From: a virus
Strand: one strand, 5' to 3'
Virus record (IMG/VR): IMGVR_UViG_3300042923_001459
Coordinates: 44,592 to 108,591 of that record
Length of the DNA stretch: 64,000 bases
The notes under the pieces are model-generated. The model had not been told where the DNA came from, searched no databases, and worked only from the letters and a program-made list of their open reading frames with translations. Below, one piece after another: positions 1 to 64,000 of the stretch. Both the position numbers and the translations under genes were made by a program. Numbering within the stretch: position 1 is the stretch's first letter; each line of letters opens with the position of its first letter.

Positions 1-589
1 TATTGATAGCTTCATCATCTATCTTGCCAGTTGCTACAACAAATATATTGTTAGGTTGGTAAAATTTATTCTTGAAATCAATTAAATCTTGTCTTGATAT
101 CTCAGCAACTTGTTTTGGTGTTCCACCAACTAATTGTCTGCTTGGAAAACTCTTATGCATTGCTGTAAAAAGCATGTCTGTAACATGTGAAGAAGTATCA
201 TCTGAGTACATCTTGAGTTCTTCTTGAATCACCGTTCGTTCCAATTCGACTTCTTCTTCAGGAATAGTAGAATGAAATATGATGTCAGATATTACATCTG
301 CTGCTGTTTTCCAATTTTCCGCTGGCACTGTAGCAAAGTACCTAGTGTGTTGAAAACTTGTCTCAGCATTAATGTAACCGCCTATTGATTCAATTTCTTC
401 CATAATTTGCTGTGAATTGCGTGAATCCGTTCCTTTAAATACCATGTGTTCAATGAAATGAGCGATACCAAATCTATCTGTTTCATCGTATGAACCAACT
501 TTTACATAAATACTAAATGTCATTGTTTTTGCAGACTCGATTTTTTCTGTATAAACATCGAGACCATTTGGAAGTGTTTTCTTTTGCAA
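1..589 (-). CDS. M16 family zinc peptidase (pitrilysin/insulinase-like), 3' end outside window
   Basis: Manual translation from TTG at 589 after AAGGAGG: MQKKTLPNGL...GSYDE...GIAHFIEHMVFKGT (inverted zincin HxxEH)...NAETS...ERTVIQEELKMYSD; not in ORF track because truncated. Confidence 0.9.
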   Translation of the reverse strand, partial: MQKKTLPNGLDVYTEKIESAKTMTFSIYVKVGSYDETDRFGIAHFIEHMVFKGTDSRNSQQIMEEIESIGGYINAETSFQHTRYFATVPAENWKTAADVISDIIFHSTIPEEEVELERTVIQEELKMYSDDTSSHVTDMLFTAMHKSFPSRQLVGGTPKQVAEISRQDLIDFKNKFYQPNNIFVVATGKIDDEAIN

Positions 590-602
590 CGTCGTACCTC
601 CT

Positions 603-1160
603 TTATTTTAATAATCCTTCAATAGTAGATTCAACTTCATTCCAATCCTTAACCCTAATGATTCCTTCTGAAGTAGAATTTTTTCTATTTTTTGGGAGGT
701 CCATGAAGATAGTGGTAATTCCTACTTTATGCATCGATTCAACAACTTTTGGATAATCATCAACAAATGCGTTTAAGTTTAGGTCTTTAGCTAAGTTAGA
801 TTTTTCTTCATCAAAATACAATTCATGATATTTAATTCCATTCTGCTTCAACCAGATTTTTGTTCTCTCTACAGCTGTTAGAGGTCTGGCTGTAATAATG
901 ATAATTTCATGACCTTCATCATACCACTTATTAATTGTTTCTACTGATTTTGGAAATGGACTTAAGTCTTCAAATATTTCATTTCCAAAGTTTTTAAAAA
1001 ATTCATCCATTAGTGATTTTGGTATATCGTATACGTCACTGAGTCTTCCATTAACATCGTTTACTGTAATGTTCTTATTAAATTTTTCGTTTAATAATGG
1101 AAGGTAGTAACTAAAGCTATCGGCTATTGTATCGTCAATGTCAAAACCTAACTTTGCCAA
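603..1160 (-). CDS. HAD-family 5'(3')-deoxyribonucleotidase-like protein
   Basis: N-terminal FDIDDT (DxD), ITAR motif II, FVDD motif IV. Confidence 0.8.
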   Translation of the reverse strand: MAKLGFDIDDTIADSFSYYLPLLNEKFNKNITVNDVNGRLSDVYDIPKSLMDEFFKNFGNEIFEDLSPFPKSVETINKWYDEGHEIIIITARPLTAVERTKIWLKQNGIKYHELYFDEEKSNLAKDLNLNAFVDDYPKVVESMHKVGITTIFMDLPKNRKNSTSEGIIRVKDWNEVESTIEGLLK

Positions 1161-1172
1161 CTTGAAAACCCC

Positions 1173-1586
1173 TTACTCGTTTTGTTTTATATAATCTTCT
1201 AGAATTTTGAATGCTTCTGGGCTTTTATCCTTGTCCTGGATATCGGTGCCTCTGGGAATGTAGATAATGTTTCTACGTTCTGGCTTAAGAGTTTCAATTA
1301 AAACTTCCATTGCTTTGAATGGGTCTCCTTCATCACCACAAGTAAATACATCTGCTGCAGCATAACCAAGCTCTGGATAGGTGTGAATGCTCATATGACT
1401 TTCACTCAATAAAGCTAAGGCTGTTACTCCAAATGGTTTGAATTGATGTGAGGACAAATTCAGCAATGTCATTTTAGCTTCTTCAACCGCTTTCTTGAAT
1501 GTTTCAAGAAAAAGTTCCTCATTATCTAATACTTTAAAATCACAACCGTACATTTCCAATATAACGTGTTTTCCCAGTGACTGCAA
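1173..1586 (-). CDS. speD: S-adenosylmethionine decarboxylase proenzyme
   Basis: GKHVILEMYGC, LLSESHMSIHTYPE self-cleavage motif, DVFTCG. Confidence 0.93.
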   Translation of the reverse strand: MQSLGKHVILEMYGCDFKVLDNEELFLETFKKAVEEAKMTLLNLSSHQFKPFGVTALALLSESHMSIHTYPELGYAAADVFTCGDEGDPFKAMEVLIETLKPERRNIIYIPRGTDIQDKDKSPEAFKILEDYIKQNE

Positions 1587-1823
1587 TTCCAGCCCCCTCC
1601 TTTATAATATGCATTTTTAATTTTTTTTTAAATACCTCACTAACAAAGTGGAATATTTGATCTTTGTTAACGTATTAGAATCTTCTTACTTGAATGATTA
1701 TCAACGCAACATTCTAAGAATAATCAACTGACTAAATATAATAACCAAAGTATGTATTTTTTTTAAATAATTTTTTTTCTAATAGCCAAGTCTGGGTTGC
1801 ATTTTAGAGACGCTAACAAAACA

Positions 1824-1851
1824 AAAAGGTGAGATAAATTCTCACCTTTCA
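1824..1851 (-). terminator. Intrinsic terminator after subtilisin gene
   Basis: AAAGGTGAGA-taaat-TCTCACCTTT hairpin with U-tract on minus strand. Confidence 0.6.
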
Positions 1852-1860
1852 TTTTACAAA

Positions 1861-2787
1861 TTATTTTATGTTATTGAAAGAGAATAATCCATATCCAAAT
1901 TCATTATCTCTACCACTTATTCCTTCATCTTTACTGTTAGCTGCAAGGAATGATAGAACATCATGCGGTTTCATCATTTTACCTGTTTTTTGTAGAGAAT
2001 CAGCTTGAATTAATGCAACAGCACCGGCAATATGAGGACAAGCCATAGAGGTTCCAGATAGACGAGCATATTTTCCATTAGGAAAAGTACTAACCACGTC
2101 AACCCCGGCAGCAGAAACGTCAACCTCTACACTAGTACTAGAAAAAGAACCCTTGTGTTCTATTGAGTCAACGGCTGCAACTGAAATAACTTCATCAAAA
2201 CTTGCAGGATAACCAACTGTATCTTGACCAGCACCTTCATTACCAGCAGCAGCTACCAATACAATTCCAGCATCATATGCTTTTTTAATTGCATTATACA
2301 ATGACGGGATAAAACCTGGAGCTCCGAGACTCATAGAGACAACATGAATTCCATTTTCAATACACCATTCAAGACCTTGAATAATCCATTCTAATGTACC
2401 TTGACCACTGTCACTAAGTACCTTTACAGCATATAACTCAACTTCAGGTGCAACTCCTACAATACCAAGATAGTTTATTGAAGCGCCAATTACTCCAGCA
2501 CAGTGAGTACCATGACCTTGACGATCCATGTAATCATTGATGTCTGAAGTGGTAAAATTAACTCCACCCTTGAATCTGTCTTTTAGATCTTGATGATTGT
2601 AATCAATGCCAGTATCAAGTACAGCAACTTTAATTCCAGCGCCCTTTGTTTTTTCCCATTCTTTTTGAGCGCCAATTAGACGTACACCATATTCAACATT
2701 ATCAATTGCATTAGTTGATGCAGTCTTTAAAAATCCTTCAGCTTCAATAATTTCTAAAACCTTAAAACCAGAAACTTTAAATTCCAT
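1861..2787 (-). CDS. Subtilisin-family (S8) serine protease, intracellular-type
   Basis: VAVLDTG, HGTHCAG, GTSMACPH catalytic motifs; no signal peptide. Confidence 0.95.
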   Translation of the reverse strand: MEFKVSGFKVLEIIEAEGFLKTASTNAIDNVEYGVRLIGAQKEWEKTKGAGIKVAVLDTGIDYNHQDLKDRFKGGVNFTTSDINDYMDRQGHGTHCAGVIGASINYLGIVGVAPEVELYAVKVLSDSGQGTLEWIIQGLEWCIENGIHVVSMSLGAPGFIPSLYNAIKKAYDAGIVLVAAAGNEGAGQDTVGYPASFDEVISVAAVDSIEHKGSFSSTSVEVDVSAAGVDVVSTFPNGKYARLSGTSMACPHIAGAVALIQADSLQKTGKMMKPHDVLSFLAANSKDEGISGRDNEFGYGLFSFNNIK

Positions 2788-2873
2788 TTAAAGCACCTCC
2801 AGTGATTTAAAATACTTAATTCAATGATTAGAATTAAGTATAATAAATATATAAGATGATGTTTAAAAAATAA

Positions 2874-2908
2874 TAAAAGCTTACTCTATTTGAGAGAGTA
2901 AGCTTTTA
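2874..2908 (-). terminator. Intrinsic terminator after terminase gene
   Basis: TAAAAGCTTACTCT...AGAGTAAGCTTTTA long perfect stem. Confidence 0.65.
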
Positions 2909-2920
2909 TACTTGAGGTTA

Positions 2921-4588
2921 TTAAACTCTATACATTCTTCCAGTTGTAGGTCTTGGCATTCTACTTTTTCCACCAAATTCAGCTGCAAAATTAGCTAACG
3001 CATCAGAACAACAAGCATCATCATGTCCACCATTTGGAGCTTCAATTCTTTTATTAACTGTTTGACGAACTTCCATCTCTAAATCTTTCCATTCACCAAT
3101 CATTTTATGATAAAAACCACCTAAATCTCTATTGCCAGTTTTATTAATTACATCTTTAGAAGGATATTTGAACCTTCCAACTTCTATATCATGCTTTATT
3201 TTTGCGAACATAATATTTTTCATATTCATACCAGAACGAGTATAGGAATCAGAAGCATTAAATGTGATACCTTCTAATTGTCTTAACCCATCTTGATCTC
3301 TAAGAATATCAACAATTGGTCTACCTACACCAGTAAAATCAGCAAAAATTGACTCTACTGGAAATTTAGGTCTTGGTCCGCCAAACAATTTTAAAATTTC
3401 TAATCTTTGAGTATTAAAGCTCTCACCATGCATCTCCATAGCAAATACCTTTTCTCTTAATCCATTTGGTTGAACTCTCAATACTGAAATATGAGTATAA
3501 TCGGCACCTGATGCGGCAGAACCTGCAAAGTCAATACCTGCAACGTATTTTTCTCCATAGTTGCCACTTTCTTGCCATTCGTGTTCTCCAGAGATCAATG
3601 TATCCCATTCCGATGTACTTAGGAATTGGCCAGCTCCATCAACAAATTCAAGCATATATTGTGTCTTAAAATCCTCTACTGACATTTCTCCTTCAGTCCA
3701 AACTTCTGGATTTTTAGGGAAATATTGTTGCTTTAAAGGCTTAGGCATCAAACGAAGAACGTAAGCAGAGTATGGTCTCATTTCTTCTGGATTTTTGTAA
3801 TCTGGAAGATAAGTAGCATCCAAAGCCCATAATTGAGGACACTCTGTCCAGTCTTTTCTGATTTGAACAAATCCTTTTGGATTTTTAATTGAATCATATG
3901 CAATACCAGGTTGAAATGATTCCCAGAAATGATTACGAAATTTAGGTGTACCAATTTTAATAATTTTAGCATTTGTTGCACCACCCATCGGAACAATACG
4001 CTCAGATACGGTGTAATTGGAAATTTTTTGTGCTTCATCTAATACAATTATATCAAATGTCAAACCCTCAATATTTGATTGGTCGGAACCAGAAACTGCC
4101 ATTACATAAGAGCCATTGCTAAGTTCAATTTTACCTTTTGTACATTTTACAAGTTTATTGTTGAGTTTTTCTTCATTCATTTGAAAGAAGATAGCTGTAC
4201 GTCCAACATTAAGTTCTGCTTGCTGAATACGAGGGGTAAAGATACCAATTCTCATGTTTGGATAATTATCTAATAGGTAACCGGTAAATGATGCAATTGA
4301 TTCTGTTTTACCAGCTTGTCGAGCCATGAGGGCTGCAACAGAACGAATTTTAGGATTACATACAGCTCTAATTAACTCTACTTGATTAGCATGTAATTTC
4401 TGTTTATTTGGTGGCAAATGAGCTCTAAGAACTCTATGACAATATTCAACTGGATCCATTTTTGTAAGCATTTTTTTAAATATATAGCCACCTAAATCTT
4501 CACCATGAATTTTATTTTGTTTCATAGCATTAAGTTGACCTTGAATAGCATTTGTATCACTTTTAAGTTTCGATATGTCGAAGAACAA
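2921..4588 (-). CDS. terL: Terminase large subunit
   Basis: Walker A ARQAGKT, Walker B IIVLDEAQ, coupling motif GTP, RNase H-fold GIDFA ... DFTGVG ... HDDACCSDALA. Confidence 0.92.
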   Translation of the reverse strand: MFFDISKLKSDTNAIQGQLNAMKQNKIHGEDLGGYIFKKMLTKMDPVEYCHRVLRAHLPPNKQKLHANQVELIRAVCNPKIRSVAALMARQAGKTESIASFTGYLLDNYPNMRIGIFTPRIQQAELNVGRTAIFFQMNEEKLNNKLVKCTKGKIELSNGSYVMAVSGSDQSNIEGLTFDIIVLDEAQKISNYTVSERIVPMGGATNAKIIKIGTPKFRNHFWESFQPGIAYDSIKNPKGFVQIRKDWTECPQLWALDATYLPDYKNPEEMRPYSAYVLRLMPKPLKQQYFPKNPEVWTEGEMSVEDFKTQYMLEFVDGAGQFLSTSEWDTLISGEHEWQESGNYGEKYVAGIDFAGSAASGADYTHISVLRVQPNGLREKVFAMEMHGESFNTQRLEILKLFGGPRPKFPVESIFADFTGVGRPIVDILRDQDGLRQLEGITFNASDSYTRSGMNMKNIMFAKIKHDIEVGRFKYPSKDVINKTGNRDLGGFYHKMIGEWKDLEMEVRQTVNKRIEAPNGGHDDACCSDALANFAAEFGGKSRMPRPTTGRMYRV

Positions 4589-4665
4589 AACAATACACTC
4601 CCTTGTGAATATTTATTAATAAATATAAACACAAGGTACTTTATAATAACAAGAAAAAAGAGAAC

Positions 4666-5409
4666 TCAAACGAGTTCTCTTTCAGTAATTATTTTATCAA
4701 TTTCTCTTTTAATCATAGCAAATACTTCGTCAACTGATTTTTGTTTGCCATTTTTCATTTGATCAATAACGATCCAGTTATCTCTAGTTTTTGCAAAGTC
4801 GAGATAAGTTTCTGATACATTAATTAGAAGTTGATTGTTATTTTCATGAATATCTTCTTTACCTTCTTGATACTCTCGTTTACCACGAGATTCAATTCGC
4901 TCGATAGAAATTGAAGGGTCAACATAAAGATAAAAATTGTAATCAGGCTTCACAACTTTAAGTTCATTGAACTCCATGTCTTCAATCCATCCAATGAATT
5001 CTTGTCTCTCTTCTTTTGATATTTTTTTACCAGCTGTAAAAAGATTAGAGTAAGTATATCTATCAGCCAATACAATATGACCATTTTCAATACTATTTTT
5101 TATTTCATCTCTTAATCTTGCTCTATCTGCAGCATAAGCAATACATATGAGTTCATCAGGGACGCTGTCAATACCACCATATTCGCCCTTGAGGTATGAT
5201 GCAATTACTTTTCCAATTGGACGTTCATATTCAGGAAAAGAAACAATGTGCACTGTATGACCAAGATTTTCAAGATACTTAGCTGTACTTTTAACATGTG
5301 TACCTTTACCCGCTCCATCAATTCCCTCGAATGTAAGAAGTAAGCCTTGTTCTAGACGTTTTTTGTTTTTAAAGAGATTGTAAATTTGTAGCTTACTCAT
5401 TGCTGCCAT
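4666..5409 (-). CDS. tmk: Thymidylate (dTMP) kinase
   Basis: FEGIDGAGKGT P-loop, SFP, LADRY motifs. Confidence 0.9.
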   Translation of the reverse strand: MAAMSKLQIYNLFKNKKRLEQGLLLTFEGIDGAGKGTHVKSTAKYLENLGHTVHIVSFPEYERPIGKVIASYLKGEYGGIDSVPDELICIAYAADRARLRDEIKNSIENGHIVLADRYTYSNLFTAGKKISKEERQEFIGWIEDMEFNELKVVKPDYNFYLYVDPSISIERIESRGKREYQEGKEDIHENNNQLLINVSETYLDFAKTRDNWIVIDQMKNGKQKSVDEVFAMIKREIDKIITERELV

Positions 5410-5413
5410 CCCT

Positions 5414-5713
5414 TCAAACGTTTAATTTTTGTTTGTATTTATTTTTAAGAACAGTATTAAGAGTATCGAAATAGAAACAAGGTTCACCTTTATCGTTTAA
5501 ACCTCTACCCATATAGACAAATTCTTCAACAGTGTTATCTTCAAATTCAATTTTAAATCCTTCTTTGTATAAATAGTCTTCTAATTGATGGAAAACATAA
5601 GTATCTACCGTTTCTGTATCTACTAACACATCACCATTTGGCATAGTGATTTTAGCAATTGAACCAATGCTATCTTGTTCGTTAACAATGAATTCTAAGA
5701 ACTCCATAAACAT
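5414..5713 (-). CDS. Hypothetical protein
   Basis: 99 aa ORF in operon with tmk. Confidence 0.65.
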   Translation of the reverse strand: MFMEFLEFIVNEQDSIGSIAKITMPNGDVLVDTETVDTYVFHQLEDYLYKEGFKIEFEDNTVEEFVYMGRGLNDKGEPCFYFDTLNTVLKNKYKQKLNV

Positions 5714-5793
5714 TCCTCTTTTCTTATTCTTATTTAATTATTATATGAATTATGTATACTCATTTTAAAGGATAATTAAATAAAAAAGACACC

Positions 5794-6495
5794 TTATTCA
5801 TCGGTGCCTTTCAATTTGTTTATTTTGTTAATAAAAGCATTGTTGAAACCAGTCACTTCACGTATCTTGGCTTTACTTAAATCTATTTCACCAATACAAC
5901 TTTTTTGAGCACATTTAATTGTTCCCGTGAAATCCTTATTGATAAGTTCTTTTGTAGCTTTTCTACAGGTTGGGCATCTTACTGATATGAGTTTCACAAT
6001 TGCGTTCCTAGAGAACTTGCCAGCAGTTTCATCTTTATTCTCTTTATTTTCTTCATGATAGAGAAAAGTATTAGTTAAAGACCTTGCTGTTCTCTTTAAA
6101 GTGGTATCAAACAAAGTTTTCAATCTACCTGTATTTTTTACTGGATTTTTTACAACCTCAACTTGATCGTGTTCGTCAACCCACAATAAACCATATCCTT
6201 GTGGTAGTTCTTCTGGTTGAATTAAGTTAGTTGGACACATGATGTATGCATAGTGAGCATGATGAAAATAGGATGTTTTATCTCCAAATAGTTTAGTGTC
6301 TCTCTTATAATCACCTTTTGAAGCTTTTACCTCAATAACCCTAACTTCTCTTCTTTTCAGATTCAAACCAACTGCATCCGCTATACTCCAAGCGTTATTG
6401 AATTCGACCTCGTTAGCTACTAAATCAGTCACTTTACTTTTTAGCCAATGCAATGCTACATATTTAAGGTGCTTGTGTGTTTCTCCCTCAGCCAT
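5794..6495 (-). CDS. PD-(D/E)XK nuclease-like protein (MmcB-like) with C-terminal Cys cluster
   Basis: H..LK, ADAVG, IEVKASKGDYKRD, YIMCP, GYGLL motifs. Confidence 0.65.
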   Translation of the reverse strand: MAEGETHKHLKYVALHWLKSKVTDLVANEVEFNNAWSIADAVGLNLKRREVRVIEVKASKGDYKRDTKLFGDKTSYFHHAHYAYIMCPTNLIQPEELPQGYGLLWVDEHDQVEVVKNPVKNTGRLKTLFDTTLKRTARSLTNTFLYHEENKENKDETAGKFSRNAIVKLISVRCPTCRKATKELINKDFTGTIKCAQKSCIGEIDLSKAKIREVTGFNNAFINKINKLKGTDE

Positions 6496-6572
6496 GAAAT
6501 CGCCTCCTTATATATTCTATTCAAAATTTGCAAACTTTATTACAAAATAAATAAAAAAGGAGCCGAAGCTCC

Positions 6573-6986
6573 TTATTCAAAACCATCTTTTAATTTAGCA
6601 ATTCTTGCTATTTCTACAAAAAGCTTTTTAAATTCATCAAAATCATAGAAAGTATATCTAGCACTGTGTGTTGAAGAATCATGATTGAAATGCGAAGTTT
6701 TAAAATTGGATTTATCTAAATACGATATTAAAGTTCTGTGATCATGTGCATGTTTCATTAAGTAAATAGAAAAGACCAATTTATCTTCATAACAAAACAA
6801 TTCAAACTCAAATATTTTATTTACATTAATTCGTAGATAGGTTAGTGTTTCATCACTGTGAAGTGTCTTCATCGTTACTGGAGCTCCACCAGTTAATTCT
6901 GCCATTACAAGAAATGCGCTTAGAAAATCCTCAAATTCATCCAACATTACAATACTACTCTTTATATGCACCAACGAGTTTTTCAA
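6573..6986 (-). CDS. Hypothetical protein carrying the shared helix motif (start may be 6947)
   Basis: LDEFEDFLSAFLVMAELTG matches motif of the 22-29 kb family. Confidence 0.65.
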   Translation of the reverse strand: MKNSLVHIKSSIVMLDEFEDFLSAFLVMAELTGGAPVTMKTLHSDETLTYLRINVNKIFEFELFCYEDKLVFSIYLMKHAHDHRTLISYLDKSNFKTSHFNHDSSTHSARYTFYDFDEFKKLFVEIARIAKLKDGFE

Positions 6987-7689
6987 TTGCTTTTTTCCTC
7001 GCTTTCATAGATTCCAAATTATCTCTAAGCGTATCAAGCTTTCTTTGAGCCAAATTTACTTTATCTGGTTCAATTTCGTTATCAACGATAATTTTTTGAA
7101 TTTCAATTTCAACTTCTAACTTTGGAATACTTTTGGTTACGTCTTCTAATAAACCTTTTAAAATATAAATCTTTAATTCGTCCATGTTACTCACTTTTTC
7201 TTCGCCACCTTTTGGTAAATTACTTATTCTTTCAATAGTGCTGTTTTCAGAGTTGCGTTGAAACACATAGTGAGGTATTTTTTTAGCCTCATCTTTTTTT
7301 GGTTCAACTTTTTTCTTTTTTAACTCTTTTACAGGAACAACAATATCTTTTGTTTCTTCTTCTAAATCTAATTTTAGATTTATTTTTTCAATATCTAGAC
7401 TTTGTTCTTTAGCTATCACTCTTTCTAACCATTCATCATTGATTGGAGGAAGATCAAGCTCTGCAATAGGGGCATAAACTGTGTCTAGTGTTTTCAATTC
7501 TTCTTCGACGTTAAGTTCAACTTCCTTTTCAACAAATACTTCATCAACTGCAGATTCTTTTTCTGGCTGACTTTCTTCAATCGGAGCTTGTTGTATTGGC
7601 TGTGAGTCATTTATTAACTCAGATTCGCTCTGTTTCCTTGAAGAATTATTATTTAAACGTGGATTATAAGAATTTTTACCCTTGGCCAT
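6955..7689 (-). CDS. Hypothetical charged/coiled-coil protein
   Basis: 244 aa E/K-rich ORF, coupled to neighbours. Confidence 0.7.
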   Translation of the reverse strand: MAKGKNSYNPRLNNNSSRKQSESELINDSQPIQQAPIEESQPEKESAVDEVFVEKEVELNVEEELKTLDTVYAPIAELDLPPINDEWLERVIAKEQSLDIEKINLKLDLEEETKDIVVPVKELKKKKVEPKKDEAKKIPHYVFQRNSENSTIERISNLPKGGEEKVSNMDELKIYILKGLLEDVTKSIPKLEVEIEIQKIIVDNEIEPDKVNLAQRKLDTLRDNLESMKARKKAIEKLVGAYKE

Positions 7690-8554
7690 TATAAAAACCG
7701 TCCTTCATTAGCTTTTTAATAAAGCTATAAAACTCGAGGTCAGTAAATATTTCTCTTGCAGCCTTCCAATTGAGTTGAATTTCACAGTCATCGAAGGTAT
7801 AAGGAACCGGAACATCCCGTCGAATAGTTACAAGTTCTAATGTTTTGCTTGCATTTGGTGCCCAAGCTCTAACATTTTCACCAATTTTACCTTTAATAGC
7901 TCCAGCATTTTCAACAACACCATCAAGAGAACCATATTCTTTAAGAAGTTTGATTCCTGTTTTTTGGCCGCATTTTTCAATACCCTTAACATTATCTCCA
8001 CCATCACCCATTAAAGCTTTAAGTTCTGCAAATTGTTCAACTTTAATATCATACTCAGTTTCAAATGCTTCACGAGTATAAAATTTCATATTAGAAGTAC
8101 CTGTTAATGGAAACATTACTGTTGTGTTATCATCAATCAATTGAAAACTATCTTTATCACCAGTAAAAATATAAGTCTTATCAGCTTCAGTGATATTAGC
8201 ATAAGTACCAAGAACATCATCTGCTTCATAGCCAGGAATGCCAACATGTTTAATGCCAATTAAAGTTAAGATAGATTTAATGTCTTCAAATTGACTATAT
8301 AATCCTTCTGATTTAGAAGAATCACGATTAGCTTTATATGTTTCATCAATACCTGTTCTAAAGTTAGCTTTTCCTACATCCCATCCAATAACAACGTGAG
8401 TAGCTCTTACCATTTTCATAGCACTATCAAGCATTGTGAAAAACCTGTAAGTTCCTCCAGTTTCTCTACCGCCAGAAGTTGTCATTACTGGTGGTACAAA
8501 AGCTCCCCTACAAGCAATTGAGTTACCGTCTACGATTAAAAGTACTTTTTCCAT
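7676..8554 (-). CDS. 5'-3' exonuclease / flap endonuclease (Pol I N-terminal-like)
   Basis: LIVDGNS, YKANR, GYEADDV, TGDKD, LMGDGGDNVKGI (H3TH). Confidence 0.93.
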   Translation of the reverse strand: MEKVLLIVDGNSIACRGAFVPPVMTTSGGRETGGTYRFFTMLDSAMKMVRATHVVIGWDVGKANFRTGIDETYKANRDSSKSEGLYSQFEDIKSILTLIGIKHVGIPGYEADDVLGTYANITEADKTYIFTGDKDSFQLIDDNTTVMFPLTGTSNMKFYTREAFETEYDIKVEQFAELKALMGDGGDNVKGIEKCGQKTGIKLLKEYGSLDGVVENAGAIKGKIGENVRAWAPNASKTLELVTIRRDVPVPYTFDDCEIQLNWKAAREIFTDLEFYSFIKKLMKDGFYNGQG

Positions 8555-8569
8555 TTTTGTATCCTCCAG

Positions 8570-8764
8570 TTAGCTACTTACGATTTCTATATTTTCTTTC
8601 ATCCAAGCAAATACTTTTTCTCTAAATTCCGTATCATTGGGTCCCCATTGAATTGCGAGATTCATAATATCTAACGGAATAGAATCAATAATGTCGTCAA
8701 TTTGATTTTGACTTGGTTTTTCTCCAATAATATCGACAAAACAATCATTAATTGTATTTTTCAT
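8570..8764 (-). CDS. Hypothetical protein
   Basis: Start reassigned to MKNTIND after AAAGGAG, overlapping the nadK stop. Confidence 0.55.
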   Translation of the reverse strand: MKNTINDCFVDIIGEKPSQNQIDDIIDSIPLDIMNLAIQWGPNDTEFREKVFAWMKENIEIVSS

Positions 8765-9546
8765 ACAAATGACTCCTTTACGCGATTCCAAAAAGTATGT
8801 CTTTTGCATCTAGCAAATCTAATCTTCTTATTTGAAACTCTTAATTTCAATTTTGAAAAATTATCAGCTATCACAGTATGGTCTGCACCAAGAACCAACT
8901 CATCGCTATCTCCTTCAATGTGAATTTCTAGAGTGTGATGCTTTGGTAAAATGATAGAAGAACCAATAGTTCTAAACACGTTGTTGTTTACTGACGCCAT
9001 CTCTGATAATTGTATAGCTTCCAATGAAGGATGAACAATTGATCCATTTAGAGCTTTATTGTAAGCAGTACTTCCAGATGGAGTTGATATACATAAACCA
9101 TCACCTCTGAAATTTTCGAAATGATCACCATTGATGTATACACTGCATATTAAAGATTTTTTAGGACTTTTCAAATAAATTTCATTTACAGCCAAGTACT
9201 CAAGTTCTTCTTCACCATCATTAAATGTCAACTCAACAAGTGGATATTCAACAATGGTTGGTTCATCATTGATTAAATGGTTAAGTAGTTCTTCAAAATC
9301 AGCTTGTTTCCAATCAGTATAGAAACCCAAGTGACCAGTATGTAAACCAACAAAAGCTACTTTGTCAAGAGAATCACTATATTTGTGGAATGCATGTAGC
9401 ATAGTTCCATCCCCGCCAATACTCAACACAATATCAGGTGTACCATAAGTTTGCCACCCAGCATATTTTAATCTATCTCTTATGGCATTTGCTAATCCGT
9501 CAGAAAGAATGTCACCACGACTAACAATATCGAATTTTTTAATCAT
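8761..9546 (-). CDS. ppnK: NAD kinase
   Basis: SIGGDGTML, GHLGFY, AVNE, DGLCISTPSGSTAY. Confidence 0.95.
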   Translation of the reverse strand: MIKKFDIVSRGDILSDGLANAIRDRLKYAGWQTYGTPDIVLSIGGDGTMLHAFHKYSDSLDKVAFVGLHTGHLGFYTDWKQADFEELLNHLINDEPTIVEYPLVELTFNDGEEELEYLAVNEIYLKSPKKSLICSVYINGDHFENFRGDGLCISTPSGSTAYNKALNGSIVHPSLEAIQLSEMASVNNNVFRTIGSSIILPKHHTLEIHIEGDSDELVLGADHTVIADNFSKLKLRVSNKKIRFARCKRHTFWNRVKESFV

Positions 9547-9639
9547 TTATCTTTACCTTCCCATCTTTTTTTAATTATTATATGATAAAAAGGGACTGAG
9601 TTTTACTCAATAAAAAAATAGTAGGTTTTATCCTACTAC

Positions 9640-10329
9640 TTAATTGGTGTAATCATAAGTTTCAAAATCAAGTAAGACACCTTTTTTATTTGAAATTGAT
9701 TTTTTACAAGTATCTATTAGTCTTTCTAATGCAGCTTTCATTAATGGTTCTCTACCATATGTACCAAGTTTTGTTTCAATAGCACATAGTACAGTTTCGT
9801 GTATGCCGGATTCCATATAGTTACCGCTTGAATCGAGTATACCTGAATTATTATTGTGTTTGTAACCCATTTTAATTGGGCTTTCACCGAGATTTGGATC
9901 ATATATAACTACTGGAGAAGGGTTGCTTTTTCCTGCATTCCATCCCTCTTGAGATTTAGTAAATAACATAACAAACGTCCATTCATTTGACCACTTACTC
10001 AAAATATCTTCCAATTCATCTAGAAGAGATTTAGTTTTATCGAAATCAACGTAGACGTCATTGTTGGCGGTGTACATAAAGGTTGGATACTTACTACCCA
10101 TTAACCTCAAATTATCAAGACCTTTAGCATTACCGCCACCAATGATGTGTTCTAAATTATACCAAATGGTATCCATTAGATTATAGAGAAGTGGTGGTGA
10201 AATCGTAATTTTTTCCCATAGCTGATTGTCAATTTCATCAGCAATTCTAGCCATGTTAGCGCGAATATCACGATCTTGAATTCCTTCATCTCTTAGCATT
10301 TTTAAAATCTTACTCGTAAAATCTTCCAT
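9640..10329 (-). CDS. Hypothetical protein
   Basis: 229 aa ORF. Confidence 0.7.
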   Translation of the reverse strand: MEDFTSKILKMLRDEGIQDRDIRANMARIADEIDNQLWEKITISPPLLYNLMDTIWYNLEHIIGGGNAKGLDNLRLMGSKYPTFMYTANNDVYVDFDKTKSLLDELEDILSKWSNEWTFVMLFTKSQEGWNAGKSNPSPVVIYDPNLGESPIKMGYKHNNNSGILDSSGNYMESGIHETVLCAIETKLGTYGREPLMKAALERLIDTCKKSISNKKGVLLDFETYDYTN

Positions 10330-10372
10330 ACTAAGGACACAAAAATCGTATCCTCACACCTTCCTTTCTCTT

Positions 10373-10690
10373 TTAGAGTAGGGGATTCTTGCTGTCTTTC
10401 TTGATACCAAATACTTCATTCACTACTTCAGAAGCAGCAGATAGAGCAGCACCAGCAATAATTGTAAAGAATACTTCGCTTGCATAGAAAGTTTCAGGTA
10501 GATCACCATTGATAGATTCAACTATTTTCTCCAAAGAATCAATCTTCTTCTCAATTTCAATTAAGCGAGCCTTGATTTCTTTTTCCTCGTCAGTCAATTC
10601 TATTTGCACATCTGGTTGTTGTTTCGACTTTGAAGCTCCTGGAAGGAGAACCAATTTCGATTTTAAGTCCTTGTCATCTTTATTGCTCAT
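10373..10690 (-). CDS. Hypothetical coiled-coil protein
   Basis: 105 aa ORF with GAGGGGG RBS. Confidence 0.65.
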   Translation of the reverse strand: MSNKDDKDLKSKLVLLPGASKSKQQPDVQIELTDEEKEIKARLIEIEKKIDSLEKIVESINGDLPETFYASEVFFTIIAGAALSAASEVVNEVFGIKKDSKNPLL

Positions 10691-10836
10691 ATAATGACCC
10701 CCTCGAGAGAAGCTAGTAAAGCCCTCTCAAGGAATAAATATCGTTATATTTGATAATTATTACTTAGCACCCTGTGAACGGTTTTAATGCTTTTTTAAAC
10801 TTTTTTCTTCATAAGAAGAACTCAATAAACCCAATA

Positions 10837-11598
10837 TCAATTATCTTGTAATACCCAAAACTTAAGTTGCTTGTTACCAAGTTTTAAGGCTTCTTGCGTA
10901 GTTGAGACGCATATGTCGACTCTGTATTTTCCTTTAATAGCTCCTCCGGTGTCTTGGGCAATTACCACACCGAATCCTTCTACATAGAACTTTGTACCGA
11001 GTTCCCAATAACGAGTATCTACCGCTATCGTCACTCCTGGTTGCGCTTTTGCACCAGAGGCAGTTTTGCCTGTGCATCCAACACATTTCGGAGTATAGAA
11101 TGAAGCATTAAAAACACCAGTGGGTTGGGTGTTTTCTATTTCATTGATGTTGTTGGTCTGGATAGGTTTCACTTTAGCCACATTTGAAGAATCAACAGAA
11201 AGATTCTTAAGTGTATTAGCTTGTTTCTCACTACCCAAGGCTATTGTTAGCCGTTTTTTTTCCAGGGCGTCACGGCGTTCCCTGTATTTTTTTGTTAAAT
11301 CCTCATTATCTACTGTTAATTGTTGTATACTTTGTTCTTGTAATGCGACCTTACTTTTTAAATCTTCAATTATCTGTTTATTAGCCGTAGATTCTTGCTT
11401 GATGATTTCAAACTGACCAACTACTTCATTCAACTGTCTCGATCTCTCTGTTAAGTCTTTGCCCATTACCCACATACTAAGTGAGGAAAACAGAATCAAC
11501 GCTGCACTGCCAATCGCAACGATATAAAATTTCTTTCGTGAAACTGGTAATGCATTTGGGTTTAATTGAGTTCTCCTATTGGCTGCCGGGTTTTTCAT
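10837..11598 (-). CDS. Membrane-anchored coiled-coil + 3D domain protein (cell-wall lytic transglycosylase-like)
   Basis: N-terminal TM, coiled coil, TASG..IAVD..LGT...AQDTGGAIKG.RVDI. Confidence 0.88.
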   Translation of the reverse strand: MKNPAANRRTQLNPNALPVSRKKFYIVAIGSAALILFSSLSMWVMGKDLTERSRQLNEVVGQFEIIKQESTANKQIIEDLKSKVALQEQSIQQLTVDNEDLTKKYRERRDALEKKRLTIALGSEKQANTLKNLSVDSSNVAKVKPIQTNNINEIENTQPTGVFNASFYTPKCVGCTGKTASGAKAQPGVTIAVDTRYWELGTKFYVEGFGVVIAQDTGGAIKGKYRVDICVSTTQEALKLGNKQLKFWVLQDN

Positions 11599-11950
11599 AC
11601 AGCACCTCCATAGGATGTTTGTGAATCATTTTTTATTTTATGATTATAAATGTCAAATATTAACTGCTAATGTCGAGACGTAAGTGTCTCTAGGATGTCC
11701 TCTAATTCACGTAGTGCATTGATATCAGTGATATCTATGAATCAATGGTTATTCACAGGGTGCATCTATAAATATAAGATCTATTATATAAGAATATAAA
11801 TAAAGAAATATAGAGAAAGATAAGAGAGAGAGGGAAGCAAGTTCCCTGTGCAATTAATGTTTTTACGTCTCGAATTCAGTCGTGTTACTATTTGATATTT
11901 GAACTTTAATAGGTTTAACCATGACTTATATTCTAGTTTTATCCTTGCAT

Positions 11951-12451
11951 CTACTTACCCTTAACTGCTCTCAACAAGTTTACGTAATCAAGAAAAGCTT
12001 TCAACTCTTTACCTTCAATTCTACTAACATTTAACTTGTTGTTCTTAAGAGGACCGCTATTTTGTATTTTGTGTATCAGATAAGAGTTTGGAAAAAAGCG
12101 ATACTCATAAATCCCAAACTTTTTAAAATCAACAAGAAATGCAACCCAAACTTTCTTACCTGTGTTTGCTTCTTTTTTTGCATAAGCTTCAACGTGACTC
12201 TTGTTTATAAGTAAACAATTTTCAGGTTCAATACCTGTATGCTGCATTGACCACATAAACTCAGATTCTAGATACTTACTGTCTACGTACATTTCATCGT
12301 ACACAAGTTCAATATCAATATCCTTCACATCTTCTTCGTTGTTGAGTTTTGATGGAACACCATTAAGATTTAATAACTCAACTAATAAATCTTCTTTGTC
12401 ATTGCCAATCTTTAATTTTTCTTCAAAGCTTCTACTATCTGATTGATACAA
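11951..12451 (-). CDS. Putative PD-(D/E)XK endonuclease-like protein
   Basis: G...E, DID...YVDSK spacing resembles PD-(D/E)XK core. Confidence 0.45.
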   Translation of the reverse strand: MYQSDSRSFEEKLKIGNDKEDLLVELLNLNGVPSKLNNEEDVKDIDIELVYDEMYVDSKYLESEFMWSMQHTGIEPENCLLINKSHVEAYAKKEANTGKKVWVAFLVDFKKFGIYEYRFFPNSYLIHKIQNSGPLKNNKLNVSRIEGKELKAFLDYVNLLRAVKGK

Positions 12452-12775
12452 GTTTATTCACATCCCTTTAAAAAGTTAATATTATTAAGCGTTAAAATAT
12501 GAATCGAGTATATTGTATGAAATTTAGCAGCTATGTTTAAATTTTATGTAAATAAGTTACGTGATTAAAAATGTTCAATTTTTGATTCTGTGGCGATATT
12601 TACATCAATATGAATGAAATAACACAGTATGTATATTTTCAAACCTCAGTTGAAATCATGTACCTAAATAATAATCATTTCCATCAGTAAAAGATGCGGA
12701 ATATGTTCACCGTCTGGTATAATCTGGTTTTTGACAAAAAAATACCCATCTTTTAATGAGATGGGATATCAGGAC

Positions 12776-13141
12776 TTATTTTTTTATATCCATAATTTTA
12801 TCAATCATTTCTTCAGAAACTGCATCAGTTATGTCAAGCTCAATCTCAACACCATTTTGCACAAATAGTTGTACAGCAATTGTTACGCAATTAGAACAAA
12901 TAAGGGGTTCATTTTTTTCACTTAAAGAAACTACTGGTTTTTCGTTAGTTCCAATAGTTCCACAAAATGAACACGAATGAAATGAACTTTGCAAACCTTC
13001 AAGTCCAGCAGTTCCTCCATATAGTGGTAAAATTTGTCCATCTTCAAATTCAACAAAAGTCATTTGTCCATCTTGTTTGATGTCCTTTACTGGTTGTTTC
13101 ATTAATATTGTAAGTTCTTTTATTCTTTCCTCATCTAACAT
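12776..13141 (-). CDS. ClpX-type C4 zinc-finger protein
   Basis: CSFCG-x16-ICSNCV matches the ClpX N-terminal zinc-binding domain; start MLDEE after GGAAGA. Confidence 0.7.
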   Translation of the reverse strand: MLDEERIKELTILMKQPVKDIKQDGQMTFVEFEDGQILPLYGGTAGLEGLQSSFHSCSFCGTIGTNEKPVVSLSEKNEPLICSNCVTIAVQLFVQNGVEIELDITDAVSEEMIDKIMDIKK

Positions 13142-13142
13142 A

Positions 13143-13412
13143 TCACATCTTCCTTCCAAGTATAGAATTTAACATTGAATCAACTTGGTTAGAACCATTT
13201 GAGTTCTTTAAAATGGTCTGTGTTACTGTTAATTCATTAAGCACTCTAGAAAGTTGAAGCATAATTGAACTAGCTTCTATTAGATTTTCAAACTTATAGT
13301 TCTTGTCATTTCTATTATCTTCCATAGAACACTTACGAGACAACAATTCTATTTGTTTTACTATGGCATTTATAGCTAAATCAATTTGATCTTGCTGCGA
13401 CTCCAAACTCAT
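13143..13412 (-). CDS. Hypothetical protein
   Basis: 89 aa helical ORF in operon. Confidence 0.65.
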   Translation of the reverse strand: MSLESQQDQIDLAINAIVKQIELLSRKCSMEDNRNDKNYKFENLIEASSIMLQLSRVLNELTVTQTILKNSNGSNQVDSMLNSILGRKM

Positions 13413-13427
13413 TTTTAACTTCCCTTC

Positions 13428-14183
13428 TTACTTGTTGTTAAAAGTTTTAATAAAACATCCAGTATATTCATTGACGCTACTATCATTGCGTGTTATTTTA
13501 GCAGAAATAACGTCATAATCCAAAACATCACTAGTGTTTAAAATAATATTAACTAAATCAGTAGAAATTACATATGAAATTATCTTTGAAAGTTTAACAT
13601 CAGTATTATCATCAAAAACAACAATTAATTTGTTCGTAATTAAATCAAATCTAATGTTGCCAAAATGAGTTCCGTCCTTAACAATATCTGCTTCTACTAT
13701 AGATGTTTTTAATATATCATATTCAAAGACTTCATCATTGTAAACAAGGAATTTACCAATAATATCTGAAGCATTACCCTGAATATTTAATTTAAAATTC
13801 TTAAAAAGAGATAAATCAATACTTTTTAAAGAACTTTCATCCTGTAGCACTGAAAATCCAATATTTATTTTGTTATTTTCAATCACTGAAGCAAAAATTC
13901 TTGAAAAAGCTAAACTAGCACAATTAAAACACCAGTAAGTATTTCTAACTTCATCAATTAAAAGCTTATCTAAAAATCCATCAACATTGTTTTTGTAGTA
14001 GAAATCTTGCGCTCCTAAATTTTGATGTTGTGCAAATCCCCATCCATTATGAAGAGATAAAGGTGATAATATTCCTTGTTTCATTTGACTTTCTACACCT
14101 TCACAAAAAATGCAAACAATTGCATCTTCACCATTTGCGTTAGCTGCGATCAAGTTTCTACTTTGTATAGGTTTTGAAATCAT
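13428..14183 (-). CDS. Hypothetical protein with CxxC pairs
   Basis: CIFC ... CFNC, 251 aa. Confidence 0.65.
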   Translation of the reverse strand: MISKPIQSRNLIAANANGEDAIVCIFCEGVESQMKQGILSPLSLHNGWGFAQHQNLGAQDFYYKNNVDGFLDKLLIDEVRNTYWCFNCASLAFSRIFASVIENNKINIGFSVLQDESSLKSIDLSLFKNFKLNIQGNASDIIGKFLVYNDEVFEYDILKTSIVEADIVKDGTHFGNIRFDLITNKLIVVFDDNTDVKLSKIISYVISTDLVNIILNTSDVLDYDVISAKITRNDSSVNEYTGCFIKTFNNK

Positions 14184-14200
14184 AACAATTCAACTCCAAA

Positions 14201-14497
14201 TTACTTCTTTTTCTTTTGTTTTTCTAATTCTTTAATTTGATCATCTGTCAGAGTCTTAAGTTGTTTCGTATCATCACCATCTATATCGGACTGATGTTTA
14301 ATGATTACTTTGTAACCTGCAGCGCCAAGCAATTGCTTTGCTAATTGTAGTGAAATTTCTGCGTCTTCATTTTTCAAACGAGAAATCCAAGACTTAGAAA
14401 CATCAGCTTTTTTGGCAAATTGAGTAACAGTAATACCGTTTTGATAGCAATAAGTTCTTACGATTCTTATAATATCTTTTGTGGTAGGTTGAATCAT
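14201..14497 (-). CDS. XRE/Cro-family HTH regulator
   Basis: ITVTQFAKKADVSKSWISRLKN HTH. Confidence 0.85.
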   Translation of the reverse strand: MIQPTTKDIIRIVRTYCYQNGITVTQFAKKADVSKSWISRLKNEDAEISLQLAKQLLGAAGYKVIIKHQSDIDGDDTKQLKTLTDDQIKELEKQKKKK

Positions 14498-14596
14498 GAA
14501 CTACAACTCCTTTTTTTATATAGATAAAATAATTGATTTGCTTAATAATAACAAAAAAAATCAAAAACCCTACACAACGTAGGGTTATACATATTG

Positions 14597-17152
14597 TTAT
14601 ACAACTGATTTGTTCTTCTGCCTAAAGTCTGTTAACTTCGGTAAGAGCTCGTTATACCATTTTTCCTCATCTTGATGATTATAATCTCTCTTAGTATTGT
14701 TGAGCGTAATTTCGGGGAACCAACCCATAGCAACAGCCTTGTTAAATGTATATTCTGCTACTGGGTTTATGAATGTTCTACCAAGTCTCCAATTTTGATA
14801 TTGAGAATTGTATTCTTCTGAAAATGTTTTATATAAGAGCATAGCAACTCCATTTTTTCTATATTGCTCTTGTACTTCAACATAATTAATGTAGATGTAT
14901 TCATGTTCAGGATAGATTTCATACTTCATATCTCCAAGCATTTCTCCATCTCTAAAGATCTCAATTTTACGTCCTCTATTATTAATTTCTTTTTTCTGAA
15001 CATCAATTGGACCAACTGCAACTTCGGATGCAAATTTACGCAATCTGTAATCATTACCTTTAGCCCAATATTCAGGACCTTTATACTGTTCTGGCAACTT
15101 ATTACGTAAGTCATTCCAAACTTCGTCTGGGTTTGTTTTAAGGCTTTTATTATATCGATCTCTCTTCACATACTTATCATCTATTGAAGTTTCATTTATC
15201 CAACCTAAACTTACAGCTTTTCTAAATGCATATTCAGCTATTGGATTAATATAGTATCTAGAAACCGGCCAATCACTAAAGTTAGAATTGTAGATTTCAC
15301 CAAACTTTTTGTAAAGTAGTTGTCCAACACCATAACTTCTATATTCTTCCTTTACTTGGACTTCATCTACGTGAATAATATTGCTGCCAGGTGGTAAATC
15401 CCTAAGACTTCTATTGTTTTCGTGAATATATTTAGGGTTTTCAACATTGTAAAAAGCTGAAAAATACATATTTCCAATATTAATACCATTAGATAATTTA
15501 GCGTTTATTGAATAGTCAACTTGTTTTTCGGCACCAACATAATCTCCATCTTCTTCTGACTCAGTATAAGATAGTACAATGTTTCTCATATCAATTTCTG
15601 ACAAATCAGCTAATTTAAATAGTTTTTTCAATCTAGAACTACCTCTATACATTGGAGGAAGTTTCTTTCTCAAATCCTTCCAAAGCGTTTTATCTTTTTT
15701 ATCATAATTGCGCTTTAATTTATCATCATTTAAAGCCCATCCAGAAATCCACCCTAATGAAATAGCTTTACGATAAGAATATTCAGCTATAGGGTTATGA
15801 AAATCTACAGAAACTGGGAGACGATCAAATTGTTGTTGATAAATTTCACCAAATTTCTGAAGAAGTAATTGACCAATACCAAGGCTTTGATATTGTTCAG
15901 TAACTTTAATTAAATCGATATGAACTTTATCTCTTCCTGCATAGGCACTATTTGTATCATAAACGTAAGCTGTAAATCTTATGCTTCCCACTTCTTCACC
16001 ATTAAGTTGTGCATAAACCATGTGGGTGTCCATTGTTAAGCCATTGTCATAAGTTGAACTACCAATAGAACCTCCATCTTCAAGTATTATGCCAGACCTA
16101 ATATCGGTCACGCTTAGATCTGAAGCTAGTTTACGTAAATCTTTTTTCATACTAGCCTCCGGCCCTCTAACATGTTCTGGAAGTTTTTGTCTTAAATCAT
16201 TCCAAAGCGCTTTATTTTTTGTACTATAGTCACGAATTATCTTTTCTTCAGAAAGAGCCATATCTGGAACCCAGCCAAGAGATACTGCTTTTCTAAAGGA
16301 ATATTCAGCAACAGGATTTACAAATTGTCTACCAACTGCCCAACCATTAAATTGTTCAGTGTACATCTCACCAAATTTTTTGTAAAGCATTTGGCCTACG
16401 CCAGCTCCTTCAAAATATTGTTGCACATACAAAAACGAAACATATAATTCTGGTTCAGTATAATCTTTAGCTTCTTCTTTTGGAACATACTTTGAAAAAT
16501 CCAAATAACCAATTTGACTTCCAGCGTACATAGCGGAAATTTCATAACTAGATCTAAGTGTTTGTCCCCAGTCTTTTTCTTCACTAGGACCAGAAACTTC
16601 AAATTGAATACCTTGTCGTAAGTCAATTTTTTCATCATCACTTATGGCAATTTTTTTCAATCTTGAAAATCTACTAGCATGTAAATTTTCTGGTAATTTT
16701 TGTTTTAAGTCATTCCATTGTTGCTCTTTTTTATCATCATAACTTCTAGTTGTTCTCTCTGGAGTATAAGCTTGATTTGGTACCCAACCTTGATCTACTG
16801 CTTTTTTAAAAGAATATTCAGCAATGGGACTCTCAAAGTGTCTTTCAACTTCCCAGTCCATAAAGTTTTGGCTATACACTTCACCAAATTTTTTGTAAAG
16901 CATACCACTAATTCCAGTTCCACGATACTCAGATTCAACTTTGATATAAGCAAGGTATAGAATATCTTCCTCGTTGCCATTTTCATCTAGTTGCGAAACT
17001 TGATTGAAATCTAAAGCGCCAATTTCGCCTCCATTGTACATAGCTTCAATTCTATGCATAGTCATGTAGTATCCATCTTCAGGATCACTATCACTACCAA
17101 CATTAGGTGAGTAATCAATTCTAACTTTTCTAATGTCAAACTGATCAGACAT
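14597..17152 (-). CDS. Protein with five tandem GNAT-like acetyltransferase domains
   Basis: Five ~165 aa repeats with V..EYR..G(I/V)G..LYKKFGE.Y and NP(I/V)AEY.F.KA. Confidence 0.8.
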   Translation of the reverse strand: MSDQFDIRKVRIDYSPNVGSDSDPEDGYYMTMHRIEAMYNGGEIGALDFNQVSQLDENGNEEDILYLAYIKVESEYRGTGISGMLYKKFGEVYSQNFMDWEVERHFESPIAEYSFKKAVDQGWVPNQAYTPERTTRSYDDKKEQQWNDLKQKLPENLHASRFSRLKKIAISDDEKIDLRQGIQFEVSGPSEEKDWGQTLRSSYEISAMYAGSQIGYLDFSKYVPKEEAKDYTEPELYVSFLYVQQYFEGAGVGQMLYKKFGEMYTEQFNGWAVGRQFVNPVAEYSFRKAVSLGWVPDMALSEEKIIRDYSTKNKALWNDLRQKLPEHVRGPEASMKKDLRKLASDLSVTDIRSGIILEDGGSIGSSTYDNGLTMDTHMVYAQLNGEEVGSIRFTAYVYDTNSAYAGRDKVHIDLIKVTEQYQSLGIGQLLLQKFGEIYQQQFDRLPVSVDFHNPIAEYSYRKAISLGWISGWALNDDKLKRNYDKKDKTLWKDLRKKLPPMYRGSSRLKKLFKLADLSEIDMRNIVLSYTESEEDGDYVGAEKQVDYSINAKLSNGINIGNMYFSAFYNVENPKYIHENNRSLRDLPPGSNIIHVDEVQVKEEYRSYGVGQLLYKKFGEIYNSNFSDWPVSRYYINPIAEYAFRKAVSLGWINETSIDDKYVKRDRYNKSLKTNPDEVWNDLRNKLPEQYKGPEYWAKGNDYRLRKFASEVAVGPIDVQKKEINNRGRKIEIFRDGEMLGDMKYEIYPEHEYIYINYVEVQEQYRKNGVAMLLYKTFSEEYNSQYQNWRLGRTFINPVAEYTFNKAVAMGWFPEITLNNTKRDYNHQDEEKWYNELLPKLTDFRQKNKSVV

Positions 17153-17171
17153 TTATTACACCCTCTTTTGA

Positions 17172-17660
17172 TTAAGAATATTTAAGTTTTCTTTTTAGTC
17201 TTTTAGCACCTCTATATTGTTCAGGCACCTTTTCTCTTAAATCTTGCCATTGTTGTTTTTGTTGATCGTCGTAATTTCTATTTACGTTGTTTTCATCTAA
17301 GGCTGAAGATGGTATCAATCCACCAGAAATTAAATTTCTAAATGCTAATTCAAATTCTGGATCGTGAAAGTTTAAAATTACCTTCCAACCCGTGTAATTA
17401 GCTTCAAATTCCTTACCAAATTCATCCATTAACATTTCTTCTAAATCATAATCTCTGTATTTTTCACTAATAAGACATTCATCTACGGATAAAACACCTT
17501 TAGATGCTTCTGTAAATTCAACGTGACCAACTTCTTTGCCGTTATAGATAGACGAAATTCTATGATCTTTTGAACCAAAAGTACCTTGATGATCAAAATA
17601 AATTTGAGCTTGAAACTGTTCTATGTTTGACGGTGCTGCAACCTTTCTAAGTTTACTCAT
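17172..17660 (-). CDS. Single degenerate GNAT-like domain protein
   Basis: Start reassigned to MSKLRKVA; homologous to neighbours but motif A reads YRDYDLEE. Confidence 0.7.
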   Translation of the reverse strand: MSKLRKVAAPSNIEQFQAQIYFDHQGTFGSKDHRISSIYNGKEVGHVEFTEASKGVLSVDECLISEKYRDYDLEEMLMDEFGKEFEANYTGWKVILNFHDPEFELAFRNLISGGLIPSSALDENNVNRNYDDQQKQQWQDLREKVPEQYRGAKRLKRKLKYS

Positions 17661-19815
17661 TTTTATCACCCTTATCCCTATAATCTTTTCTTTCAATACT
17701 TTTCTTAAACTTCTTTTTCTCTTTTGCTGGTAACCAATCAAATAAATCTTTAGCAATTTGTTTTTCATGTTCATCATATTGACGCGCTATTAAATCATCA
17801 TTATATGCAGTTTCAGGGATATTTCCCTTATCGACTTCTTCTTTAAATACATATTCTGCTATAGGGTTTGCAAAAACTTGAGCAACTGGCCAATCCATAA
17901 AATCTTGCTTGTAAATTTCTCCAAACTTCTCATATAATTTCTTGCCAATTCCATAACCTCTGTACTCACTATTCACAAGAACGTTGTTTACATATAACAT
18001 TTCATCATAATGCTTGTTTTCAAGAGAAGTATGAACATCTTTAGCTGTTACATTATGAAATTCTGAAAAGTGCATGTAACCAATTTGAGAACCATAATAA
18101 TCACAATAAATTTCGTGATCAACTACATGATCTGCTCCATTCTTGTTTTCTTCTCTTGGGATATTTTGAACATCAATTTCTATGTGATTCCATTCAATGT
18201 CTGGTTTATCATCTTTTTTTTCTTCACCATCATATGAGTCAGAAACATAATTAACTGCATTTTCTTTTTTGAGCAATCTTTTTGTCAATTTAGCCCAAGT
18301 CTCAGGGCCCTTTAAATTGTCTGGAAGTTTATTTCTTAAATCGGTTATTGTTTGTGAATCATAATTTTTATAATCCCTAGTGATCATTGGTTCAGTTAAT
18401 GCTGATTCTGGCACAAAACCTTTTGAAACTGAATTTCTAAAAGCGTATTCAGCTACTGGATTCATAAAATGCCTTTCAACAGGCCAACCATTAAACTTTT
18501 CACTATAAATTTCTCCAAATTTTTTGTAAATTTCATACGCTAGACCTTGATTTTGATATTTTGGATCAACCTCAAGTTGAATAATTTCAATATATTTTCC
18601 ATTAGTATCAGCAGTGAAGGCTAAGAATCCAGCGTGATCACCATTTACAAGCAAAGTAATGTCATTTGTTGAACTAGTTCCCCAATCTTCAAAGAAATAG
18701 GTTGTTTCAATATTTTGTTCCTCTGATTTTCTAATCATACGAAGTCTTTTAATTTTTGACCATGTTTCAGGACCTTGAACATGTTCTGGTAACTTATTGC
18801 GTAAATCTTTTGCTAGATTTCTTTCAGTATCGGTATATACTCTTGCAATGTCATCTTCTTGTAATGCTTCTTGGGGAACCCAACCTAATCCAACAGCTTT
18901 TCTAAATGAATATTCTGCTATAGGGTTAATAAAAAAACGTTTAACTTTTGTGCCCATATATTTTTGTGAGTAAATATTTCCAAATTCTTTATACAATAAT
19001 TGCCCAATTCCTAAATTTCGATATTTATCATCAACGTCTACTGAATCAATTTCAATATGATTATCGCTTCCGACTATTTTAAAGTCCATTTCTCCAACTT
19101 TTTGTCCATTCAATTTAGCGGTAATGTAATTATGATAATTCCAATTGGAGAATTCAAATTGTATATTTCTTAAATCAACTTTTTCTTCTTCAGCTGTTTT
19201 TAGAAGTTTAATTTTTTTCAGTCTTGATTGAATTTCTGGACCACGATATTGTTCTGGCAATTTTTGTCTTAAATCTTGCCAAAGTTGTGTTCTATTATCG
19301 TTTTCATCTAGTGGTTTATTGTATCCTCTATTGATATATTGTTCAGTTAACGCATTTTCACTAATTAATCCATTTGCAACCGCTTTTCTAAATGAATATT
19401 CTGCGACTGGATTTACAAAGTATCTAGCAACAGGCCAACCGTTGAATTGTTCATTGTAGATTTTTCCAAACTCTTCATATATCTTATAGCCAATTCCAGC
19501 CTGTCTATATTCTTCGTTTACTTCAACATTGTTTACATATAAAGCACGATCAACAATATTGTAGTCATCTGGACCTGGCTCTCTTTCCATCAATATCTCA
19601 TATGGAACGTTCTCAACATCTATGAAATCCATGTATCCAACTTGTGTTCCGCTTATTGTAGTAATTGTAATTTTATGTTGATTCATTGAGGTGACACCAA
19701 ATTCTGATTGAGCATCTGCGAATTCATCAGAAACTCTCACCATATGATTCACTGCTAGATTACGTAAATCATCACCTGTATCTGATGCTTTTTTTTCCAT
19801 CATCCTATAGTCCAT
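17653..19815 (-). CDS. Protein with four tandem GNAT-like acetyltransferase domains
   Basis: YRQAGIG, YRNLGIG, YQNQGLA, YRGYGIG motif-A copies in four repeats. Confidence 0.8.
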   Translation of the reverse strand: MDYRMMEKKASDTGDDLRNLAVNHMVRVSDEFADAQSEFGVTSMNQHKITITTISGTQVGYMDFIDVENVPYEILMEREPGPDDYNIVDRALYVNNVEVNEEYRQAGIGYKIYEEFGKIYNEQFNGWPVARYFVNPVAEYSFRKAVANGLISENALTEQYINRGYNKPLDENDNRTQLWQDLRQKLPEQYRGPEIQSRLKKIKLLKTAEEEKVDLRNIQFEFSNWNYHNYITAKLNGQKVGEMDFKIVGSDNHIEIDSVDVDDKYRNLGIGQLLYKEFGNIYSQKYMGTKVKRFFINPIAEYSFRKAVGLGWVPQEALQEDDIARVYTDTERNLAKDLRNKLPEHVQGPETWSKIKRLRMIRKSEEQNIETTYFFEDWGTSSTNDITLLVNGDHAGFLAFTADTNGKYIEIIQLEVDPKYQNQGLAYEIYKKFGEIYSEKFNGWPVERHFMNPVAEYAFRNSVSKGFVPESALTEPMITRDYKNYDSQTITDLRNKLPDNLKGPETWAKLTKRLLKKENAVNYVSDSYDGEEKKDDKPDIEWNHIEIDVQNIPREENKNGADHVVDHEIYCDYYGSQIGYMHFSEFHNVTAKDVHTSLENKHYDEMLYVNNVLVNSEYRGYGIGKKLYEKFGEIYKQDFMDWPVAQVFANPIAEYVFKEEVDKGNIPETAYNDDLIARQYDEHEKQIAKDLFDWLPAKEKKKFKKSIERKDYRDKGDKNE

Positions 19816-20394
19816 TGTTCCTCCGCCTTTTTAAAGTTTTGGCCCCGCGAGTTTGAGACCCTGAAGTCTGAGCCCACATCCATTAGTCTTATTCTATATA
19901 CTTTTTCTTTATTTCTAAATTCTATTTATTTTAGCTTTTTTCCACAATTCACCCTTTTAGCCTTGATGCACTCCACGCGAGCGAGCTGAAAGCGAAGCGA
20001 GAGGCCGGAGGCCTGGGGTATTTTGAGTCTCGGGACTCGCGATAGAAGAAAGAGTAGAAAGACAGCTTTATTGTCTCCCTTAAGGTTACATGTTTATTAT
20101 ACAAAGTTCTGATCGAGACAGTAAAAATGGCCGCTTTCGCGGCCAAAAGTTTATTTTTTCTTGTTGTAAAAAAATTGTGTCGTTGAAATAATTCCACCAA
20201 AGCAAAAAGATAAAACAAGCAATGGCTCAATTTGTAAAACGCTGCCTAGAACACAAACAGTAGCTACGGCGCTAAAAGCGCTAAATGAATCAAATCCTTG
20301 CAGCAAACCGGATAATTTGAGCATTTTCAATATCCCCTTCTAAGGTTCTTTATAAATTCTATACAGAAAAGCATATTTTTTTATTACATATTTT

Positions 20395-20740
20395 AAAAAA
20401 AGACCAATAGAACTTAACAGGCATAATCGGGTCTATAGATAAAACTGAAAACTTTACTTCAGCTATCTATAGAAAAACTAATTGATCTATCTATAGATAA
20501 AATGAAAAGTATTCTATAGACATAATAGTTAAAGCCTGAATAGTTCTATCGGTCTTTTTGTTCTTTCTATCTATAGGTTAAAACGAGCTATCTATAGATA
20601 AAGGAGCATAGTCTATTCTATAGATAAAATTGTTTGATCTATCTATAGAATCTATCTATAGTAGAAAATTTATCTATTCTGATTTACTATCTAATAATTC
20701 CTTAAGTTGTGTAGGAAGTATCTTATGGCTCCATAGTTCT
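20395..20740. repeat. Cluster of (AT)CTATAG palindromic repeats with an inverted repeat
   Basis: CTATAG at about 20433, 20467, 20491, 20514, 20571, 20593, 20618, 20643, 20656, 20738; arms AAAAAGACCAATAGAACT / AGTTCTATCGGTCTTTTT. Confidence 0.75.
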
Positions 20741-21039
20741 ATAGCTCGTCTAACCGCCTTTGTCTTTAATTTATTCTCGGTTAAATGTATTTGTGTTTCC
20801 CATGAATTACCTAACATTGCTATTACTACTGGTGGTTTCTTTACTACAGTGCTGTACGTATGGATTAGTTCTCTTGTTGCGGGGAGGGCTTCTTCTCCCC
20901 CGGCCATTGTCTCATAGAGTCTTACTTCTACCAGTGCTATCTTGCCAAAAATCCATTCTGGATCCTGCTCTATTCTAACATCCATTTCATATTCATAGAA
21001 ATCGTTTATCTTCTCTAAGATGTTCTTTACCATTTCCAC
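20674..21039 (-). CDS. Hypothetical protein
   Basis: 121 aa ORF with GGAG RBS. Confidence 0.55.
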   Translation of the reverse strand: MEMVKNILEKINDFYEYEMDVRIEQDPEWIFGKIALVEVRLYETMAGGEEALPATRELIHTYSTVVKKPPVVIAMLGNSWETQIHLTENKLKTKAVRRAIELWSHKILPTQLKELLDSKSE

Positions 21040-21247
21040 CTCATCTCCTATCTAGATTGATTATTATTTAGTTTTCTGGGTCTATCTGATGAAGGTTTTA
21101 TTATGTCTTCAGATATTTTATATGTTTTCTATTTAATTTGATTTCTATTTGGTTCTTTAGTTGCGGGAGAAAGGAAAAGAGGACTCCTATTGGAGCCCTC
21201 GCCTGTTGATTCCATTCTGCTATCTATAGATAGTTCTATAGGAATTC

Positions 21248-21880
21248 TTATTGGATTACCCTGCGAGCGTTTACAAATTTATTTCTCCAGTACGAACCTG
21301 AAGCGAAAGTAATGTAATTGATTTTGGCTGTAGGATTATTTGTATGAAGCATTATATCCTTGTCAATATACATTCCTACGTGGTTGATTACTCCATCACC
21401 ATTTGTGTCAAAAAATAGTAAATCTCCCGTACGTAATTCATCAAGCTCTACTACTTGACCATAAACTGCTTGACGACGACTATCCCATGGGAGTTGTATT
21501 CCGATAGCTTTATCAAAACACCATTGCATTAGATCAGAACAATCGAAATCATTGTCGTTTGTTCTGCTTGAGCCATAAACATAAGGAGTGTTGATAATAT
21601 TTCCATCAGCATCTCTTCTATTCATGTAAAACTCAATTTTAGCTATTACTAATTTTGCTTTTTCTAACCATTCCGGAATAAATTCCTCCACGTATTGTGA
21701 TAATGAAGTAATGTAACCAACCGTTCCGTCCATCAATTTAGCATAATAGAAAGTTTTTCCTTCTACGTTGCTTAAAACTTGTAATTCTGTGCCTGCAGGG
21801 AGTGTTTTAATAACATTATTCGCAACTACTGGGTCTTTTCTAAAGTTGACTGAAGTTTTTGTGCGTATAAATTTTTCCAT
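21248..21880 (-). CDS. SH3b + NlpC/P60 cell-wall peptidase
   Basis: VNFRKDP..GYIT SH3b; PYVYG..FDCSD, GDLLFF, HVGMY, MLH. Confidence 0.9.
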   Translation of the reverse strand: MEKFIRTKTSVNFRKDPVVANNVIKTLPAGTELQVLSNVEGKTFYYAKLMDGTVGYITSLSQYVEEFIPEWLEKAKLVIAKIEFYMNRRDADGNIINTPYVYGSSRTNDNDFDCSDLMQWCFDKAIGIQLPWDSRRQAVYGQVVELDELRTGDLLFFDTNGDGVINHVGMYIDKDIMLHTNNPTAKINYITFASGSYWRNKFVNARRVIQ

Positions 21881-21980
21881 AAGAATTCCCCCGTACTATC
21901 ATATTAAGGACATTATTAGTATCCTCATAATAAAAGTACAACTAGTACTTTTTATGATAATAAGAGGGAATTGTTAAATA

Positions 21981-22463
21981 TTACCAATTTATTTTTTTTA
22001 ATTGTTTAAGTTTATCAAAATGTTTTTCTATGTCTGAAAGTTTTACATCCTTCTTTACGATAATTCCATTTATCTTTAAAAAGGCTGTTCTTTCTCCATA
22101 GAGCGGAAATTCTTCATAAGCTTCAAATTCTATAGCAAACGACTGATCAAATATTACAATTACTGTTTCGCGAAATTCACTTTCATTATTATTAAATAAA
22201 AATTCCACTAAACCGGGAACCATTTTATCCAACTCATCCTTAACGCTGTATTCACACCATGTTGTTTCATAAGCTAATTGAAAGTTCATTTTATTAAGAG
22301 CTATCAGTATTTCTTTGATATTCTCTGGGTGCGGTTCTGATTTTGTTCTAAAGTACGAAACACGTCCATATAACGGGTAATATTTGAAATCATAGCTTTT
22401 TATGAATTCTTCTCCGCTAGTTCTTATTAACTTTAACATCTTTATCCTACCTTTCATGGTCAT
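21981..22463 (-). CDS. Hypothetical protein
   Basis: Last gene of tightly coupled operon; probable start MLKLIRTS. Confidence 0.65.
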   Translation of the reverse strand: MTMKGRIKMLKLIRTSGEEFIKSYDFKYYPLYGRVSYFRTKSEPHPENIKEILIALNKMNFQLAYETTWCEYSVKDELDKMVPGLVEFLFNNNESEFRETVIVIFDQSFAIEFEAYEEFPLYGERTAFLKINGIIVKKDVKLSDIEKHFDKLKQLKKINW

Positions 22464-22890
22464 AGATAGCTGGTTGCATATCTATAAGGAATTGTTGTAG
22501 ATGATCTGGACTATCTATAGATACTTCTATAAATCTTTCTCCCTGCTTACCGTCAAATGTGACCTTTCTTTTGTAATTCTTTAGTGGCGCGTATCTACTT
22601 GTGTTTAATTTAAAAGCTTTTTCATCTATTTCTGCAACTATTTCCTTTGTGAGCATATTATGTTTAAATCTGATGATTGTTTTCATTTGAAAACTAAATC
22701 GATTTTCCCTTATGTATTTTCTTATGCAGTATGTGTGCTTAAAGGAATTTACCGATGCTCTTTCAACTTTTGGTTTGTAATGGAATTTATCTGCCAGTCC
22801 TGCTAATTCATTAAGTATGAAAAATGCATCTATGGTTTCTTCCACCATTGTTCTTTTGGGATGTGTTTCTGTTATCATTCCTTTAGCCAC
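22447..22890 (-). CDS. Shared-helix family protein
   Basis: EETIDAFFILNELAG. Confidence 0.7.
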   Translation of the reverse strand: MAKGMITETHPKRTMVEETIDAFFILNELAGLADKFHYKPKVERASVNSFKHTYCIRKYIRENRFSFQMKTIIRFKHNMLTKEIVAEIDEKAFKLNTSRYAPLKNYKRKVTFDGKQGERFIEVSIDSPDHLQQFLIDMQPAIYDHER

Positions 22891-23348
22891 CTACTTATAA
22901 TTGGTAAAATTTTCTGCAGATCTTCTATGCTTCTTAGTGTGCACACCATGATTCTTTTTCCCGGTTCCTTATTCTCATTATAAGATACGTCTGGCATAGT
23001 GAATCCAAATTGGGCCAAATCTGGTTCATTTTCAACAACTATACCTAATGGTTCCTCATTTATTAAGCAATCTATCATTGTAATGTACTCTCTGACACTA
23101 AAACCAGCCTGTAGAAAATTACTAAATCCCTCTCCACGTCTGATGCACCAAGAATGAGTATTATCATGTATCAATTGCCCACCGGTAATTTTTATATCTC
23201 TTGTCATAAGTTCAAGTACTCTATATGATTCCATAGTTTCATTGAAGTCTTTAATTAATTTATGATAGCAATTTACGTGAAACTCCCATGCTTCTTTCGA
23301 GCTTATAAAGTCGTTCAATAATGGTTGATCTATATTGTTTTCCATCAT
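22875..23348 (-). CDS. Shared-helix family protein
   Basis: NETMESYRVLELMT. Confidence 0.7.
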   Translation of the reverse strand: MMENNIDQPLLNDFISSKEAWEFHVNCYHKLIKDFNETMESYRVLELMTRDIKITGGQLIHDNTHSWCIRRGEGFSNFLQAGFSVREYITMIDCLINEEPLGIVVENEPDLAQFGFTMPDVSYNENKEPGKRIMVCTLRSIEDLQKILPIISRWLKE

Positions 23349-23364
23349 TTATCCTCCTCATTAT

Positions 23365-23410
23365 ATCCTTATATATATATTATATCACATTCTTTTCATT
23401 TTGTAAACAA
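23365..23410 (-). promoter_or_regulatory. Sigma-A-type promoter (cassette-like variant)
   Basis: Minus strand TTTACA-17-TATAAT with extended -10 TG. Confidence 0.7.
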
Positions 23411-23451
23411 AAAAAGAAGGTTTACCCTTCTTTATCTAGGAATTGTTGATA

Positions 23452-23859
23452 TTAAATAATTTTGTCTATCACGCTTAAAAATATTTCAAATGATTTTGCA
23501 TCATACAACGTCCATATAACTGTGTTTCCAGCTACAGATATTTCGCTTTTACTATGTACATCGTAAATAGTTCGCGGAGTTATGTCATATTGTGTGTGCA
23601 TTTTTAGATCTTGATATTCTCTACTTGTCAGTAACTCATGCTCCATATAAATTCCATTTCTACTAACTACAATTTTTTGATCTTCCTCATATACAGAAAT
23701 GTCGTAAACTGTTCCACCTTTTTTTCTATGCAATGTGAATTTACCAATTTTTTTATCTGAAAGTACCTTTACCTCAACTGGGAATGGTTTGGTATCAGTA
23801 AGACATTTCATCACTATATAATTATCAAGTATTTCGTTAATTTCTTCAATTAATGTCAT
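23452..23859 (-). CDS. Shared-helix family protein
   Basis: NEILDNYIVMKCLT. Confidence 0.7.
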   Translation of the reverse strand: MTLIEEINEILDNYIVMKCLTDTKPFPVEVKVLSDKKIGKFTLHRKKGGTVYDISVYEEDQKIVVSRNGIYMEHELLTSREYQDLKMHTQYDITPRTIYDVHSKSEISVAGNTVIWTLYDAKSFEIFLSVIDKII

Positions 23860-24248
23860 CTAAAGACCACCCATTCCTTCATAATCTGATTTAAGAATAT
23901 TGGAAGATGTTTTTCAGAAATATGAATTCTTATTGTCCTGCGTCCAACGCTGTAAGTATCATATTCCATTTTTCCAAAATGTTCATAATCACTTTCTATA
24001 ATCATCCCAACTTCGTTTTCATTAAATTGTGCGATATAACCCAACGTATCATATCTATAAAATACTCTTAAGGTGTATTCAAACGATTTTCTACCTTTTA
24101 CATAATACGAAATCATGCAGCCTTGCGCATCACGCCACACATCTAATGCAAAAATACATCTACCTGTTAATTCCTTCATAACTATGAAACTTTCCATAGT
24201 ATCGTGTAATTCTTGCATTATTAGGTTATCATTTAACAATACACTCAT
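23856..24248 (-). CDS. Shared-helix family protein
   Basis: HDTMESFIVMKELTG. Confidence 0.7.
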   Translation of the reverse strand: MSVLLNDNLIMQELHDTMESFIVMKELTGRCIFALDVWRDAQGCMISYYVKGRKSFEYTLRVFYRYDTLGYIAQFNENEVGMIIESDYEHFGKMEYDTYSVGRRTIRIHISEKHLPIFLNQIMKEWVVFR

Positions 24249-24676
24249 GACATTTCCTCAATTGAAAAAGAATCAATTTTTGACAATACATCATGAAACA
24301 TTTCAAACATTCTATCTATATCTTTAGGTGTTACAGCTTCTTCGAACAGACCATACTTATCGCCTATATATTTTCTGAAATCTTGATTTTGACCGCAAGA
24401 CCAAATCCTTGTAATTTTGTCAAATGACCAATCATCATTGTAAAGTACTAACATATTAATTTGTAAAAGATTTTCAAATTCTCTACAATAAAATGATATG
24501 CAATCCCTAAAAAAACTATCTGAATGAGAAACCGCTACTTCCCAATCTGCCATTTGTGCAGTAACCAACAAGATTTCCAACTTATCAACGAAATCATTAA
24601 GTGGTATTTTACTAGTGCTTAAATGATCATATTTTATAGGAGTCCATGTTCTATCAACTTCATATTCATAACTCAT
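24245..24676 (-). CDS. Shared-helix family protein (divergent)
   Basis: VDKLEILLVTAQMAD. Confidence 0.65.
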   Translation of the reverse strand: MSYEYEVDRTWTPIKYDHLSTSKIPLNDFVDKLEILLVTAQMADWEVAVSHSDSFFRDCISFYCREFENLLQINMLVLYNDDWSFDKITRIWSCGQNQDFRKYIGDKYGLFEEAVTPKDIDRMFEMFHDVLSKIDSFSIEEMS

Positions 24677-24688
24677 AACTAAACCCCT

Positions 24689-25177
24689 TCACCGAATGTA
24701 TTTCATGATTTTTGAAATTAATTCCATTAGTTGATCAAAATTCTCAAAGCTTACCGATAATCTCTTTAGACCCTTAACATTAGTAAATGTATGATTTTCT
24801 CTAGTAATATTTATCCAGTTGTATTCACTGAATTTATTTTCAATACTAACGCCAATTTTTCTTTCATCTATTGAAAAATTAAGAATCCCTGCATGTACCT
24901 CTATCATTATAAAGTAAGAACTTAACATTGGTGTCATTGATCCATTATTATAAATCATCCATCTTTTCATCATTGCACTCTTATCCTTGCGTATATAAAG
25001 TAGCTTCTGAGTTGATAGCGCTCGGTTTACGTTGAGGGCATCCAAAAGTTCATCAATTTGTTCTTCCAATGTGACCCTCTCATTTCTGCTTATTTTTAAT
25101 TTGAATGAAGGTACTTTGCCATTTTTCCATTGTCCCATTTTCCCCACTCTCCCAGCCGAAGGCTCGGGGCTCGGCAC
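24689..25177 (-). CDS. Shared-helix family protein (start uncertain)
   Basis: DELLDALNVNRALS. Confidence 0.6.
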   Translation of the reverse strand: MPSPEPSAGRVGKMGQWKNGKVPSFKLKISRNERVTLEEQIDELLDALNVNRALSTQKLLYIRKDKSAMMKRWMIYNNGSMTPMLSSYFIMIEVHAGILNFSIDERKIGVSIENKFSEYNWINITRENHTFTNVKGLKRLSVSFENFDQLMELISKIMKYIR

Positions 25178-25258
25178 TCACGAATCTATCTTCAAGCTCT
25201 CTGTAGAATTCCCTATAGTATTAAAACATTATGTTACATATTTATTATACTAAGTTTC

Positions 25259-25675
25259 TTACAACAAATAGAGAGGTTGAACTTTGACTAGAATGTCGTA
25301 CACATCGCTAGGCTTATTTAGTTCGAAGAGGAATTCCCGTTCAAATCTCTCTAAAATCTCACCGATAGAACCAGCATAGTGAGCGTGCTTCCTCCCGCCT
25401 TCAACAAATTTATATCTTTGCTTCAGCCATTCTATATTCTCTTCTCCAACGCTAAACTGGCTTACTTTCGTGTATATGCTACCATTAGGCCGTATGAAAT
25501 CAAAAGACAATGAGTCTCTTTGCCGTGATTTTGTCAATCTAATTGAAAAACTATATTTTGAGCTTTTTGGATCTGGGTACTCCGTAATTCTAACTGGTCT
25601 ATTGTCAGTTAGGTTCCATCCTACAATGTAGGTTTCCATTTCCTCTCTAATTTGTGCAATCATGCTTTTAGCCAT
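25259..25675 (-). CDS. Shared-helix family protein
   Basis: REEMETYIVGWNLTD. Confidence 0.7.
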   Translation of the reverse strand: MAKSMIAQIREEMETYIVGWNLTDNRPVRITEYPDPKSSKYSFSIRLTKSRQRDSLSFDFIRPNGSIYTKVSQFSVGEENIEWLKQRYKFVEGGRKHAHYAGSIGEILERFEREFLFELNKPSDVYDILVKVQPLYLL

Positions 25676-26151
25676 TACAACTTCTCCACCCTTAGGAAAA
25701 TTTTAAAGAATTCTCTTATTTCATTAGGATCTTCAATCTTCATGAAGAAATCTCTATAGCCAGGTTTTTGTGATTGTCTATTGACTCTAAGATTAGCTTT
25801 ATTCATGATTGCTCTACATTTAGTTTTTAGGTTGATGCCAAAATGATCTTCTATTAGCCATAATTCTGATTCTACTCCATAGCGGTATCTATTCACCCTA
25901 ATTTTCATGCAAGCTTGCCAATTTTGATAATATGATGGATGAGAACCTATGTAGTATGTTGAATCCTTCTGGTCTCCATGAATGTCACTTTTTGTCCAAC
26001 AAACTTTCCCTTTCAAACCAGAAAGTTCTCTCAAAACATTTATTGAATCTACTTCTTCTTGTATGACTAATTCTAAGTTTGCACGCAATTCTCGTGTTTG
26101 TAGAATGTACTTATCTAGCTCTTCTGGTGTCACCTTATTCACCTCATACAT
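25675..26151 (-). CDS. Shared-helix family protein
   Basis: QEEVDSINVLRELSG. Confidence 0.7.
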   Translation of the reverse strand: MYEVNKVTPEELDKYILQTRELRANLELVIQEEVDSINVLRELSGLKGKVCWTKSDIHGDQKDSTYYIGSHPSYYQNWQACMKIRVNRYRYGVESELWLIEDHFGINLKTKCRAIMNKANLRVNRQSQKPGYRDFFMKIEDPNEIREFFKIFLRVEKL

Positions 26152-26220
26152 ATTTTATCCTTTTATCTATTTTATGCAATAAAAAAACCAGTTTTTACAC
26201 TGGTTGATTAATATTTAACA

Positions 26221-26652
26221 TTACTTTCTCAACTTAGGTTCATCTCCAGCATCACAATATGTGCAATTGGATTTATCGCGGTCATATTTCAATGTATAAC
26301 TTTCAGTTATCCCGAAAGCAAGTGGTCCTTTATTTTTCTTTATTGTAAGATTAATTTTGTATCCCGGTAATTCGTTGTCTTCTGATAATTCCTTTGCTAC
26401 AATCAATCCATCAATGTAATCATCAATATGAATCCCTAAATCCATAGCTTCTCCTAAAGCCTTATCCCTACATTTCTCACAAGTTATACCATCATGCGAC
26501 GTTTTATTATGCCATTTACATAGCTTACACATATTAGCCTCATCCCATAGCTTTATATTTGTAAAATCTATTGGTTTTGAACCCAAAATACACCGTATAT
26601 ATTCCTCTTCCCTTGAAAAACTTTCACATGGGTCATTTAATTTCATTTGCAC
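26221..26652 (-). CDS. C4 Zn-finger + shared helix protein
   Basis: CKLC..CEKC; DDYIDGLIVAKELSE. Confidence 0.7.
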   Translation of the reverse strand: MQMKLNDPCESFSREEEYIRCILGSKPIDFTNIKLWDEANMCKLCKWHNKTSHDGITCEKCRDKALGEAMDLGIHIDDYIDGLIVAKELSEDNELPGYKINLTIKKNKGPLAFGITESYTLKYDRDKSNCTYCDAGDEPKLRK

Positions 26653-26857
26653 TTTTCTTCAGCTCCTCAGCTACAACATATGCATCCGTAAAATCCTTCA
26701 GACTTATGTTTGTTACCTTTTCCCATTCCTTAAATATTTCCTCTAGACATTCAGAACATACTGTTGTCGTTGTGTGATCACCAGCCAAACTCGATATAAA
26801 TGCTGTCGTGCAACATTGACAACTATACGCATACCATTTGCCATCGGATTCATTCAT
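26633..26857 (-). CDS. C4 Zn-finger + shared helix protein
   Basis: CQCC..CSEC; KDFTDAYVVAEELK. Confidence 0.7.
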   Translation of the reverse strand: MNESDGKWYAYSCQCCTTAFISSLAGDHTTTTVCSECLEEIFKEWEKVTNISLKDFTDAYVVAEELKKSANEIK

Positions 26858-27050
26858 TTGAAATCTCCCTCATTACGATGTATGCATCTATAAATTCAAA
26901 AATGTTAGTCCTATCGTCAATATCATTTTTATACCATGCTGCTCTTATTTCTGCAAAACATGGCTCGCATAAACTCATTGCCAATTGGCTTTTACAACGC
27001 AATCCCCATACAAATCTTATATTGCAATTTCTACATGTACAAGCATACAT
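26850..27050 (-). CDS. C4 Zn-finger + shared helix protein
   Basis: CRNC..CEPC; FEFIDAYIVMREIS. Confidence 0.7.
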   Translation of the reverse strand: MYACTCRNCNIRFVWGLRCKSQLAMSLCEPCFAEIRAAWYKNDIDDRTNIFEFIDAYIVMREISNE

Positions 27051-27292
27051 TATGATTCACCCAATTCCTCAGTTGCAATATAAGCATCCATGAATTCATC
27101 GTAATCCAACAATTCTCTATTCTCTGCACATGCTTCATACCAAGCTGCTAAAGCATTTTCTTGACATGTTATGCAGATTTTCTTTTCTCGTATTCCCCAA
27201 TCGTATTTTGAAAATTTTTTGCATATCTTACAATCAAACGCTTTTTCCATAATTTTATTTAATTCTTCTATATTTTTCTTTTTATCAATCAT
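27050..27292 (-). CDS. C4 Zn-finger + shared helix protein
   Basis: CKIC..CITC; DEFMDAYIATEELG. Confidence 0.7.
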   Translation of the reverse strand: MIDKKKNIEELNKIMEKAFDCKICKKFSKYDWGIREKKICITCQENALAAWYEACAENRELLDYDEFMDAYIATEELGES

Positions 27293-27639
27293 TTTGCTTC
27301 TATCGACCTACCTTCCGCACCAGACATTTCATTCATAACTTCAATGGCGTCCACCAAATCCTGTATCGTGCTATCACTATACCGCGGATTTGTCGCTATT
27401 ACATTCTCCAGCTCTGCGTAGCAGTCGCGACAAATTTTATTGAGCTTATAGCTTTTCTTATCGCGGAATCCAACTAAGCACCTGCACGTTTTGCATTCTG
27501 GTGGAACTGCACTTTGCAGATGCTCTATCATTTTATCCGTTAAGATTCTTTCAATTTTCTTATGAACTTCCTTTTCGACTCGTCGTTTTTCCTTCCAATC
27601 CACTATCGCATTTCTAATGCGTTTTAACATTTTCCTCAC
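27289..27639 (-). CDS. C4 Zn-finger + shared helix protein
   Basis: CKTC..CRDC; QDLVDAIEVMNEMSG. Confidence 0.7.
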   Translation of the reverse strand: MRKMLKRIRNAIVDWKEKRRVEKEVHKKIERILTDKMIEHLQSAVPPECKTCRCLVGFRDKKSYKLNKICRDCYAELENVIATNPRYSDSTIQDLVDAIEVMNEMSGAEGRSIEAK

Positions 27640-27652
27640 CCGCCAATTGTAT

Positions 27653-27898
27653 TTATTCTGCTAATTCATTCATTGTATCTATTGCATCTACTACATCTAA
27701 AACCGTCATATCAACTTGTGCTTTTTCCAATTCAAATTTGATATTTTTATAACAACTCGTACATGTTTTACACTCCATGTACGCCTTTGCATTTGAATTT
27801 GCCAATCCACCGCATGTCTTACAATTTCCAAGTAGTTGGCGTTTCTTATTTCTTATCTTTTTAGCCTTTAGTTTTTGAAAGAAATTGTCTAATTCCAT
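27653..27898 (-). CDS. C4 Zn-finger + shared helix protein
   Basis: CKTC..CTSC; LDVVDAIDTMNELAE. Confidence 0.7.
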   Translation of the reverse strand: MELDNFFQKLKAKKIRNKKRQLLGNCKTCGGLANSNAKAYMECKTCTSCYKNIKFELEKAQVDMTVLDVVDAIDTMNELAE

Positions 27899-27899
27899 T

Positions 27900-28115
27900 T
27901 TACGACCTCGCCAATTGTCTTATTAGTTTTTTACCTTCAACATATTCTTCTAGACCATACCCATCGCCGGCGATCGAATTTCTAAATTCTTCTTCACACT
28001 TTTTCTTACATTTTTTGCATAACTCTAAATCTAAATCATCTACCAACATGTACCCACATAATTGACAACAACCGTCAATTGTTTTTATCGTATAGCCAGT
28101 CAGATCTATTTTCAT
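27900..28115 (-). CDS. C4 Zn-finger + shared helix protein
   Basis: CQLC..CKKC; EEYVEGKKLIRQLA. Confidence 0.7.
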   Translation of the reverse strand: MKIDLTGYTIKTIDGCCQLCGYMLVDDLDLELCKKCKKKCEEEFRNSIAGDGYGLEEYVEGKKLIRQLARS

Positions 28116-28116
28116 A

Positions 28117-28347
28117 CTAGCAACTCCCTAACATATTAGCTAATTTTTTATTTTCAATATATTCTTCAAAATCAACCTCCGCACCTTCAGCTCTTAAACT
28201 TTTACATTCTATTTGACATTTAGTTGTACAAACCAAACATAAATCAAGGTTTATTACCACAATTGCTCTTTTTTCGCAAAATACACACATATTATGAACC
28301 ATTTCTACTTTTCCGCTAAATGTTATTTTCATACTAACAACTCCCAA
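28117..28347 (-). CDS. C4 Zn-finger + shared helix protein
   Basis: CVFC..CLVC; EEYIENKKLANMLG. Confidence 0.7.
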   Translation of the reverse strand: MGVVSMKITFSGKVEMVHNMCVFCEKRAIVVINLDLCLVCTTKCQIECKSLRAEGAEVDFEEYIENKKLANMLGSC

Positions 28348-28582
28348 GTGCGTTTGCTAATTTTTTATATTCTATGTACTCCCTAATCCCCAGTGCTTCC
28401 CCTTGCCACACTAACTCCTCTATGTCGAATGTCGCTTTTATGTAACAGCTCGTACACAGTTTATGTCCATTTCTCTCATCATACTCCTTACTGCATAACT
28501 CACATCTTATCTTATAATAATGTGCGTTCATTGCTACAAATTCCCACCACGTTTTATTCCCTAACCCTCCGCGAACTGTCAC
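28334..28582 (-). CDS. C4 Zn-finger + shared helix protein
   Basis: CELC..CTSCYIKATFDIE; REYIEYKKLANALG. Confidence 0.7.
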   Translation of the reverse strand: MTVRGGLGNKTWWEFVAMNAHYYKIRCELCSKEYDERNGHKLCTSCYIKATFDIEELVWQGEALGIREYIEYKKLANALGSC

Positions 28583-28903
28583 CTACCATTCCCTCCCTAA
28601 TTCGTTAGCTATTTTCTTATATTCGATATACTCGCTAATCTCCACAACCTCCCCTTGCCATATTAACTTCTCTATGTCGAATGTTGCTTTTATGTAACAA
28701 TTTTCGCATAGTTTGTATATGTTAGTTGGCATCAAATGCTTCTTTCCACATATTTCACACTTGTACTTTTTGTTCAAATAGTCTAATACTTCTTGTTGTA
28801 ACTCCTGTATTTCCTTCGTGGTTGCCATCTTATCCCCCCAAGTGTCAGCGTATTTTACTGTCAACTTTTTGCCTTCAATTTTTTTCCAGAAATTTTTTAA
28901 CAA
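28583..28903 (-). CDS. C4 Zn-finger + shared helix protein (recent paralog of 28334..28582; start may be MATTK)
   Basis: CEIC..CENCYIKATFDIE; SEYIEYKKIANELG. Confidence 0.7.
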   Translation of the reverse strand: MLKNFWKKIEGKKLTVKYADTWGDKMATTKEIQELQQEVLDYLNKKYKCEICGKKHLMPTNIYKLCENCYIKATFDIEKLIWQGEVVEISEYIEYKKIANELGREW

Positions 28904-28951
28904 CCCTTATGTCCAATCCTATTTTTGCTTAATTTTTTCTCTAGAAATTTT

Positions 28952-29065
28952 TTACTGCCCTAATGCCTTACTCATAAACATTACAAATCCTACAAATATG
29001 CCCATTATGCCTGCCAACATTGCCAACCAAAACAGCCCAATAGCCCATAATCGCTTCATATCCAT
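28952..29065 (-). CDS. Small membrane protein (37 aa)
   Basis: Manual translation MDMKRLWAIGLFWLAMLAGIMGIFVGFVMFMSKALGQ, GAGGG RBS. Confidence 0.5.
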   Translation of the reverse strand: MDMKRLWAIGLFWLAMLAGIMGIFVGFVMFMSKALGQ

Positions 29066-29421
29066 TGCCCTCACTGCCCTCTCCCGTTACTCTACTAATA
29101 CTTTGTTTAGTACCAACAACTCCAGAAAAACACCTTAAATTTTACCCGTGATTTAGCGGGTATCTGCCCACCCTCTAGAGGCCCTCTGGGACCTTTCTAG
29201 GCACTTTTACAGCTGATAGGTATACCGCTGCCGCCGTATTACCTTATATATATATTATATCACATTAACGTTCTTTTGTAAACGGTTTGTTTAAAATTTG
29301 TTTAGACTGCTAGACGGTTCAATCGGTTGTCAAGACTTCTGGTTCTGTCCTCAGGTTTTCTATCGCGAGGCCAAAGCTTTTGAGAAGTCTGGGGAAAACC
29401 CTAAGATTCTCCCCAATTCTC

Positions 29422-29637
29422 TTACATCATATCGATTCCGACGAGTTCTACGATAGATTCAATACAACCTGAGTCAATGAATGCATCGAAGTCTCTGTCG
29501 TTCAGGTCTGCTACATCATAGTCATTCAGAATTCGTTTAACTACTTCATCTACCATTTCGTCAGTAAAGTTATCCCATTGTCTGTCAGCTTCTGCTCTTA
29601 TTTCATTTCGGAAATACTTAAGTCTGTTATCATCCAT
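29422..29637 (-). CDS. Cassette hypothetical protein (acidic)
   Basis: Own promoter + AAGGAGG RBS. Confidence 0.75.
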   Translation of the reverse strand: MDDNRLKYFRNEIRAEADRQWDNFTDEMVDEVVKRILNDYDVADLNDRDFDAFIDSGCIESIVELVGIDMM

Positions 29638-29654
29638 TTTGTTTCCTCCTTTGT

Positions 29655-29708
29655 ACTACCTTATAGAATAATTATATCACAAAGGAGTTGAGTTGTAAAC
29701 TGTTTTTA
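29655..29708 (-). promoter_or_regulatory. Representative cassette promoter (A-tract UP element, -35 TTTACA, extended -10 TG-A-TATAAT)
   Basis: Minus: AAAAACAGTTTACA-actcaactcctttGTGA-TATAAT-TATTCTATAAGGTAG. Confidence 0.9.
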
Positions 29709-29725
29709 AATAAAAAAGAGAGAGC

Positions 29726-30010
29726 CTATGCTCCCTCCTCCTTAAAGAGAAATTCAATGAATGGTTCTGCTTCATTTCCAATAGCATCTCGAAAGTAATC
29801 CTTTACATTTTCAACTTCATTCTTTAGCGTTTCAATTGGAAAGTTATTGATTACGTGTGATACATATTGCCAGCCTCTAGGATAGAGATTTTGTTCCGGG
29901 TCGAATAGTTTGTCCGGATTCTGTTGTATGTAGTTTACTACCTTTTGATTTACTGCGCCAGTCTTTCCATACTCTATCCAGTCCTTTACATCGACACTAA
30001 ACATTGCCAT
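29726..30010 (-). CDS. Cassette protein resembling an isolated AAA+ lid segment
   Basis: DWIEY..VVNYI..NPD.L...YPRGWQYVS resembles the PR(S/G)W sensor-2/lid region. Confidence 0.5.
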   Translation of the reverse strand: MAMFSVDVKDWIEYGKTGAVNQKVVNYIQQNPDKLFDPEQNLYPRGWQYVSHVINNFPIETLKNEVENVKDYFRDAIGNEAEPFIEFLFKEEGA

Positions 30011-30114
30011 TTTGTTTCCCCCTTCATTATTACCTTATAGATTTATTATATCACAATTGTTTGCTTGTGTAAACTGTTTTTTAAATGAAGAAAGGAGAGC
30101 AATTAAGCTCTCCT

Positions 30115-30522
30115 CTAGAATTGGAAGCACCATGAACCACCACGAACGCCGAACACTAGGTCTTCGCTTTTACAAAGCTCATCGACTCTTTCAACTCTAC
30201 TTTCAATTAAGTCGGAGTCTTTATCGTACCCAACATAGAACCGACACATTTCATGAAACTCTTCTTTATACTCGTATTGTGGAATGATTTCAAGGAACTC
30301 ACCTGGAGCAAAGATAGTTTTGAACTTGTTCTCATCTCTTAAATCCAATGAGATAGTATCGAAGTCTCCGCCTTCTTGTCCGCTACGGAATTCAGTAATG
30401 TCGATGTTACCAAACTTAGCTGGTTTGATTATCATTGAAGTGCCGTTAGCATTGTGTTTGATATAATCAATCTTGTTGCAGTCCTTCGTACGTTTGAAGT
30501 TAATCCCGTTACATGATTTCAT
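30115..30522 (-). CDS. Cassette hypothetical protein
   Basis: Own promoter + RBS. Confidence 0.75.
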   Translation of the reverse strand: MKSCNGINFKRTKDCNKIDYIKHNANGTSMIIKPAKFGNIDITEFRSGQEGGDFDTISLDLRDENKFKTIFAPGEFLEIIPQYEYKEEFHEMCRFYVGYDKDSDLIESRVERVDELCKSEDLVFGVRGGSWCFQF

Positions 30523-30610
30523 TGTGTTGCCTCCTTTGATTACCTTATAGATTAATTATATCACAATTGTTAAGAGTTGTAAACTGTTTTTTAAAAGAAG
30601 AGAGGAGGGA

Positions 30611-30952
30611 TTACCCCCTCCATAATAATGCGTGGTATCTTTCCAAATCCAATAGCTTTGCCTTAGCATCATGAGGTTTTAGTTTCTCCTCTATGATTTC
30701 AGAGAAAACTTCATTGGCATTTAATCCAATTGCATAAGGGATTCCCATTAGGCGATTGAAGTCTTCTCTGTTGTCAACAGATTTTGCCAATAGGTTTTCA
30801 ATTTTCAATTGTGTGTTGTAATCTTTTCTTTCTTCCTTGTTCATCTTTGGTAAGTCCGTATCTCTATCTGGGTTGATGATGATTTCTAATCCCGTTGAAC
30901 CTACATGGAATATTCTCCGTTTGCTTTTTAATTCCTTGAAATAGTTATTCAT
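30611..30952 (-). CDS. Cassette hypothetical protein
   Basis: Own promoter + RBS. Confidence 0.75.
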   Translation of the reverse strand: MNNYFKELKSKRRIFHVGSTGLEIIINPDRDTDLPKMNKEERKDYNTQLKIENLLAKSVDNREDFNRLMGIPYAIGLNANEVFSEIIEEKLKPHDAKAKLLDLERYHALLWRG

Positions 30953-31040
30953 TTGATTCCCTCCTTTGATTACCTTATAGATTAATTATATCATAATTGT
31001 TTGATTGTGTAAACTGTTTTTTAAACAGCAAAAAAGAGAG

Positions 31041-31253
31041 TCAGTTGACTCCCTTCAGTCTTTTGCGTCTCATCATGTCTTGATATGATGTGCGGTCCGG
31101 TTGAATGAAGAGGTTGTACTCTTCTTCAGTAAAGCCAAGGAATTCTTGCAGAGTTCTTTCTTCATCTGCATCGTCATGCCAGTTATCAACGTAATCATCT
31201 ACGTCTTTAAGTTCTGCGTTGCCGTCAATATAGTCTTGAACAAATGTACTCAT
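31041..31253 (-). CDS. Hypothetical protein, paralog of 38918..39115
   Basis: TFVQD..G.A.L.D...YV..W...LQEFLGFT; start MSTF. Confidence 0.7.
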   Translation of the reverse strand: MSTFVQDYIDGNAELKDVDDYVDNWHDDADEERTLQEFLGFTEEEYNLFIQPDRTSYQDMMRRKRLKGVN

Positions 31254-31465
31254 ACTAGTTTCTCCTCCGTCCATACAGTTCTACGTAAAAATTGATTCCG
31301 CATTTCTTGCAGTTCTCCAAGTCCCTTTGCTAACTCGATTGTATCTTCTCCTGCTAGAGCAGCGCGTCCAATCATATCAGAAGTTTGTTCAATTTGTTTC
31401 TGAATGCTGTCATACATACGAAGTACTTCGCCAACCTTACATGGCTTCATGTCTGAATGATTCAT
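31250..31465 (-). CDS. Hypothetical protein
   Basis: Coupled ORF. Confidence 0.6.
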   Translation of the reverse strand: MNHSDMKPCKVGEVLRMYDSIQKQIEQTSDMIGRAALAGEDTIELAKGLGELQEMRNQFLRRTVWTEEKLV

Positions 31466-31474
31466 CGTATCTCT

Positions 31475-31546
31475 TCACCGCTTCTTTCTAAAGTAGAATA
31501 CTAAATAGATTATTAATCCAATACCGAACCATTTAATAATGTCCAT
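31475..31546 (-). CDS. Small hydrophobic peptide (23 aa)
   Basis: MDIIKWFGIGLIIYLVFYFRKKR after AAGGAGG. Confidence 0.55.
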   Translation of the reverse strand: MDIIKWFGIGLIIYLVFYFRKKR

Positions 31547-31576
31547 GACCGTTCCTCCTTTGAGGAGAGGGGAGGA

Positions 31577-31756
31577 TTACTCCTCTCCCTCATAGAATGT
31601 TTCACCAGTCTCTTCTCCCCATTGGGAGCGTGGTGCAAGTGCTTGCCCAGCTCCGTTGTATTCAACTCCGCATGCGCATTTGTTTGCCCAGGCTGATGTA
31701 AGTTTTACTTCGTTCTCGTCGCAGTAACGACATTGAATTGTTCTGATTTGTCTCAT
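31577..31756 (-). CDS. Small Zn-ribbon cassette protein (59 aa)
   Basis: Manual: MRQIRTIQCRYC...CACGVEYNGAGQALAPRSQWGEETGE. Confidence 0.65.
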   Translation of the reverse strand: MRQIRTIQCRYCDENEVKLTSAWANKCACGVEYNGAGQALAPRSQWGEETGETFYEGEE

Positions 31757-31859
31757 TTGAATTCCTCCAGTGTTTTTGTATTGGATTACCTTATAGATTA
31801 ATTATATCACAGACTTTTGATTATGTAAACTGTTTTTTAAAAGAGGAAAGGGAGCTAAA

Positions 31860-32084
31860 TTACAGCTCCCACATGTCGTTCTTATGAATGTCTATCTTAC
31901 CTGTGACTGGGTCCATGCACGCTGAGTTCCAGTTACCTTCCTCGTCTGTAATCTTGAGGAAGGGTTCATCACAATAGACATCGGCTTCTAGGATAACTCC
32001 GAATTTAGCACATAGAGTTTCCAATTGTCCTTGGAATTCTAGTCTCTCCTCAGGAGAGAGTTTTAGTCCGTCTGTTCTGCTCAT
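31860..32084 (-). CDS. Hypothetical protein
   Basis: Coupled to upstream cassette gene. Confidence 0.65.
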   Translation of the reverse strand: MSRTDGLKLSPEERLEFQGQLETLCAKFGVILEADVYCDEPFLKITDEEGNWNSACMDPVTGKIDIHKNDMWEL

Positions 32085-32323
32085 ATTGTTGCAATCCTCC
32101 GTTTCATTTCCAATGCTTCTTCCATTTCATGTAAATCCATTTCAATCATTGTAATCTCTTCGTTGAGAGCTTGGCGATGATTCTCAATGTGCAATGGGGT
32201 CCAGCTTTGTCCGACATCTTCGCGTTCCGCTTTCTTCCGTTCAATGTTTTCCTTGCGTTCCTTAATCATCTTCTCTAATCCATTGATTGAGTAGTATAAT
32301 GCATAATCACCTTGGCTCTTCAT
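32081..32323 (-). CDS. Cassette coiled-coil protein
   Basis: Own promoter + RBS. Confidence 0.7.
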   Translation of the reverse strand: MKSQGDYALYYSINGLEKMIKERKENIERKKAEREDVGQSWTPLHIENHRQALNEEITMIEMDLHEMEEALEMKRRIATI

Positions 32324-32414
32324 TGTTGTTCCTCCTTTGATTACCTTATAAGATAATTATATCATGGTTAATCAATCATGTAAACTGTTTTTTAAGAATA
32401 CTCTGTCATATCTC

Positions 32415-32466
32415 GTGAATCATAAAAGGAAGGATAAGGATATATATTATCCTGATTTCTGATTCA
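32415..32466. repeat. Second repeat family (GTGAATC...AGGATATATATTA...GATTCA), copy 1
   Basis: Similar to copies at ~36008, 37989, 46216, 52864, 54054. Confidence 0.6.
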
Positions 32467-32502
32467 ATCTGGTGACAAATAAAAAAGAGAGCGTTAGCTC
32501 TC

Positions 32503-32859
32503 TTAGTAAAGCCCACTTCCTGTTCCGAATCCGCAGCGTCCGCAAACAACTCCCATATATCCACGGCTTGGTCCGTTAACATCTTCTGCTTCGAAATTGT
32601 GTCCTTTCTCTTCACATTCTTTGAAGCGAGATATTTGTTCTTTAACTCCAGTTATTGCTAGTTCCATCTCATTGTCTGTCGCCTCGTTTGCTTCCTTTGC
32701 CTTGATTTCAGCTTCTTCAATTGTCATGCCTTCTTCTTTCATGTAGTAGAACACGTGGTCTCCAATAGATTCAACACGCATAAAGAAGTTCAGTTCTTCT
32801 TGTGTTGCGCTATCAAGACTGGTAACCAACAATACATACTGTTCGTATGTCATTTTCAT
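32503..32859 (-). CDS. Cassette hypothetical protein
   Basis: Own promoter + RBS; C-terminal C..GH...CGRCG. Confidence 0.75.
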   Translation of the reverse strand: MKMTYEQYVLLVTSLDSATQEELNFFMRVESIGDHVFYYMKEEGMTIEEAEIKAKEANEATDNEMELAITGVKEQISRFKECEEKGHNFEAEDVNGPSRGYMGVVCGRCGFGTGSGLY

Positions 32860-32950
32860 TTGTATTCCTCCTTTGATTACCTTATAGATTAATTATATCA
32901 CAGTTGTTGAGAGTTGTAAACTGTTTTTTAAAAAGAAGAGAGGAGTATTT

Positions 32951-33259
32951 TTAGTCCTCCTCGTCTTCCTCTATTTCGTCCAAGTGACAATCACAACAAC
33001 ATGGATGACATCCGCAAGATAACAATCTATCATCTTCATGCAAGTCATCATACGTTGCTTCTAGTTCTTCTTCGTTGTTTTCCCAATCACTGGGTTCATC
33101 ATGCATGAAGTCATCTTCTTCTTCAAACTTGTCATCCTCAACGAGGAGCTTGGCGCCTTCCCATTCAGCTCCGCACATACAAATTAAATCGCCATCTACT
33201 TTGTGAGGTCCGCAATATGGAGATGGTCTATCGCAGAATCTGCATTCATAATGTGCCAT
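32951..33259 (-). CDS. Acidic Cys-rich cassette protein
   Basis: CRFC, CMCG, D/E-rich middle, CGCHPCCCDC. Confidence 0.7.
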   Translation of the reverse strand: MAHYECRFCDRPSPYCGPHKVDGDLICMCGAEWEGAKLLVEDDKFEEEDDFMHDEPSDWENNEEELEATYDDLHEDDRLLSCGCHPCCCDCHLDEIEEDEED

Positions 33260-33349
33260 TGTTCTTCCTCCTTTGATTACCTTATAAGATAATTATATCA
33301 CAGATTATAGAACTTGTAAACTGTTTTTTAACAACAAAAAAGGAGAGGG

Positions 33350-33817
33350 TTAGCTCTCCTCCCCTAAACAACTATCACATCGACAACCATCATCACAATC
33401 ATCGTCATCGTCATCTTCTTCCTCTTCATCCGCTATGACAATTTTGACCACTCGTTCTACTTCTTCTCTAAGATTATCCTCAAGTGTGTCTTCACCTTCT
33501 AACCAGCTTCCACTTGACCACGGGTAACTTCTCTGCACTTCATAAGTTACATCTTCCTCTTCCTCTTCTTCTACTTCGCAATCACAATCATCTCCATCTT
33601 CGCAATCATCATCCTCGTCGTTCTCTTCTTTCTCTTCGGCTTGATAAGTGAGTTGGCAATCATGGAATGCGTCCATCTCTTCTTCAGTAAAGAGATGTTC
33701 TAAACCATTATCTTCTATTGCAGCGCCGAAATAAGCAAGACTATGATGTCTATCAGGTATTGCATTATATATCGCATCTACTACCTCTTTAAGTTGCTCA
33801 TCAGTTAATTGACTCAT
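33350..33817 (-). CDS. Highly acidic cassette protein
   Basis: Long D/E tracts interspersed with Cys. Confidence 0.7.
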   Translation of the reverse strand: MSQLTDEQLKEVVDAIYNAIPDRHHSLAYFGAAIEDNGLEHLFTEEEMDAFHDCQLTYQAEEKEENDEDDDCEDGDDCDCEVEEEEEEDVTYEVQRSYPWSSGSWLEGEDTLEDNLREEVERVVKIVIADEEEEDDDDDDCDDGCRCDSCLGEES

Positions 33818-33907
33818 TTTGTTTCCTCCTTTGATTACCTTATAGATTAATTATAACACAATTGTTAGGGTTTGTAAACAGCTTTTTAAAACAAAAAAAG
33901 GAGAGCG

Positions 33908-34105
33908 TTAGCTCTCCTCAATTGGTGCAAACATACGTTGGAAGTTCCTGAACATCTTGGCTCCATCTTGCCATAGTTCATTTGGTGATGGTTTGATCAT
34001 GAAGTTACCTTGTTGTCCCATCTTCACCACATGTCCTAATGCTTCGAGCAAATCATCGAATTCAAGTATGTCTAAGCAATTTGGGTAAACGATTTGAATT
34101 TTCAT
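33908..34105 (-). CDS. Cassette hypothetical protein
   Basis: Own promoter + RBS. Confidence 0.7.
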   Translation of the reverse strand: MKIQIVYPNCLDILEFDDLLEALGHVVKMGQQGNFMIKPSPNELWQDGAKMFRNFQRMFAPIEES

Positions 34106-34215
34106 TTTGTTCCTCCTTTGTGATTACCTTATAGAATAATTATATCACAAACTTTTGAATTTGTAAACTGTTTTTTAAGACAAAAAAAGGAGAGGGATTT
34201 CTCCCTCTCGTACTT

Positions 34216-34446
34216 TCATCTTGCTAATTCTTTGAGCCTTTCTATAAAACGTACTTCATCTTTCGGATAGTGCTTTTCAAAGTACTCAATTGCCATTTCA
34301 ACTGGCAATCCGTCAAGCATTTTGCTACACCACTGGTATCTGTCGGTTTCTACACCAAACATATCGTCGTCAACTTCATAGTGGTACATCCATTTCAACT
34401 CTATTTTGTAGCACCTTATTACAAAATCTCGAAGTTCTTGGTTCAT
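34216..34446 (-). CDS. Cassette hypothetical protein
   Basis: Own promoter + RBS + terminator. Confidence 0.7.
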   Translation of the reverse strand: MNQELRDFVIRCYKIELKWMYHYEVDDDMFGVETDRYQWCSKMLDGLPVEMAIEYFEKHYPKDEVRFIERLKELAR

Positions 34447-34537
34447 TGTTATTTCCTCCTTCGTTATTACCTTATAGATTAATTATATCACAATCGTTTG
34501 GGTTTGTAAATTGTTTTTTAAAAGAAAAGAGAGGGTG

Positions 34538-34801
34538 TTACCCCTCTACCTTTAATTCATACCAAGTATCTGAATAGCCATTTGCTGCTGCGTTTGTTAC
34601 AGCATTATTGAGATTTGATACCAATGATTTAATTGTTTTAGGTTCTAAGTTAATTTTCTTATTACCTTTTTCATGTTGCCATGATTTCCCGACTTCAAGA
34701 GTGTAACCAAAATATTTAATAAATTCTTCTAAAGTTCTAGCAATCTCCGTTGTTTGTCCTCTACGATGTTTGATGATTGTGAAAATCTTTGGTTCTTTCA
34801 T
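34538..34801 (-). CDS. Cassette hypothetical phage protein
   Basis: TLEE.IKYFGYTLEVGKSW...KIN..PKTIKSLV.NLN. Confidence 0.75.
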   Translation of the reverse strand: MKEPKIFTIIKHRRGQTTEIARTLEEFIKYFGYTLEVGKSWQHEKGNKKINLEPKTIKSLVSNLNNAVTNAAANGYSDTWYELKVEG

Positions 34802-34901
34802 TGTTTATTCCTCCTTTGTTTTTGTATTACCTTATAAGATAATTATATCACAAACTTTTGATTATGTAAACTGTTTTTTAAAAAAGAGGGTGTTACCCCT
34901 C

Positions 34902-35105
34902 TCATTTGGTATTTAACTTGATGAGTTTAACTATCTTATCAAGTAGTTCAATTGCTTCCATTGCAAGTTCATATCCTTGTTCGGAATTGATTTTTCCAAA
35001 AATTCGGAGATCGTTTGGAGTACCGGATAAATCGTCTAATACACCTATTGCCTGTTCAAGATGCGCTATTACTTCTTTGTTCTCTACATTTTGGTCAAAT
35101 ATCAT
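34902..35105 (-). CDS. Cassette hypothetical protein
   Basis: Start MIFDQ after GGAGG. Confidence 0.7.
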   Translation of the reverse strand: MIFDQNVENKEVIAHLEQAIGVLDDLSGTPNDLRIFGKINSEQGYELAMEAIELLDKIVKLIKLNTK

Positions 35106-35208
35106 TTTGTTTTCCTCCAATGTTTTTTAATTTGTATTACCTTATAGAATAATTATATCACAATTGTTGGGTCTTGTAAACTGTTTTTTAACATAAAAAA
35201 AACCAGGC

Positions 35209-35604
35209 TTAGATAGCCTGGTCAATAACTGCTGGGTATTGTGGTGTGTAGAGTTCGATATCGATTTCATCTACGCCAACCAGAGTGTCCTGTGTTTCAC
35301 CAGTTTTTGGATTGAATAGTTTACCTTTAAAGGCGTTTCGTTTAGCTGAGGGCTTAACGATTTGGACCTGACGTCCTGTAGCCCAACCGCTTACCACATT
35401 TACGATATCGCCTTCCTTGAATGCTGGTGTTTCAACTTCATACCATTTGCCAGCTTTTGGAGCTTGGGTGGCAGCCATTTTATCAATTGCTTCATTGATT
35501 TGAGTAATAAGAGTTTCTGCTTTAACTCCAACCACCTTGAGGTCAAAGAGTTTACCAATTTCTTGAGCTACCTTGTAGTTTGTTTCGTTTGTAAGTTTTT
35601 TCAT
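35209..35604 (-). CDS. Rho-N-like helical domain + KOW (NusG-CTD-like) protein, paralog 1
   Basis: FKEGDIVNVVSGWATGRQVQIVKP KOW motif. Confidence 0.6.
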   Translation of the reverse strand: MKKLTNETNYKVAQEIGKLFDLKVVGVKAETLITQINEAIDKMAATQAPKAGKWYEVETPAFKEGDIVNVVSGWATGRQVQIVKPSAKRNAFKGKLFNPKTGETQDTLVGVDEIDIELYTPQYPAVIDQAI

Positions 35605-35696
35605 TTTAATTCCTCCAATGTTTTTTAATTTGTATTACCTTATAGAATAATTATATCACAAGTCTTAGTACTTGTAAACTGTTTTTTTAAAAGTTT

Positions 35697-35909
35697 TTAT
35701 GCTGTTCTTCGTATGTATACTTGGTGCACCAGTTTTGAAAGTCTTTTCATGTCAAGAAATGATATGAAGTTCTTACCGCGATATGCTGCCGGGAATGGTT
35801 GACCTTTGAACTGGTAAGGGCGTCCAAGTTTTTCTGTTAATCTTATTCTCTTTGCCGGTCTTTCTTTCATCATTAACTTTAGTTCTGTGAGTTTTTCTGT
35901 GTTTAGCAT
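35697..35909 (-). CDS. Basic cassette protein
   Basis: Own promoter + RBS. Confidence 0.7.
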   Translation of the reverse strand: MLNTEKLTELKLMMKERPAKRIRLTEKLGRPYQFKGQPFPAAYRGKNFISFLDMKRLSKLVHQVYIRRTA

Positions 35910-36007
35910 TTTGTTTCCTCCTTTGTTTTTGTATTACCTTATAGAATAATTATATCACAAACTTTTGAATGTGTAAACTGTTTTTTAAAATTCTCTAGTG
36001 ATTTCTC

Positions 36008-36062
36008 GTGAATGAAAGATTTTAGGGTAAAGGATATATATTACCGATTAAACTGATGAACA
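36008..36062. repeat. Second repeat family, copy 2
   Basis: Core GGTAAAGGATATATATTACC at 36026-36045. Confidence 0.65.
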
Positions 36063-36079
36063 CAGAAAAAAACGATGGG

Positions 36080-36454
36080 CTAGTCAATCAACTCCACCGT
36101 GATTCGTACTCGTCTTCCTTTGTAAGCGCTTCCTATCTCATTCTCAATCAACTTACTGTATCCCGGACCTTGCTCGTCAATCAAAATCAAAGCATAGTCC
36201 TCGTAATCACACCCGTTGTCTCCAACCAAACCTTCCATCACTAGGGTGTCGTCTTGCTCACCTTCAATTACCTTACCATAATAAACTTCATACTGCTTGG
36301 AGATACTTGCTACGTCTTTATCAAGAACAGCTTGCGCTTCCTCACGTGTTGCATACTTCCGTGTACTTGTCCATACATCGTTGCGGTCAATCACTTTTCC
36401 AGGACCAATTGGTTGGATATAACGGTACGATATTTCTGCTTGGTATGTTTTCAT
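36080..36454 (-). CDS. Hypothetical protein
   Basis: GGAGG RBS. Confidence 0.7.
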   Translation of the reverse strand: MKTYQAEISYRYIQPIGPGKVIDRNDVWTSTRKYATREEAQAVLDKDVASISKQYEVYYGKVIEGEQDDTLVMEGLVGDNGCDYEDYALILIDEQGPGYSKLIENEIGSAYKGRRVRITVELID

Positions 36455-36475
36455 TTTAATTCCTCCAATGTGTTT

Positions 36476-36640
36476 TTAGTTTTGATCCTTTACAATTTTA
36501 CAATCATCCTTATCAACCAAAAGAGATGGACCTTCGCCAACATAGTAATCTCCGTCTATTTCACCAAGAACAACGAACTTCTCGCCAATACAATCGGAGT
36601 ACCAGAATTCGCCACTTGCTTTGGTTATTTCAATCTTCAT
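36476..36640 (-). CDS. Small cassette protein (54 aa)
   Basis: Manual: MKIEITKASGEFWYSDCIGEKFVV...DKDDCKIV. Confidence 0.6.
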   Translation of the reverse strand: MKIEITKASGEFWYSDCIGEKFVVLGEIDGDYYVGEGPSLLVDKDDCKIVKDQN

Positions 36641-36739
36641 TTTGTTTCCTCCTTTGTTCTTCCTTATAGATTTATTATATCACAAACTTATGATTTTGTA
36701 AACTGTTTTTTAACATAAAAAAAGGGAGAATCATCTCCC

Positions 36740-37507
36740 TTACTTTTCAATATGTGCAATAGCATCTTTAATGTGGGAGATATCAAGAACAATTGCTGTC
36801 CATTCTTTAGTAGAAGCATTAGCTATTGCTACTATTTCATTATTTTCATTTAATACTGGACTACCAGAACTTCCTTTTTCTACCTTGTTTGTCAAGCGGT
36901 GAGAATATCTTACAATATCCTCTTTACCCGCAAAATAAGAACCTCTATACATTTCTGTAACTTCGCCTTCACTTATGCCAAATACACCACTTGGAAAGCC
37001 CTTGATTGTAACCTTATCACAAACAGATAGATTTTTATCAGCTATTGGTAATATTTTGATTCTATCTTTAAAATCAAGGTCGTACTGAAAAAATTTGAAT
37101 TGTGTATCAAATTTAAGAACAGATAAATCATGTTCTTCATCATCATACGCGTTTGTCAAAGCAATCTTTTCCTTGTAAGTGAAATCACCTTTTTTCCACG
37201 GCGTTTCCACCAGCAAGTCAAAAGTTAATGTTATGTTAGTAGCGTTTTTCTTCAAGCCGTGAGCAACATGATAATTTGTTATCAAATGATTATCATCAAC
37301 AATTACTCCGGTACCATAAGCACAAAAACGATCTTTTTCAATCTGATAGCATCTATTGATTTTTACTACTGAAACTGATTGAACATCATCCGTTTTATCT
37401 GTTTCTTTAGTATATTCAGCTGCAAGAGTATTTGTAGAAAAGCATAGAGTTGTAATTGCGACAATAAATATTTTGGATAACAATAATTTTTTAAACATAT
37501 CGAACAC
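36740..37507 (-). CDS. Secreted trypsin-like (S1) serine protease
   Basis: Signal peptide, GTGV..ITNYHV, HDLSVL, GSSGSPVLN. Confidence 0.88.
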   Translation of the reverse strand: MFDMFKKLLLSKIFIVAITTLCFSTNTLAAEYTKETDKTDDVQSVSVVKINRCYQIEKDRFCAYGTGVIVDDNHLITNYHVAHGLKKNATNITLTFDLLVETPWKKGDFTYKEKIALTNAYDDEEHDLSVLKFDTQFKFFQYDLDFKDRIKILPIADKNLSVCDKVTIKGFPSGVFGISEGEVTEMYRGSYFAGKEDIVRYSHRLTNKVEKGSSGSPVLNENNEIVAIANASTKEWTAIVLDISHIKDAIAHIEK

Positions 37508-37606
37508 TCTCCTTTGTTTTTGTATTACCTTATAGAATTATTATATCACATGCTTTTGAATTTGTAAACTGTTTTTTAAAAATAAAAAAGGGAGGGTGAG
37601 CTCCCT

Positions 37607-37894
37607 TTACCGGTAATTTGAAGAATCTCCACCAATTGAATTTTGGAATTGGTGTCGAATTCCGCCATTCCTTCTTTGAATAATGGAATTTGAAATAGTA
37701 CCTGGAATTACATATGTTGGCCGGCCAAAGAGTTTAATTTGCTCCAAAGGTTTAGCGATTATCTCATCATAAAATACGTCCTTCAATTTTCCGCAAACTT
37801 CAATTTGAAGCCACCCATCTCCATATACCTGTTTGATGATTCCTTTTTTGCCTGCATAATCAACTTCCTGATTGATTTGATAATCCATACCCAT
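37607..37894 (-). CDS. Cassette hypothetical protein (SH3-like N-terminus)
   Basis: Own promoter + RBS. Confidence 0.65.
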   Translation of the reverse strand: MGMDYQINQEVDYAGKKGIIKQVYGDGWLQIEVCGKLKDVFYDEIIAKPLEQIKLFGRPTYVIPGTISNSIIQRRNGGIRHQFQNSIGGDSSNYR

Positions 37895-37988
37895 TTGTAT
37901 TTCCTCCTTTGTTCTTCCTTATAGATTAATTATATCACATGCTTTTGAATTTGTAAACTGTTTTTTAATTGATCTCAGGTGATTTCTA

Positions 37989-38042
37989 GTGAATCAAGTT
38001 CTGATAGGTAAAGGATATATATTACCTCATTAATCTGAGATT
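37989..38042. repeat. Second repeat family, copy 3
   Basis: GTGAATCAAGTTCT-gata-GGTAAAGGATATATATTACC. Confidence 0.65.
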
Positions 38043-38062
38043 AACATAAAAAAACTGGGTGT

Positions 38063-38839
38063 CTAAATGACATCCAGTTGTCGATTATTATATGCTCTTA
38101 TTTGTTTCCTTTTAAGTATGTCGTAGATGACCTGCTCATCACTTAGTTTCATTACAGTGAACTTTAAATTGATATCCATTAGTGTTCTGAATTGATCTAA
38201 ATCCTTTTCTATGATAAATCCTTGTTCAATATACAAATCAATCTTTTCTGAGGAAGTTTTGGCATTTTGGATGATGTAATCAATCCCAAATTCTTCTGCG
38301 ATTGCTTGTATATTGTAGGATACCCTATTCTTTGCTAGTGAAAGAGAACCATTAGAGAACTTGAGTTTCATTTCTTTTTTGAGTTTTGAACATTTTGCTA
38401 TTTTCTTCTTCGCCTTGCTTACGATGTAATCTAGTGCTTTGTATTCATCGTGTGCTTTGTTCCATTCTTTTGTCAATTCGCTTTCATCCAAATTTGAGAA
38501 ATCATATTCATAGGATGGAAGTTTTGCATTAATTCGAAGGTGGTATGTTTGTTCATTTTTGAACTTATCGAGTTTTTCATTTGTTTCAAATTTAGCTGTA
38601 TTAACAAGTAAACCATAATCATTTAGGAATTGATTAAGACCAATTTGATTAACTTGGAATACTCTGTTTCTTATGTATTTTGCTACTATTCCTTGGGAGT
38701 GAAAAACTCGTCTTACTTCATCCTCTAGCATTCTGCTTTTGAATTCATTTCTAAGTTGAATCAACTTGTCTTCCAGGAGTTTGTATGTTTGATATTGGTT
38801 AGTTGAGAAGAGATTATCAATGATTTCTACTGCGTCCAT
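38063..38839 (-). CDS. Cassette hypothetical protein with possible internal duplication
   Basis: 258 aa, own promoter. Confidence 0.75.
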   Translation of the reverse strand: MDAVEIIDNLFSTNQYQTYKLLEDKLIQLRNEFKSRMLEDEVRRVFHSQGIVAKYIRNRVFQVNQIGLNQFLNDYGLLVNTAKFETNEKLDKFKNEQTYHLRINAKLPSYEYDFSNLDESELTKEWNKAHDEYKALDYIVSKAKKKIAKCSKLKKEMKLKFSNGSLSLAKNRVSYNIQAIAEEFGIDYIIQNAKTSSEKIDLYIEQGFIIEKDLDQFRTLMDINLKFTVMKLSDEQVIYDILKRKQIRAYNNRQLDVI

Positions 38840-38917
38840 TTGTTTGTTCCTCCTTTGTTATTACCTTATAAGATAATTATACCACAAAGGATAGCATTTG
38901 TAAACTGTTTTTTTAAA

Positions 38918-39115
38918 CTATCTTAACTTTTGAACTAGCATTGCGTTAATCATTCCTCTATTTTCAGAGAGGTATGTTTGAAATTCTGCCCATGTAAATC
39001 CAAGGAAATCTTGAAGTGAAAGTGGTGAACACCCACATCTCCATGCATTAACGTAAACTTCAAGGTCCACCAAACCAGCTCTACCATTCAATAGGTCTTG
39101 CACAAAAGTTGTCAT
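38918..39115 (-). CDS. Hypothetical protein, paralog of 31041..31253
   Basis: MTTFVQDLLNGRAGL...LQDFLGFT. Confidence 0.7.
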   Translation of the reverse strand: MTTFVQDLLNGRAGLVDLEVYVNAWRCGCSPLSLQDFLGFTWAEFQTYLSENRGMINAMLVQKLR

Positions 39116-39464
39116 TTTAATCTTCTCCCTTCATAATTACCATATTAGTTTATAAAAAAAGGACCAGCCATTAGGCTGGTCTTGTACTTGCTGTAATTGA
39201 AAGCAATTTTCGATACTCCGCTTGCATTTTTGTTCTTTCCTCGGTGGAAAGGCGTGGTGATGAAAGCTCGTGGAATAATGAATTCCTACGGGACATCATT
39301 TGTGAGTGCGTAAGACCTGTTTCTGGGTGAATTTGATTTTTCATTTAGTTCCTCCAATGCGTTTTTGTTTGTATTACCTTATAGATTTATTATATCACAG
39401 ACTTTTGATTATGTAAACTGTTTTTTAAAAAAAGAAAGAAGAGATTTTACTCTCTCCTTTGCAA

Positions 39465-39674
39465 CTATTTTCTACTCGTAATGTACGTAGGAACTTTTTT
39501 CTTATACTTTACACGAGATTGTGTACCTGTTTTTAAATTAACAGTTACCTTGTATTGACTACCTTCAATTGGAAAATTTTCACGATATATCATCTTACTT
39601 CCTCTTACCAAGTACTCAATGATTCCATACTTCTCAGCGTAAAATAAGGCTTGTTGTTCATAATTTGTTTCCAT
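39465..39674 (-). CDS. Cassette hypothetical protein
   Basis: Own promoter + RBS. Confidence 0.7.
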   Translation of the reverse strand: METNYEQQALFYAEKYGIIEYLVRGSKMIYRENFPIEGSQYKVTVNLKTGTQSRVKYKKKVPTYITSRK

Positions 39675-39775
39675 CCTATCTCCTCCTCGTTTACCTTATA
39701 GATTAATTATATCACAGACTTTTGATTTTGTAAACTGTTTTTTTAAAAAGAGAGAGGGTTTCCCCTCCCTGTTGG

Positions 39776-39970
39776 TTAGGCTTTGATTAATCCTGAAACG
39801 ATAAAGTCACTTCTTGATTGCCCGGTTAATTCCATTTGCTCTCTGATAGCTTTGTTTTCGCTATCAACATTATTCCAACCTTTGATGTACGGGCATTGTT
39901 CCTCTTTGCCAGTTACTAAGTTCATAAGTTTGAAGCCCGTGTATCCGTTCACTCCATTATTCTTTGCCAT
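39776..39970 (-). CDS. Cassette hypothetical protein
   Basis: Own promoter + RBS. Confidence 0.7.
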   Translation of the reverse strand: MAKNNGVNGYTGFKLMNLVTGKEEQCPYIKGWNNVDSENKAIREQMELTGQSRSDFIVSGLIKA

Positions 39971-40071
39971 TTTGTTTCCTCCTTTGTATTACCTTATAGA
40001 TTAATTATATCACAAGCTTAGCGCTTTGTAAACTATTTTTTAACATAAAAAAAGAGAGGGTTTCCCCTCTC

Positions 40072-40281
40072 TTAAAATGCTGTTGCTTCGATATCTTTAC
40101 GGTGACTATCATAAACTCCCATATCTTTTAATGCTGTCTCCTTGATGTCCTTGCCTTGTTCTTCGCAACGAGTAATGAATTGCTCATAATCTTCGTTGTC
40201 CCAACATTCTACCATACCGTCTCCACCGTTATTGTAATTATCCAGTGCTAGTTGCTTAAGCATTTTGATTTTTTCTTCCAT
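40072..40281 (-). CDS. Cassette hypothetical protein
   Basis: Own promoter + RBS + terminator. Confidence 0.7.
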   Translation of the reverse strand: MEEKIKMLKQLALDNYNNGGDGMVECWDNEDYEQFITRCEEQGKDIKETALKDMGVYDSHRKDIEATAF

Positions 40282-40363
40282 TTGAATTCCTCCAGTGTTT
40301 GTGTGTTTGTATTACCTTATAGATTAATTATATCACAAACACTGGAGTATGTAAACTGTTTTT

Positions 40364-40834
40364 TTAAACTACTTGTTGTAATTCTTCCTGCGTCTCTTCT
40401 TTTGGAAGAGCAAAAGCGTTTCTGTTCTCATCGAACTCAAGTGAATCAAGTCTTCTGATGTTGTTTCCACTGTCGTCAAGTAATCCAATGCAGCGTTCCA
40501 ATGCATGTGAGTAACACCAAGTCTGAGCAATTTTATGTTCTTCCTCAGAGAGAGGATAGAGACTACTCAACCTACAAAAGCGGTTTTCCTCTAAAACCTC
40601 ACCAGAGATGTCGTAATAACGATCATCAATTTTCGTTACCACGTGGGCGCCGAAGAGAGGCGTTGAAAGAATCTCTCCTTCTGGGAAGACAAATTGAAGA
40701 GTCCTTGCAAACATGTAACAATTACCACGAGAGTAGACTTGCTCTAAGACCTGGTGAGCATCATGACCATTTCCATTTTTGTGTCCTTTGATAAGACCGA
40801 TAAAGAACATTACTCGTTGGTGTGTAGTTTGCAT
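40364..40834 (-). CDS. Putative Cys-His-Asp (papain/transglutaminase-like) protein
   Basis: YSRGNCYMFA, HVVTKIDDRYYDISG. Confidence 0.5.
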   Translation of the reverse strand: MQTTHQRVMFFIGLIKGHKNGNGHDAHQVLEQVYSRGNCYMFARTLQFVFPEGEILSTPLFGAHVVTKIDDRYYDISGEVLEENRFCRLSSLYPLSEEEHKIAQTWCYSHALERCIGLLDDSGNNIRRLDSLEFDENRNAFALPKEETQEELQQVV

Positions 40835-40937
40835 TGAATCCAGCTCCTCTACGTTTTGTATTACCTTATAGATTAATTATATCACAGCTTGTACAATTTG
40901 TAAACTGTTTTTTTAAAAAGAGAGGATTTCCTCTCCT

Positions 40938-41174
40938 TTAATGTTTGTCCCAAAGTAACAATACCGTCTTGGCAATGGTTACCGCATCTGGGTTACGAGT
41001 TACCTCGTGTGGTTCATTCTCATCAGACCATTCATAATATACCACATCATCTTTTACCGTTAACCAGAGGGGCACATGGAAAATGTTCTTTCTTTCTTCC
41101 GGAGTTAGGATGCTTTCAATCATGAATTTCATAAGTGACTTAGCCATGGATTTGTTATCTACTTCAATTTGCAT
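40938..41174 (-). CDS. Cassette hypothetical protein
   Basis: Own promoter + RBS. Confidence 0.7.
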   Translation of the reverse strand: MQIEVDNKSMAKSLMKFMIESILTPEERKNIFHVPLWLTVKDDVVYYEWSDENEPHEVTRNPDAVTIAKTVLLLWDKH

Positions 41175-41288
41175 TTTGTTTCCTCCTTCGTTATTACCTT
41201 ATAAGATAATTATACCACGTTCTTACGTATTTGTAAACTGTTTTTTAACATCAAAAAAGGAGAACCTTTTGGGTTCTCCTTTTAAAGA

Positions 41289-41690
41289 TTAGATTACTTC
41301 TGGTGTTTGTGCAAGGACTGGAAATTGTGGAACATATAATTCAATATCCACTTCATCCAAACCAACCAGTGTGCCTTGTGGTGTCCCCGACTTAGGATTA
41401 AAGAGTTGAGCCTTGAAAGCATTTTTCTTTGCCGAAGGCTTAACAATTAATGCCTGGCGTCCAGTTGCCCATCCGGATTTTACAATTACCAAATCATTTT
41501 CATTGAAAGCCGGAGTTTCATTTTCAAACCATTTTCCACCTTTTGCTTTTGGTTGGGAATTCATTTCATCAATCCTTTCATTGATTTGATCTATCAGGAT
41601 TGCTGCCTTAATTCCATTAACCTTGAGTTCAAATAACTTACCAATTTCTTTAAGAACATTGTAATTAGTTTCGATGGATACGTTTTTCAT
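41289..41690 (-). CDS. Rho-N-like + KOW protein, paralog 2
   Basis: Clear homolog of 35209..35604. Confidence 0.6.
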   Translation of the reverse strand: MKNVSIETNYNVLKEIGKLFELKVNGIKAAILIDQINERIDEMNSQPKAKGGKWFENETPAFNENDLVIVKSGWATGRQALIVKPSAKKNAFKAQLFNPKSGTPQGTLVGLDEVDIELYVPQFPVLAQTPEVI

Positions 41691-41790
41691 TTGAATTCCT
41701 CCAATGTTTTTTTAAATTTGTTTTCCTTACCTTATAGATTAATTATATCACATTTCTTAGTACTTGTAAACTGTTTTTTTAAAATCTTTT

Positions 41791-41868
41791 TTAACGACTT
41801 ATTATTAAGTAGATAATGAATGCTACGAATTCAGGAGTAAAATTAATACTCATTTGATATTTTTTCAT
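41791..41868 (-). CDS. Small hydrophobic peptide (25 aa)
   Basis: MKKYQMSINFTPEFVAFIIYLIISR, own promoter and GGAGG. Confidence 0.45.
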   Translation of the reverse strand: MKKYQMSINFTPEFVAFIIYLIISR

Positions 41869-41943
41869 TTAGCATTCCTCCTTATAGATTAATTATATCA
41901 CAATCTTATGAGTATGTAAACTGTTTTTTAAAGAGGAGAGGAG

Positions 41944-42147
41944 TTAATCCTCCTCCTCTATCCTGACCTCCATGGTGTCAATTACTTGCATTCCTTTATA
42001 TACTATAATCGTTCCTTTTGTGTTACACGTCGTGCAATTCTCGCGATACGTACCACACCATTCATCCGGAACTTCTCTTTCTCCATCGCCATGACAATCA
42101 TCACAAACTATTTCTTTCAATTTCTTCTTAACTTTTAAACTATTCAT
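41944..42147 (-). CDS. DnaJ-type CxxCxGxG zinc-finger small protein
   Basis: CDDCHGDG ... CTTCNTKG. Confidence 0.65.
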   Translation of the reverse strand: MNSLKVKKKLKEIVCDDCHGDGEREVPDEWCGTYRENCTTCNTKGTIIVYKGMQVIDTMEVRIEEED

Positions 42148-42247
42148 TTCATTCTCCCCTTCCGTATTACCTTATAGATTAATTATATCACAGACTATTA
42201 TGTTTGTAAACTGTTTTTTAACAAAAAAATAGAGACCCAAAGGTCTC

Positions 42248-42478
42248 TTAACTGCGAAGATAAGCTACATCATCCTTGAAAAATTTCTCTCTTGCCTGAC
42301 CGACTGTCATCCCAACAAACTGAGATTGATTGTGGTGGTAACTCTTTTCATCTGTGTAGAATGAGAACAGTTTTTCCTTGCCACTTGCAGTGATAGCATG
42401 TACCGCGTATTGAGCAACATTTCCTGCCCATTTGAATGTGGGTTCAAACTCAACCGATTGAATAATTTCATTTTCCAA
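42248..42478 (-). CDS. Cassette hypothetical protein
   Basis: Own promoter + RBS. Confidence 0.7.
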   Translation of the reverse strand: MENEIIQSVEFEPTFKWAGNVAQYAVHAITASGKEKLFSFYTDEKSYHHNQSQFVGMTVGQAREKFFKDDVAYLRS

Positions 42479-42582
42479 GTGAATCCCTCCAGCATTTTTT
42501 AATTTGTATTACCTTATAGATATATTATATCACATGGAATAGTATTTGTAAACTGTTTTTTTAACATGAAAAAACCCCTCCG

Positions 42583-42849
42583 TTAGGAGAGGTTCTCTAC
42601 TACAACTATGGTTTTGCCTTCCTTCTTAGCAAGATCAACCCCGCGCCAAATAAAGAAGTCTTCCTTGACATCAGCGTAATATGCTGCATCGTTAGCGGTT
42701 AACCATTCTCTCAACTTAGCTCCTTCCTCCTTGTATGTTGGGTTGTTCCAAGAACGTACCGGAAACAATACTTCAATGAGTCTACAAATGTTAACTACTT
42801 TAACACCATCAATTTCTTCCATAACCGGAACATTTCCAATCATTTTCAT
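42583..42849 (-). CDS. Cassette hypothetical protein
   Basis: Own promoter + RBS. Confidence 0.7.
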   Translation of the reverse strand: MKMIGNVPVMEEIDGVKVVNICRLIEVLFPVRSWNNPTYKEEGAKLREWLTANDAAYYADVKEDFFIWRGVDLAKKEGKTIVVVENLS

Positions 42850-42949
42850 TCCTCCAGTGTTTTTAATTTGTATTACCTTATAGATTAATTATATCACATG
42901 GAGTAGTATTTGTAAACTGTTTTTAAATAAAAAAGAGAGATTTCTCTCT

Positions 42950-43333
42950 CTATCGAGCGGATATTTCAAATACCGGTTGTTTGGAACAAGCATTAAATAC
43001 TGCTTCAAACGGTCCGTCGTCTTCATTATTCAAATTCTCAGGAGTTATCTTGGTCCAAATACGAACGTTGTAAATCGTTTCCATTTCTCCAGCTGCATGG
43101 CCTAATCTTGGTTGTTCTGAAGAACTAAACTCAACACGATTGATAGATACTGTTTTTGGGAAATACAGCTTATTGTTTGACATAAAGTCAACCGGATGAA
43201 GTGTTAAAAAACCAATAATGGAAGCATCAGCTCTACCGAATTTCTTAATTAGTTCTTCGTTGTTAATGAGCTTGATTTGCTTTTCAATTCGTTGAAATTC
43301 TTCTACAGTTGTAGCTGTAATCTTAATTGCCAT
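42950..43333 (-). CDS. Cassette hypothetical protein
   Basis: Own promoter + RBS. Confidence 0.7.
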   Translation of the reverse strand: MAIKITATTVEEFQRIEKQIKLINNEELIKKFGRADASIIGFLTLHPVDFMSNNKLYFPKTVSINRVEFSSSEQPRLGHAAGEMETIYNVRIWTKITPENLNNEDDGPFEAVFNACSKQPVFEISAR

Positions 43334-43409
43334 CGTATCTCCTCCAAAGTTTTTTGTATTACCTTATAGATTAATTATATCGTGTATAATGGCCTTTGTA
43401 AACTGTTTT

Positions 43410-44162
43410 TTAAGCTCCTCTTACAAGAGCTTTCTTTACTAAACTTGCTTCAATGTATTGTTCAACATAGAATTCATATCCAATCTCTTTGAGCGCACCC
43501 AAACAACGCTTGTTAATTACAATATCTGCGTTTACATCATTAGGATTGATCTCTACAATTGTCCCAACATGCGGACCTTCCGTTACTGTGATGTAAATCA
43601 TTTCACCTTCGCGTGACTCAAACTTCTCAAGTACATATTTTTGATAATCACCTTGGAAATGCATAATTTCTTTCTGAATTACCAGAGATTGCTTGTTAAG
43701 CTCTTCAATCGGTTGTTCTAACCTAACTGTGTCGTTGCTTTTTTTGTTGTACTTACGAAACATTTCGAAATCCGCAAGGTATGGTACAAAACTTACGCGT
43801 CCATAAAATGTTGTGATGATGATTGTATCTTTCTTGCCTTTTGTTTCGAACGTAAATAGAATGTCATCATCAATAACACCAATGCATTGCTTGTAATATA
43901 ACTTGACACGACGTTGTGCGTGAGCAACACTGATAGTTTCTGCCAATCTGCTTATGTCATTGATGACAGGGCCGACCCTGGTGTTCCAACGAGGGAATGC
44001 ATGATTAACGATTTGAAATTTTAGTGTTGGCTCCATGCTAGATAATTGTAAGTCTCTCATGTTGCGATTGCGCATGTAATCCCTGATGTCCTCTATGTTG
44101 CTTGAAGTATGATTGCGTAAACTGAAGTACTGCGTGATTTCGATAGGTTTAGTGTGTCCCAT
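43410..44162 (-). CDS. Hypothetical protein
   Basis: 250 aa, variant promoter upstream. Confidence 0.75.
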   Translation of the reverse strand: MGHTKPIEITQYFSLRNHTSSNIEDIRDYMRNRNMRDLQLSSMEPTLKFQIVNHAFPRWNTRVGPVINDISRLAETISVAHAQRRVKLYYKQCIGVIDDDILFTFETKGKKDTIIITTFYGRVSFVPYLADFEMFRKYNKKSNDTVRLEQPIEELNKQSLVIQKEIMHFQGDYQKYVLEKFESREGEMIYITVTEGPHVGTIVEINPNDVNADIVINKRCLGALKEIGYEFYVEQYIEASLVKKALVRGA

Positions 44163-44250
44163 GTCATCCGGTACTCTCCCTTCGTCATTTTATTGTTATA
44201 ACATTATTATATCAAGTTTGTCTCATTATGTAAACATTTTTTAAAAATTA

Positions 44251-44454
44251 TTATGAAGCCTTCCGTGTTAAGACAACCACAACTTGTACACTGGAGCAAC
44301 CTCTTGCTTCATACTTGGTTTTAAGTTGTTCCTTTGCTTGACGGTTTGCATCGAATTCGTCTGTTGCAGCTTCTACATATTCAGTTGGTTTTGATTTGAG
44401 ATTTGAGACCCCGTCAAATGCTTCTAAATTACAATGGCAAACGTATGAATCCAT
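44251..44454 (-). CDS. Cassette hypothetical protein
   Basis: Own promoter + RBS. Confidence 0.65.
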   Translation of the reverse strand: MDSYVCHCNLEAFDGVSNLKSKPTEYVEAATDEFDANRQAKEQLKTKYEARGCSSVQVVVVLTRKAS

Positions 44455-44559
44455 ATAATTCCCTCCAATGAGTTAGTTTAACTTGTATTACCTTATATAT
44501 TTATTATATCATGATTTCTTCCTCTTGTAAACTGTTTTTAAAAACAAAAAAAGGGGAGC

Positions 44560-44715
44560 CTATTGGCTCCACCTAGTTTTGAGAATGTAAACCATAGTTT
44601 TGAAACGTTTTTTAAAAGTTGCTTTCTTTTCAGCCTTGAAAACAACTTCAACGTTTTTAGGAGCTGCCACCACATATGGTTTACCGTCTTTCATTCCAAT
44701 CACTACTTGTTTCAT
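44560..44715 (-). CDS. Small basic protein
   Basis: Start MKQVV after GGAGGG; variant promoter. Confidence 0.6.
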   Translation of the reverse strand: MKQVVIGMKDGKPYVVAAPKNVEVVFKAEKKATFKKRFKTMVYILKTRWSQ

Positions 44716-44826
44716 CGAATCCCTCCAATGAGTTGTTTTTTGTTTTCCTTTATAGTTTATTATATTCACATTTTGTTAGGGTTAGAACTAAAACTTTTAA
44801 AGGAAGTTGACAGAAAAAAAGGGAGC

Positions 44827-45078
44827 TTACGCCCCCACCTTTTTCTTTTGCTTGTCCTTTTTCAAGAGATTCTTGGCTAATAAAATGCCAGTACCACCAA
44901 CACCAAAGGCGAGCATTGCTGGTCCTATAATACCTAAGGCTGTAACGATAATTGCTGGAGCAATGATTGCAGTGACTGCGAGTGCACCACCAGCTATTAT
45001 TGTGTATCCAGCTTTGTCACTAGCTTCAGGTCTTCCAGAAATCTCTCTAATTATTTCAAGCTTTTCATTGTTTGTCAT
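44827..45078 (-). CDS. Small membrane protein (two TM segments)
   Basis: Long Gly/Ala hydrophobic stretch, basic tail. Confidence 0.7.
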   Translation of the reverse strand: MTNNEKLEIIREISGRPEASDKAGYTIIAGGALAVTAIIAPAIIVTALGIIGPAMLAFGVGGTGILLAKNLLKKDKQKKKVGA

Positions 45079-45171
45079 TTATAAATCCCTCCAATTTTTG
45101 TTTTCCTTTATAGTTTATTATATTCACATGCTAGTAGTAATAGAACCAAAACTTTACAAAAAAAACCTCCC

Positions 45172-45486
45172 CTATTCAGGGAGGGTAATTTCTCCATTTG
45201 CGATTTTGCAAAGTTGTCCAGCGTATTTTTGGATTTTCTTTGCTGCAATGGTATATTGCTTTGGAGTGAGAGTTTTTCCACGGTTGATTTGTTCTGCAAA
45301 TGAAGTCATGATGCCTGCATCTGCACCATTGAATCCAACTCCATTGTGATGTCTGGTATCTCCAATGCGCTTCTCGTCTTCCGTTTGGAACTTCCAAATA
45401 GAAACTATTGCTCTTTGTACTGCATTCACGTTGTTTGCCAGTAGAGATTTGATTTCATCTTTGTCCCAAACTTTTGTTTGCTCCAT
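45172..45486 (-). CDS. Conserved-looking phage hypothetical protein
   Basis: QTEDE..T..HNGVGFNGADA..TSFA...LTPKQ..KYAGQL. Confidence 0.75.
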   Translation of the reverse strand: MEQTKVWDKDEIKSLLANNVNAVQRAIVSIWKFQTEDEKRIGDTRHHNGVGFNGADAGIMTSFAEQINRGKTLTPKQYTIAAKKIQKYAGQLCKIANGEITLPE

Positions 45487-45583
45487 TTTAATTCCTCCAA
45501 TGTGTAATTAATTTGTATTACCTTATAGATTAATTATATCACAATTGGTAGTGTTTGTAAACTGTTTTTTAACAAAAGAAGGA

Positions 45584-45793
45584 TTACTCCTCCTCTTGTG
45601 GTTCGCTCCATTTTTCAGCACATTCATTTCTTTCTGCTTTGTTTTCAAATTGAGCAATTACTACAAATGTTGCTCCTTCTTCTCTAGCAACTATCCAATC
45701 CATGCCTATACCTTCAATTATCTTATCGCCGTATGAATCTCGACCAAAGTAACCTTCGCAAAATCCGTATAGTTTCATACCAGTTTTTAACAT
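45584..45793 (-). CDS. Cassette hypothetical phage protein
   Basis: LYGFCEGYFGRDSYGDK.IE..G.DWIVARE. Confidence 0.75.
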   Translation of the reverse strand: MLKTGMKLYGFCEGYFGRDSYGDKIIEGIGMDWIVAREEGATFVVIAQFENKAERNECAEKWSEPQEEE

Positions 45794-45906
45794 TTTGTTT
45801 CCTCCTTTGTATTTGTATTACCTTATAGATTAATTATATCACAATTGTTGAAGCGTGTAAACTGTTTTTTAAAACAAAAGGGAGATTTTACTCTCCCTCT
45901 AATCAA

Positions 45907-46116
45907 TTACCAAAGCCTTTGTTTGTCTTTTGCTGCTTCCTCTGCCGAAATCTCGATTGCATCGTATCCCTCGATATTGCGAATCTTCTCGATGGTTGCC
46001 ATACCTTGGATGTAACTTGTATTGCTTTCATCATCGGCTGGAACATCGAAGCTGTAGTTGCGTTGACCATTAACCATAATGTCAAAGTACCTATATTTGC
46101 GCTTTGTTGTTTCCAT
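45907..46116 (-). CDS. Cassette hypothetical protein
   Basis: Own promoter + RBS. Confidence 0.7.
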   Translation of the reverse strand: METTKRKYRYFDIMVNGQRNYSFDVPADDESNTSYIQGMATIEKIRNIEGYDAIEISAEEAAKDKQRLW

Positions 46117-46215
46117 TTTGTTGCCTCCTTTGTATTTGTATTACCTTATAGAATAATTATATCACAGACTACTATTTTTGTAAACTGTTTTTTAATTGAT
46201 CTCTAGTGTCGCTGA

Positions 46216-46336
46216 GTGAATCAAGTTCTACGCGGTAATATATATCCTTTACTCTGTTTCTCTGAAAGGATAAAGGATATATCCATCCTTAGGATTCCTG
46301 TATATCTCTGGGTTCACCGTGTCATCTCTGTGAACA
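46216..46336. repeat. Second repeat family, double copy with inverted core
   Basis: GTGAATCAAGTTCT-acgc-GGTAATATATATCCTTTAC then GGATAAAGGATATAT. Confidence 0.6.
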
Positions 46337-46390
46337 TCGTGATATAATAATGATATAACCTATTATCCCGAGACATAAAAAAAGATGGGA

Positions 46391-46711
46391 TTATGCTCCC
46401 ATCTGTACCTCAGTCCAACCAGAGCCTGCGCATAGATACTTAATACCATCGATTTCTACAATATCTCCAACCGACATTGATGTGTGATCTGCTCCATTGC
46501 GATTAAATCCAAGCTCCGGGTCATTTGGTTGAAATCCTTCATGCACCCAATTGAAGAGTTCAAAGTAAGCTTCAAGCATGCTTTCATTGGAATGATTAGG
46601 TGGCTTGCTAACCGAAGTTTCAAAGACCAATGCATAATCATTCATAGTTAATGCTTTTTTAAACATTTGCTTTTTGTAATAAATCTTTACTTGTTTCTTT
46701 TGAAATTCCAT
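46391..46711 (-). CDS. YodL-like domain protein
   Basis: LE.YFELFN...HTSMSVGDIVEIDG..YLCAGSGW. Confidence 0.7.
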   Translation of the reverse strand: MEFQKKQVKIYYKKQMFKKALTMNDYALVFETSVSKPPNHSNESMLEAYFELFNWVHEGFQPNDPELGFNRNGADHTSMSVGDIVEIDGIKYLCAGSGWTEVQMGA

Positions 46712-46812
46712 TTGAATTCCTCCAGTGTGTTTTTAATTTGTATTACCTTATAGATTAATTATATCACAACTGTTAGAGTATGTAAACTGTTTTTTAACAA
46801 AAAAGGAGGGGG

Positions 46813-47064
46813 TTAACCCTCCATGACCTCCACGAAAATTCGTTTCTCTTCTACTGCTTCATCCAAAAACCATAATCCACGGTGAGCGCTTTTACCAAAC
46901 TCCAATAACTCATGTTCATCTGGATTGTCAATATAAACCTTATATTCAGGGCCGATTGGAGTATTTGTAATACCAAGTATTTTCAATGTCTGGATTTGAT
47001 TTATTGGTTTACCAGTATTGTCTGTCACTTTAAGTCTTTGACCCGGTTTAAACATAGTTTCCAT
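46813..47064 (-). CDS. Cassette hypothetical protein (SH3-like)
   Basis: FKPGQRLKV start. Confidence 0.65.
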   Translation of the reverse strand: METMFKPGQRLKVTDNTGKPINQIQTLKILGITNTPIGPEYKVYIDNPDEHELLEFGKSAHRGLWFLDEAVEEKRIFVEVMEG

Positions 47065-47146
47065 TTTTGTTTCCTCCTTTGTGATTACCTTATAGATATA
47101 TTATAACACACAAAGAAGCCGTTGTAAACGGCTTTTTAAAAACATA

Positions 47147-47536
47147 TTACCACTTTTCTACATACCATCCATGATGAATCTCAGCAGTCGTATCGTCAAT
47201 TACTTTAATGCGGATTTCTGGAGCTCCATACCCGTAACTGTCTTCCCATTCTTGGGCCCAACTGTTACCTCTGTACAACTGCTTCACTCGACCCTTCTTA
47301 AAGGTATCATCCTTCTTCCGCTCAAGTGTTGCCATAATAGCCTTCCAGTCATCGTCAGGGCTTAAACAAGCCGCTAACCCAACCATGTCTTCAAAGATTG
47401 AATCGTCTGTAGCATTTTCACTGCGTTCTTCCTTGATTAATTCTTGTACCCAAGGCTCCATAGCCTCGAGGTCACCTACGATTTTCAGTTCTACACCTTT
47501 TGAATTTAGTTCTGAATGAAGTACGATAATTGCCAT
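47147..47536 (-). CDS. Hypothetical protein
   Basis: GGAGG RBS. Confidence 0.7.
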   Translation of the reverse strand: MAIIVLHSELNSKGVELKIVGDLEAMEPWVQELIKEERSENATDDSIFEDMVGLAACLSPDDDWKAIMATLERKKDDTFKKGRVKQLYRGNSWAQEWEDSYGYGAPEIRIKVIDDTTAEIHHGWYVEKW

Positions 47537-47548
47537 AATTACTTCCTC

Positions 47549-47704
47549 CTATACTTTGATATCAATGTGTTTACCCTTTTGATTGTTCTTGTTTGCATTA
47601 TTGACCAAACGTTCTACTTGCTCGACAGGTTTGATAAGAGGTGTTTTCTTTTGTTGCTCGTACAATTCTCTAGCAGAGTCATTTCTATACACCGGTTGTA
47701 TCAT
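47549..47704 (-). CDS. Small protein (51 aa) ending GKHIDIKV (YjfB-like C-terminus)
   Basis: Manual translation, GGGAG RBS. Confidence 0.5.
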   Translation of the reverse strand: MIQPVYRNDSARELYEQQKKTPLIKPVEQVERLVNNANKNNQKGKHIDIKV

Positions 47705-47862
47705 TTCATCAGCTCCCTGAGATTGTTATTTAAGCACTAGTTTTATCCACTGAGCACACTTAATATGCTTTATGTAAATTTACTTATTTGGAACCACGAA
47801 GCATCGCAGAGATGAGGAAGGTACCCATCAATAAGACGGGTATCCCTATCCAAAGTATGGTG

Positions 47863-48177
47863 CTAATCATTGTCTACCTCGAGAATTTGAGTGATTTTGA
47901 AACCATCTAATTGATCGTAGAGGATAACTGCTTCTCTACCAACCTTCAATTCTGAACCTGGAGTTATGTATCCAATGTAGTAATAATCAGACTCATCGTT
48001 TATCTTGCTCTTCAGTTTAACGTAGTCACCGGAGAACCCTTCAACCGTAAAGAAGGTATATGCATATTCTCTTCCATCTACCGGGATTGTAGCGATTTCA
48101 CAATCACAAGCTTGTGCAATGCCACTTCCAATTAATAGAGTTCCTGCAATAAGTAATGTTGAGATTATTTTTTTCAT
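47863..48177 (-). CDS. Secreted hypothetical protein
   Basis: Signal peptide MKKIISTLLIAGTLLIGSGIAQA. Confidence 0.7.
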   Translation of the reverse strand: MKKIISTLLIAGTLLIGSGIAQACDCEIATIPVDGREYAYTFFTVEGFSGDYVKLKSKINDESDYYYIGYITPGSELKVGREAVILYDQLDGFKITQILEVDND

Positions 48178-48278
48178 TTGATTGCCTCCAATGTATGTTT
48201 GATTACCTTATAGAATAATTATATCACAACTTGTACCACTTGTAAATTGTTTTTTAAAGAGAAGGTGTTACCCTTCTC

Positions 48279-48602
48279 TTACGCGAGAACTCCAACCTTA
48301 CCTTTAAGCATTTGTAGTTTTTTGGTTAGTTCAACAAACTCTTCCTTATTGTGTTCATCCAATGCAATGTCAATCAAATTCAAGATTGCACCTTCATCAA
48401 TGAGAAGGTTATCTTCTACTTTTTTCATTTGAGAAAATCTAAAACGACTAGTTAGACCAATAAGATTAGCATCGTCGGAATTTGCAATGTATATGTCCGC
48501 ACCATTTGCTTTCACACATTCCACCCAACCTTGGAACATTGCGCCTTCACTAGTTTTTCCGCTAACCCAATCTTCTTTTTCGAATGTTGTGTCAATTGTC
48601 AT
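48279..48602 (-). CDS. IDEAL-domain protein
   Basis: C-terminal LIDIALDEHNKEEFVELTKKL. Confidence 0.75.
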   Translation of the reverse strand: MTIDTTFEKEDWVSGKTSEGAMFQGWVECVKANGADIYIANSDDANLIGLTSRFRFSQMKKVEDNLLIDEGAILNLIDIALDEHNKEEFVELTKKLQMLKGKVGVLA

Positions 48603-48707
48603 CGTTTTGTTCCTCCTTGTTTTGTATTACCTTATATATATATTATACCACATCCATCTGAGTTTGTAAACTGTTTTTTTTAGATTGTTTTTCACAAAAA
48701 AAAGAGC

Positions 48708-49094
48708 TTACCCCATTGAAGGAGTAAACTCTTTGAAGTTAAGATTGAATACCTGGGATTGAGCTTCCTTAATCGTTCCTTGGAGGTTTCTGAATAAGTT
48801 TCTAACCCTGTAATTTTTACCAATGCGTTTGTAAATGAAACCGTGTTTTGTTTTCCAGCGGATGATTGTCCGCACCGCATCGGCACCATTATCTCTTACG
48901 TGGTTTGTTCTCATATCCAGAGAGGAGAAAATAATGATGTCCACCGATTTGTTCTTGGTTGAGATTCTGTAAATGCGTTCCCAGCTTTCATTTCCTTCCT
49001 CCAACCAAGCTTCCGTGATATCCTCCATCCAACCAAGTCCCATATTACGAAGTTCGTATTCAAATTGCTTTTTGCAAAATTGGTAATATTCCAT
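48708..49094 (-). CDS. Cassette hypothetical protein
   Basis: IFSSLD.RT...RDNGADAVR. Confidence 0.75.
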   Translation of the reverse strand: MEYYQFCKKQFEYELRNMGLGWMEDITEAWLEEGNESWERIYRISTKNKSVDIIIFSSLDMRTNHVRDNGADAVRTIIRWKTKHGFIYKRIGKNYRVRNLFRNLQGTIKEAQSQVFNLNFKEFTPSMG

Positions 49095-49185
49095 TGTTTA
49101 ATTCCTCCAATGTTTTTTAATTTGTATTACCTTATAGAATAATTATATCACATACTACTATGTTTGTAAACTGTTTTTTATAAGT

Positions 49186-49419
49186 TTATGCTTTTCTATT
49201 CACGAGGTCTACACTTTCCGGTGTAATACCAATAACGCTTGTGATTTGATCACAATTGATTGTACCGACAGAACCATCAGTGTCGATGTAATATCCATCT
49301 TCGGTTTTATCAACAATTAAACTTAACACGGGTAGCCAGCTTCTATCATAGGGTTGCCAAATGATTACATGCCCTTGTTGAAGATTTTCAATGTTCTGTT
49401 CTTTACTCATACCTACCAA
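49186..49419 (-). CDS. Cassette hypothetical protein
   Basis: Own promoter + RBS. Confidence 0.65.
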   Translation of the reverse strand: MVGMSKEQNIENLQQGHVIIWQPYDRSWLPVLSLIVDKTEDGYYIDTDGSVGTINCDQITSVIGITPESVDLVNRKA

Positions 49420-49510
49420 CCTCCAGTGTTTAATTTGTATTACCTTATAGAATAATTATATCACACATTGGAGTAGTTGTAAACTGTTTTTTTACAAAAA
49501 AAAGCCCTCC

Positions 49511-49741
49511 TTAGTAGGAGAGCTCCATTTCCTTATTGATTGCTTGACGTAACTTGTGGTCCTCTAATCTCATCTTATTCGCAAGGTGTCTAGGGTTATT
49601 ATTGATGAAGTGGAATTGTTTCTTGAGCTTCTTAGAGGCTCTAAATTCTATCCAAAGGCTGCCATATTGATTTGCCCCAAAGATTACCCCAAATCCCATC
49701 ACCATTAGTTTAAGCAATTTGTAGTTTCCCTTTGTCTTCAT
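49511..49741 (-). CDS. Cassette hypothetical protein
   Basis: Own promoter + RBS. Confidence 0.65.
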   Translation of the reverse strand: MKTKGNYKLLKLMVMGFGVIFGANQYGSLWIEFRASKKLKKQFHFINNNPRHLANKMRLEDHKLRQAINKEMELSY

Positions 49742-49840
49742 TTTCCATTTCCCCTTTCGTTATTACCTTATGAATTAATTATATCACAAATAGAAGGGTT
49801 TGTAAACTGTTTTTTAAAAAGAAAAGGCTAGGGTTTTCCC

Positions 49841-50311
49841 CTAGCCCATCATACTTTGTAATTGTTGTTGATATTCTTTTATCACTGTTTGAAATTTAAA
49901 TCCTGGGAACTTTTTCCATTCCAAAAGTAAAAATTTAAATGTTTCTACTTCTAGACTACCCTTAAGTACATTGCAATTTTGACATGCGCATGTTAAATTT
50001 TTAGGTGTTGATAGACCGCCTTGAGCTCTGGGTACGATATGATCGACAGTAGTACCAATTTCACCACAATATTTACAAATATTGTTATCTCTTTTAAGAA
50101 CAAATTTCTTTAAACTCATTTTGTCATAAATGAAAAAAACTACACCATCTCTATTTACAAATGCTGCCTCTTCTATTACATATTGATATGCTTTTTCAAT
50201 ATCAATTGAGTTAAACCAAATTCTGTCTTTTGTTCTTCCCATTGCTTTTACTACATTAGATTGAATCTTATCAAGTCTACTTAAAGATACTTTGATTGGC
50301 GTCATTTTCAA
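49841..50311 (-). CDS. HNH endonuclease
   Basis: RDNNICKYCG..TVDHIVPRAQGG....NLTCACQNCNVLKG. Confidence 0.9.
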   Translation of the reverse strand: MKMTPIKVSLSRLDKIQSNVVKAMGRTKDRIWFNSIDIEKAYQYVIEEAAFVNRDGVVFFIYDKMSLKKFVLKRDNNICKYCGEIGTTVDHIVPRAQGGLSTPKNLTCACQNCNVLKGSLEVETFKFLLLEWKKFPGFKFQTVIKEYQQQLQSMMG

Positions 50312-50511
50312 TTTCCCCTCTCGTATTACCTTATGAATTAATTATATCACAAGTAAAAGGGTTTGTAAACTGTTTTTTAATGTTTCTTAAAGCACTTTGG
50401 ACAGTATGTACCGCAAAACTTGATATTGCAAGACTTGCATAGTACTATGATTTCTTTTCTCATGATGCTTTTCATTGTGTCCTCCCATGTTGTAAAATGA
50501 AAAACGCCGAC

Positions 50512-50793
50512 TTAATAGTCAGCGCTTGCTACTACTTTGCTTACAAGAATCTTTGCATTTACTTTGAATTTCTTTACCTGCTTCTTATCTTCTTTGTAAA
50601 TGATGGTTGCTGCTTCAGTATTGAATGGTCCGTAGAAGAGAGTTATTTGACCATCTTCTTTGAACTTTGTGAGACCATTCTTTTCTGCTACTTTAATCAA
50701 CCGGTACAGACGTTCTCTTGCCTGTTCAGTTACCTCAGTACCATTCATTGCTACCAGTGCTTTAACCATTTTAATCATTGTTGTGAAATCCAT
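50512..50793 (-). CDS. Cassette hypothetical protein
   Basis: Own promoter + RBS. Confidence 0.7.
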   Translation of the reverse strand: MDFTTMIKMVKALVAMNGTEVTEQARERLYRLIKVAEKNGLTKFKEDGQITLFYGPFNTEAATIIYKEDKKQVKKFKVNAKILVSKVVASADY

Positions 50794-50878
50794 TTATCAT
50801 TTCCCCTTTTCGTTTTCCTAGTATGTATTACCTTATAGAGTAATTATATCACAATTTGTATAGTTTGTAAACTGTTTT

Positions 50879-51283
50879 TTAAAGATTGTTATCGTATCTT
50901 ACTCCAGTACCGGTAAAGTATCCAACACGTCCTTGGATAATCATCAATGGTATTTCTTTGAATTGCAATTTGCCAGTGTTGACCGCTTTTCCTTCAATTG
51001 GATGCAATGATGTAGTGATGTGCGGAGTTGAAGGATTCTTGTAGTACTTCATGAGTTCACTGTGGAACTCAACTTGAAAGCCTTGGTTAATATCATCATT
51101 GCCTTCTCCAAACACCATTACTTCAACGTATTCACCGATGATATCATCTGGGAGCAGTTCTTTGGGTTTGAATTCCAATGTAATATGCGGAAATTCAATT
51201 GTTCTATCTAGAGTTGGAGCAATTGCCTTTAGTTCATTATATGTACGTTCATCAAAGAATACACCTGTGTACACTGGTTTCAT
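50879..51283 (-). CDS. 2H phosphoesterase family protein
   Basis: Two HxT motifs: FPHITL and TPHITT. Confidence 0.7.
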   Translation of the reverse strand: MKPVYTGVFFDERTYNELKAIAPTLDRTIEFPHITLEFKPKELLPDDIIGEYVEVMVFGEGNDDINQGFQVEFHSELMKYYKNPSTPHITTSLHPIEGKAVNTGKLQFKEIPLMIIQGRVGYFTGTGVRYDNNL

Positions 51284-51643
51284 CTAGTTGTCCTCCTCAG
51301 GGATTTCTAAGTATGTACTACTTTCATTGTAATTCCATCCTGCTTGCGCAAACAAATACCTAGCGGACTCTTTTGTAATTGGAGTTCCATTTCTTTTACA
51401 ACCACGCAACACTGTACGCGCAAATTTCCGTTCTTTTTCTTCTTCAGTTTCTTCCATTTGAGAAGCCTTTAATTCTTCCATACGTTCCATGATTTCCATT
51501 TCGAGTTGATCTGGGAATGTACGGAATTCTTGTGCTTTGCGAATGAGAATGATACGTTTTACCAAATTACCTTTTCCATTCTTACTGAATTCAATACACT
51601 CTCTAGCTATTTCATCAACGAATTTCTTCTTTTCATTTTTCAT
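51284..51643 (-). CDS. Cassette hypothetical protein
   Basis: Own promoter, coupled to 2H gene. Confidence 0.7.
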   Translation of the reverse strand: MKNEKKKFVDEIARECIEFSKNGKGNLVKRIILIRKAQEFRTFPDQLEMEIMERMEELKASQMEETEEEKERKFARTVLRGCKRNGTPITKESARYLFAQAGWNYNESSTYLEIPEEDN

Positions 51644-51727
51644 AATTGAATCTCCTCTCGTTTTGGATTACCTTATAGATTAATTATATCACAACATGCA
51701 CAAATTGTAAACAGTTTTTTAACATGA

Positions 51728-51889
51728 AAAAACCATTCCCCTGCGAAAAGGAATGGTTTAAGGAAAACTGGAGAGAGTTGGCCAACCCTCATTAAAAGCT
51801 CCAACCTATGACCGCCGTATATGTTGCTTGCCAGTTGAAACTCTTAATGAGAGGAGGGACCGAAGTCCCTCGTAAGAGGAGAGGGTGGA
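51728..51889 (-). ncRNA. Candidate structured RNA / long 3' UTR
   Basis: C(UUCG)G hairpin, 18-bp stem perfect only with G-U on the minus strand, then terminator. Confidence 0.4.
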
Positions 51890-52447
51890 TTAAACCACCG
51901 CTTCCTCTTCAACTACTTCGGATTGCTCCTCGGATTCCTGAGTGTCCTCAGAAGCTGAAATTACTTCTTCCTCAACCGTTTGGGATTCACTGGACTCCTG
52001 TGCAGTTTCCTCTGTGGAGGAGGCTTCAGTAGTTGCTGTTTCCTCCTTCTTGGTCACCTTAGGAGCTTTTGCAACAAATTCGGACTTTTCGATTTTGAAG
52101 AAGTCCATGGTGATTAGAGTGCCTTGACGTTCACCAGTAGTTGGGTTAAGAAGGAATGCTTTCACTGCATCCTTTTTGGATGATGGACTAATCACTTCGC
52201 AGAACCGGCCAATCAAACCATCACCAGCAATTACCTTGACCACATCACCTTCAACATATGGGTTAGCACCTTCAACTTCAAACCATTTTGCTTTTGCACG
52301 GGAAACTTTACCGGATTTGAGGTCCTCAATTGCTGCATTTACTTTTTCAACCAATGCTTCCTTTTCAACACCTTCAACTTCGATATCGAATAAGCCAGCT
52401 ACCACGTTAAGAGCTTCATTGTTCATTTCCAAGGATACGTTTTTCAT
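51890..52447 (-). CDS. Rho-N-like + KOW protein, paralog 3, acidic tail
   Basis: PYVEGDVVKVIAGDGLIGR...ITMDFFKIEK. Confidence 0.62.
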   Translation of the reverse strand: MKNVSLEMNNEALNVVAGLFDIEVEGVEKEALVEKVNAAIEDLKSGKVSRAKAKWFEVEGANPYVEGDVVKVIAGDGLIGRFCEVISPSSKKDAVKAFLLNPTTGERQGTLITMDFFKIEKSEFVAKAPKVTKKEETATTEASSTEETAQESSESQTVEEEVISASEDTQESEEQSEVVEEEAVV

Positions 52448-52539
52448 TTTAATTCCTCCATTTTGTTTTTAGTTTGTTTTTGTTTCCTTACCTTATAGAT
52501 TTATTATATCATATCTTGATGTGTTTGTAAACTGTTTTT

Positions 52540-52752
52540 TTAAAGTTTTTTCAAAAAATCCAATGCCATTGATAATTCATCGCCAACCGATTCGTAATCG
52601 TGGGCGTCACCAAGACGATCCAGAGTTTCATCAGCCAATTCAGCTAATTTTTTATCATTACTACCTTTTGCATCCTCCAACGCAGTGTCAAGCGTTTGGG
52701 CTGCTGCTAGGAAATTTTCCAATGCTTGTTGCAATTGTTCCTTTTCTTCCAC
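52540..52752 (-). CDS. Cassette hypothetical protein
   Basis: Own promoter + RBS. Confidence 0.7.
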   Translation of the reverse strand: MEEKEQLQQALENFLAAAQTLDTALEDAKGSNDKKLAELADETLDRLGDAHDYESVGDELSMALDFLKKL

Positions 52753-52863
52753 TTTGTTTTCCTCCTCTTAGTTTGTATTACCTTATAGATTTATTATATC
52801 ACATTACCATGTCCTTGTAAACTGTTTTTATTAATGTTTTTTCTGTTTCTCAGATGTCGCTGA

Positions 52864-52909
52864 GTGAATTAAAAAAGGTGAGGTAATATATAACCCCACC
52901 TTGATTCAC
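52864..52909. repeat. Second repeat family copy (inverted core)
   Basis: GTGAATT..GGTGAGGTAATATATAACCCCACC..GATTCAC. Confidence 0.55.
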
Positions 52910-52917
52910 CTGATTTA

Positions 52918-53181
52918 TTACTGGCTCACTATGGTATTTACCCTACAGGATTGGTTACCGTTGCGATATGATACTGCTATTTCAAACTCAGCAATTCTAG
53001 TTTGGCCAAATGGTCCCTTAGCTGTAAGGATTTCGATGTAGATGAATTCATCCTTTGCTAATTTCTCGATGACTTCTGGTGCCTCATCGATTTGAACTTC
53101 AATCATATCCTTAGCAAATCTTACATCCACTGCAATATCAATTTCTTGGCCATCACGGTTTTTTGTTTTAACTTCGTACAT
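52918..53181 (-). CDS. Cassette hypothetical protein
   Basis: Own promoter + RBS. Confidence 0.7.
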   Translation of the reverse strand: MYEVKTKNRDGQEIDIAVDVRFAKDMIEVQIDEAPEVIEKLAKDEFIYIEILTAKGPFGQTRIAEFEIAVSYRNGNQSCRVNTIVSQ

Positions 53182-53290
53182 TTTGTTTCCTCCTTTGTTT
53201 GTATTACCTTATAGAATAATTATATCACAAACTACTATGTTTGTAAACTGTTTTTTAAAACAAAAAGGGAGGGATTTCTCCCTCCATGTC

Positions 53291-53602
53291 TTACCAAACT
53301 TGTGGTTTCCAACGAGTTTCAAACTCATCGCTAAGTTCGTATCCTTTTAGATTGGCGTATACGATAGGAGGAATTTCTCCTTCTCTATCACTTACGTAAA
53401 GGTAACCTTTCTTTACCAAGCTACCAACCACGCCTTTTGCTGACTTGATATCAATCTCTGTTTGATCGGCGATATCTCTAACTTCTATATCGGAAAAACT
53501 GTATTCCGCGTAATATCCATCCGTCATTAGGTAATTCATTACCTTTGCTTCCATTTCGGTCAGGATACCATCTTTTTGAGCTTGAGCAATTTTTTTCATC
53601 AT
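53291..53602 (-). CDS. Winged-helix DNA-binding protein
   Basis: LTEMEAKV...DIADQTEIDIKSAKGVVGSLVKKGYL. Confidence 0.65.
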   Translation of the reverse strand: MMKKIAQAQKDGILTEMEAKVMNYLMTDGYYAEYSFSDIEVRDIADQTEIDIKSAKGVVGSLVKKGYLYVSDREGEIPPIVYANLKGYELSDEFETRWKPQVW

Positions 53603-53712
53603 TTTTGAATTCCTCCAGTGTTTTTTAATTTGTATTACCTTATAGAATAATTATATCACAATATGTAGTGTTTGTAAACGGATTTTTAAAAATTCCCACA
53701 AAAAAGGAGCCC

Positions 53713-53952
53713 TTAGGCTCCATTCCTCTTCATATAATCACTAATCAATTCAAATTGGTCTCTAATTGGCAGAGTGCCACCAGTGTACCCTTGGAGGTCT
53801 TGGATTTCAATAATGGCTATCCGGTCTAGGAGTAGTCCCACAGGAACCCTGTGATGTTCTACAATAACGTCCAAGAGATATTCCAAACTTTCATGTTTCA
53901 GTGCCTCACCAGTTTCAGTGATCAATACTGTGAAATTTCTAGCTACCTTCAC
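53713..53952 (-). CDS. Cassette hypothetical protein
   Basis: Own promoter + RBS. Confidence 0.65.
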   Translation of the reverse strand: MKVARNFTVLITETGEALKHESLEYLLDVIVEHHRVPVGLLLDRIAIIEIQDLQGYTGGTLPIRDQFELISDYMKRNGA

Positions 53953-54053
53953 ATTATCTCCTCCTTTATTACCTTATAGATTAATTATATCACAATAGGA
54001 GGGATTTGTAAACGGCTTTTTAAAAATACTTCTTTGATCTCAGATGACGTCTG

Positions 54054-54099
54054 GTGAACAAAGTTCTATGAGGTAAAGGATATATATTACTTGGTTCAC
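54054..54099. repeat. Second repeat family copy
   Basis: GTGAAC-aaagttctatga-GGTAAAGGATATATATTAC-ttg-GTTCAC. Confidence 0.65.
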
Positions 54100-54143
54100 A
54101 GAAATCACACAATAAAAAGGCGGGTTGTTAGCCCGCCTACACT

Positions 54144-54593
54144 TTAGATTTCAACGAAATCAGGGTCCTCACCTGCGTCGCCATCCCAGCCACCGTTTAT
54201 TTGTACTTGTAAGGTGTGTTCTGCCGAGCCATCTGCGTCCTGTTCGCCACCAAATAGCGCGATATATTGGCATAAACCACTTGCGATATACTCGACAATG
54301 CTTTTAGCCTTTAATTCTGGGGTAGCACCTACTAACGAGTGTGCACCAATTTTATCGACCAACTCGGGGTCGAACTTGTCACTGAGCGCGGTAATACGTT
54401 GTTTATGTGCGGCAAGGTCTTCAGCGTCCATGGTTTGGTCAGTAGTGCAAATGTCGCCACTGTAAACCTCGTATGCATCCAGAATATAGCAGCTATACCG
54501 GTCATCGGTAAAAGTAGTGGCAATAAAATTTTCCAGCTTTTGTAGGTCAGCCTGCGAATTACTATTTACCCGTGCTAAGTAATATTTACTCAT
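54144..54593 (-). CDS. Hypothetical acidic protein, atypically GC-rich
   Basis: Start MSKYY after GGAGG. Confidence 0.7.
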   Translation of the reverse strand: MSKYYLARVNSNSQADLQKLENFIATTFTDDRYSCYILDAYEVYSGDICTTDQTMDAEDLAAHKQRITALSDKFDPELVDKIGAHSLVGATPELKAKSIVEYIASGLCQYIALFGGEQDADGSAEHTLQVQINGGWDGDAGEDPDFVEI

Positions 54594-54768
54594 GATATCA
54601 GCCTCCGTGTTTTTATTTACTACCTTACATAAATAATTATAACACAAAAAGTGGTTATTGTAAACGGCTTTTTAAAAAAACTTTGAATCACTTGGTGACA
54701 CCCTCTTAAAACATAGAAAAAGGGTAAGGTTATTATACCTTACCCCTTGAGGGAGGGACCCTGGTGGA

Positions 54769-55173
54769 TTATACCACCATTAGGGTACCAGGTTGGGCCA
54801 GGACCGGAAGGTTAGGGATATATAATTCGATATCCTTTGCATCCACACCCACCAGAGTGTCCTGAGTGACACCAGTTTTTGGGTTATAAAGTTGACCTTT
54901 AAAAGCATCCACCTTGGCTGAGGGTTTCACGATTTTCACTTGGCGACCTTCTGCCCATCCACTCACTACATTTACGATATCACCTTCCTTGAAAGTGACT
55001 TCCTTGTTTTCGTACCATTTTCCACCTTTTTTCACCGGTGCTTTCATTTCGTCGATTTTTTCGTTGATTTGGTTAATTAAAACCTCGGCCTTTACTCCAA
55101 CAAATTTTAAATCCATTAATTTAGCGATTTCCTGTGCAACCTTGTAATTAGTGTCCATGGATAATTTTTTCAT
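54769..55173 (-). CDS. Rho-N-like + KOW protein, paralog 4
   Basis: FKEGDIVNVVSGWAEGRQVKIVKP; start MKKLSM. Confidence 0.6.
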   Translation of the reverse strand: MKKLSMDTNYKVAQEIAKLMDLKFVGVKAEVLINQINEKIDEMKAPVKKGGKWYENKEVTFKEGDIVNVVSGWAEGRQVKIVKPSAKVDAFKGQLYNPKTGVTQDTLVGVDAKDIELYIPNLPVLAQPGTLMVV

Positions 55174-55365
55174 TTTTAATTCCTCCAATGTGTTTTTAGT
55201 TTGTTTTACCTTATAAATTAATTATATCACATTTATAAGGGTTTGTAAATGGTTTTTTAAAAGTTTTTTTAATTTAATTTTGTGTGTGTTTTTATGTTTC
55301 CTCCTTATGAATTAATTATATCACATACAATTGCCTTTGTAAACTGTTTTTTAAATAAAAAATTT

Positions 55366-55412
55366 TTAAAAATCCGTTTACAAATGGTCCCAAGTGTGAT
55401 ATAATTAAATTA
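55366..55412 (+). promoter_or_regulatory. Only plus-strand copy seen of the cassette-type promoter
   Basis: TTTACA-aatggtcccaagtgtga-TATAAT on plus strand. Confidence 0.7.
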
Positions 55413-55571
55413 GAGGGATTGTATCCTCAGCTGCTCGGACACCTCGTACACACTCACATCCCTGCCCTACAATAAGTGCTCGGTCACTTCCATTAATATG
55501 TAGATTTGCATGTCGGTCTGCATGAAAAAAGAGATACTATCAATAGCATCTCCATATGTAACATTTATAGT

Positions 55572-55871
55572 TTATGCGGATGTGGACACCCTCTGTTCCT
55601 CGATGAAACTCCAAAGCTTAGTCGTATCTATGTGTGCATATCGATCATCACAATCAATCTCAATGAGATAATCTGCTTGATACTGCAAATACATTACAAT
55701 GCGTCCCGATAAAACAATGTTGAATCCAAGTAATTGTGCTGACATTACTATTGCTCCAAATTCTAATGATTTGAAAACATCTACCCTGTTGCCATTCATC
55801 ATTTCTGCGTTATGAAATGAGTCAAACTGTTTAGCTAAGTTCTCAAATTTCTCAAGTTGCTGAATATTCAT
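55572..55871 (-). CDS. Hypothetical protein
   Basis: Variant promoter + AAGGAG. Confidence 0.65.
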   Translation of the reverse strand: MNIQQLEKFENLAKQFDSFHNAEMMNGNRVDVFKSLEFGAIVMSAQLLGFNIVLSGRIVMYLQYQADYLIEIDCDDRYAHIDTTKLWSFIEEQRVSTSA

Positions 55872-56436
55872 GTTGTTGACTCCTTTTCAAATGTTTTTTT
55901 ATCCTTATATTATTATTATAACACAATATGAAGCTAGTGTAAATAGTTTTTTTACAAATACTTATTCACCGATCTAATAACATCGATTGATTGTACATTG
56001 TTATCTCTTAATGATATACTTCTTGAACTTCTATTTGAAATAAAATCTATCATGATAACGTAATCCAATCCATCATTTTCTTTAAATTTGAATAATTAAC
56101 TTGAATCTGCCGTGACCTGTCGTGAATTTAAAATTTTGATTCATAATGGTATATACATCTATTCATCTCAAATTCAACTGGATAATCTAGTAATTGCAAT
56201 TCACAGAGTAGTTCTTTAACAGCTACTCTTACTTCTTTCTCTAAAAGATTTAGAAGTTTCTCTTGCGTATAATGAGGTGATACACAAAAGTATGACAAAA
56301 CTTCTTCCTTCAATCTCTGTCCAATCTCAGTTGATGCGTATGTCTACACGTACTCAAGCACATACGCGAGGGTGTACATGCACACACATAACGTACATAA
56401 CGTGTCATACGGGTATACATGTACGCGCGCGTATAT

Positions 56437-56465
56437 ACGTGTTTACCATAGTAAACTATATAGGC
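56437..56465. repeat. 29-bp direct repeat, copy 1
   Basis: ACGTGTTTACCATAGTAAACTATATAGGC, identical at 59775-59803. Confidence 0.85.
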
Positions 56466-56521
56466 TGCTGAATACAGCAAAAAAGGAGAGGTTGTTAGCC
56501 TCTCCTTTGTATTATGTTGGC

Positions 56522-57205
56522 TTATGCCATTTCTTTTTCTTGCTCTTCTTGTTCTTTAATTTCGGTTTCAGCATTGATTACTGGTTGCTCATCGACTGCA
56601 ACTACTTCTTCTTTTACTTCTTCCTCAACTGCTGCAGGTTCTTTAACTTCTTCTTTAACCGGAGCTGCTGCCACTACATTTGCTGGATTAGTTTGGTCAT
56701 CTGCTTTTTTGATTTTCCAGAAGTCCATTGTGATTTCGCAACCTTGAAGTGTTCCCTTTACCGGGTGAATCAGGATACATTTGATAGCATCTTTCTTAGC
56801 GGAATACTTGGTCATTTGAGCTCGGCGATTAATGAGAATCTCTCCACCAGTAATTTCAACGATATCACCAACTGCGTATGGAAGATTGGCTCCTTCTTCG
56901 TCAAACCATTTAGCTTGCTTAACTCTTGGTTCGCGAGGAGTTGTACTAGCTTGACGACCGCGTTTTGCTGGAGCTGCTGTAGTTGATTGTGCTGTTTGAC
57001 CAGCCGGAGCTTCAGTTCCTTCTTGAGAAGCTGCTTCACCATTTTGATCAACCGGAGCCGGAATTTCTACTGTTTCGCCAGCATCAATTTTAGCATTAAT
57101 CATTTCAATAATGATTGGTTTTTTCTTACCGATGTAAGTAAGACCCATTTGTTTAGCAATTGCTACCACGTCATTGTATTGAGCATCATGTGTAAGTTTT
57201 TCCAT
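56522..57205 (-). CDS. Rho-N-like + KOW protein, paralog 5, long linker and acidic tail
   Basis: YNDVVAIAKQMGLTYIGKKKPIIIEMI; PYAVGDIVEITGG...ITMDFWKIKK. Confidence 0.62.
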   Translation of the reverse strand: MEKLTHDAQYNDVVAIAKQMGLTYIGKKKPIIIEMINAKIDAGETVEIPAPVDQNGEAASQEGTEAPAGQTAQSTTAAPAKRGRQASTTPREPRVKQAKWFDEEGANLPYAVGDIVEITGGEILINRRAQMTKYSAKKDAIKCILIHPVKGTLQGCEITMDFWKIKKADDQTNPANVVAAAPVKEEVKEPAAVEEEVKEEVVAVDEQPVINAETEIKEQEEQEKEMA

Positions 57206-57420
57206 TTTTAATTCCTCCATTTTGTTTGGTTTTTTATTTCCTTACCTTATAGATTTATTATATCATATATCAAGTGTTTTGTAAATACCTTTTTTAAAGT
57301 TTTTTCAATTAATTTTTCCTCCAATCCATTTGGTATGTAATTCCTTATATAATTATTATAACCAATAACGGTGGCCTTGTAAACTAATTCTTTAAAGTTC
57401 GTACAAAAAAAGGAGCCTTA

Positions 57421-58026
57421 TCATAAAGACAAAAACTCCACGTTTTCTACATTAGAAACTGTCATAAGCAAATCTCTTAATATACCTTGAGTACGATTCT
57501 TAGCTTCTGTTGAGATGTAACTACTAGCTAAAATTTCTTCTCTAGCTTTGTCTGCAGTACTCTTATAGAACAATTGGAAATCATCTTTATTGAAGTTTTG
57601 ACGTAAAAGATCAACATCAGGTTTCTCAATTACAGCCTTGTCAAATGGAGCTTCAAACGATATTAGCATTGGTTGTGGTGTAATGATTTGGATAGTGTTT
57701 CCTTTAATTGATATCCCTTTTATTACTTCATTAATGTCAAAGCCCATTTTGACATTTCCGTGTAGCGTGAACTTAAACGTTCTACCACCAAAGAAATTTG
57801 AATCATAGTAGCTAGACTCTTTACTGAAAGGAACATTAAGACCTACTATTTCTGCTTTAGTTGAAAGCTTTTCAATTACCGTTGCCATTTGTATTTCATT
57901 AACCTTGTTGATAGTAGTTGTGACTGAAGCTGGAATACTTTCTGGCGCTTTGGTTAAGTTTATAGTAGCTAGTGAAACAACTGCTCCAAAAGCTAGTACT
58001 GTAAATAGTTTTACTATCATTTTCAT
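57421..58026 (-). CDS. DUF4230-like membrane-anchored protein
   Basis: N-terminal TM, G.VKMGFD, I.I..PQP, A..R....L..LL pattern. Confidence 0.65.
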   Translation of the reverse strand: MKMIVKLFTVLAFGAVVSLATINLTKAPESIPASVTTTINKVNEIQMATVIEKLSTKAEIVGLNVPFSKESSYYDSNFFGGRTFKFTLHGNVKMGFDINEVIKGISIKGNTIQIITPQPMLISFEAPFDKAVIEKPDVDLLRQNFNKDDFQLFYKSTADKAREEILASSYISTEAKNRTQGILRDLLMTVSNVENVEFLSL

Positions 58027-58103
58027 ATTATATCATCCCTTTCGATTTTTTGACAAATTTAAAGAGAGAGGATTGGCTCCTCTCTCTCCTTGGTGCTAGT
58101 TGA

Positions 58104-58250
58104 TTACGCTTTTGCGTTTTCGGTTTCTTTAGCTGCTTGGACATCTACCTTGATACCATACTTAGCTAAAGTACTTTGAATCAACTTAGCTTCAGCGCTG
58201 CTCGCCACTTCTACATTGTTTGTACCAGTCGAGGAAAGAATTTTTGTCAT
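58104..58250 (-). CDS. Small protein (48 aa), paralog of 58429..58563
   Basis: MTKILSSTGTNNVEVASSAEAKLIQSTLAKYGIKVDVQA. Confidence 0.65.
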   Translation of the reverse strand: MTKILSSTGTNNVEVASSAEAKLIQSTLAKYGIKVDVQAAKETENAKA

Positions 58251-58428
58251 TGAAAAATCACTCCCAATTAGGTTTTTTGGTTGGACTATTGTATGATGCC
58301 AAATACAATAATAATAGGAAGAATAAGTCCTATGTAGGGGAGCGAGCAGCTTGTATTTCCTTATATTATTATTATATCACAATATATCTGTTTTGTAAAT
58401 AGGAAAAGGGGAAATAATTCCCCTTTTT

Positions 58429-58563
58429 TTAAATTGCAGTTGATAAGGCTTGTACACCAATTTTAATTCCATACTTGCCCAATGTTTCTTGGAGAAGCTT
58501 GGCTTCTGCCAGGCTAGCCACTTCCACCGAATTTGTTTGAGTAGTAGATACGATTTTAGCCAT
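58429..58563 (-). CDS. Small protein (44 aa), paralog of 58104..58250
   Basis: MAKIVSTTQTNSVEVASLAEAKLLQETLGKYGIKIGVQA. Confidence 0.65.
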   Translation of the reverse strand: MAKIVSTTQTNSVEVASLAEAKLLQETLGKYGIKIGVQALSTAI

Positions 58564-58741
58564 TAAAATCACTCCTAATTTTGGATTGGGTTTGTAAGGC
58601 TCGTACAATGTTTTTAATTTGTATTACCTTATAGATTTATTATATCACATAATTATGTATATGTAAACTGTTTTTTAAATGTTTTTGCAAAAAAAATACC
58701 CTACCCTGTGGGTAGAGCATTAGCTATTGCTGGTATCACTA

Positions 58742-59146
58742 TTAGCTTTTGGAGAGAATAGCGATAGTGTGGAACACCCCATCACCGAACTCAAAGTCTA
58801 TCTTTACTACTGACGCAACTGAATAGCCTAACTCTTTAGAGATACTCTCTAGTTCATCTGTCATTGTAGCAATGAACTCAGCTCGTTTAAACGTCCCCGC
58901 TACTATTTTGCATGTAGCATCATCGACAGGATACCCAACGTGTTGTTCGAATAGAGATCTATCCATTACGCAATGGATTACAATGACATCGTTTTTTTCA
59001 TCTACCGCTGCACTACGGATAGTTTCAAGTAAATTGTCTTCAAAGAATTGAAACACACTTTCATCAACACTGATGTCATCGTTATTGATAACCAATAGGT
59101 TTGTGATCTTAGTTTCTTTTACCGCTCGTTTCATTAGTCTCTTCAT
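58742..59146 (-). CDS. Hypothetical protein with N-terminal MKRLMKRA motif
   Basis: Lacks cassette promoter; basic leader like the GNAT linkers. Confidence 0.7.
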   Translation of the reverse strand: MKRLMKRAVKETKITNLLVINNDDISVDESVFQFFEDNLLETIRSAAVDEKNDVIVIHCVMDRSLFEQHVGYPVDDATCKIVAGTFKRAEFIATMTDELESISKELGYSVASVVKIDFEFGDGVFHTIAILSKS

Positions 59147-59244
59147 GATGCACCTCCTTCTGCAGTTTAAATAACACGTATATATTTAATTATATTAACA
59201 GAAGGGATGAAAAAGACATAAAGAAAGGAGGCTTTTCAGCCTCC

Positions 59245-59679
59245 CTAGCTTGTCATAGCTACCATGACGATATAAGATTCAATATTTTCTAAGAATGCTA
59301 ATCCCTTCTTGAGGTTCTCCTCATATTGTTTAATCTTCTCTTCTGGTAGCATATTATATCGATGTCCAAGCGACCATTCAATATCCATGCAACCAAGCAT
59401 ATGACAATCATCATCCATAGAAGTATTGTGAGAGCCCCAAACGTTAATACCCCAGACTGTTTTACCTGCTCCCCACTCGCGAGGTTTTCTACCATGCCAG
59501 CCGCTCATATAAACATCTGGTGAACCAGGTTTGCTATAGCTCCATGTAGCTTCAGCTGAAGCTACTCCGGAATCGAGTTTGTAACCTTTATCTCTCATAA
59601 TCTTATGAGCTTTCTTTAAGAAATCTTCCGAAAGTAATGTAACTCTTGCCATTGAAGGGTGAATGTAACCTGTTCCCAT
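59245..59679 (-). CDS. Cassette hypothetical protein
   Basis: Own promoter + RBS. Confidence 0.75.
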   Translation of the reverse strand: MGTGYIHPSMARVTLLSEDFLKKAHKIMRDKGYKLDSGVASAEATWSYSKPGSPDVYMSGWHGRKPREWGAGKTVWGINVWGSHNTSMDDDCHMLGCMDIEWSLGHRYNMLPEEKIKQYEENLKKGLAFLENIESYIVMVAMTS

Positions 59680-59774
59680 TTATAATTCCTCCTTTGTGAT
59701 TACCTTATAGAATAATTATATCACATAACGTGGAATTTGTAAACTGTTTTTTAAACAACGCGCACGCGTAGGTC

Positions 59775-59803
59775 ACGTGTTTACCATAGTAAACTATATA
59801 GGC
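59775..59803. repeat. 29-bp direct repeat, copy 2
   Basis: Identical to 56437-56465. Confidence 0.85.
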
Positions 59804-59830
59804 AGCAGAAAAGAGAGGGTTATCCCTCTC

Positions 59831-60202
59831 TTATTGAATTGATCTTTGTAGTTCTTGCATGTTAATGTAAGCTTTAGCAGCCTTTTCAATTTGAATACTC
59901 ATTACATCGACTGCAGCTTTCACAATATCTTTTTTCAGCTTTTCAATATCATAATCTCCGTCTATTGGATTATCCGTCCATATGTAAATACTTGCCCATG
60001 CTCCGATACCAATAGAAGAAGAATGAGTTTTAATCTTTCCTAAGTCCCAAGTACTACAACCAACCTGCTGCAATTTACCGTTAGCATCTCTAAATTCAAC
60101 ATAATCCCCTTCACTATCCTTAATAACTCGACCGGTAAACTCTTCAACTTTCAAATGTTGTTTGGTATCGCTGATGTGAGCACTTATCTTTGTAATTTTC
60201 AT
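59831..60202 (-). CDS. Hypothetical protein
   Basis: Start MKITK after GGAGG. Confidence 0.7.
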   Translation of the reverse strand: MKITKISAHISDTKQHLKVEEFTGRVIKDSEGDYVEFRDANGKLQQVGCSTWDLGKIKTHSSSIGIGAWASIYIWTDNPIDGDYDIEKLKKDIVKAAVDVMSIQIEKAAKAYINMQELQRSIQ

Positions 60203-60203
60203 A

Positions 60204-60530
60204 TTATTCCTCCTCCTCTTCATCATCTTCTGAATCTCTTTCAATACCAAGAGCTAATTCTACTTCGTTGATAGCATCTTGAACTACTTCGCAGAAGATT
60301 TCTTCTGCCTCATAGTCTTCATCTGGTTCTCTTACATCTTTTCCAACCAGAGCTTCAAGTACTTTGTTAATGTTATCATCTGTAGCTTCAAGCTCTGTCT
60401 CAACGGAATATGAACCACCAACATATGTACCTCCTTCAAGTAGATATTTGATCTCTTCCACTGTGATAGCATATTCAAAAACGTACTTAAGTTTTTCACC
60501 ATCGCGTACAATTTTCGCCATATCATTCAT
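60204..60530 (-). CDS. Acidic cassette protein
   Basis: Own promoter; D/E rich. Confidence 0.7.
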   Translation of the reverse strand: MNDMAKIVRDGEKLKYVFEYAITVEEIKYLLEGGTYVGGSYSVETELEATDDNINKVLEALVGKDVREPDEDYEAEEIFCEVVQDAINEVELALGIERDSEDDEEEEE

Positions 60531-60717
60531 CCTCCAATGTTTTGATTACCTTATAAATATATTATATCACAGATTCTTCATTATGTAAACTGTTTTTTAA
60601 ACAAAAAAATGATGTCAATTTTCATACATCATCCGGATTTATGTTATATTAAATAATAATCTCTTTATCATCAGAGTTGACACTGAATCACCTACATGTA
60701 TGTTAATGTAAAATATA

Positions 60718-61389
60718 TCAATACAAGGATTCTTTAATCTCTGGTTTATCTTCTACTTTTCTAACTATAGCATTTCTTTCTCTAAAACTCTTCTCAGTGT
60801 TCTTTGCTTTCAGATCATCATACCAAATTTCAGATGGTAGTTCACGAATAGATAGGAGGTACTCTAAAATGCTCATAAACCATTCTTGCGATTTCTTTTT
60901 GTTATCTCCAAAGAAGAAAGCCTTTTGTTTCCCTTCCTCTGTCCATATTTCTACTGAATGCCCATCCTTCTCATTACAGTGTAGAATCCAAGATGTTTTG
61001 TCCTTCAACTTAACCTTATAGCAACGTGCTTCTCTACTATTTTCATGTGCTCCAAGTTTGAGATACAATCCATTTAGGTTTTCAAATTTATTAAACCAAA
61101 ACTTAAAATCAAAGGAATCAATTCCACCTGCTGTAAAGAGTGTAATATCAGGTAAGTTTGAAATATATAGAGTTCTGATATTTGTAAACTTAAACACATG
61201 ATGTAGATCCCATTTAACTTTATAGTTGTTTGAATGATTGTCATTCAGTGCAAAATTACCTTCCTTATTAAAGGAGATAGTATAAACACTCTCCCAATCT
61301 CCAACCTTTAATCTCTTACCCTTATCTAGTTGTAATGTTTTCTTGAGTTCATCTGAAAAAGCTTTCAATGTTCCATCCATTACCCTCAC
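60718..61389 (-). CDS. Hypothetical protein
   Basis: 223 aa ORF. Confidence 0.7.
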   Translation of the reverse strand: MRVMDGTLKAFSDELKKTLQLDKGKRLKVGDWESVYTISFNKEGNFALNDNHSNNYKVKWDLHHVFKFTNIRTLYISNLPDITLFTAGGIDSFDFKFWFNKFENLNGLYLKLGAHENSREARCYKVKLKDKTSWILHCNEKDGHSVEIWTEEGKQKAFFFGDNKKKSQEWFMSILEYLLSIRELPSEIWYDDLKAKNTEKSFRERNAIVRKVEDKPEIKESLY

Positions 61390-61468
61390 CCCACTTTAGC
61401 AGTTTATCCTGCTTTGAAAACAAAATAAAGGTGGGTGTGATACATTATTACATGCAAAAAGCTCAAGA

Positions 61469-62356
61469 TTAAACTTGAGCTCTCTTCTCAAATAACTGCT
61501 TAGAGATATCTAAAATTTCTTTTTTCTTATCAATTTGATCTACCCATTCTTTAGGGATAGCATCATATCCATAATGTAATCCAGCTAGTCCACCTGCAAT
61601 TGCTGCAGTTGTATCAGCATCTTCTCCAAGATTGACTAACATCAGAACTGCATCTTTGTATGTATCTGTTGTTAATAATGTTCTCAATACCCATTTGAAC
61701 GTATTAACAACAAATCCATCTGGTAATACGTTTGGATTTCTTGTTTCACATAGTTCATAACGAGTACCCTTAATTTTTTTGATGATTATTTCCTTTAAAT
61801 CCGCTCCATTAAGAACTTCAAATGCAATTTGATTGTAGATATCGCAAGCTTCAGATGCAAGGTGATCATAATGAGTCATTTCAGATTGAGCAATCGATAT
61901 ATCTGCAACATCAGTAGAGTATTTGTAAAACAATGCTACCGGTAAACATCTCATCAAAGAACCATTACCTGCACTCTTCTTGAGAAAATCGTGAGATGCT
62001 TTTGATGCTTTAAGCCATTCAACTTCCGTTGTTGGTTTCTTACTTAAGACAAGCTGTGTTGTAACACCGATGTCTTTTGGACCCGTTGCTGCCCATTGTT
62101 TGAAGTATTTTCCGATAGCTTCAATTGGTTGCATTGGATTTTCCAAGATACCACACGCTACCGCTAATGTCATTGCAGTATCGTCGGTTGTTTCTCCTGG
62201 TGCTACGTTCATCCAGCCACCACCAATCATTTCATCCACAATACCGTGTTCTTTAATGATTTCTTCTTCTGACATGAATTCAGTTGTTGCGCCTAATGCA
62301 TCTCCAACAGCTAATCCCATCAGACCTCCTTTGATTTTGTCTTCCATTAATCTCAC
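61469..62356 (-). CDS. ADP-ribosylglycohydrolase (DraG/ARH family)
   Basis: GLAVGDALG..EF, TTDDTAM, AGNGSLMR, MTH, DADTTAAIAG. Confidence 0.93.
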   Translation of the reverse strand: MRLMEDKIKGGLMGLAVGDALGATTEFMSEEEIIKEHGIVDEMIGGGWMNVAPGETTDDTAMTLAVACGILENPMQPIEAIGKYFKQWAATGPKDIGVTTQLVLSKKPTTEVEWLKASKASHDFLKKSAGNGSLMRCLPVALFYKYSTDVADISIAQSEMTHYDHLASEACDIYNQIAFEVLNGADLKEIIIKKIKGTRYELCETRNPNVLPDGFVVNTFKWVLRTLLTTDTYKDAVLMLVNLGEDADTTAAIAGGLAGLHYGYDAIPKEWVDQIDKKKEILDISKQLFEKRAQV

Positions 62357-62451
62357 TCCGTCCTTTTATTACTTGATATATTTATTATATCACACATTAT
62401 GACCTTTGTAAACTGTTTTTTTACAAGAAAAAAAGAGAGCTTTCGCTCTCC

Positions 62452-62820
62452 TTATGGACGATATGCTTTTGTAACTAATACTCTTAAAGCTTCTTTCATG
62501 AGACCTGTTAATTTTGATTCGTTCATGTCGAACGAAAATGGAATTTTAACCTTACCATATTCGATACTATGATGTCCAATTGAGATATAGTCACTATCCG
62601 AATAATCTTGGCCTAGTGTAATTTCATAATTATCAATTCTGATAATACTAAAGGTGAAAAATTTGATTTTGTCCTTGGGAAAAATCTCCAACAAATCTTT
62701 TTCAAAAGATTTAGCTACACCTTGCATAAACTCCTTAACTTCCCTTTCGCGGTCTAGTTTCGATTGACGAATGTTCGAAGCTAGTTTCTTACGTTCAATA
62801 ACATCTGCAAATGGATTCAT
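62452..62820 (-). CDS. Cassette hypothetical protein
   Basis: Own promoter + RBS. Confidence 0.7.
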   Translation of the reverse strand: MNPFADVIERKKLASNIRQSKLDREREVKEFMQGVAKSFEKDLLEIFPKDKIKFFTFSIIRIDNYEITLGQDYSDSDYISIGHHSIEYGKVKIPFSFDMNESKLTGLMKEALRVLVTKAYRP

Positions 62821-62900
62821 TTTAATTCCTCCAATGATTTAATTTGTATTACCTTATAGAATAATTATATCACAGATTACTGTTTTTGTAAACTGTTTTT

Positions 62901-63641
62901 TTAACATTCCGTTAATTCAACCATAGTTGTGATTTGAAGTTTATCTTCAAGAAATTCCATAAGTGCTTCAATTTGGCTAGCATATTCTTCTCTCTTCTCT
63001 CTATCATTGTTCATAAAGTCTGGTGTACGAATTTGATTAAGGAAATAAGAATCTATATCACTAACCTTTACCCAACTAGCAAGAATGCCGTTAGTGTGCC
63101 AATACTTCTTTGGACCTTTTCTAACATCTGGTAGACCAGAAAGTTTTATGTAGAGATATTCGCCAATGATCTTAGCATCAATATATTTTCTTTTCCAAGA
63201 CGACTTATACTCTTGTTCTTTCTTATGCATTAATTTGATAGCGTCCTTAATAACTGGCGGGTTAAGTATTTGAATTTTCTCTAACATAGAACGACTACAT
63301 TTCGTGGAGAGAGATTCAAGCACCTGTTCTCTTTCATCTTCAGTAAACGTACCCTCAATGAATTTAACAAGCATTTCATCTTTCTCAAGCTTTTCCTTCA
63401 TTTCCATGATAGCAATTTGAATAGCATGTTCTTCAGAGCCATAACGAGCATATTCACGGTGAGCATATGGACAACCTGAATCACAAGGTTTAAACATAAC
63501 ATCACAGCCACCAATAGAACAATAATAGATGCCGATGTCGGGTTTGGAGTTCATAGAAAAACCTTCATTCACTCGTACTTTTGTTTTATCTATATGTTTA
63601 GAATCAAGCTTGCTTCGTTCCGTCATCAAATACTTGTCCAT
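62901..63641 (-). CDS. Cassette hypothetical protein
   Basis: 246 aa, own promoter. Confidence 0.75.
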   Translation of the reverse strand: MDKYLMTERSKLDSKHIDKTKVRVNEGFSMNSKPDIGIYYCSIGGCDVMFKPCDSGCPYAHREYARYGSEEHAIQIAIMEMKEKLEKDEMLVKFIEGTFTEDEREQVLESLSTKCSRSMLEKIQILNPPVIKDAIKLMHKKEQEYKSSWKRKYIDAKIIGEYLYIKLSGLPDVRKGPKKYWHTNGILASWVKVSDIDSYFLNQIRTPDFMNNDREKREEYASQIEALMEFLEDKLQITTMVELTEC

Positions 63642-63715
63642 AAAAAAACCTCCAATGTGATTAATTACCTTATAAGATAATTATATCACGTATTGGAGGT
63701 TTTGTAAACTGTTTT

Positions 63716-64000
63716 TTATCTTATTTTGAAAGGTTCAATGTTTAATCCAAGTTCTGCAATAATTTCATTTCTGCGTAATTTGTTATCATCCATAATGGGC
63801 GTATCAACGTATTCACGATATTTACGTGCCCATGTAACCCAAATTGGAAGAGTAAGCAAAATTGATTTCAATGTTTGATTACCGTCACCAGGCTTACTGC
63901 GCATTGCCACAGCCATGGTAGCTATTGATTCCTCTACCTCAAGATCAAAAGTAGACTGAACAAAGGCTATACAGTTTTCTTCACTTGGTTCTTGTTCAAC
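63716..64000 (-). CDS. Hypothetical protein, 5' end outside window
   Basis: Frame stays open to the window edge (VEQEPSEENCIAF...MAVAMR). Confidence 0.6.
   Translation of the reverse strand, partial: VEQEPSEENCIAFVQSTFDLEVEESIATMAVAMRSKPGDGNQTLKSILLTLPIWVTWARKYREYVDTPIMDDNKLRRNEIIAELGLNIEPFKIR

Follow-up and report, generated by a model that had tools for sequence, protein, structure and literature searches.

IPI-III and Alt of bacteriophage T4 carry a capsid-targeting sequence that is removed by the prohead protease gp21, and herpesvirus assemblin, whose fold is shared by prohead proteases, cuts at φ-x-A↓S. The locus described here, three genes (A, B and C) in a 64,000-nucleotide stretch of viral DNA (the window), resembles T4 (capsid-targeting sequence reviewed in PMC9026906) in that a short N-terminal leader stands on unrelated proteins, that the leader-end motif recurs in the protease and in head-core proteins and that the cargo would include host-modifying enzymes (in T4 the ADP-ribosyltransferase Alt). 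The two leaders have no sequence similarity (MKTYQEFIAE with L/I-x-E in T4 versus [L/M]-x-K-x-A here), and the tag here also occurs internally, between up to five enzyme domains, packaging and cutting being predicted in our case. The sites here resemble those of assemblin in having Ala at P1 and Ser or another small polar residue at P1', and in being placed both around the protease core and in proteins of scaffold type, but they have Lys at P3 and Leu or Met at P5, the cut position being a guess.

Polyvalent proteins, described from phages and conjugative elements (Iyer et al. 2017, PMC5512222; for jumbo phages PMC7824862), are also multidomain (GNAT, ART, ParB-like and other conflict domains) and are believed to enter the cell together with the DNA and in some cases to be processed; their GNATs belong to a RimI-like clade. 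They bring together domains of different kinds, in many cases including a peptidase, and adjoin structural genes, whereas the arrays in the window are homotypic, made from one private GNAT family with a repeated leader, have no peptidase domain and are surrounded by non-structural genes. Minimal GNATs of the YjdJ/Acetyltransf_CG type (5i0c, 1xmt; PF14542) share with the window domains a ~90-residue core without helices α1-α2, to which the latter add a strand and helix (W-x-DLR-x-KLPE), a G-P-E-x-W tail, variable hairpin insertions and a tandem arrangement. Finally, Rac, a GNAT of phiKMV-like phages, is cited in PMC7824862 as acetylating the α subunit of RNA polymerase; the likeness, drawn at superfamily level, lies in a phage-encoded GNAT whose own role is host-protein modification for takeover, but Rac is a single-domain early protein.

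The A-B-C operon and its GNAT domains

A, B and C form one small minus-strand operon (Table 1) in a megaphage related to the giant Bacillus phage G, and encode 4+1+5 homologous domains that align at 21-45% pairwise identity. Gene B most likely starts at the ATG at 17660 (MSKLRKVA, 162 aa), which overlaps the stop codon of gene A as ATGAGTAA; a start at 17777 was dropped in its favour. An XRE-type HTH neighbour follows GNAT genes also in phage G (gp679) and at locus L013.

Table 1. Features of the A-B-C locus (window coordinates).
Feature	Position	Strand	Remarks	Basis
HTH_3 (XRE-type) gene	14201..14497	-	directly downstream of GNAT genes	
Terminator-like hairpin and T-run	14566..14586	-	just past gene C	consensus scan only
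Gene C	14597..17152	-	851 aa, five GNAT domains	ORF; Pfam; domain cuts
Domain C5	14600-15055	-		
Joint C4/C5	15029..15052	-	DYRLRKFA	
Domain C4	15056-15637	-		
Joint C3/C4	15608..15637	-	SRLKKLFKLA	
Domain C3	15638-16150	-		
Joint C2/C3	16124..16150	-	MKKDLRKLA	
Domain C2	16151-16666	-		
Joint C1/C2	16646..16672	-	RFSRLKKIA	
Domain C1	16667-17152	-		
Gene B	17172..17660	-	162 aa, one GNAT-like domain with dead motif A	
Gene B basic C-terminal tail	17175..17207	-	AKRLKRKLKYS; resembles a joint cut off by the stop codon	
Gene B leader	17637..17660	-	MSKLRKVA	
Gene A	17653..19815	-	720 aa, four GNAT domains	ORF; Pfam; alignment
Domain A4	17656-18291	-		domain cuts; alignment
Joint A3/A4	18262..18294	-	AKLTKRLLKKE; variant	
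Domain A3	18292-18756	-		domain cuts; alignment
Joint A2/A3	18724..18759	-	SKIKRLRMIRKS; variant, K-S at end	
Domain A2	18757-19227	-		domain cuts; alignment
Joint A1/A2	19189..19227	-	SRLKKIKLLKTAE	
Domain A1	19228-19815	-		domain cuts; alignment
Gene A N-terminus	19786..19800	-	MEKKA(S), weak leader	
Sigma-70-type promoter-like site	20096..20125	-	TTTACT-18-TATAAT, ~280 nt upstream of gene A	consensus scan only
Terminator-like hairpin	20128-20145		promoter-like site directly after	consensus scan only

Gene A matches Pfam Acetyltransf_1 at 77 bits (cut-off 20.7); the Pfam matches of the array lie above the gathering score, and PF14542 passes its cut-off on A and C. The AlphaFold model of A2 has a pLDDT of 88 and a pTM of 0.81, and a structure search with the GNAT domain model (Foldseek) matched GCN5, PCAF and YjdJ. 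The best 50 rows returned by VIA-align were all GNATs (Z 8-10), YjdJ (5i0c) aligning over 89/89 residues (rmsd 2.5, Z 8.4), and RimI is the nearest named subfamily, with a score under its cut-off. These profile matches, the model and the structure searches give the window domains a GNAT fold of the minimal YjdJ type, extended by a C-terminal tail specific to the family, and all ten are old, divergent paralogues of a minimal, RimI-leaning acetyltransferase domain. Motif A (R/Q-x-x-G-x-G/A) is intact in nine of the ten domains and degenerate in B (YRDYDLEE). The NP(I/V)AEY.FRKA ... DLR.KLPE tail occurs in every domain, B having DPEFEL for NP(I/V)AEY. The N-terminal part (37-77 residues) is 22% identical versus 42% for the C-terminal part (91-98 residues). 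B itself belongs to an orthogroup (SH-aLRT 99) with P0008, domain 2 of P0034 and P0043, and the middle domain of phage G gp678, which follows an A4-type domain, likewise has a dead motif; judged by its sequence, B is a conserved pseudoenzyme.

This is a very small family, with 112 matches in 1.84 billion representatives; those whose source could be traced belong to phage G or to large phage-like contigs from metagenomes. An old orthogroup of its own was resolved for each of eight window domains (A1, A4, B and C1-C5), with SH-aLRT values of 95-99 for A4, B, C2, C3, C4 and C5, 93 for C1 and 89 for A1. These orthogroups also occur as single genes and are fused in other orders in other phages (C1-C4-C3, C1-C2-C5, C1-C5, A1-A4, A4-B, A4-x-ART-C1). 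For example, one phage G ORF (gp678) holds A4-(dead-motif domain)-C5, P0034 fuses A4- and B-type domains in one ORF, and P0026 has an ART-like domain inserted behind DFRLVKKA (followed by NS), a domain type that is free-standing behind MKRLIRKA (followed by S) in seven phage G paralogues. The earlier note, made from the letters of the window, had described 4+1+5 GNAT-like domains with motif A and a conserved tail, variable N-terminal strands, a single-domain member with degenerate motif A and, overall, a diversified acetyltransferase set. All of this stood: of the fold predictions it had suggested, that of A2 gave a GNAT fold and that of C1-C2 two folded domains, the orthogroups show old paralogues, and four phages or more have kept the dead member.

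Joint peptides within and beyond the array

The best consensus of the joints is [L/M]-x-K-x-A (LKKIA, LRKLA, LFKLA, LRKFA, LLKTA, LRKVA and MEKKA). The claim that a basic motif marks the joints and most N-termini holds at the joints and at gene B, with two window joints being off-consensus variants (RLRMIRKS and RLLKKE), and fails at the start of gene C (MSDQFDIRKV), where the stretch matched in the earlier note is the D-L/I-R cap found ahead of strand 1 in each domain. The array holds 12 copies of D[LIM]R[KRNQ] versus one in the remaining 28,152 aa of the contig, and L[RK]K.A occurs four times in the array on a complete reading of A, B and C (twice on the automatic gene call, which lacks B and shortens the array), three times in the head core and not at all in the 23,578 aa outside both. 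Residues 1-13 of the A2 model have a pLDDT below 50, and in a two-domain model of C1-C2 (pTM 0.62) both domains fold while linker residues 160-175 are coil (pLDDT 31-48). Accordingly modelled, the joints are predicted to be disordered and the domains to be arranged like beads on a string.

About 17 of 32 single-domain relatives open with MKRLIKK, MSRLKKLA, MKKRLIKKS or the like, including the B-type P0008 (MSRLKKLA) and P0043 (MKKISKLRKIA); about half have no leader, and the joints of P0024 keep only K-V-A-N and K-V-S-S. In phage G the leader opens 29 of 727 proteins, spread over the whole genome, among them proteins with PARP/ART-like, ParB_N, deoxyribosyltransferase-like and SLOG domains, types that match the described repertoire of injected polyvalent proteins (PMC5512222, PMC7824862). 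Of two leaders proposed earlier on unrelated window genes, MKRLMKRA (58742..59146) is a fair match and MLKLIRTS (21981..22463) a poor one; the broader claim that unrelated genes share the junction motif is borne out, with its strongest examples in phage G and in the head module of this contig, both beyond the window.

In the part of the contig that contains the head genes, 9 of 68 genes carry the leader, versus 3 of 135 elsewhere (Fisher p=0.003). The leader opens small proteins around the portal and protease genes and is conserved on phage G gp5, gp9, gp10, gp13, gp17 and gp20, even where the protein is otherwise 32% identical. A motif scan revealed K-φ-A-[SNT] at 2.45 per 1000 aa in the head core versus 0.39-0.61 elsewhere in the contig, and at 2.49 versus 0.36 in phage G (p=3e-7), a roughly seven-fold head-core enrichment in both phages. 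Four such sites flank the protease core (which matches phrog_18299), one lies at portal residue 58, and a DLRK variant is present in a gp8-like head-module protein. This is the look that would be expected of a maturation-cleavage motif. No K-φ-A site was found in the major capsid protein, which is reportedly processed (Gonzalez et al. 2020), and some of the scaffold sites have no counterpart in phage G.

Candidate roles of the joints

Since the joint peptide also opens unrelated phage proteins and crowds head-assembly proteins, a load-and-cut tag is plausible, and we put at roughly 0.4 the probability that the tag loads the A-B-C proteins into the head and is then cut. Each joint would be a retained copy of the N-terminal leader (MKRLIKK[AS], MSRLKKIA) set on many unrelated proteins, and genes would fuse and split freely at leaders. 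The leader would direct its protein into the prohead during assembly, and the maturation protease of the head would cut at or near K-x-A, so that A and C would be polyprotein precursors of up to ten separate ~150-residue acetyltransferases. The GNAT fold, the paralogue set, the conserved dead member, the shared motif and the head-core enrichment of K-φ-A-[SNT] fit this interpretation, which the earlier note had advanced in outline. Counting against it are the missing N-terminal leader of gene C and about half of the single-domain relatives, the P0024 joints and two off-consensus window joints, the position of the operon in a non-structural region ~15 kb away from the head module and behind a host-type promoter-like site (consensus scan), the K-φ-A-free major capsid protein and unconserved scaffold sites, and the Lys-rich N-termini that low-GC genomes have anyway.

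It is quite possible, instead, that A and C are uncut chains of four to five tethered acetyltransferases, made after infection and acting in the cytoplasm on host or phage proteins or small molecules, with joints unrelated to head loading and recognised otherwise, for example by phage ClpX/ClpXP or a ClpX-zinc-finger protein, for localisation or for timed turnover. The non-structural operon and its host-type promoter-like site suit such chains, as do the ClpX and ClpP encoded by phage G (PMC12484599), a ClpX-type zinc-finger protein two genes downstream (E=4e-4, below cut-off), the genome-wide occurrence of leaders on ~4% of phage G proteins, giant multi-GNAT proteins elsewhere (1000-3300 aa) that show no sign of such tags, and tandem GNATs known to be active uncut (Eis, MshD; 2wpw at Z 9.8 in VIA-align). 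However, uncut chains leave unaccounted for the seven-fold concentration of K-φ-A-[SNT] in the head core, its flanking of the protease core in two phages and the leader kept by small portal-adjacent proteins that diverge elsewhere. A chain that is cut in any case would most easily tolerate the free joining and splitting of units, and the C1-C2 model has no packing between domains.

We consider it doubtful that the joints are functionless flexible basic spacers, alike among themselves by descent of a duplicated unit and similar to N-termini by Lys-rich, AT-rich coding bias. The predicted disorder of the linkers, the use of the commonest AT-rich codons and the little that a scan limited to ATG starts gave outside the array are consistent with spacers, and each domain repeats DLR-K-L in its C-terminal helix and at its N-cap, from which slippage or unequal crossing-over could spread the motif. 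Yet the domains are only 21-45% identical while K-x-[AS] is kept in 22 of 32 joints across the family. All seven [LMF]xKxA sites in the 1,733 residues of A, B and C lie at N-termini or joints and none inside domain cores, and the RLKKIA hexamer occurs four times in the contig against ~0.003 expected (a rough estimate from residue frequencies). The core motif, moreover, is nine times commoner at residues 2-8 than internally in both genomes (the contig and phage G), and the leader is conserved in an orthologue pair only 32% identical. Least probable are GNAT toxins or resistance enzymes that acetylate aminoacyl-tRNA (as TacT and AtaT), antibiotics or polyamines with the HTH gene as antitoxin or regulator: three phages have an XRE-type HTH gene after the GNAT genes (with weak, below-cut-off matches to HipB/HigA-like antitoxins) and the fold matches include streptothricin and aminoglycoside acetyltransferases, but no subfamily stands out in the best 50 VIA-align rows, the α1-α2 region of such enzymes is absent from the window domain model, PHROGs and Pfam give generic GNAT matches only on the window genes, a terminator-like hairpin separates the HTH gene, and ten paralogues including a pseudoenzyme are unlike a two-gene toxin-antitoxin pair.

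If the joints are tags for head loading and cutting, the model for what follows is T4, whose Alt ADP-ribosylates RNA polymerase. The released acetyltransferases would exit the capsid together with the DNA and, soon after infection begins, acetylate different proteins of the host, the target of each being set by its variable N-terminal sheet and hairpins.

Architecture and fold of the GNAT genes

Three minus-strand ORFs fill positions 14597-19815 of the window and encode proteins of 720 aa (A), 162 aa (B) and 851 aa (C). The ribosome-binding site of A is strong, while B and C each have one of their own; the best start of B is the ATG at 17660, which overlaps the stop of A (ATGAGTAA). Consensus scans revealed a terminator-like hairpin 3' of C as well as a terminator and a host-type promoter-like site ~300 nt upstream of A, and judged by these scans A-B-C looks like one operon. 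Read-through joining A, B and C, considered because a TAA suppressor tRNA has been reported for phage G (a giant Bacillus phage), was excluded, as all three genes lie in different frames. The gap of ~850 nt upstream of A (19816-20673) contains no convincing ORF, and neither a tRNA nor a credible Rfam family was found in it; a G-rich stretch lies immediately before the A start, with two terminator-like hairpins further upstream. The neighbours of the array are an HTH gene, genes of unknown function and an NlpC/P60 gene, a non-structural setting, with over 15 kb between the array and the head module.

Coordinates of the GNAT genes, their neighbours and related features (L001, phage G; L013, another phage locus; L017 and L018, same contig outside the window; P numbers, protein relatives)
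Feature	Location	Strand	Remark
GNAT gene A	window 17653-19815	-	domains A1-A4
GNAT gene B	window 17172-17660	-	single domain
GNAT gene C	window 14597-17152	-	domains C1-C5
SH3_3 + NlpC/P60 cell-wall hydrolase gene	window 21248-21880	-	upstream of array
ClpX-type C4 zinc-finger match, 127 aa	window 12776-13159	-	E=4e-4, under cut-off; two genes downstream of array
XRE-type HTH gene	window 14201-14497	-	directly after GNAT genes
XRE-type HTH gene	L001:9581-9877		directly after GNAT genes
XRE-type HTH gene	L013:7577-7924		directly after GNAT genes
Head-module protease	L017:12915-13814	-
Head-module portal	L018:2616-4598	-
Other head-module leader genes	L018:379-687, 4737-5390, 6748-7426, 11215-12339	-
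Leader + HGTS paralogues, phage G	JN638751.1 35181-36314, 81748-82587, 163172-163849, 178671-179204, 245994-246467, 401815-402312, 446709-447356
Eighth HGTS copy, phage G	JN638751.1 402421-402885		without leader
Single-domain GNAT frame	L014:5908-6420	+
Giant multi-GNAT proteins	P0055 (1848 aa), P0074 (3303 aa), P0070 (2422 aa), P0087 (988 aa)		distant profile matches

Anchoring on NP(I/V)AEY and KLPE, we cut the proteins into 4+1+5 domain units with pairwise identities of 21-45% in an alignment of all ten; identity is 22% in the segment ahead of strand 4, which has 37-77 residues, and 42% over the 91-98 residues from strand 4 up to KLPE. ORFs, anchors and alignment thus agree with the earlier note, which had described ten homologous domains with a variable N-terminal part, and its assignment of these domains to the GNAT fold is borne out by Pfam, a structural model and structure searches. 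PF00583 (Acetyltransf_1) scored 77.1 bits for A and 59 bits for C versus a gathering cut-off of 20.7, and both proteins also exceeded the cut-offs of PF13508, PF13673 and PF14542 (Acetyltransf_7, _10 and _CG); B by itself had no Pfam match, yet it can be aligned with the other nine domains. The AlphaFold model of A2, computed with the ten domains as alignment, reached pLDDT 88 and pTM 0.81 (residues 1-13, SRLKKIKLLKTAE, below pLDDT 50) and runs in the order four strands, helix, strand, helix, short strand, helix. Foldseek with this model retrieved GCN5, PCAF and YjdJ at E ~1e-4, and the top 50 matches of an independent structural search were all GNATs (Z 8-10). YjdJ (5i0c, 89 residues) was fully covered in the structural alignment and, like YjdJ, the array domains have no helices α1-α2; sequence and model together point to a minimal GNAT without α1-α2, plus a family-specific strand-helix tail. 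No subfamily is prominent among the GNAT matches and PHROGs returned generic acetyltransferase families only. The best NCBIfam match, RimI (TIGR01575), gave 42.9 and 34.8 bits and did not reach the equivalog cut-off of 86.4, and RimI is no more than the nearest named subfamily.

Motif A (Q/R-x-x-G-x-G/A, the pyrophosphate-binding loop) is intact in 9 of the 10 domains. In B, where the earlier note had already seen a degenerate motif, it reads R-D-Y-D-L-E-E, a replacement shared with the B orthologues, and NPIAEY has become DPEFEL. Since a dead motif of this type is kept in four phages, B is predicted to be a conserved pseudoenzyme. A D-L-R triplet occurs at the strand-1 cap and in the last helix of every array domain.

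Source phage and history of the domain family

The window covers bases 44592-108591 of an IMG/VR virus contig of 108,591 bp. By CheckV this contig is 22% complete, and megablast found no near-identical DNA among deposited phages. At the protein level the window matches best with Bacillus phage G, a Donellivirus of 497 kb and to our knowledge the sole cultivated megaphage, two thirds of whose genes have no known function. Its GNAT-array protein gp678 shows 38% identity, and an HTH gene comes after it, as in the window; because of this likeness and this shared neighbour, the contig is assigned as a fragment of a phage-G-like megaphage. The synteny of GNAT genes followed by an XRE-type HTH gene is conserved in three phages. 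Our literature search found no paper that mentions gp678; gp678 and the head-module gene products go unnamed in the main text of PMC12484599, and PMC10052503 contains nothing on cleavage in phage G.

Among 5.8 billion proteins, a word-indexed search picked out 17 relatives whose length is similar and 10 that are longer. HMMER, run on 1.84 billion representatives, returned 112 at E<=1e-3 (31 of these <1e-30), and IMG/VR contained three loci, one of them phage G. Many close relatives lie on large metagenome contigs of up to 476 kb. Since giant proteins from metagenomes, each containing 3-7 GNAT cores, are among the weaker HMMER matches, homotypic GNAT arrays exist elsewhere too. One single-domain GNAT frame (at locus L014) lacks an ATG, GTG or TTG start; there AAAGAGGT is followed by ATT a few bases downstream, and the frame has a probable ATT start or is a dead gene.

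In a tree of 89 domains from 53 proteins, 8 window domains each fall into their own orthogroup common to other phages (SH-aLRT 95-99 for A4, B, C2, C3, C4 and C5, 93 for C1 and 89 for A1), while A2 groups loosely with single-domain relatives (SH-aLRT 88) and A3 has no supported partner. Elsewhere these orthogroups occur in the orders C1-C4-C3, C1-C2-C5, C1-C5, C2-C5, A1-A4, A4-B and A4-x-ART-C1 and also as single genes; gp678 strings A4, a dead-motif domain and C5 in one ORF, the middle domain having no resolved placement in the tree. Because the orthogroups recur in other orders and as single genes, the ten paralogues predate these phages, with fusion and fission occurring at the joints.

A basic leader at joints, N-termini and in the head module

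The three proteins contain 7 matches to [L/M]-x-K-x-A, every one of them at an N-terminus or in a joint (the basic linker between domains), and two joints carry variants of it. The earlier note had described RL(K/R)K-x-A linkers: their position at joints and N-termini stood, but [L/M]-x-K-x-A is the better consensus. Among joints of the family, K-x-[AS] is found in 22 of 32 and L-R/K-K-x-A in 13 of 32, and a leader, meaning a basic N-terminal tag such as MKRLIKK, MSRLKKLA or MKKRLIKKS, opens ~17 of the 32 single-domain relatives, the others starting directly at the D-L-R cap. D-L-R-K mini-repeats also occur in runs in the leaders, joints and tails of relatives; the C-terminal tails of P0025, P0032 and P0035 and the leaders of P0015 and P0016 contain 4-7 D-(L/M)-R-(K/R) mini-repeats, spaced 9-20 residues and outside the domains. 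In a model of C1-C2 (pTM 0.62) both domains fold and the joint is coil (pLDDT 31-48); the model describes beads on a string, although its mutual placement of the two domains is not confident enough to tell this from the packed pseudo-dimers of Eis, MshD and 2wpw. Internal translation starts at the joints were excluded, the DNA of seven joints having no consistent Shine-Dalgarno sequence with start codon.

ATG-only longest-ORF scans had made the motif appear nearly private to the array, a false negative since several head-module genes use TTG/GTG starts, and the leader count was repeated with an RBS-aware gene call. Small proteins beside the portal, protease and capsid genes start with MSRLKKIA, METKTRLKKIA, M..SRLRKLKKS, MKRLMAKSA, MKDKGRLKKS, MSRIKKF, MTKNTRLKKIA and MSFFKRLAK, and several of these leader-bearing genes have a TTG or GTG start. 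By the RBS-aware call, 9 of the 68 genes to the left of the window have the leader, against 3 of the remaining 135 (p=0.003). Across the whole phage G genome a strict leader begins 29 of 727 called proteins, including ParB_N, deoxyribosyltransferase-like and SLOG proteins, and 7 of 203 contig proteins carry it; in both genomes the core motif is 9 times commoner at residues 2-8 than internally. Phage G gp5, gp9, gp10, gp13, gp17 and gp20 keep the leader with their contig orthologues, gp17 even though its remainder is only 32% identical. Seven strict-leader paralogues of phage G join the leader to a (L/F)(Y/F)HGTS domain with weak PARP and Tpt1 matches, probably an ADP-ribosyltransferase-like fold; in the array relative P0026 this domain is inserted between GNAT domains (residues ~390-590), behind a DFRLVKKA|NS joint. 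Because the leader stands on head-module and phage G proteins and the HGTS domain lies behind both leader and joint, we infer that the joints are copies of a genome-wide N-terminal leader.

These counts accord with the remark of the earlier note that the motif also begins unrelated genes; of its example ORFs, that at 21981..22439 has no similarity to phage G gp675 and that at 58742..59146 no match in phage G. K-φ-A-[SNT] is enriched in the head core of both phages, five- to seven-fold in the contig and 2.49 per 1000 aa versus 0.36 elsewhere in phage G (p=3e-7). K-φ-A sites lie on the flanks of the protease core (four) and at residue 58 of the portal (one), the capsid protein has none, and a gp8-like head-module protein carries a DLRK variant. 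K-φ-A-[SNT] is a candidate for the code at which the head maturation protease cleaves; a complex prediction of this protease with the C2/C3 joint scored 0.00, which without control runs gives no verdict.

Readings of the leader and their meaning

T4 has a capsid-targeting sequence and gp21, and assemblin-type proteases cut after Ala. The present case resembles T4-type capsid targeting in two respects: the same short leader stands on several unrelated phage G and contig proteins, and the leader-end motif recurs in the protease and other head-core proteins. On the basis of these analogues we favour, with a probability of roughly 0.4, the reading that the leader is an address-and-cut tag and that the arrays are polyprotein precursors of injected, predicted acetyltransferases. 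With such a tag, fusion and fission would be neutral, matching the observed shuffling. A tentative extension has the [L/M]-x-K-x-A code load some thirty enzymes into the capsid, the arrays giving rise to up to ten different injected acetyltransferases plus the pseudoenzyme; because the protease would cut the units apart anyway, genes would be free to fuse or split at the tag, a cassette system for injected effectors. In its repertoire the leader-bearing set matches injected polyvalent proteins (PMC5512222, PMC7824862). However, polyvalent proteins (Iyer et al. 2017) combine several unlike domains, whereas the window proteins are GNAT only, have no peptidase domain by Pfam and are not encoded beside structural genes; one relative, P0026, has an ART/Tpt1-like domain in addition to its GNATs.

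Many family members without a leader, a capsid protein without a site and a non-structural operon behind a host-type promoter-like site would all argue against the tag. A serious though somewhat doubtful competitor is that the arrays stay uncut in the cytoplasm as multi-headed enzymes, their tag being recognised for another purpose, for example by ClpX: both ClpX and ClpP are phage G products (PMC12484599), and a link between the basic leaders and the ClpX-type zinc-finger protein of the window is conceivable. It is improbable that the joints are functionless spacers. Toxin or resistance GNATs, to which the weak antitoxin-like (HipB/HigA) matches of the adjoining XRE-type HTH gene, all under cut-offs, would point, are least credible.

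Taken separately, GNAT domains, enzymes injected by phages and leader tags are already known; new is their combination, a phage-private minimal GNAT family of ten old paralogues strung together by retained leaders, as well as a leader motif whose enrichment lies in the head-core proteins of a megaphage that can be cultivated. Even should the tag reading fail, the array stands as a clear example of a phage-private family of acetyltransferases, old and diversified, in which a pseudoenzyme is conserved. If the tag is real, a five-residue motif would pick candidate injected proteins of phage G, namely GNATs, ARTs and ParB-like and SLOG-like enzymes. It would also predict at which sequences the head protease of this phage cuts, and explain the easy fusion and splitting of genes; the arrays would then be a phage case of a homotypic enzyme polyprotein, and the leader would be at hand as a tag to bring foreign proteins into a very large capsid.

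Follow-up and report, generated by a model that had tools for sequence, protein, structure and literature searches.

A shared helix in two probable families of small, tandemly encoded proteins from a relative of Bacillus phage G

Introduction

On the minus strand of the viral DNA analysed here (a stretch of 64,000 nucleotides, referred to below as the window), the interval from 28903 to 21981 is filled by a run of 19 small genes, g01 to g19, with intergenic gaps of −20 to +103 nt. A first-pass annotation had noticed a helical motif of about 15 residues in some 18 of the products and had likened it to the constant part of F-box or SOCS-box adaptors, with the variable domains serving as interchangeable specificity subunits. 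The locus therefore raises the question of whether this helix is a portable element plugged into many unrelated proteins or a segment kept by proteins that descend from one another. On balance we favour the latter, if only by a modest measure of confidence: the run would hold two tandemly amplified, fast-diverging families of a single superfamily confined to phage G-like megaphages, trimmed at either end with the helix retained.

Results

Organization of the gene run

The run is divided into three transcription units, two of which have strong promoters of the host type, early-looking in character. The zinc-finger block (g01–g10) is preceded by a strong sigma-A-type promoter at 29254..29282 (TTTACA, a 17 nt spacer, TG and TATAAT, with 11 of 12 consensus matches and the TG of an extended −10) and is closed after g10 by a terminator-like hairpin at 26186..26205. 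Between g16 and g17, at 23379..23433, a second terminator-like hairpin (23433–23413) is followed by another strong promoter (23407–23379), and a further terminator follows the lysin gene. The two promoters, the two hairpins and the genes all lie on the minus strand.

A common motif in the products of the run

The motif is confirmed. Given no prior information, a Gibbs sampler found the same 15-mer motif in each of the 19 proteins, near the C-terminus in g01–g10 and at residues 7–41 in g11–g18. These are the places named earlier, that is, following the zinc finger in the ten CxxC proteins and in the N-terminal part of the alpha/beta proteins. The log-likelihood ratio for the 19 proteins was 352–362. 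Shuffled sequences reached 290 ± 6.6 (z 9.4), and real small proteins drawn from elsewhere in the genome, again 19 at a time, gave 290 ± 20 and never exceeded 330. Profiles built from one half of the run also found the other half: of the first six among 198 proteins ranked by a zinc-finger-only profile, five came from the ten alpha/beta proteins (rank-sum p 2e-4), and with an alpha/beta-only profile g08, g06, g07 and g10 ranked 1, 2, 4 and 5 (p 1e-3). In leave-one-out scoring, 9 of 15 carriers scored above every non-member, and for a further four the only higher scores came from one or two candidate carriers.

Not every member carries the motif equally well. In g01–g04 the helix takes a divergent form, E-E-Y-[IV]-E-x-K-K-L, to which the alpha/beta profile gives no score; g12 and g14 scored just 1.0 and −0.5 bits on leave-one-out, with g14 rescued by its phage G relative; and for g19 the Gibbs site (residue 49) and the MAFFT placement disagree.

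Amphipathic helices are common and several weak motif matches in relatives lie at chance level, and one could on these grounds take the motif for a product of chance or composition, or for the trace of a DNA or RNA repeat. Set against this are the shuffling result, the reciprocal ranking across families and the conservation of the motif in phage G and metagenomic homologues. Moreover, Leu, Val and Ala at conserved motif positions are encoded by many different synonymous codons, a freedom that places the constraint at the level of the protein, and the region has no match in Rfam. An artefact of this kind is refuted by these results and has next to no probability left.

The zinc-ribbon proteins g01–g10

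Judged by BLAST and jackhmmer, which join all ten, g01–g10 are one homologous family (family 1) with four invariant Cys, and the description of these proteins as otherwise divergent fails, since jackhmmer identifies them as clear full-length homologues. The first four, g01 (28583..28903, 106 aa), g02 (28334..28582, 82 aa, 62% identical to g01), g03 (28117..28347, 76 aa) and g04 (27900..28115, 71 aa), comprise a Cys4 ribbon and the divergent C-terminal helix. In g05 (27653..27898, 81 aa) the motif helix forms the last residues (15.8 bits, 4.0 on leave-one-out), while g06 (27289..27639, 116 aa, leave-one-out 18.1 bits) has an additional N-terminal helix ahead of ribbon and motif helix. Ribbon plus motif helix is likewise the plan of g07 (27050..27292, 80 aa, leave-one-out 10.5 bits) and g09 (26633..26857, 74 aa, leave-one-out 7.7 bits); g06 has metagenomic near-orthologues P0014 and P0023, and g09 has P0015. 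The smallest member, g08 (26850..27050, 66 aa, leave-one-out 18.3 bits), is a minimal domain of ribbon, helix and motif helix, and g10 (26221..26652, 143 aa, leave-one-out 9.1 bits) continues beyond the motif helix into a 52-residue tail, an intermediate architecture. A dispersed relative at 12776..13159 (minus strand, 127 aa), found by jackhmmer from g08, is conserved in phage G, where it aligns over its full length with the protein encoded at 490081–490440 (score 330, about 117 residues).

When 1.84 billion proteins were searched by profile, about 17 small metagenomic homologues of family 1 came up, all ending in the motif helix and one consisting of two ribbon-helix units in tandem. These proteins and g01–g10 all show two CxxC pairs spaced 14–20 residues apart, a helix in which an aromatic residue is conserved and, beyond a loop, a C-terminal helix of the pattern h-x-[DE]-[FY]-h-[DE]-x-h-h-[VIL]-x-x-x-L, and in a 25-sequence alignment the best-conserved columns are the Cys ligands and the motif. 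The AF2 model of g08 is compact (pLDDT 77.5, pTM 0.61), with helices at 29–41 and 50–64, the latter being the motif and the last helix of the domain. Family 1, with 12776..13159 included, would be a domain of about 65 residues made up of Cys4 zinc ribbon, helix, loop and terminal motif helix.

The N-terminal zinc-binding domain of ClpX (PF06689) and the DksA/TraR fingers (PF01258) likewise have a helix after a C4 finger. With PF06689, only the dispersed relative at 12776..13159 makes contact, scoring 20.6 bits where the cut-off is 27, and no protein of the array, g01–g10 included, has a match. The DksA/TraR likeness could be taken further, in that the ribbon-helix proteins might be secondary-channel factors of RNA polymerase whose tip would be the acidic pair that opens the motif helix; a C4 finger flanked by helices, an acidic-x-x-acidic-small pattern, an E of 0.055 between g05 and PHROG 54 (DksA-like) and the weak structural similarity of g06 to TraR/DksA clusters (TM 0.37–0.38) all point that way. 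However, no member matches PF01258 at E up to 1, the helical hairpin has merely about 13 + 15 residues, and the alpha/beta proteins carry the same motif in mid-helix. The order of elements is also different, as the acidic DxxDxA tip of the DksA/TraR factors sits on a long coiled coil preceding the finger and the acidic helix here comes after it. We regard such a function as very improbable.

The alpha/beta proteins g11–g19

Family 2, the second of the two proposed families, would comprise g11–g18, perhaps g19, and the product of a distant gene at 6573..6986, and would start with the motif helix, which in these proteins is followed by a body. Motif positions and leave-one-out scores are residues 30–45 and 14.6 bits in g11 (25675..26151, 158 aa), residues 14–29 and 18.1 bits in g15 (23856..24248, 130 aa), residues 35–50 and 5.7 bits in g17 (22875..23348, 157 aa) and residues 16–31 and 10.4 bits in g18 (22447..22890, 147 aa). 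The zinc-finger-only profile ranked g16 (23452..23859, 135 aa, residues 7–22) first and g13 (24689..25177, 162 aa, residues 41–56) fourth of 198. A weak motif occupies residues 9–24 of g12 (25259..25675, 138 aa) at the Gibbs site and an atypical one residues 26–41 of g14 (24245..24676, 143 aa). The last gene, g19 (21981..22463, 160 aa), lacks a convincing motif, ranked 136 of 198 in the same cross-test and is a doubtful member. The gene at 6573..6986 (minus strand, 137 aa, motif at residues 18–33) had also been named as a carrier and is confirmed as one, with 6.6 bits on leave-one-out.

The bodies were not joined to one another by jackhmmer, by leave-one-out profiles or by a second Gibbs motif. 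A profile of the C-terminal block of a phage G protein array, which contains no motif, nevertheless ranked proteins of the window high and aligned at their C-termini (p 5e-5): the product of 6573..6986 came first of 208, g11 fifth, g17 thirteenth and g18 fourteenth. With hhalign results on the C-terminal strand-helix element (P 0.006–0.025), this weakly suggests that the element is common to family 2 and phage G gp485–gp497. The only family 2 member modelled was g15, using the paralogue alignment itself, and its AF2 model (pLDDT 60.8, low confidence) shows a helix at 2–28, five strands and a helix at 112–128 (H-E-E-E-E-E-H), a predicted helix-sheet-helix sandwich of which the motif helix is the first helix. 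By this one low-confidence model and the weak C-terminal statistics, family 2 may share a fold.

The same order of helix, antiparallel sheet and helix occurs in frataxin/CyaY, the double-wing, DNA-binding C-terminal domain of T4 MotA and the two-layer alpha/beta sandwiches of the type III secretion chaperone/YbjN group, none of which has a sequence match with family 2. All fold matches lay under the tool's noise bar of 8: the g15 model reached Z 7.5 at best, and the ribbon model Z 4.3. Below that bar, the g15 model gave Z 6.0–6.9 with frataxin/CyaY (81–95 residues, rmsd 2.5–3.5), Z 7.2 and 6.7 with the MotA domain (102 residues, rmsd 4.3) and Z 4.8–5.8 with type III secretion chaperone/YbjN-like proteins (Foldseek E 0.2–1). 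An Atlas model with pLDDT 0.52 matched YbjN clusters at TM 0.59, and the Pfam family of that fold, PF10722, gave no match. Foldseek is also the source of the label ‘CyaY chaperone-like’ for phage G gp476 (Buchan et al. 2025, PMC12484599). The helix-sheet-helix arrangement is a common one and is no evidence for membership or function. The members range in pI from 4.5 to 9.7, a spread not indicative of uniform DNA binding.

Kinship to phage G

The source virus is kin to the giant Bacillus phage G (JN638751), the large terminases of the two being 78% identical. Carriers of the motif in that genome are gp485–gp497, gp307, gp316 and the products at 476830–477189 and 81246–81662, annotated only as gpNNN. 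As in the window, the helix is N-terminal in tandem-array proteins of 138–160 aa, gp485–gp497 being the matching array, and in others it follows a zinc ribbon at the C-terminus, but the phage G carriers are more dispersed. Gp485 is the best motif match in phage G (13.0 bits) and, among named relatives, the best match of the g15 model in a viral structure library (TM 0.56, probability 0.98). In gp307, ribbon, helix and body are joined in a single chain; it is the only fused protein found, with no further homologues, and has no counterpart on the 108-kb contig. Its relative in the window is g14 (jackhmmer 5e-26), and the motif is the stretch best conserved between the two.

Surface and setting of the helix

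On a helical wheel, motif positions 1, 4, 5, 8, 9, 10, 11 and 14 are hydrophobic, and the acidic positions 3, 6 and 13, among the most conserved, lie off the hydrophobic side; information content is highest at positions 3 and 6. With its wide hydrophobic arc and conserved acidic stripe, the helix may offer a shared contact surface.

Two further proteins end in the helix and are otherwise unrelated to the families: in a 144-aa protein at 59245..59679 (minus strand, 7.9 bits) the motif is the last 16 residues, and it also stands at the end of the second (G000 6825..7412, 6.9 bits). In shuffled proteomes scanned with the motif profile, 6 bits was attained 0.05 times per proteome. These two carriers are at odds with pure descent.

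A cleaved leader of the T4 capsid-targeting type, with a prohead-protease site, was also considered and rejected: ten proteins have the motif at the C-terminus, the others have it internally (residues 7–56), and Glu at position 13 is missing in seven of 18 carriers.

The adaptor idea, in which about 20 different small proteins would use the helix to dock onto a single hub of the phage or the host (a protease, ATPase or RNA polymerase, for instance), draws on several of these observations. The helix is retained in ribbon-only, body-only and fused forms, the two unrelated carriers end in it, and its most informative positions include acidic ones that face away from the hydrophobic side; judging by the wheel, the hydrophobic surface of the helix in the ribbon-only proteins also probably exceeds what a 66-residue monomer could bury. 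What does not hold is the premise of some 18 unrelated domains, since the bodies belong to two homologous families of which the helix is the best-conserved segment. The models, furthermore, set the helix within compact folds, which comes close to what the first-pass annotation had named as refuting its idea, a helix buried in the core of one shared fold; no hub candidate was found; and descent alone can explain the sharing. We consider a common docking hub unlikely.

A comparably low probability attaches to the helix as an element of homo- or hetero-oligomerisation, by which members would pair and ribbon-only forms might modulate body-bearing ones. Its wide amphipathic arc, its place at the very C-terminal end of such small proteins, the near-equal numbers of ribbon and body genes (10 and 9) and the tandem two-unit metagenomic protein are all in keeping with self-association, but ribbon and body blocks lie in separate transcription units and the phage G members are dispersed with no evident pairing.

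Discussion

Returning to the reading we prefer, that of two amplified and trimmed families, the presence in phage G of both kinds of protein and of gp307, with all parts in one chain, makes a single fused ancestor the simplest history. One ancestral ribbon-helix-sandwich protein would have gone through many duplications, its copies being cut back at one end or the other, and every derivative would have kept the motif helix. The helix may then be shared because of common ancestry, and a common docking partner is not needed.

F-box and SOCS-box proteins resemble the present case in that a short conserved helical element recurs in proteins that otherwise differ. Those boxes, however, are independent domains of 40–50 residues with a known hub (Skp1, Elongin BC) and unrelated interaction domains attached, whereas here a single helix is integral to two homologous folds with no candidate hub. 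Fusion to many unrelated domains was not found: the ten ribbons are homologous, the alpha/beta proteins seem to have a C-terminal element in common and only two further bodies are unrelated. The view that no such phage system has been described nonetheless seems fair, given that Pfam, PHROG and PDB returned no matches for the family proteins.

Giant phages and viruses have lineage-specific multigene families, such as the paralogous head-protein families of phiKZ-like phages. The genes of the run are like these in being small, tandemly amplified and rapidly diverging within one lineage, but they have no sequence match with them and differ in forming a graded set of reduced forms (ribbon-helix-body, ribbon-helix-stub, ribbon-helix, helix-body) that all keep the one helix.

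The motif helix may act as a structural keystone, packing in family 2 onto the sheet and the final helix and in family 1 onto the helix that comes after the ribbon, as the helical wheel would suggest, with the acidic stripe at positions 3, 6 and 13 possibly left as a shared contact surface. The proteins themselves may be early, host-directed binders that serve in takeover or counter-defence, the variable parts conferring the specificity of each.

Organization of the gene run

The window is the final 64 kb of a virus contig of 108.6 kb, and nearly all of its genes are carried on the minus strand. The large terminase of the contig is 78% identical to its counterpart in Bacillus phage G (JN638751) and a large acetyltransferase-repeat protein shares 31% identity with phage G gp678, which identifies the contig as a fragment of a phage-G-like megaphage. 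From 28903 to 21981 the minus strand holds 19 tightly packed small genes, referred to here as g01–g19 in order of transcription, with intergenic gaps of −20 to +103 nt. A consensus scan revealed two strong host-type promoters on this strand, at 29282-29254 and 23407-23379, each with TTTACA, 17 nt, TG and TATAAT (11 of 12 matches), while terminator-like hairpins, also on the minus strand, follow g10 (26205-26186), g16 (23433-23413) and the lysin gene (21200-21179). These promoters and hairpins divide the run into three transcription units: g01–g10; g11–g16, for which the same scan detected no promoter of its own; and g17–g19 together with the SH3 and NlpC/P60 lysin. The lysin (21248-21880, minus strand; SH3-like plus NlpC/P60, PHROG 400 at E 1.6e-22) is apparently co-transcribed with g17–g19, in a unit that runs from the 23407 promoter to the 21200-21179 terminator. 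The strength of the host-type promoters and the adjoining long region of small-gene cassettes suggest that the g01–g19 proteins are early and host-directed.

Several other features surround the run. Between the promoter at 29282-29254 and the first open reading frames of the zinc-finger block lies a leader of ~180 nt (29075-29250, minus strand) that is higher in G+C than its surroundings, folds at −52 kcal/mol (z −2.0 versus shuffles) and has no match in Rfam. Immediately upstream of g01, within the same promoter-to-terminator unit, a 40-residue and very hydrophobic reading frame (28952-29074, minus strand) likely encodes a single-pass membrane peptide. Two small paralogues in the early cassette region (31041-31274 and 38918-39115, minus strand) have in common an N-terminal segment as well as a central L-Q-[ED]-F-L-G-F-T, and make up a separate small family. 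Scans of 21-30 kb for Rfam families and tRNAs were empty, and none of 50,697 phage records matched the region by megablast.

A common motif in two protein families

Given no prior information, a Gibbs sampler placed one 15-mer in 19 of 19 proteins, and the sites it chose are those at which the first-pass annotation had named a shared helical motif. The consensus is h-x-[DE]-x-h-[DE]-[AS]-[YF]-x-V-x-x-E-L-[ST]-G. Its log-likelihood ratio of 352-362 compares with 290 ± 6.6 for shuffled sequences, so that significance against shuffled proteins holds (z 9.4), and with 290 ± 20 (maximum 330) for control sets of 19 other real small proteins of the same genome. Since the ten zinc-finger proteins are homologues, a cross-family test is the fairer one. 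A profile built from the zinc-finger proteins only placed five of the ten alpha/beta proteins within the top 6 of 198 candidates, with the matches at the correct positions (rank-sum p 2e-4); reciprocally, a profile built from the alpha/beta proteins only ranked g08, g06, g07 and g10 first, second, fourth and fifth (p 1e-3). On leave-one-out, 9 of 15 carriers scored above every non-member; g12 and g14 are weak by this measure, g01–g04 have a divergent version of the motif that the alpha/beta profile does not score, and the membership of g19 is doubtful. Where Leu, Val and Ala are conserved, synonymous codons vary freely, which places the constraint at the protein level rather than in a nucleic-acid element, and on the same ground a DNA-level repeat or the shadow of a ribosome-binding site was rejected. 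The motif is thus real and statistically sound.

A combined profile recovered two further carriers outside the run, at 59245..59679 (7.9 bits) and at 6825..7412 of the complete contig record (6.9 bits); shuffled proteomes reached 6 bits 0.05 times per proteome. In both, the motif forms the extreme C-terminus and the bodies are otherwise unrelated. Weaker matches (1-5 bits) in phage G and the relatives G001, G004 and G005, many of them at extreme C-termini, were at chance level.

The ribbon family

Genes g01–g10 encode a single family, all linked by BLAST and jackhmmer, in which a CxxC, 14-20 residues and a second CxxC are followed by a helix, a loop and the motif helix as the end of the protein. 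The four Cys are invariant across all ten. An AlphaFold2 model of g08, made with the paralogue alignment, is compact (pLDDT 77.5, pTM 0.61) and consists of the ribbon, a helix spanning residues 29-41 and a further helix, residues 50-64, formed by the motif. Foldseek and VIA-align found no meaningful structural neighbour for this model (best Z 4.3), a PDB sequence search with the ribbon profile reached nothing beyond generic zinc ribbons from ribosomal proteins (E 0.005 or weaker), and the full set of 20 proteins from both families gave no significant Pfam or PHROG match.

When 1.84 billion representative proteins were searched with a profile, 45 matched, including ~17 small metagenomic proteins of ribbon layout, every one of which ends in the motif helix. 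These homologues are rare, with 1-3 members per cluster; one is encoded on a 558-kb contig, and two occur together on the same contigs. Some of them bridge the g01–g04 and g05–g10 versions of the motif, and in an extended alignment of 25 sequences the best-conserved columns are the Cys ligands and the motif. One metagenomic homologue of 156 aa (P0018) possesses two complete g01–g04-type ribbon-helix units in tandem, indicating that the unit can duplicate within a single gene. In five related megaphage records, family-profile searches behind a first-look filter gave three ribbon matches only and no body matches.

A dispersed relative at 12776..13159 (minus strand, 127 residues) is conserved in phage G, where it aligns over nearly its full length with 490081-490440 (score 330, ~117 residues). 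It bears a weak likeness to the ClpX C4 finger (PF06689 at 20.6 bits, below the Pfam cut-off) and could mimic or bind the N-domain of host ClpX. There were also faint hints that the ribbon proteins act in a DksA/TraR-like role, a reading that fails both a profile test and an element-order test.

Searches with jackhmmer from g01 drift into a second, larger zinc-ribbon family that has many dispersed copies in the contig upstream of the window and, in phage G, an array of ~28 genes encoding ~200 aa each (353893-371001). The two ribbon families may be distantly related, or the profile may have drifted on the Cys pattern.

The alpha/beta family and its phage G counterparts

In g11–g18 and in the dispersed gene 6573..6986 the motif helix stands at the start of the protein. 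The bodies that follow it are not linked to one another by jackhmmer, and leave-one-out profiles and a second Gibbs motif did no better than shuffles. When g15, the alpha/beta profile and phage G gp307 were searched against 5.8 billion proteins, each returned only itself. The idea of a uniformly acidic DNA mimic was rejected, since pI spans 4.5 to 9.7 across the members. For g15, AlphaFold2 gives a low-confidence model (pLDDT 60.8) in which a helix at residues 2-28 is followed by five strands and then a second helix at 112-128. All of its fold matches lie below the noise bar of Z 8 and are common two-layer sandwiches only: Med17C (Z 7.5), the T4 MotA C-terminal domain (7.2 and 6.7), frataxin/CyaY (6.0-6.9) and type III secretion chaperones (4.8-5.8). 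An ESM Atlas model pointed to YbjN-like clusters (TM 0.59). We treat these matches, like the published label given next, as describing an arrangement and not as family membership. Phage G gp476 has been labelled 'CyaY chaperone-like' from Foldseek (Buchan et al. 2025, PMC12484599) and, by our own mapping of the published gene numbers onto JN638751, it adjoins the gp485–gp497 array. That protein is part of a second, shorter sub-array, gp475–gp480 (372646-374505), whose proteins of 96-122 aa have a related N-terminal helix, E-x-L-x-x-x-h-h-x-L-S-L.

We queried phage G with the profiles of both families and then scanned its whole sequence with the motif profile. Motif scans of the genome and relatives, which the first-pass annotation had proposed as a check, thereby recovered further carriers. 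Those in phage G with an N-terminal motif and a body are gp485, the best match at 13.0 bits, and the products at 30275, 81246 and 61187, and the product at 476830 has a ribbon and a C-terminal motif. In gp307 (224761-225267) ribbon, motif helix and alpha/beta body are joined in a single chain; this protein is related to g14 (jackhmmer 5e-26), and of all stretches the two have in common the motif is conserved best. The array gp485–gp497 comprises eleven tandem proteins of 138-160 aa, each with a motif-like N-terminal helix and several interlinked by jackhmmer. In a viral structure library gp485 is moreover a structural neighbour of the g15 model (TM 0.56, probability 0.98), and two independent lines, motif and model, thus converge on it. 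A motif-free profile of the C-terminal strand-helix block of the array ranks the alpha/beta proteins of the window high (p 5e-5), with the matches falling at their C-termini, and hhalign aligned the same element (P 0.006-0.025). From this modest evidence the alpha/beta bodies probably share one fold.

Probable descent and possible roles of the helix

Together these proteins constitute a new, previously undescribed superfamily that is specific to the lineage of this phage and has a diagnostic helix. The simplest and most likely account of the common helix is descent through ordinary gene-family evolution. One ancestral ribbon-helix-sandwich protein would have been tandemly amplified and its copies then trimmed from either end, with g10 (ribbon, helix and a 52-residue stub) as an intermediate and the helix as the sole part retained by every derivative. 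On a helical wheel, hydrophobic residues occupy motif positions 1, 4, 5, 8, 9, 10, 11 and 14, an arc too wide for a surface helix, from which we infer that it serves as packing keystone in both domains. Information content peaks at the acidic positions 3 and 6, at Val 10 and at Leu 14, with Glu 13 conserved as well; the acidic stripe on this wheel may be a common contact surface.

The first-pass annotation had instead suggested that the helix may be a docking element, constant across about 18 otherwise divergent proteins, for one hub. The premise of ~18 unrelated domains fails, since there are two homologous families, and the predicted structures place the helix inside compact folds. Four points still favour it: the helix is retained in both trimmed forms, two of its carriers have unrelated bodies, its conserved acidic residues are exposed, and so hydrophobic a helix would be hard to bury in a 66-residue monomer. 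That the helix is a common plug by which ~20 different small early proteins dock on one partner or on each other nevertheless strikes us as improbable; in that reading the acidic stripe and part of the hydrophobic arc would make the contact, in ribbon-only and body-bearing proteins alike. Self-association of family members stands on an equal footing with docking onto a hub, and an adaptor role is a candidate reading for this family.

Most megaphage genes are without known function. Here, one definable superfamily unites ~22 genes of the contig with at least 15-20 phage G genes and a group of metagenomic proteins, and its definition supplies both a usable annotation profile and a clear bench target, one easily tested because phage G can be cultivated and the helix has few invariant residues to mutate. 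With descent as the preferred account, the reduction series around a retained helix is a tidy example of tandem-array diversification in giant phages. Were the helix a shared interface, it would be a new phage way to address many targets through one contact; as a plug it would equip phage-G-like megaphages with a combinatorial set of adaptors, among which ribbon-only forms would serve as competitors or regulators.

Follow-up and report, generated by a model that had tools for sequence, protein, structure and literature searches.

Promoter-early stem-loop (PeSL) cassettes are known from the T4-type phages phi1/RB49, PST/T4 and nt-1/KVP40 (PMC2839356, PMC4122927), and differences between T4-like phages that consist of whole units cut at the repeat have already been described (PMC2839356). 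The PeSL is a composite repeat in which a terminator stem-loop is combined with an AT-rich upstream region, a strong early promoter of the host sigma-70 type, and a ribosome-binding site; it flanks ORFans in hyperplastic regions, and close relatives differ by motif-bounded cassettes, the deletion of which leaves a single hybrid motif. Integron arrays likewise run in one direction and consist of small genes, most of them unknown, that come and go as discrete units, with cassettes that are promoterless, bounded by attC sites, moved by the IntI tyrosine recombinase, and served by a single Pc/attI platform. In Mimivirus (AAAATTGA) and in phages with phiKZ-type virion RNA polymerase, one short early promoter motif precedes a large share of the early genes and serves viral RNA polymerases. 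The host-takeover module of the Bacillus phage SPO1 packs 26 small early genes, arranged as many short operons that have strong sigma-A promoters and strong ribosome-binding sites, into about 12 kb, and its products, mostly without a known family, act on host processes (PMC6873191).

Here, we describe a dense, unidirectional array of small genes, each unit of which has its own near-identical promoter, in a megaphage related to the giant Bacillus phage G. The array is the Gram-positive megaphage counterpart of the T4-type PeSL cassettes and of the module for host takeover in SPO1, and the traits of the PeSL listed above recur in it. The differences from PeSLs lie in the unrelated phage lineage with a Gram-positive host (sigma-A features, TRTG extended -10), in the contiguous, one-directional, and denser arrangement (65 copies in 34 kb vs about 52 in a 164-kb T4-type genome), in the position of the stem-loop, always upstream of the A-tract, and in the extent of conservation, which takes in about the first 11 bases of the predicted transcript and, in many copies, the entire leader.

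Results

Location and organization of the array

The window (the whole stretch of 64,000 nt analyzed here) is the end of a 108.6-kb contig (~22% of a genome; the complete phage G genome is 497.5 kb). The array occupies the minus strand at about 29.2-63.7 kb and is truncated where the contig stops, at 64,000. The flank encodes the large terminase, thymidylate kinase, and a 5'-3' exonuclease, placing the array in a phage context, and is collinear with phage G gp677-gp694. The genome, of the phage G-like type (Donellivirus relatives), lies outside the Tevenvirinae-type (T4-like) phages; thus, the array works like PeSLs but is an independent instance. Neither RNA families (Rfam, gathering threshold) nor tRNAs were found in the whole window.

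The 65 promoter copies have a density of one per 538 bp and define units with a median length of 455 bp. With genes of 39 aa or more considered, 48 of the 64 units counted contain one gene, nine contain two, four contain three, and three contain none. Compared with the SPO1 module, in which promoters are far fewer and less uniform, the array holds 79 or more genes with 65 near-identical promoters, and in phage G such territory covers ~105 kb; Pfam and PHROG scans revealed no protein homology to SPO1, and the comparison is one of architecture. Downstream of the last array promoter, an operon of small paralogous genes extends from 28,903 down to 21,981. The GC-richer leader between them (28,900-29,248) was considered as a structured RNA and dropped, its fold being no better than those of shuffles (z = -0.63); it had zero Rfam matches, even at E <= 1. 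Coordinates of the individual features are collected in Table 1.

Table 1. Coordinates of the array, its representative elements, and related features in the window
Feature	Position	Strand	Remarks
Isolated copy of the array promoter type, outside the array	23379..23418	-	upstream of the 157-aa gene 22,875-23,348
Unidirectional promoter-leader-gene-terminator array	29246..63720	-	65 units, 79 genes of 39-295 aa, median 93 aa
Last array promoter	29254..29293	-	leader of at least ~170 nt downstream, then a 40-aa ORF and the long operon
Typical terminator	34528..34547	-	AGAGGGG-TAACAC-CCTCTCT + T-run; loop holds the TAA stop of the 87-aa gene 34,538-34,801
Paralogous cassette, one of five dispersed	35209..35699	-	
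Tandem promoter pair	41,920/41,770	-	150 nt apart, 25-codon ORF between
"Long" conserved leader example	42844..42880	-	..ACAAATTAAAAACACTGGAGG..ATG
Typical promoter	42868..42927	-	A-tract + CAG 42,927-42,917; -35 TTTACA 42,916-42,911; TGTG + TATAAT to 42,888; then conserved TAATCTATAAGGTAAT; predicted start near 42,880
HNH endonuclease gene inside the array	49841..50311	-	
Tandem promoter pair	55,343/55,249	-	94 nt apart; also conserved in an RCU relative
Tandem promoters	57249..57383	-	98 nt apart, no gene of at least 39 aa between
ADP-ribosylglycohydrolase cassette	61469..62412	-	variant promoter without TAAGG; belongs to a Pfam family, as few array genes do

The promoter element and its leader

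The repeated element, ~58 nt long, consists of a T-run/A-tract, CAG, TTTACA, 12 variable nt, TGTGATATAAT, and TAATCTATAAGGTAAT, and is followed by a leader of 21-48 nt with GGAGG located 7-9 nt before the ATG. The full consensus reads: T-rich, TtAAAAAACAG, TTTACA, aa..c.a....., TGTGATATAAT, tAaTcTATAAGGTAAT, acaaa. With up to 1 mismatch allowed in each box, the strict pattern TTTACA-N17-TATAAT-N6-8-TAAGG matched 63 times on the minus strand inside 29,236-63,716, and two variants without TAAGG (-35 at 62,412 and 44,234) bring the total to 65, in agreement with the roughly 65 promoter-gene-terminator cassettes seen in the initial annotation of this DNA. An exact sub-pattern matched 21 times vs 0 in 100 shuffles of the sequence, and the motif count with a position weight matrix (PWM) that the annotation had recommended yielded, at >= 25 bits, 62 matches on the minus strand vs 1 on the plus strand.

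The boxes are of the sigma-A type, with TTTACA-N17-TATAAT in 63 copies matching 11 of the 12 consensus hexamer positions. TGTG stands directly 5' of A-TATAAT in more than 85% of the copies (extended -10/-16 region, TRTG), and AAAAAA at about -45 to -40, with a T-run 5' of it, forms an A/T-rich, UP-like tract. Both the TRTG -16 region and UP-element subsites are established elements of promoter strength, so that, as judged from its sequence, the predicted promoter has every known sigma-A strength element bar the G at -35 position 3. The -35 hexamer is TTTACA in 65 of the 66 pattern matches in the window (the remaining one begins with G), and all 66 have T at position 3, in no case the canonical G, despite the pattern permitting TTGACA. 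Recognition by sigma-A does not by itself account for this T or for the conserved CAG and TATAAGGTAAT.

The observation that only the -35/-10 spacer varies was nearly right; the leader varies too, between +12 and the ribosome-binding site, where at least three classes can be distinguished, among them a long ACAAATTAAAAACACTGGAGG type (25 promoters) and a short ..AAAGGAGG type (18 promoters). In contrast to the Mimivirus and phiKZ-type motifs, that of the array is a promoter of the host sigma-A type, comes together with terminators, and shows evidence of recombination.

Terminators

Sites with a hairpin and T-run numbered 55 vs 7.7 +/- 3.2 in shuffles (29.2-46.5 kb), mostly on the minus strand. 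The G/A-rich hairpin terminators over stop codons noticed at the outset were recovered: a hairpin/T-run terminator lies within 70 nt of the stop in 54 of the 79 genes, overlapping the stop codon in 36 and holding the stop in its loop in 15, and the 5' arms are G/A-rich. In the typical example (Table 1), the T-run passes straight into the A-tract of the next promoter.

Gene products

A family was found for only seven of the 30 array proteins scanned (Pfam, PHROG), namely an ADP-ribosylglycohydrolase, DUF4230, a trypsin-like protease, an HNH endonuclease, a YunG-like protein, and two PHROGs of unknown function. Most of the array proteins are ORFans, as in the SPO1 host-takeover module (PMC6873191) and in PeSL regions (PMC2839356). 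The HNH endonuclease might introduce double-strand breaks and so stimulate recombination. The phage G homologue of the ADP-ribosylglycohydrolase gene is located far off, at about 164 kb. Five paralogous genes begin at 57,205, 55,173, 52,447, 41,690, and 35,604, and all five cassettes kept their own promoter with a common upstream variant, AAAAAACTTTTAAAAAAACAG, indicating that promoter and gene were duplicated as one unit.

The same promoter in relatives

Phage G has 42 strict and 65 PWM matches, almost all on the plus strand at 375-480 kb; the promoters given in a 2025 phage G paper are software predictions only (PMC12484599). Three metagenome contigs (RCUH01000011.1, RCUU01000001.1, and RCUH01000718.1, hereafter RCU) contain 69 promoter copies in 48 kb. 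The downstream TATAAGG part of the element is also present in phage G and the RCU relatives, and both CAG and TATAAGG are conserved across the window, the RCU phage, and phage G at roughly 50-60% protein identity. The element is essentially absent from bacteria, with 2 stray matches only in 596 Gb of prokaryote genomes. A megablast search of the phage collection matched only phage G, via short stretches, and the exact promoter word occurred in IMG/VR only in phage G and two weak contigs, one of which, 175 kb long, has just 4 promoter copies.

Gene turnover and cassette breakpoints

Homologues in phage G were detected for 9 of the 79 array genes vs 17 of the 46 genes in the remaining window, a comparison in which the fast evolution and small size of the proteins lower the power of detection; the 17 all lie within 2.9-21 kb and are collinear with phage G. 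The closer RCU relative has 25 of the 79 array genes in common, with a collinear backbone, ~6 relocated cassettes, and one swapped pair. Gene order thus differs among the relatives; an identical order was among the findings that the initial annotation had named as speaking against a shuffling gene library.

The cassette-exact differences come from relatives rather than from the window's own phage: between RCU variants 95-99.9% identical, represented by short-read metagenome assemblies in which repeats can make segments skipped or doubled, we identified single-cassette indels of 285, 499, 482, 319, and 239 bp, a tandem duplication of two cassettes (976 bp), and a patch of two genes with 80% identity. 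Of these events, the duplication and the 499-bp indel, both with flanking repeats of at least 75 nt, are the most exposed to such artefacts. The breaks in homology all fall at -25 to +82 of a -35 box, and the alignments overlap there by 53-92 nt, so that one hybrid promoter is left. Every structural difference in these arrays is accordingly bounded within the promoter repeat, as the proposed comparison of relatives was meant to reveal, and the notion of an accessory-gene library with units gained, lost, duplicated, and moved is upheld. The enrichment of breakpoints over an "intergenic only" null is modest, given that the intergenic DNA of the array is nearly all promoter and terminator, and viable indels therefore tend to end in repeats. 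The array has two of the hallmarks by which PeSLs are recognized, a repeated promoter and stem-loop near ORFans and motif-bounded indels, the latter in the RCU relatives and with two artefact-prone events.

Within the window, 32 promoter pairs agree at 10 or more of the 12 "variable" spacer positions, compared with 2.9 (maximum 8) under a column-shuffle null, and paralogous genes stand behind only one of these pairs. When orthologous genes of the window and the RCU phage were compared, their promoter spacers were barely more similar than those of random pairs (0.43 vs 0.38, n = 11); with so few pairs, either promoter swapping or fast drift may be responsible.

Discussion

The anatomy and statistics of the repeats, their conservation across the lineage, the turnover of genes, and the breakpoints at repeats in relatives lead us to conclude that the array is probably where a phage G-like megaphage keeps its early accessory genes, a hyperplastic region in which the promoter repeats double as portable homology. 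Each small gene or pair would be transcribed from a near-maximal host sigma-A-type promoter, with the A-tract and the preceding terminator T-run resembling an UP element; the transcript would begin with an A-start leader, conserved over the first ~11 nt and carrying a strong GGAGG site, and an intrinsic terminator would close the unit. If the predicted promoter activity, terminator efficiency, sigma-A dependence, and early timing hold, host RNA polymerase would make 80 or more small proteins at once, right after DNA entry, at high levels and with each unit insulated from the others. These proteins are presumably host-takeover and counter-defence factors. With a promoter/leader repeat of 60-100 bp every ~540 bp in one orientation, homologous recombination between copies, the pathway that we favour, would delete, duplicate, insert, and relocate whole cassettes, leaving an intact hybrid promoter each time, and would thus cause fast turnover of gene content.

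Breakpoints between genes could also arise if the repeats were strong promoters only, alike through selection for expression and with no special part in recombination, and gene turnover resulted from illegitimate or endonuclease events that survive between genes. HNH, GIY-YIG, and transposase genes are indeed present in these arrays, and surviving breakpoints must fall in the promoters and terminators of which the intergenic DNA almost wholly consists. We nevertheless regard this explanation as unlikely: the junctions are scar-free and keep exactly one intact hybrid promoter with the long homology overlap, promoters of unrelated genes have spacers in common far beyond chance, and recombination of such repeats was shown experimentally in the PeSL work (PMC2839356). 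The junction pattern matches exchange by homology from one repeat to another, the mode of T4-type PeSLs (PMC2839356), and not a site-specific mechanism. The initial annotation called the array integron-like and suggested that it may also titrate host RNA polymerase. An integron-like site-specific cassette system, or a decoy whose main role would be to soak up host RNA polymerase, has in its favour the regular, one-directional cassette layout and the very many strong promoters, but seems highly improbable. Every cassette has its own promoter (48 of the 64 units are monocistronic), units are bounded by terminator and promoter, and promoterless cassettes, attC-like sites, IntI, and a Pc/attI platform are all absent. 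The tyrosine recombinase profile PF00589 had zero matches on the 108.6-kb contig, about 22% of a genome, and in complete phage G, PF00239 had zero matches on the contig, and neither a tyrosine recombinase nor a resolvase turned up on this contig or in the whole of phage G. That nearly all promoters precede an intact ORF equipped with a strong ribosome-binding site argues for expression of products and against a decoy role.

The features that sigma-A recognition leaves unexplained could point to a regulon switch aided by a phage factor, that is, a virion-delivered or early sigma factor, an appropriator, or a repressor acting on CAG-TTTACA or on the TATAAGGTAAT box at +1. The invariant T at -35 position 3, the retention of CAG and TATAAGG in three diverged phages, the absence of the element from bacterial genomes, and the sigma-like and RsfA-like factors that phage G encodes, some of them in virions (PMC12484599), are in line with such a switch. 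However, the hexamers, the 17-bp spacing, and the TRTG extended -10 suffice for host sigma-A, and no candidate factor was identified in this analysis, making this reading improbable. We tentatively raise the possibility, to which we attach limited confidence, that more than expression keeps the repeat uniform: it could be the exchange site of a population-wide cassette pool, with hundreds of ORFans passing among G-like megaphages by recombination from repeat to repeat and perhaps as packaged mini-circles, and the lineage-conserved CAG-TTTACA and TATAAGGTAAT at +1 could be gripped by one phage factor or act as an SD-like stabiliser at the 5' terminus, switching or protecting all ~65-150 early transcripts at once.

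To our knowledge, phage G is the only cultivated megaphage, and its published transcription programme is limited to software predictions; the array provides a precise, testable map of the probable immediate-early promoters of phage G, with one consensus present ~65 times per genome. In practical terms, it supplies a compact set of strong promoters, leaders, and terminators for Firmicutes, and the proteins that its cassettes encode form a defined set of candidates for host takeover and anti-defence. More generally, the PeSL principle, whereby regulatory repeats double as recombination sites and renew a library of ORFans, applies well beyond the T4-like phages and may be part of the reason why megaphages can assemble, and keep renewing, over 100 kb of accessory genes.

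Source genome and promoter element

The window comprises the final 64 kb of a linear virus record of 108,591 bp that is about 22% complete (CheckV). The left part carries genes for a large terminase, a subtilase, a thymidylate kinase, a 5'-3' exonuclease, an NAD kinase and GNAT polyproteins, and from 29.2 kb to the contig end all genes lie on the minus strand. At 2.9-21 kb, the window is collinear with Bacillus phage G across the end and the start of that genome (gp677-gp694, with the terminase at G position 1 next), at protein identities of 23-88%; the source is thus an uncultured relative of phage G.

A loose sigma-70 pattern matched the window 77 times on the minus strand and 16 times on the plus strand. 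Using a strict composite pattern (TTTACA-N17-TATAAT-N6-8-TAAGG, at most one mismatch per box), 63 minus-strand matches were found within 29,236-63,716, along with an isolated copy outside this array and two further, chance-like matches, both within GNAT genes; an exact sub-pattern matched 21 times, compared to 0 in 100 shuffles. The exact motif count proposed in the initial annotation was made with a PWM derived from the promoter copies, which at 25 bits or more detected 62 sites on the minus strand and one on the plus strand. Two variants lacking TAAGG raise the number of promoters to 65, spread over 34,426 bp at one per 538 bp; the median unit length is 455 bp, and the array contains 79 genes, so that the original description of about 65 promoter-gene-terminator cassettes is accurate.

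The aligned consensus consists of a T-rich stretch, TtAAAAAACAG, TTTACA, 12 weakly conserved bases, TGTGATATAAT, tAaTcTATAAGGTAAT and acaaa. The spacer indeed varies, as had been noted, but it is not the sole variable part, given that part of the leader varies too. The third position of the -35 box is T in 66 of 66 matches and G in none, under a pattern that permitted TTGACA; the CAG preceding this box and the first transcribed bases, (A)TAAGGTAAT from the inferred start, are likewise conserved across copies.

A perfect -10 box, 17-bp spacing, a TRTG/extended -10 and a UP-like A-tract are strength elements of Firmicutes sigma-A promoters. The element possesses the first three, together with an A-tract at about -45 to -40 and a terminator T-run upstream of it that resemble, in sequence, the proximal and distal UP subsites; transcription would start at an A about 7 nt past the -10 box. 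Sigma-A recognition fails to explain the T at -35 position 3, the CAG and the conserved first transcribed bases. These features are conserved also in phage G (consensus taAAAAAcag-TTTACA-N12-TaTGaTATAAT-aaAtaTATAAGGtaa) and in one metagenomic relative, so they are under selection and not merely the product of recent copying. The +1 box might be bound, as an operator, by a global early shut-off factor; alternatively, it could be a 5'-terminal SD-like stabiliser or an ATP-initiating start region.

Distribution of the promoter type

Phage G carries 42 strict matches (40 on the plus strand) and 65 PWM matches on the plus strand, almost all at 375-480 kb, within an extended series of small genes (gp5xx-gp67x) that reaches up to the start of synteny with the flank of the window. 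In metagenome contigs, a 25-nt promoter word was found at 28 loci, most of them on three contigs (RCUH01000011.1, 476 kb; RCUU01000001.1, 188 kb; RCUH01000718.1, 30.5 kb) of a closer relative, denoted here the RCU phage; a composite of the RCU contigs contains 69 plus-strand promoters in 48 kb, and the genes downstream of them are those also found downstream in the window. Across 596 Gb of prokaryote genomes the word was found only as two single copies, and among IMG/VR contigs in two others; it thus marks G-like megaphages and does not represent a type of host promoter. For phage G, the multi-omics paper of 2025 contains PhagePromoter predictions only and does not describe the promoter family (PMC12484599). 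Arrays of this type are apparently undescribed so far for phage G and its relatives.

Cassette architecture

Leaders are 21-48 nt long, ending in GGAGG, 7-9 nt and ATG; 25 belong to a long class (..AAAAACAYTGGAGGAATTMAAATG), 18 to a short class (..AAAGGAGG..) and the rest to neither. The TAAGG of the promoter sometimes runs on into the gene's own GGAGG. One short leader, TAAGGTAATCAAAGGAGG, with 25 nt to the ATG, is common to 6 of 8 neighbouring promoters, and this local clustering suggests serial local duplication or gene conversion. Most units are monocistronic (one gene in 48, two in 9, three in 4), and three promoter-to-promoter units lack a gene of at least 39 aa.

Hairpin/T-run terminators, nearly all on the minus strand, numbered 55 against 7.7 +/- 3.2 in shuffles, an approximately sevenfold excess (29.2-46.5 kb), and in 54 of the 79 genes a terminator lies within 70 nt of the stop codon. 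The G/A-rich hairpins often overlapping the stop codon that had been described were recovered: the terminator overlaps the stop in 36 genes, and the stop lies within the loop in 15. As the 5' arms are G/A-rich, the terminal residues of several proteins are encoded by the terminator stem.

Several further features were observed in and next to the array (see table). A second repeat of about 80 nt, rarer than the promoter element, consists of a GGTAA..ATATAT..TTACC hairpin and, downstream of it, ATTCAC-N5-10-(A/T)CAC-N-GAG, after which the A-tract comes; some copies of the hairpin form a clean terminator, whereas others are degenerate. One copy is present in the RCU phage as well, no Rfam family matched, and the repeat could serve as a regulator site or represent a subfamily of terminators. 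Two adjacent cassettes encoding 44- and 48-aa proteins, 72% identical (MAKIVSTTQTN.. and MTKILSSTGTN..), have unusually long, non-conserved leaders (about 70 and 113 nt, versus the standard 25-40 nt). A strongly hydrophobic 40-aa ORF (..RLWAIGLFWLAMLAGIMGIFVGFVMF..) sits in the long leader that separates the last promoter of the array from an 18-gene paralogue operon, and a 25-codon ORF (MKKYQMSINFTPEFVAFIIYLIISR) fills a 150-nt unit between promoters 41,920 and 41,770, its ribosome-binding site being the promoter's own TAAGG, extended to TAAGGAGG.

Features of the array and its surroundings (window positions)
Feature	Position	Strand	Location
Isolated strict-pattern promoter	23,407		outside array
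Promoter variant without TAAGG	44,234		array
Promoter variant without TAAGG	62,412		array
Neighbouring promoters with common short leader	30,583-33,878	minus	
Second repeat	32,385-32,470	minus	between terminator and next promoter
Second repeat	35,978-36,060	minus	between terminator and next promoter
Second repeat	37,958-38,040	minus	between terminator and next promoter
Second repeat	46,185-46,290	minus	between terminator and next promoter
Second repeat	52,822-52,905	minus	between terminator and next promoter
Second repeat	54,013-54,100	minus	between terminator and next promoter
Hydrophobic 40-aa ORF	28,952-29,074	minus	
25-codon ORF	41,790-41,867	minus	
134-aa protein gene	50,879-51,283	minus	
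103-aa protein gene	53,291-53,602		
Cassettes for 44- and 48-aa proteins	58,104-58,667	minus	

Gene turnover and cassette shuffling

Only 9 of the 79 array genes match phage G anywhere (tblastn), five of these belonging to one paralogue family and two mapping far off (142 and 164 kb). Of the 46 genes elsewhere in the window, 17 have a match, every one of them at 2.9-21 kb and in conserved order. Matches to the RCU phage were obtained for 25 of the 79 genes (26-79% identity) along a collinear backbone, with about six cassettes relocated, two adjacent two-gene blocks swapped and one gene pair inverted; the 103-aa gene, 75% identical, is about 17 kb out of register. The blocks of DNA-level homology correspond to promoter-plus-gene units. 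The products are mostly ORFans, the exceptions being an ADP-ribosylglycohydrolase, a trypsin-like protease, an HNH endonuclease, a DUF4230 protein and a YunG-like protein. The 134-aa protein, with no Pfam or PHROG match, has two H-I-T-(L/T) motifs in the layout of 2H phosphoesterases; its gene takes the second place in a unit of two genes, which stand in inverted order in the RCU phage.

The strongest test of shuffling comes from the three RCU contigs, variants 95-99.9% identical from different assemblies. All alignment breaks inside the array fall in the interval from -25 to +82 relative to a -35 box, a region toward which viable breakpoints are biased because promoters and terminators make up almost all of the intergenic DNA. 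The variants, which are short-read assemblies where two events flanked by repeats of at least 75 nt could be artefacts, differ by one-cassette indels of 285, 499 and 482 bp (alignment overlap of 53-75 nt), with promoter-gene-promoter in one variant versus a single hybrid promoter in the other; the exact retention of one hybrid promoter is more telling than breakpoint position. They also differ by a 976-bp tandem duplication of two cassettes and by a segment with two extra cassettes (319 and 239 bp) in one variant, flanking a two-gene patch that is 80% identical against a background of 97-99%. Thus, gene order in the relatives is not identical and breaks coincide with the promoter element, so that the proposed shuffling of cassettes through repeats survives.

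Within the window, 32 promoter pairs have at least 10 of 12 spacer bases in common, versus a null of 2.9 (maximum 8), and only one of the 32 precedes paralogous genes, in an array with just three small paralogue groups; promoter halves have therefore passed, by copying or exchange, between unrelated genes. Five paralogous cassettes have kept a private upstream promoter variant and thus show that a promoter duplicates together with its gene, as a single unit. Away from the promoter array, RCU variants 99.7% identical (L027:1,180-1,320 versus L029:6,660-7,130) differ by a one-gene indel of 372 bp. Its ends fall in a 26-nt repeat that two neighbouring genes form with their ribosome-binding sites and start codons, so deletions also end in short repeats at translation starts.

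Comparison with known systems

The array is not an integron, and the likening to one was not upheld: each cassette has its own promoter, and searches of the 108,591-bp contig and of the complete phage G genome found no tyrosine recombinase or resolvase. In its mode of working, the array is like the promoter-early stem-loop (PeSL) cassettes of T4-type phages, in which a strong sigma-70 early promoter is joined to a stem-loop terminator; a genome has about 52 of them, situated beside ORFans in hyperplastic regions, and they bring about modular shuffling (PMC2839356, PMC4122927); the 285-bp RCU indel mirrors the RB49 ORF192/phi1 example that defined PeSL-mediated shuffling. In purpose, it would resemble the SPO1 host-takeover module (PMC6873191). 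Differences lie in lineage and host, in density and strict one-directional contiguity, and in conservation that reaches into the transcript. The feature is real and striking, and adds a new and very large case to a kind of system already known. The array is best read as an immediate-early accessory region, prone to recombination, in the genome of a G-like megaphage.
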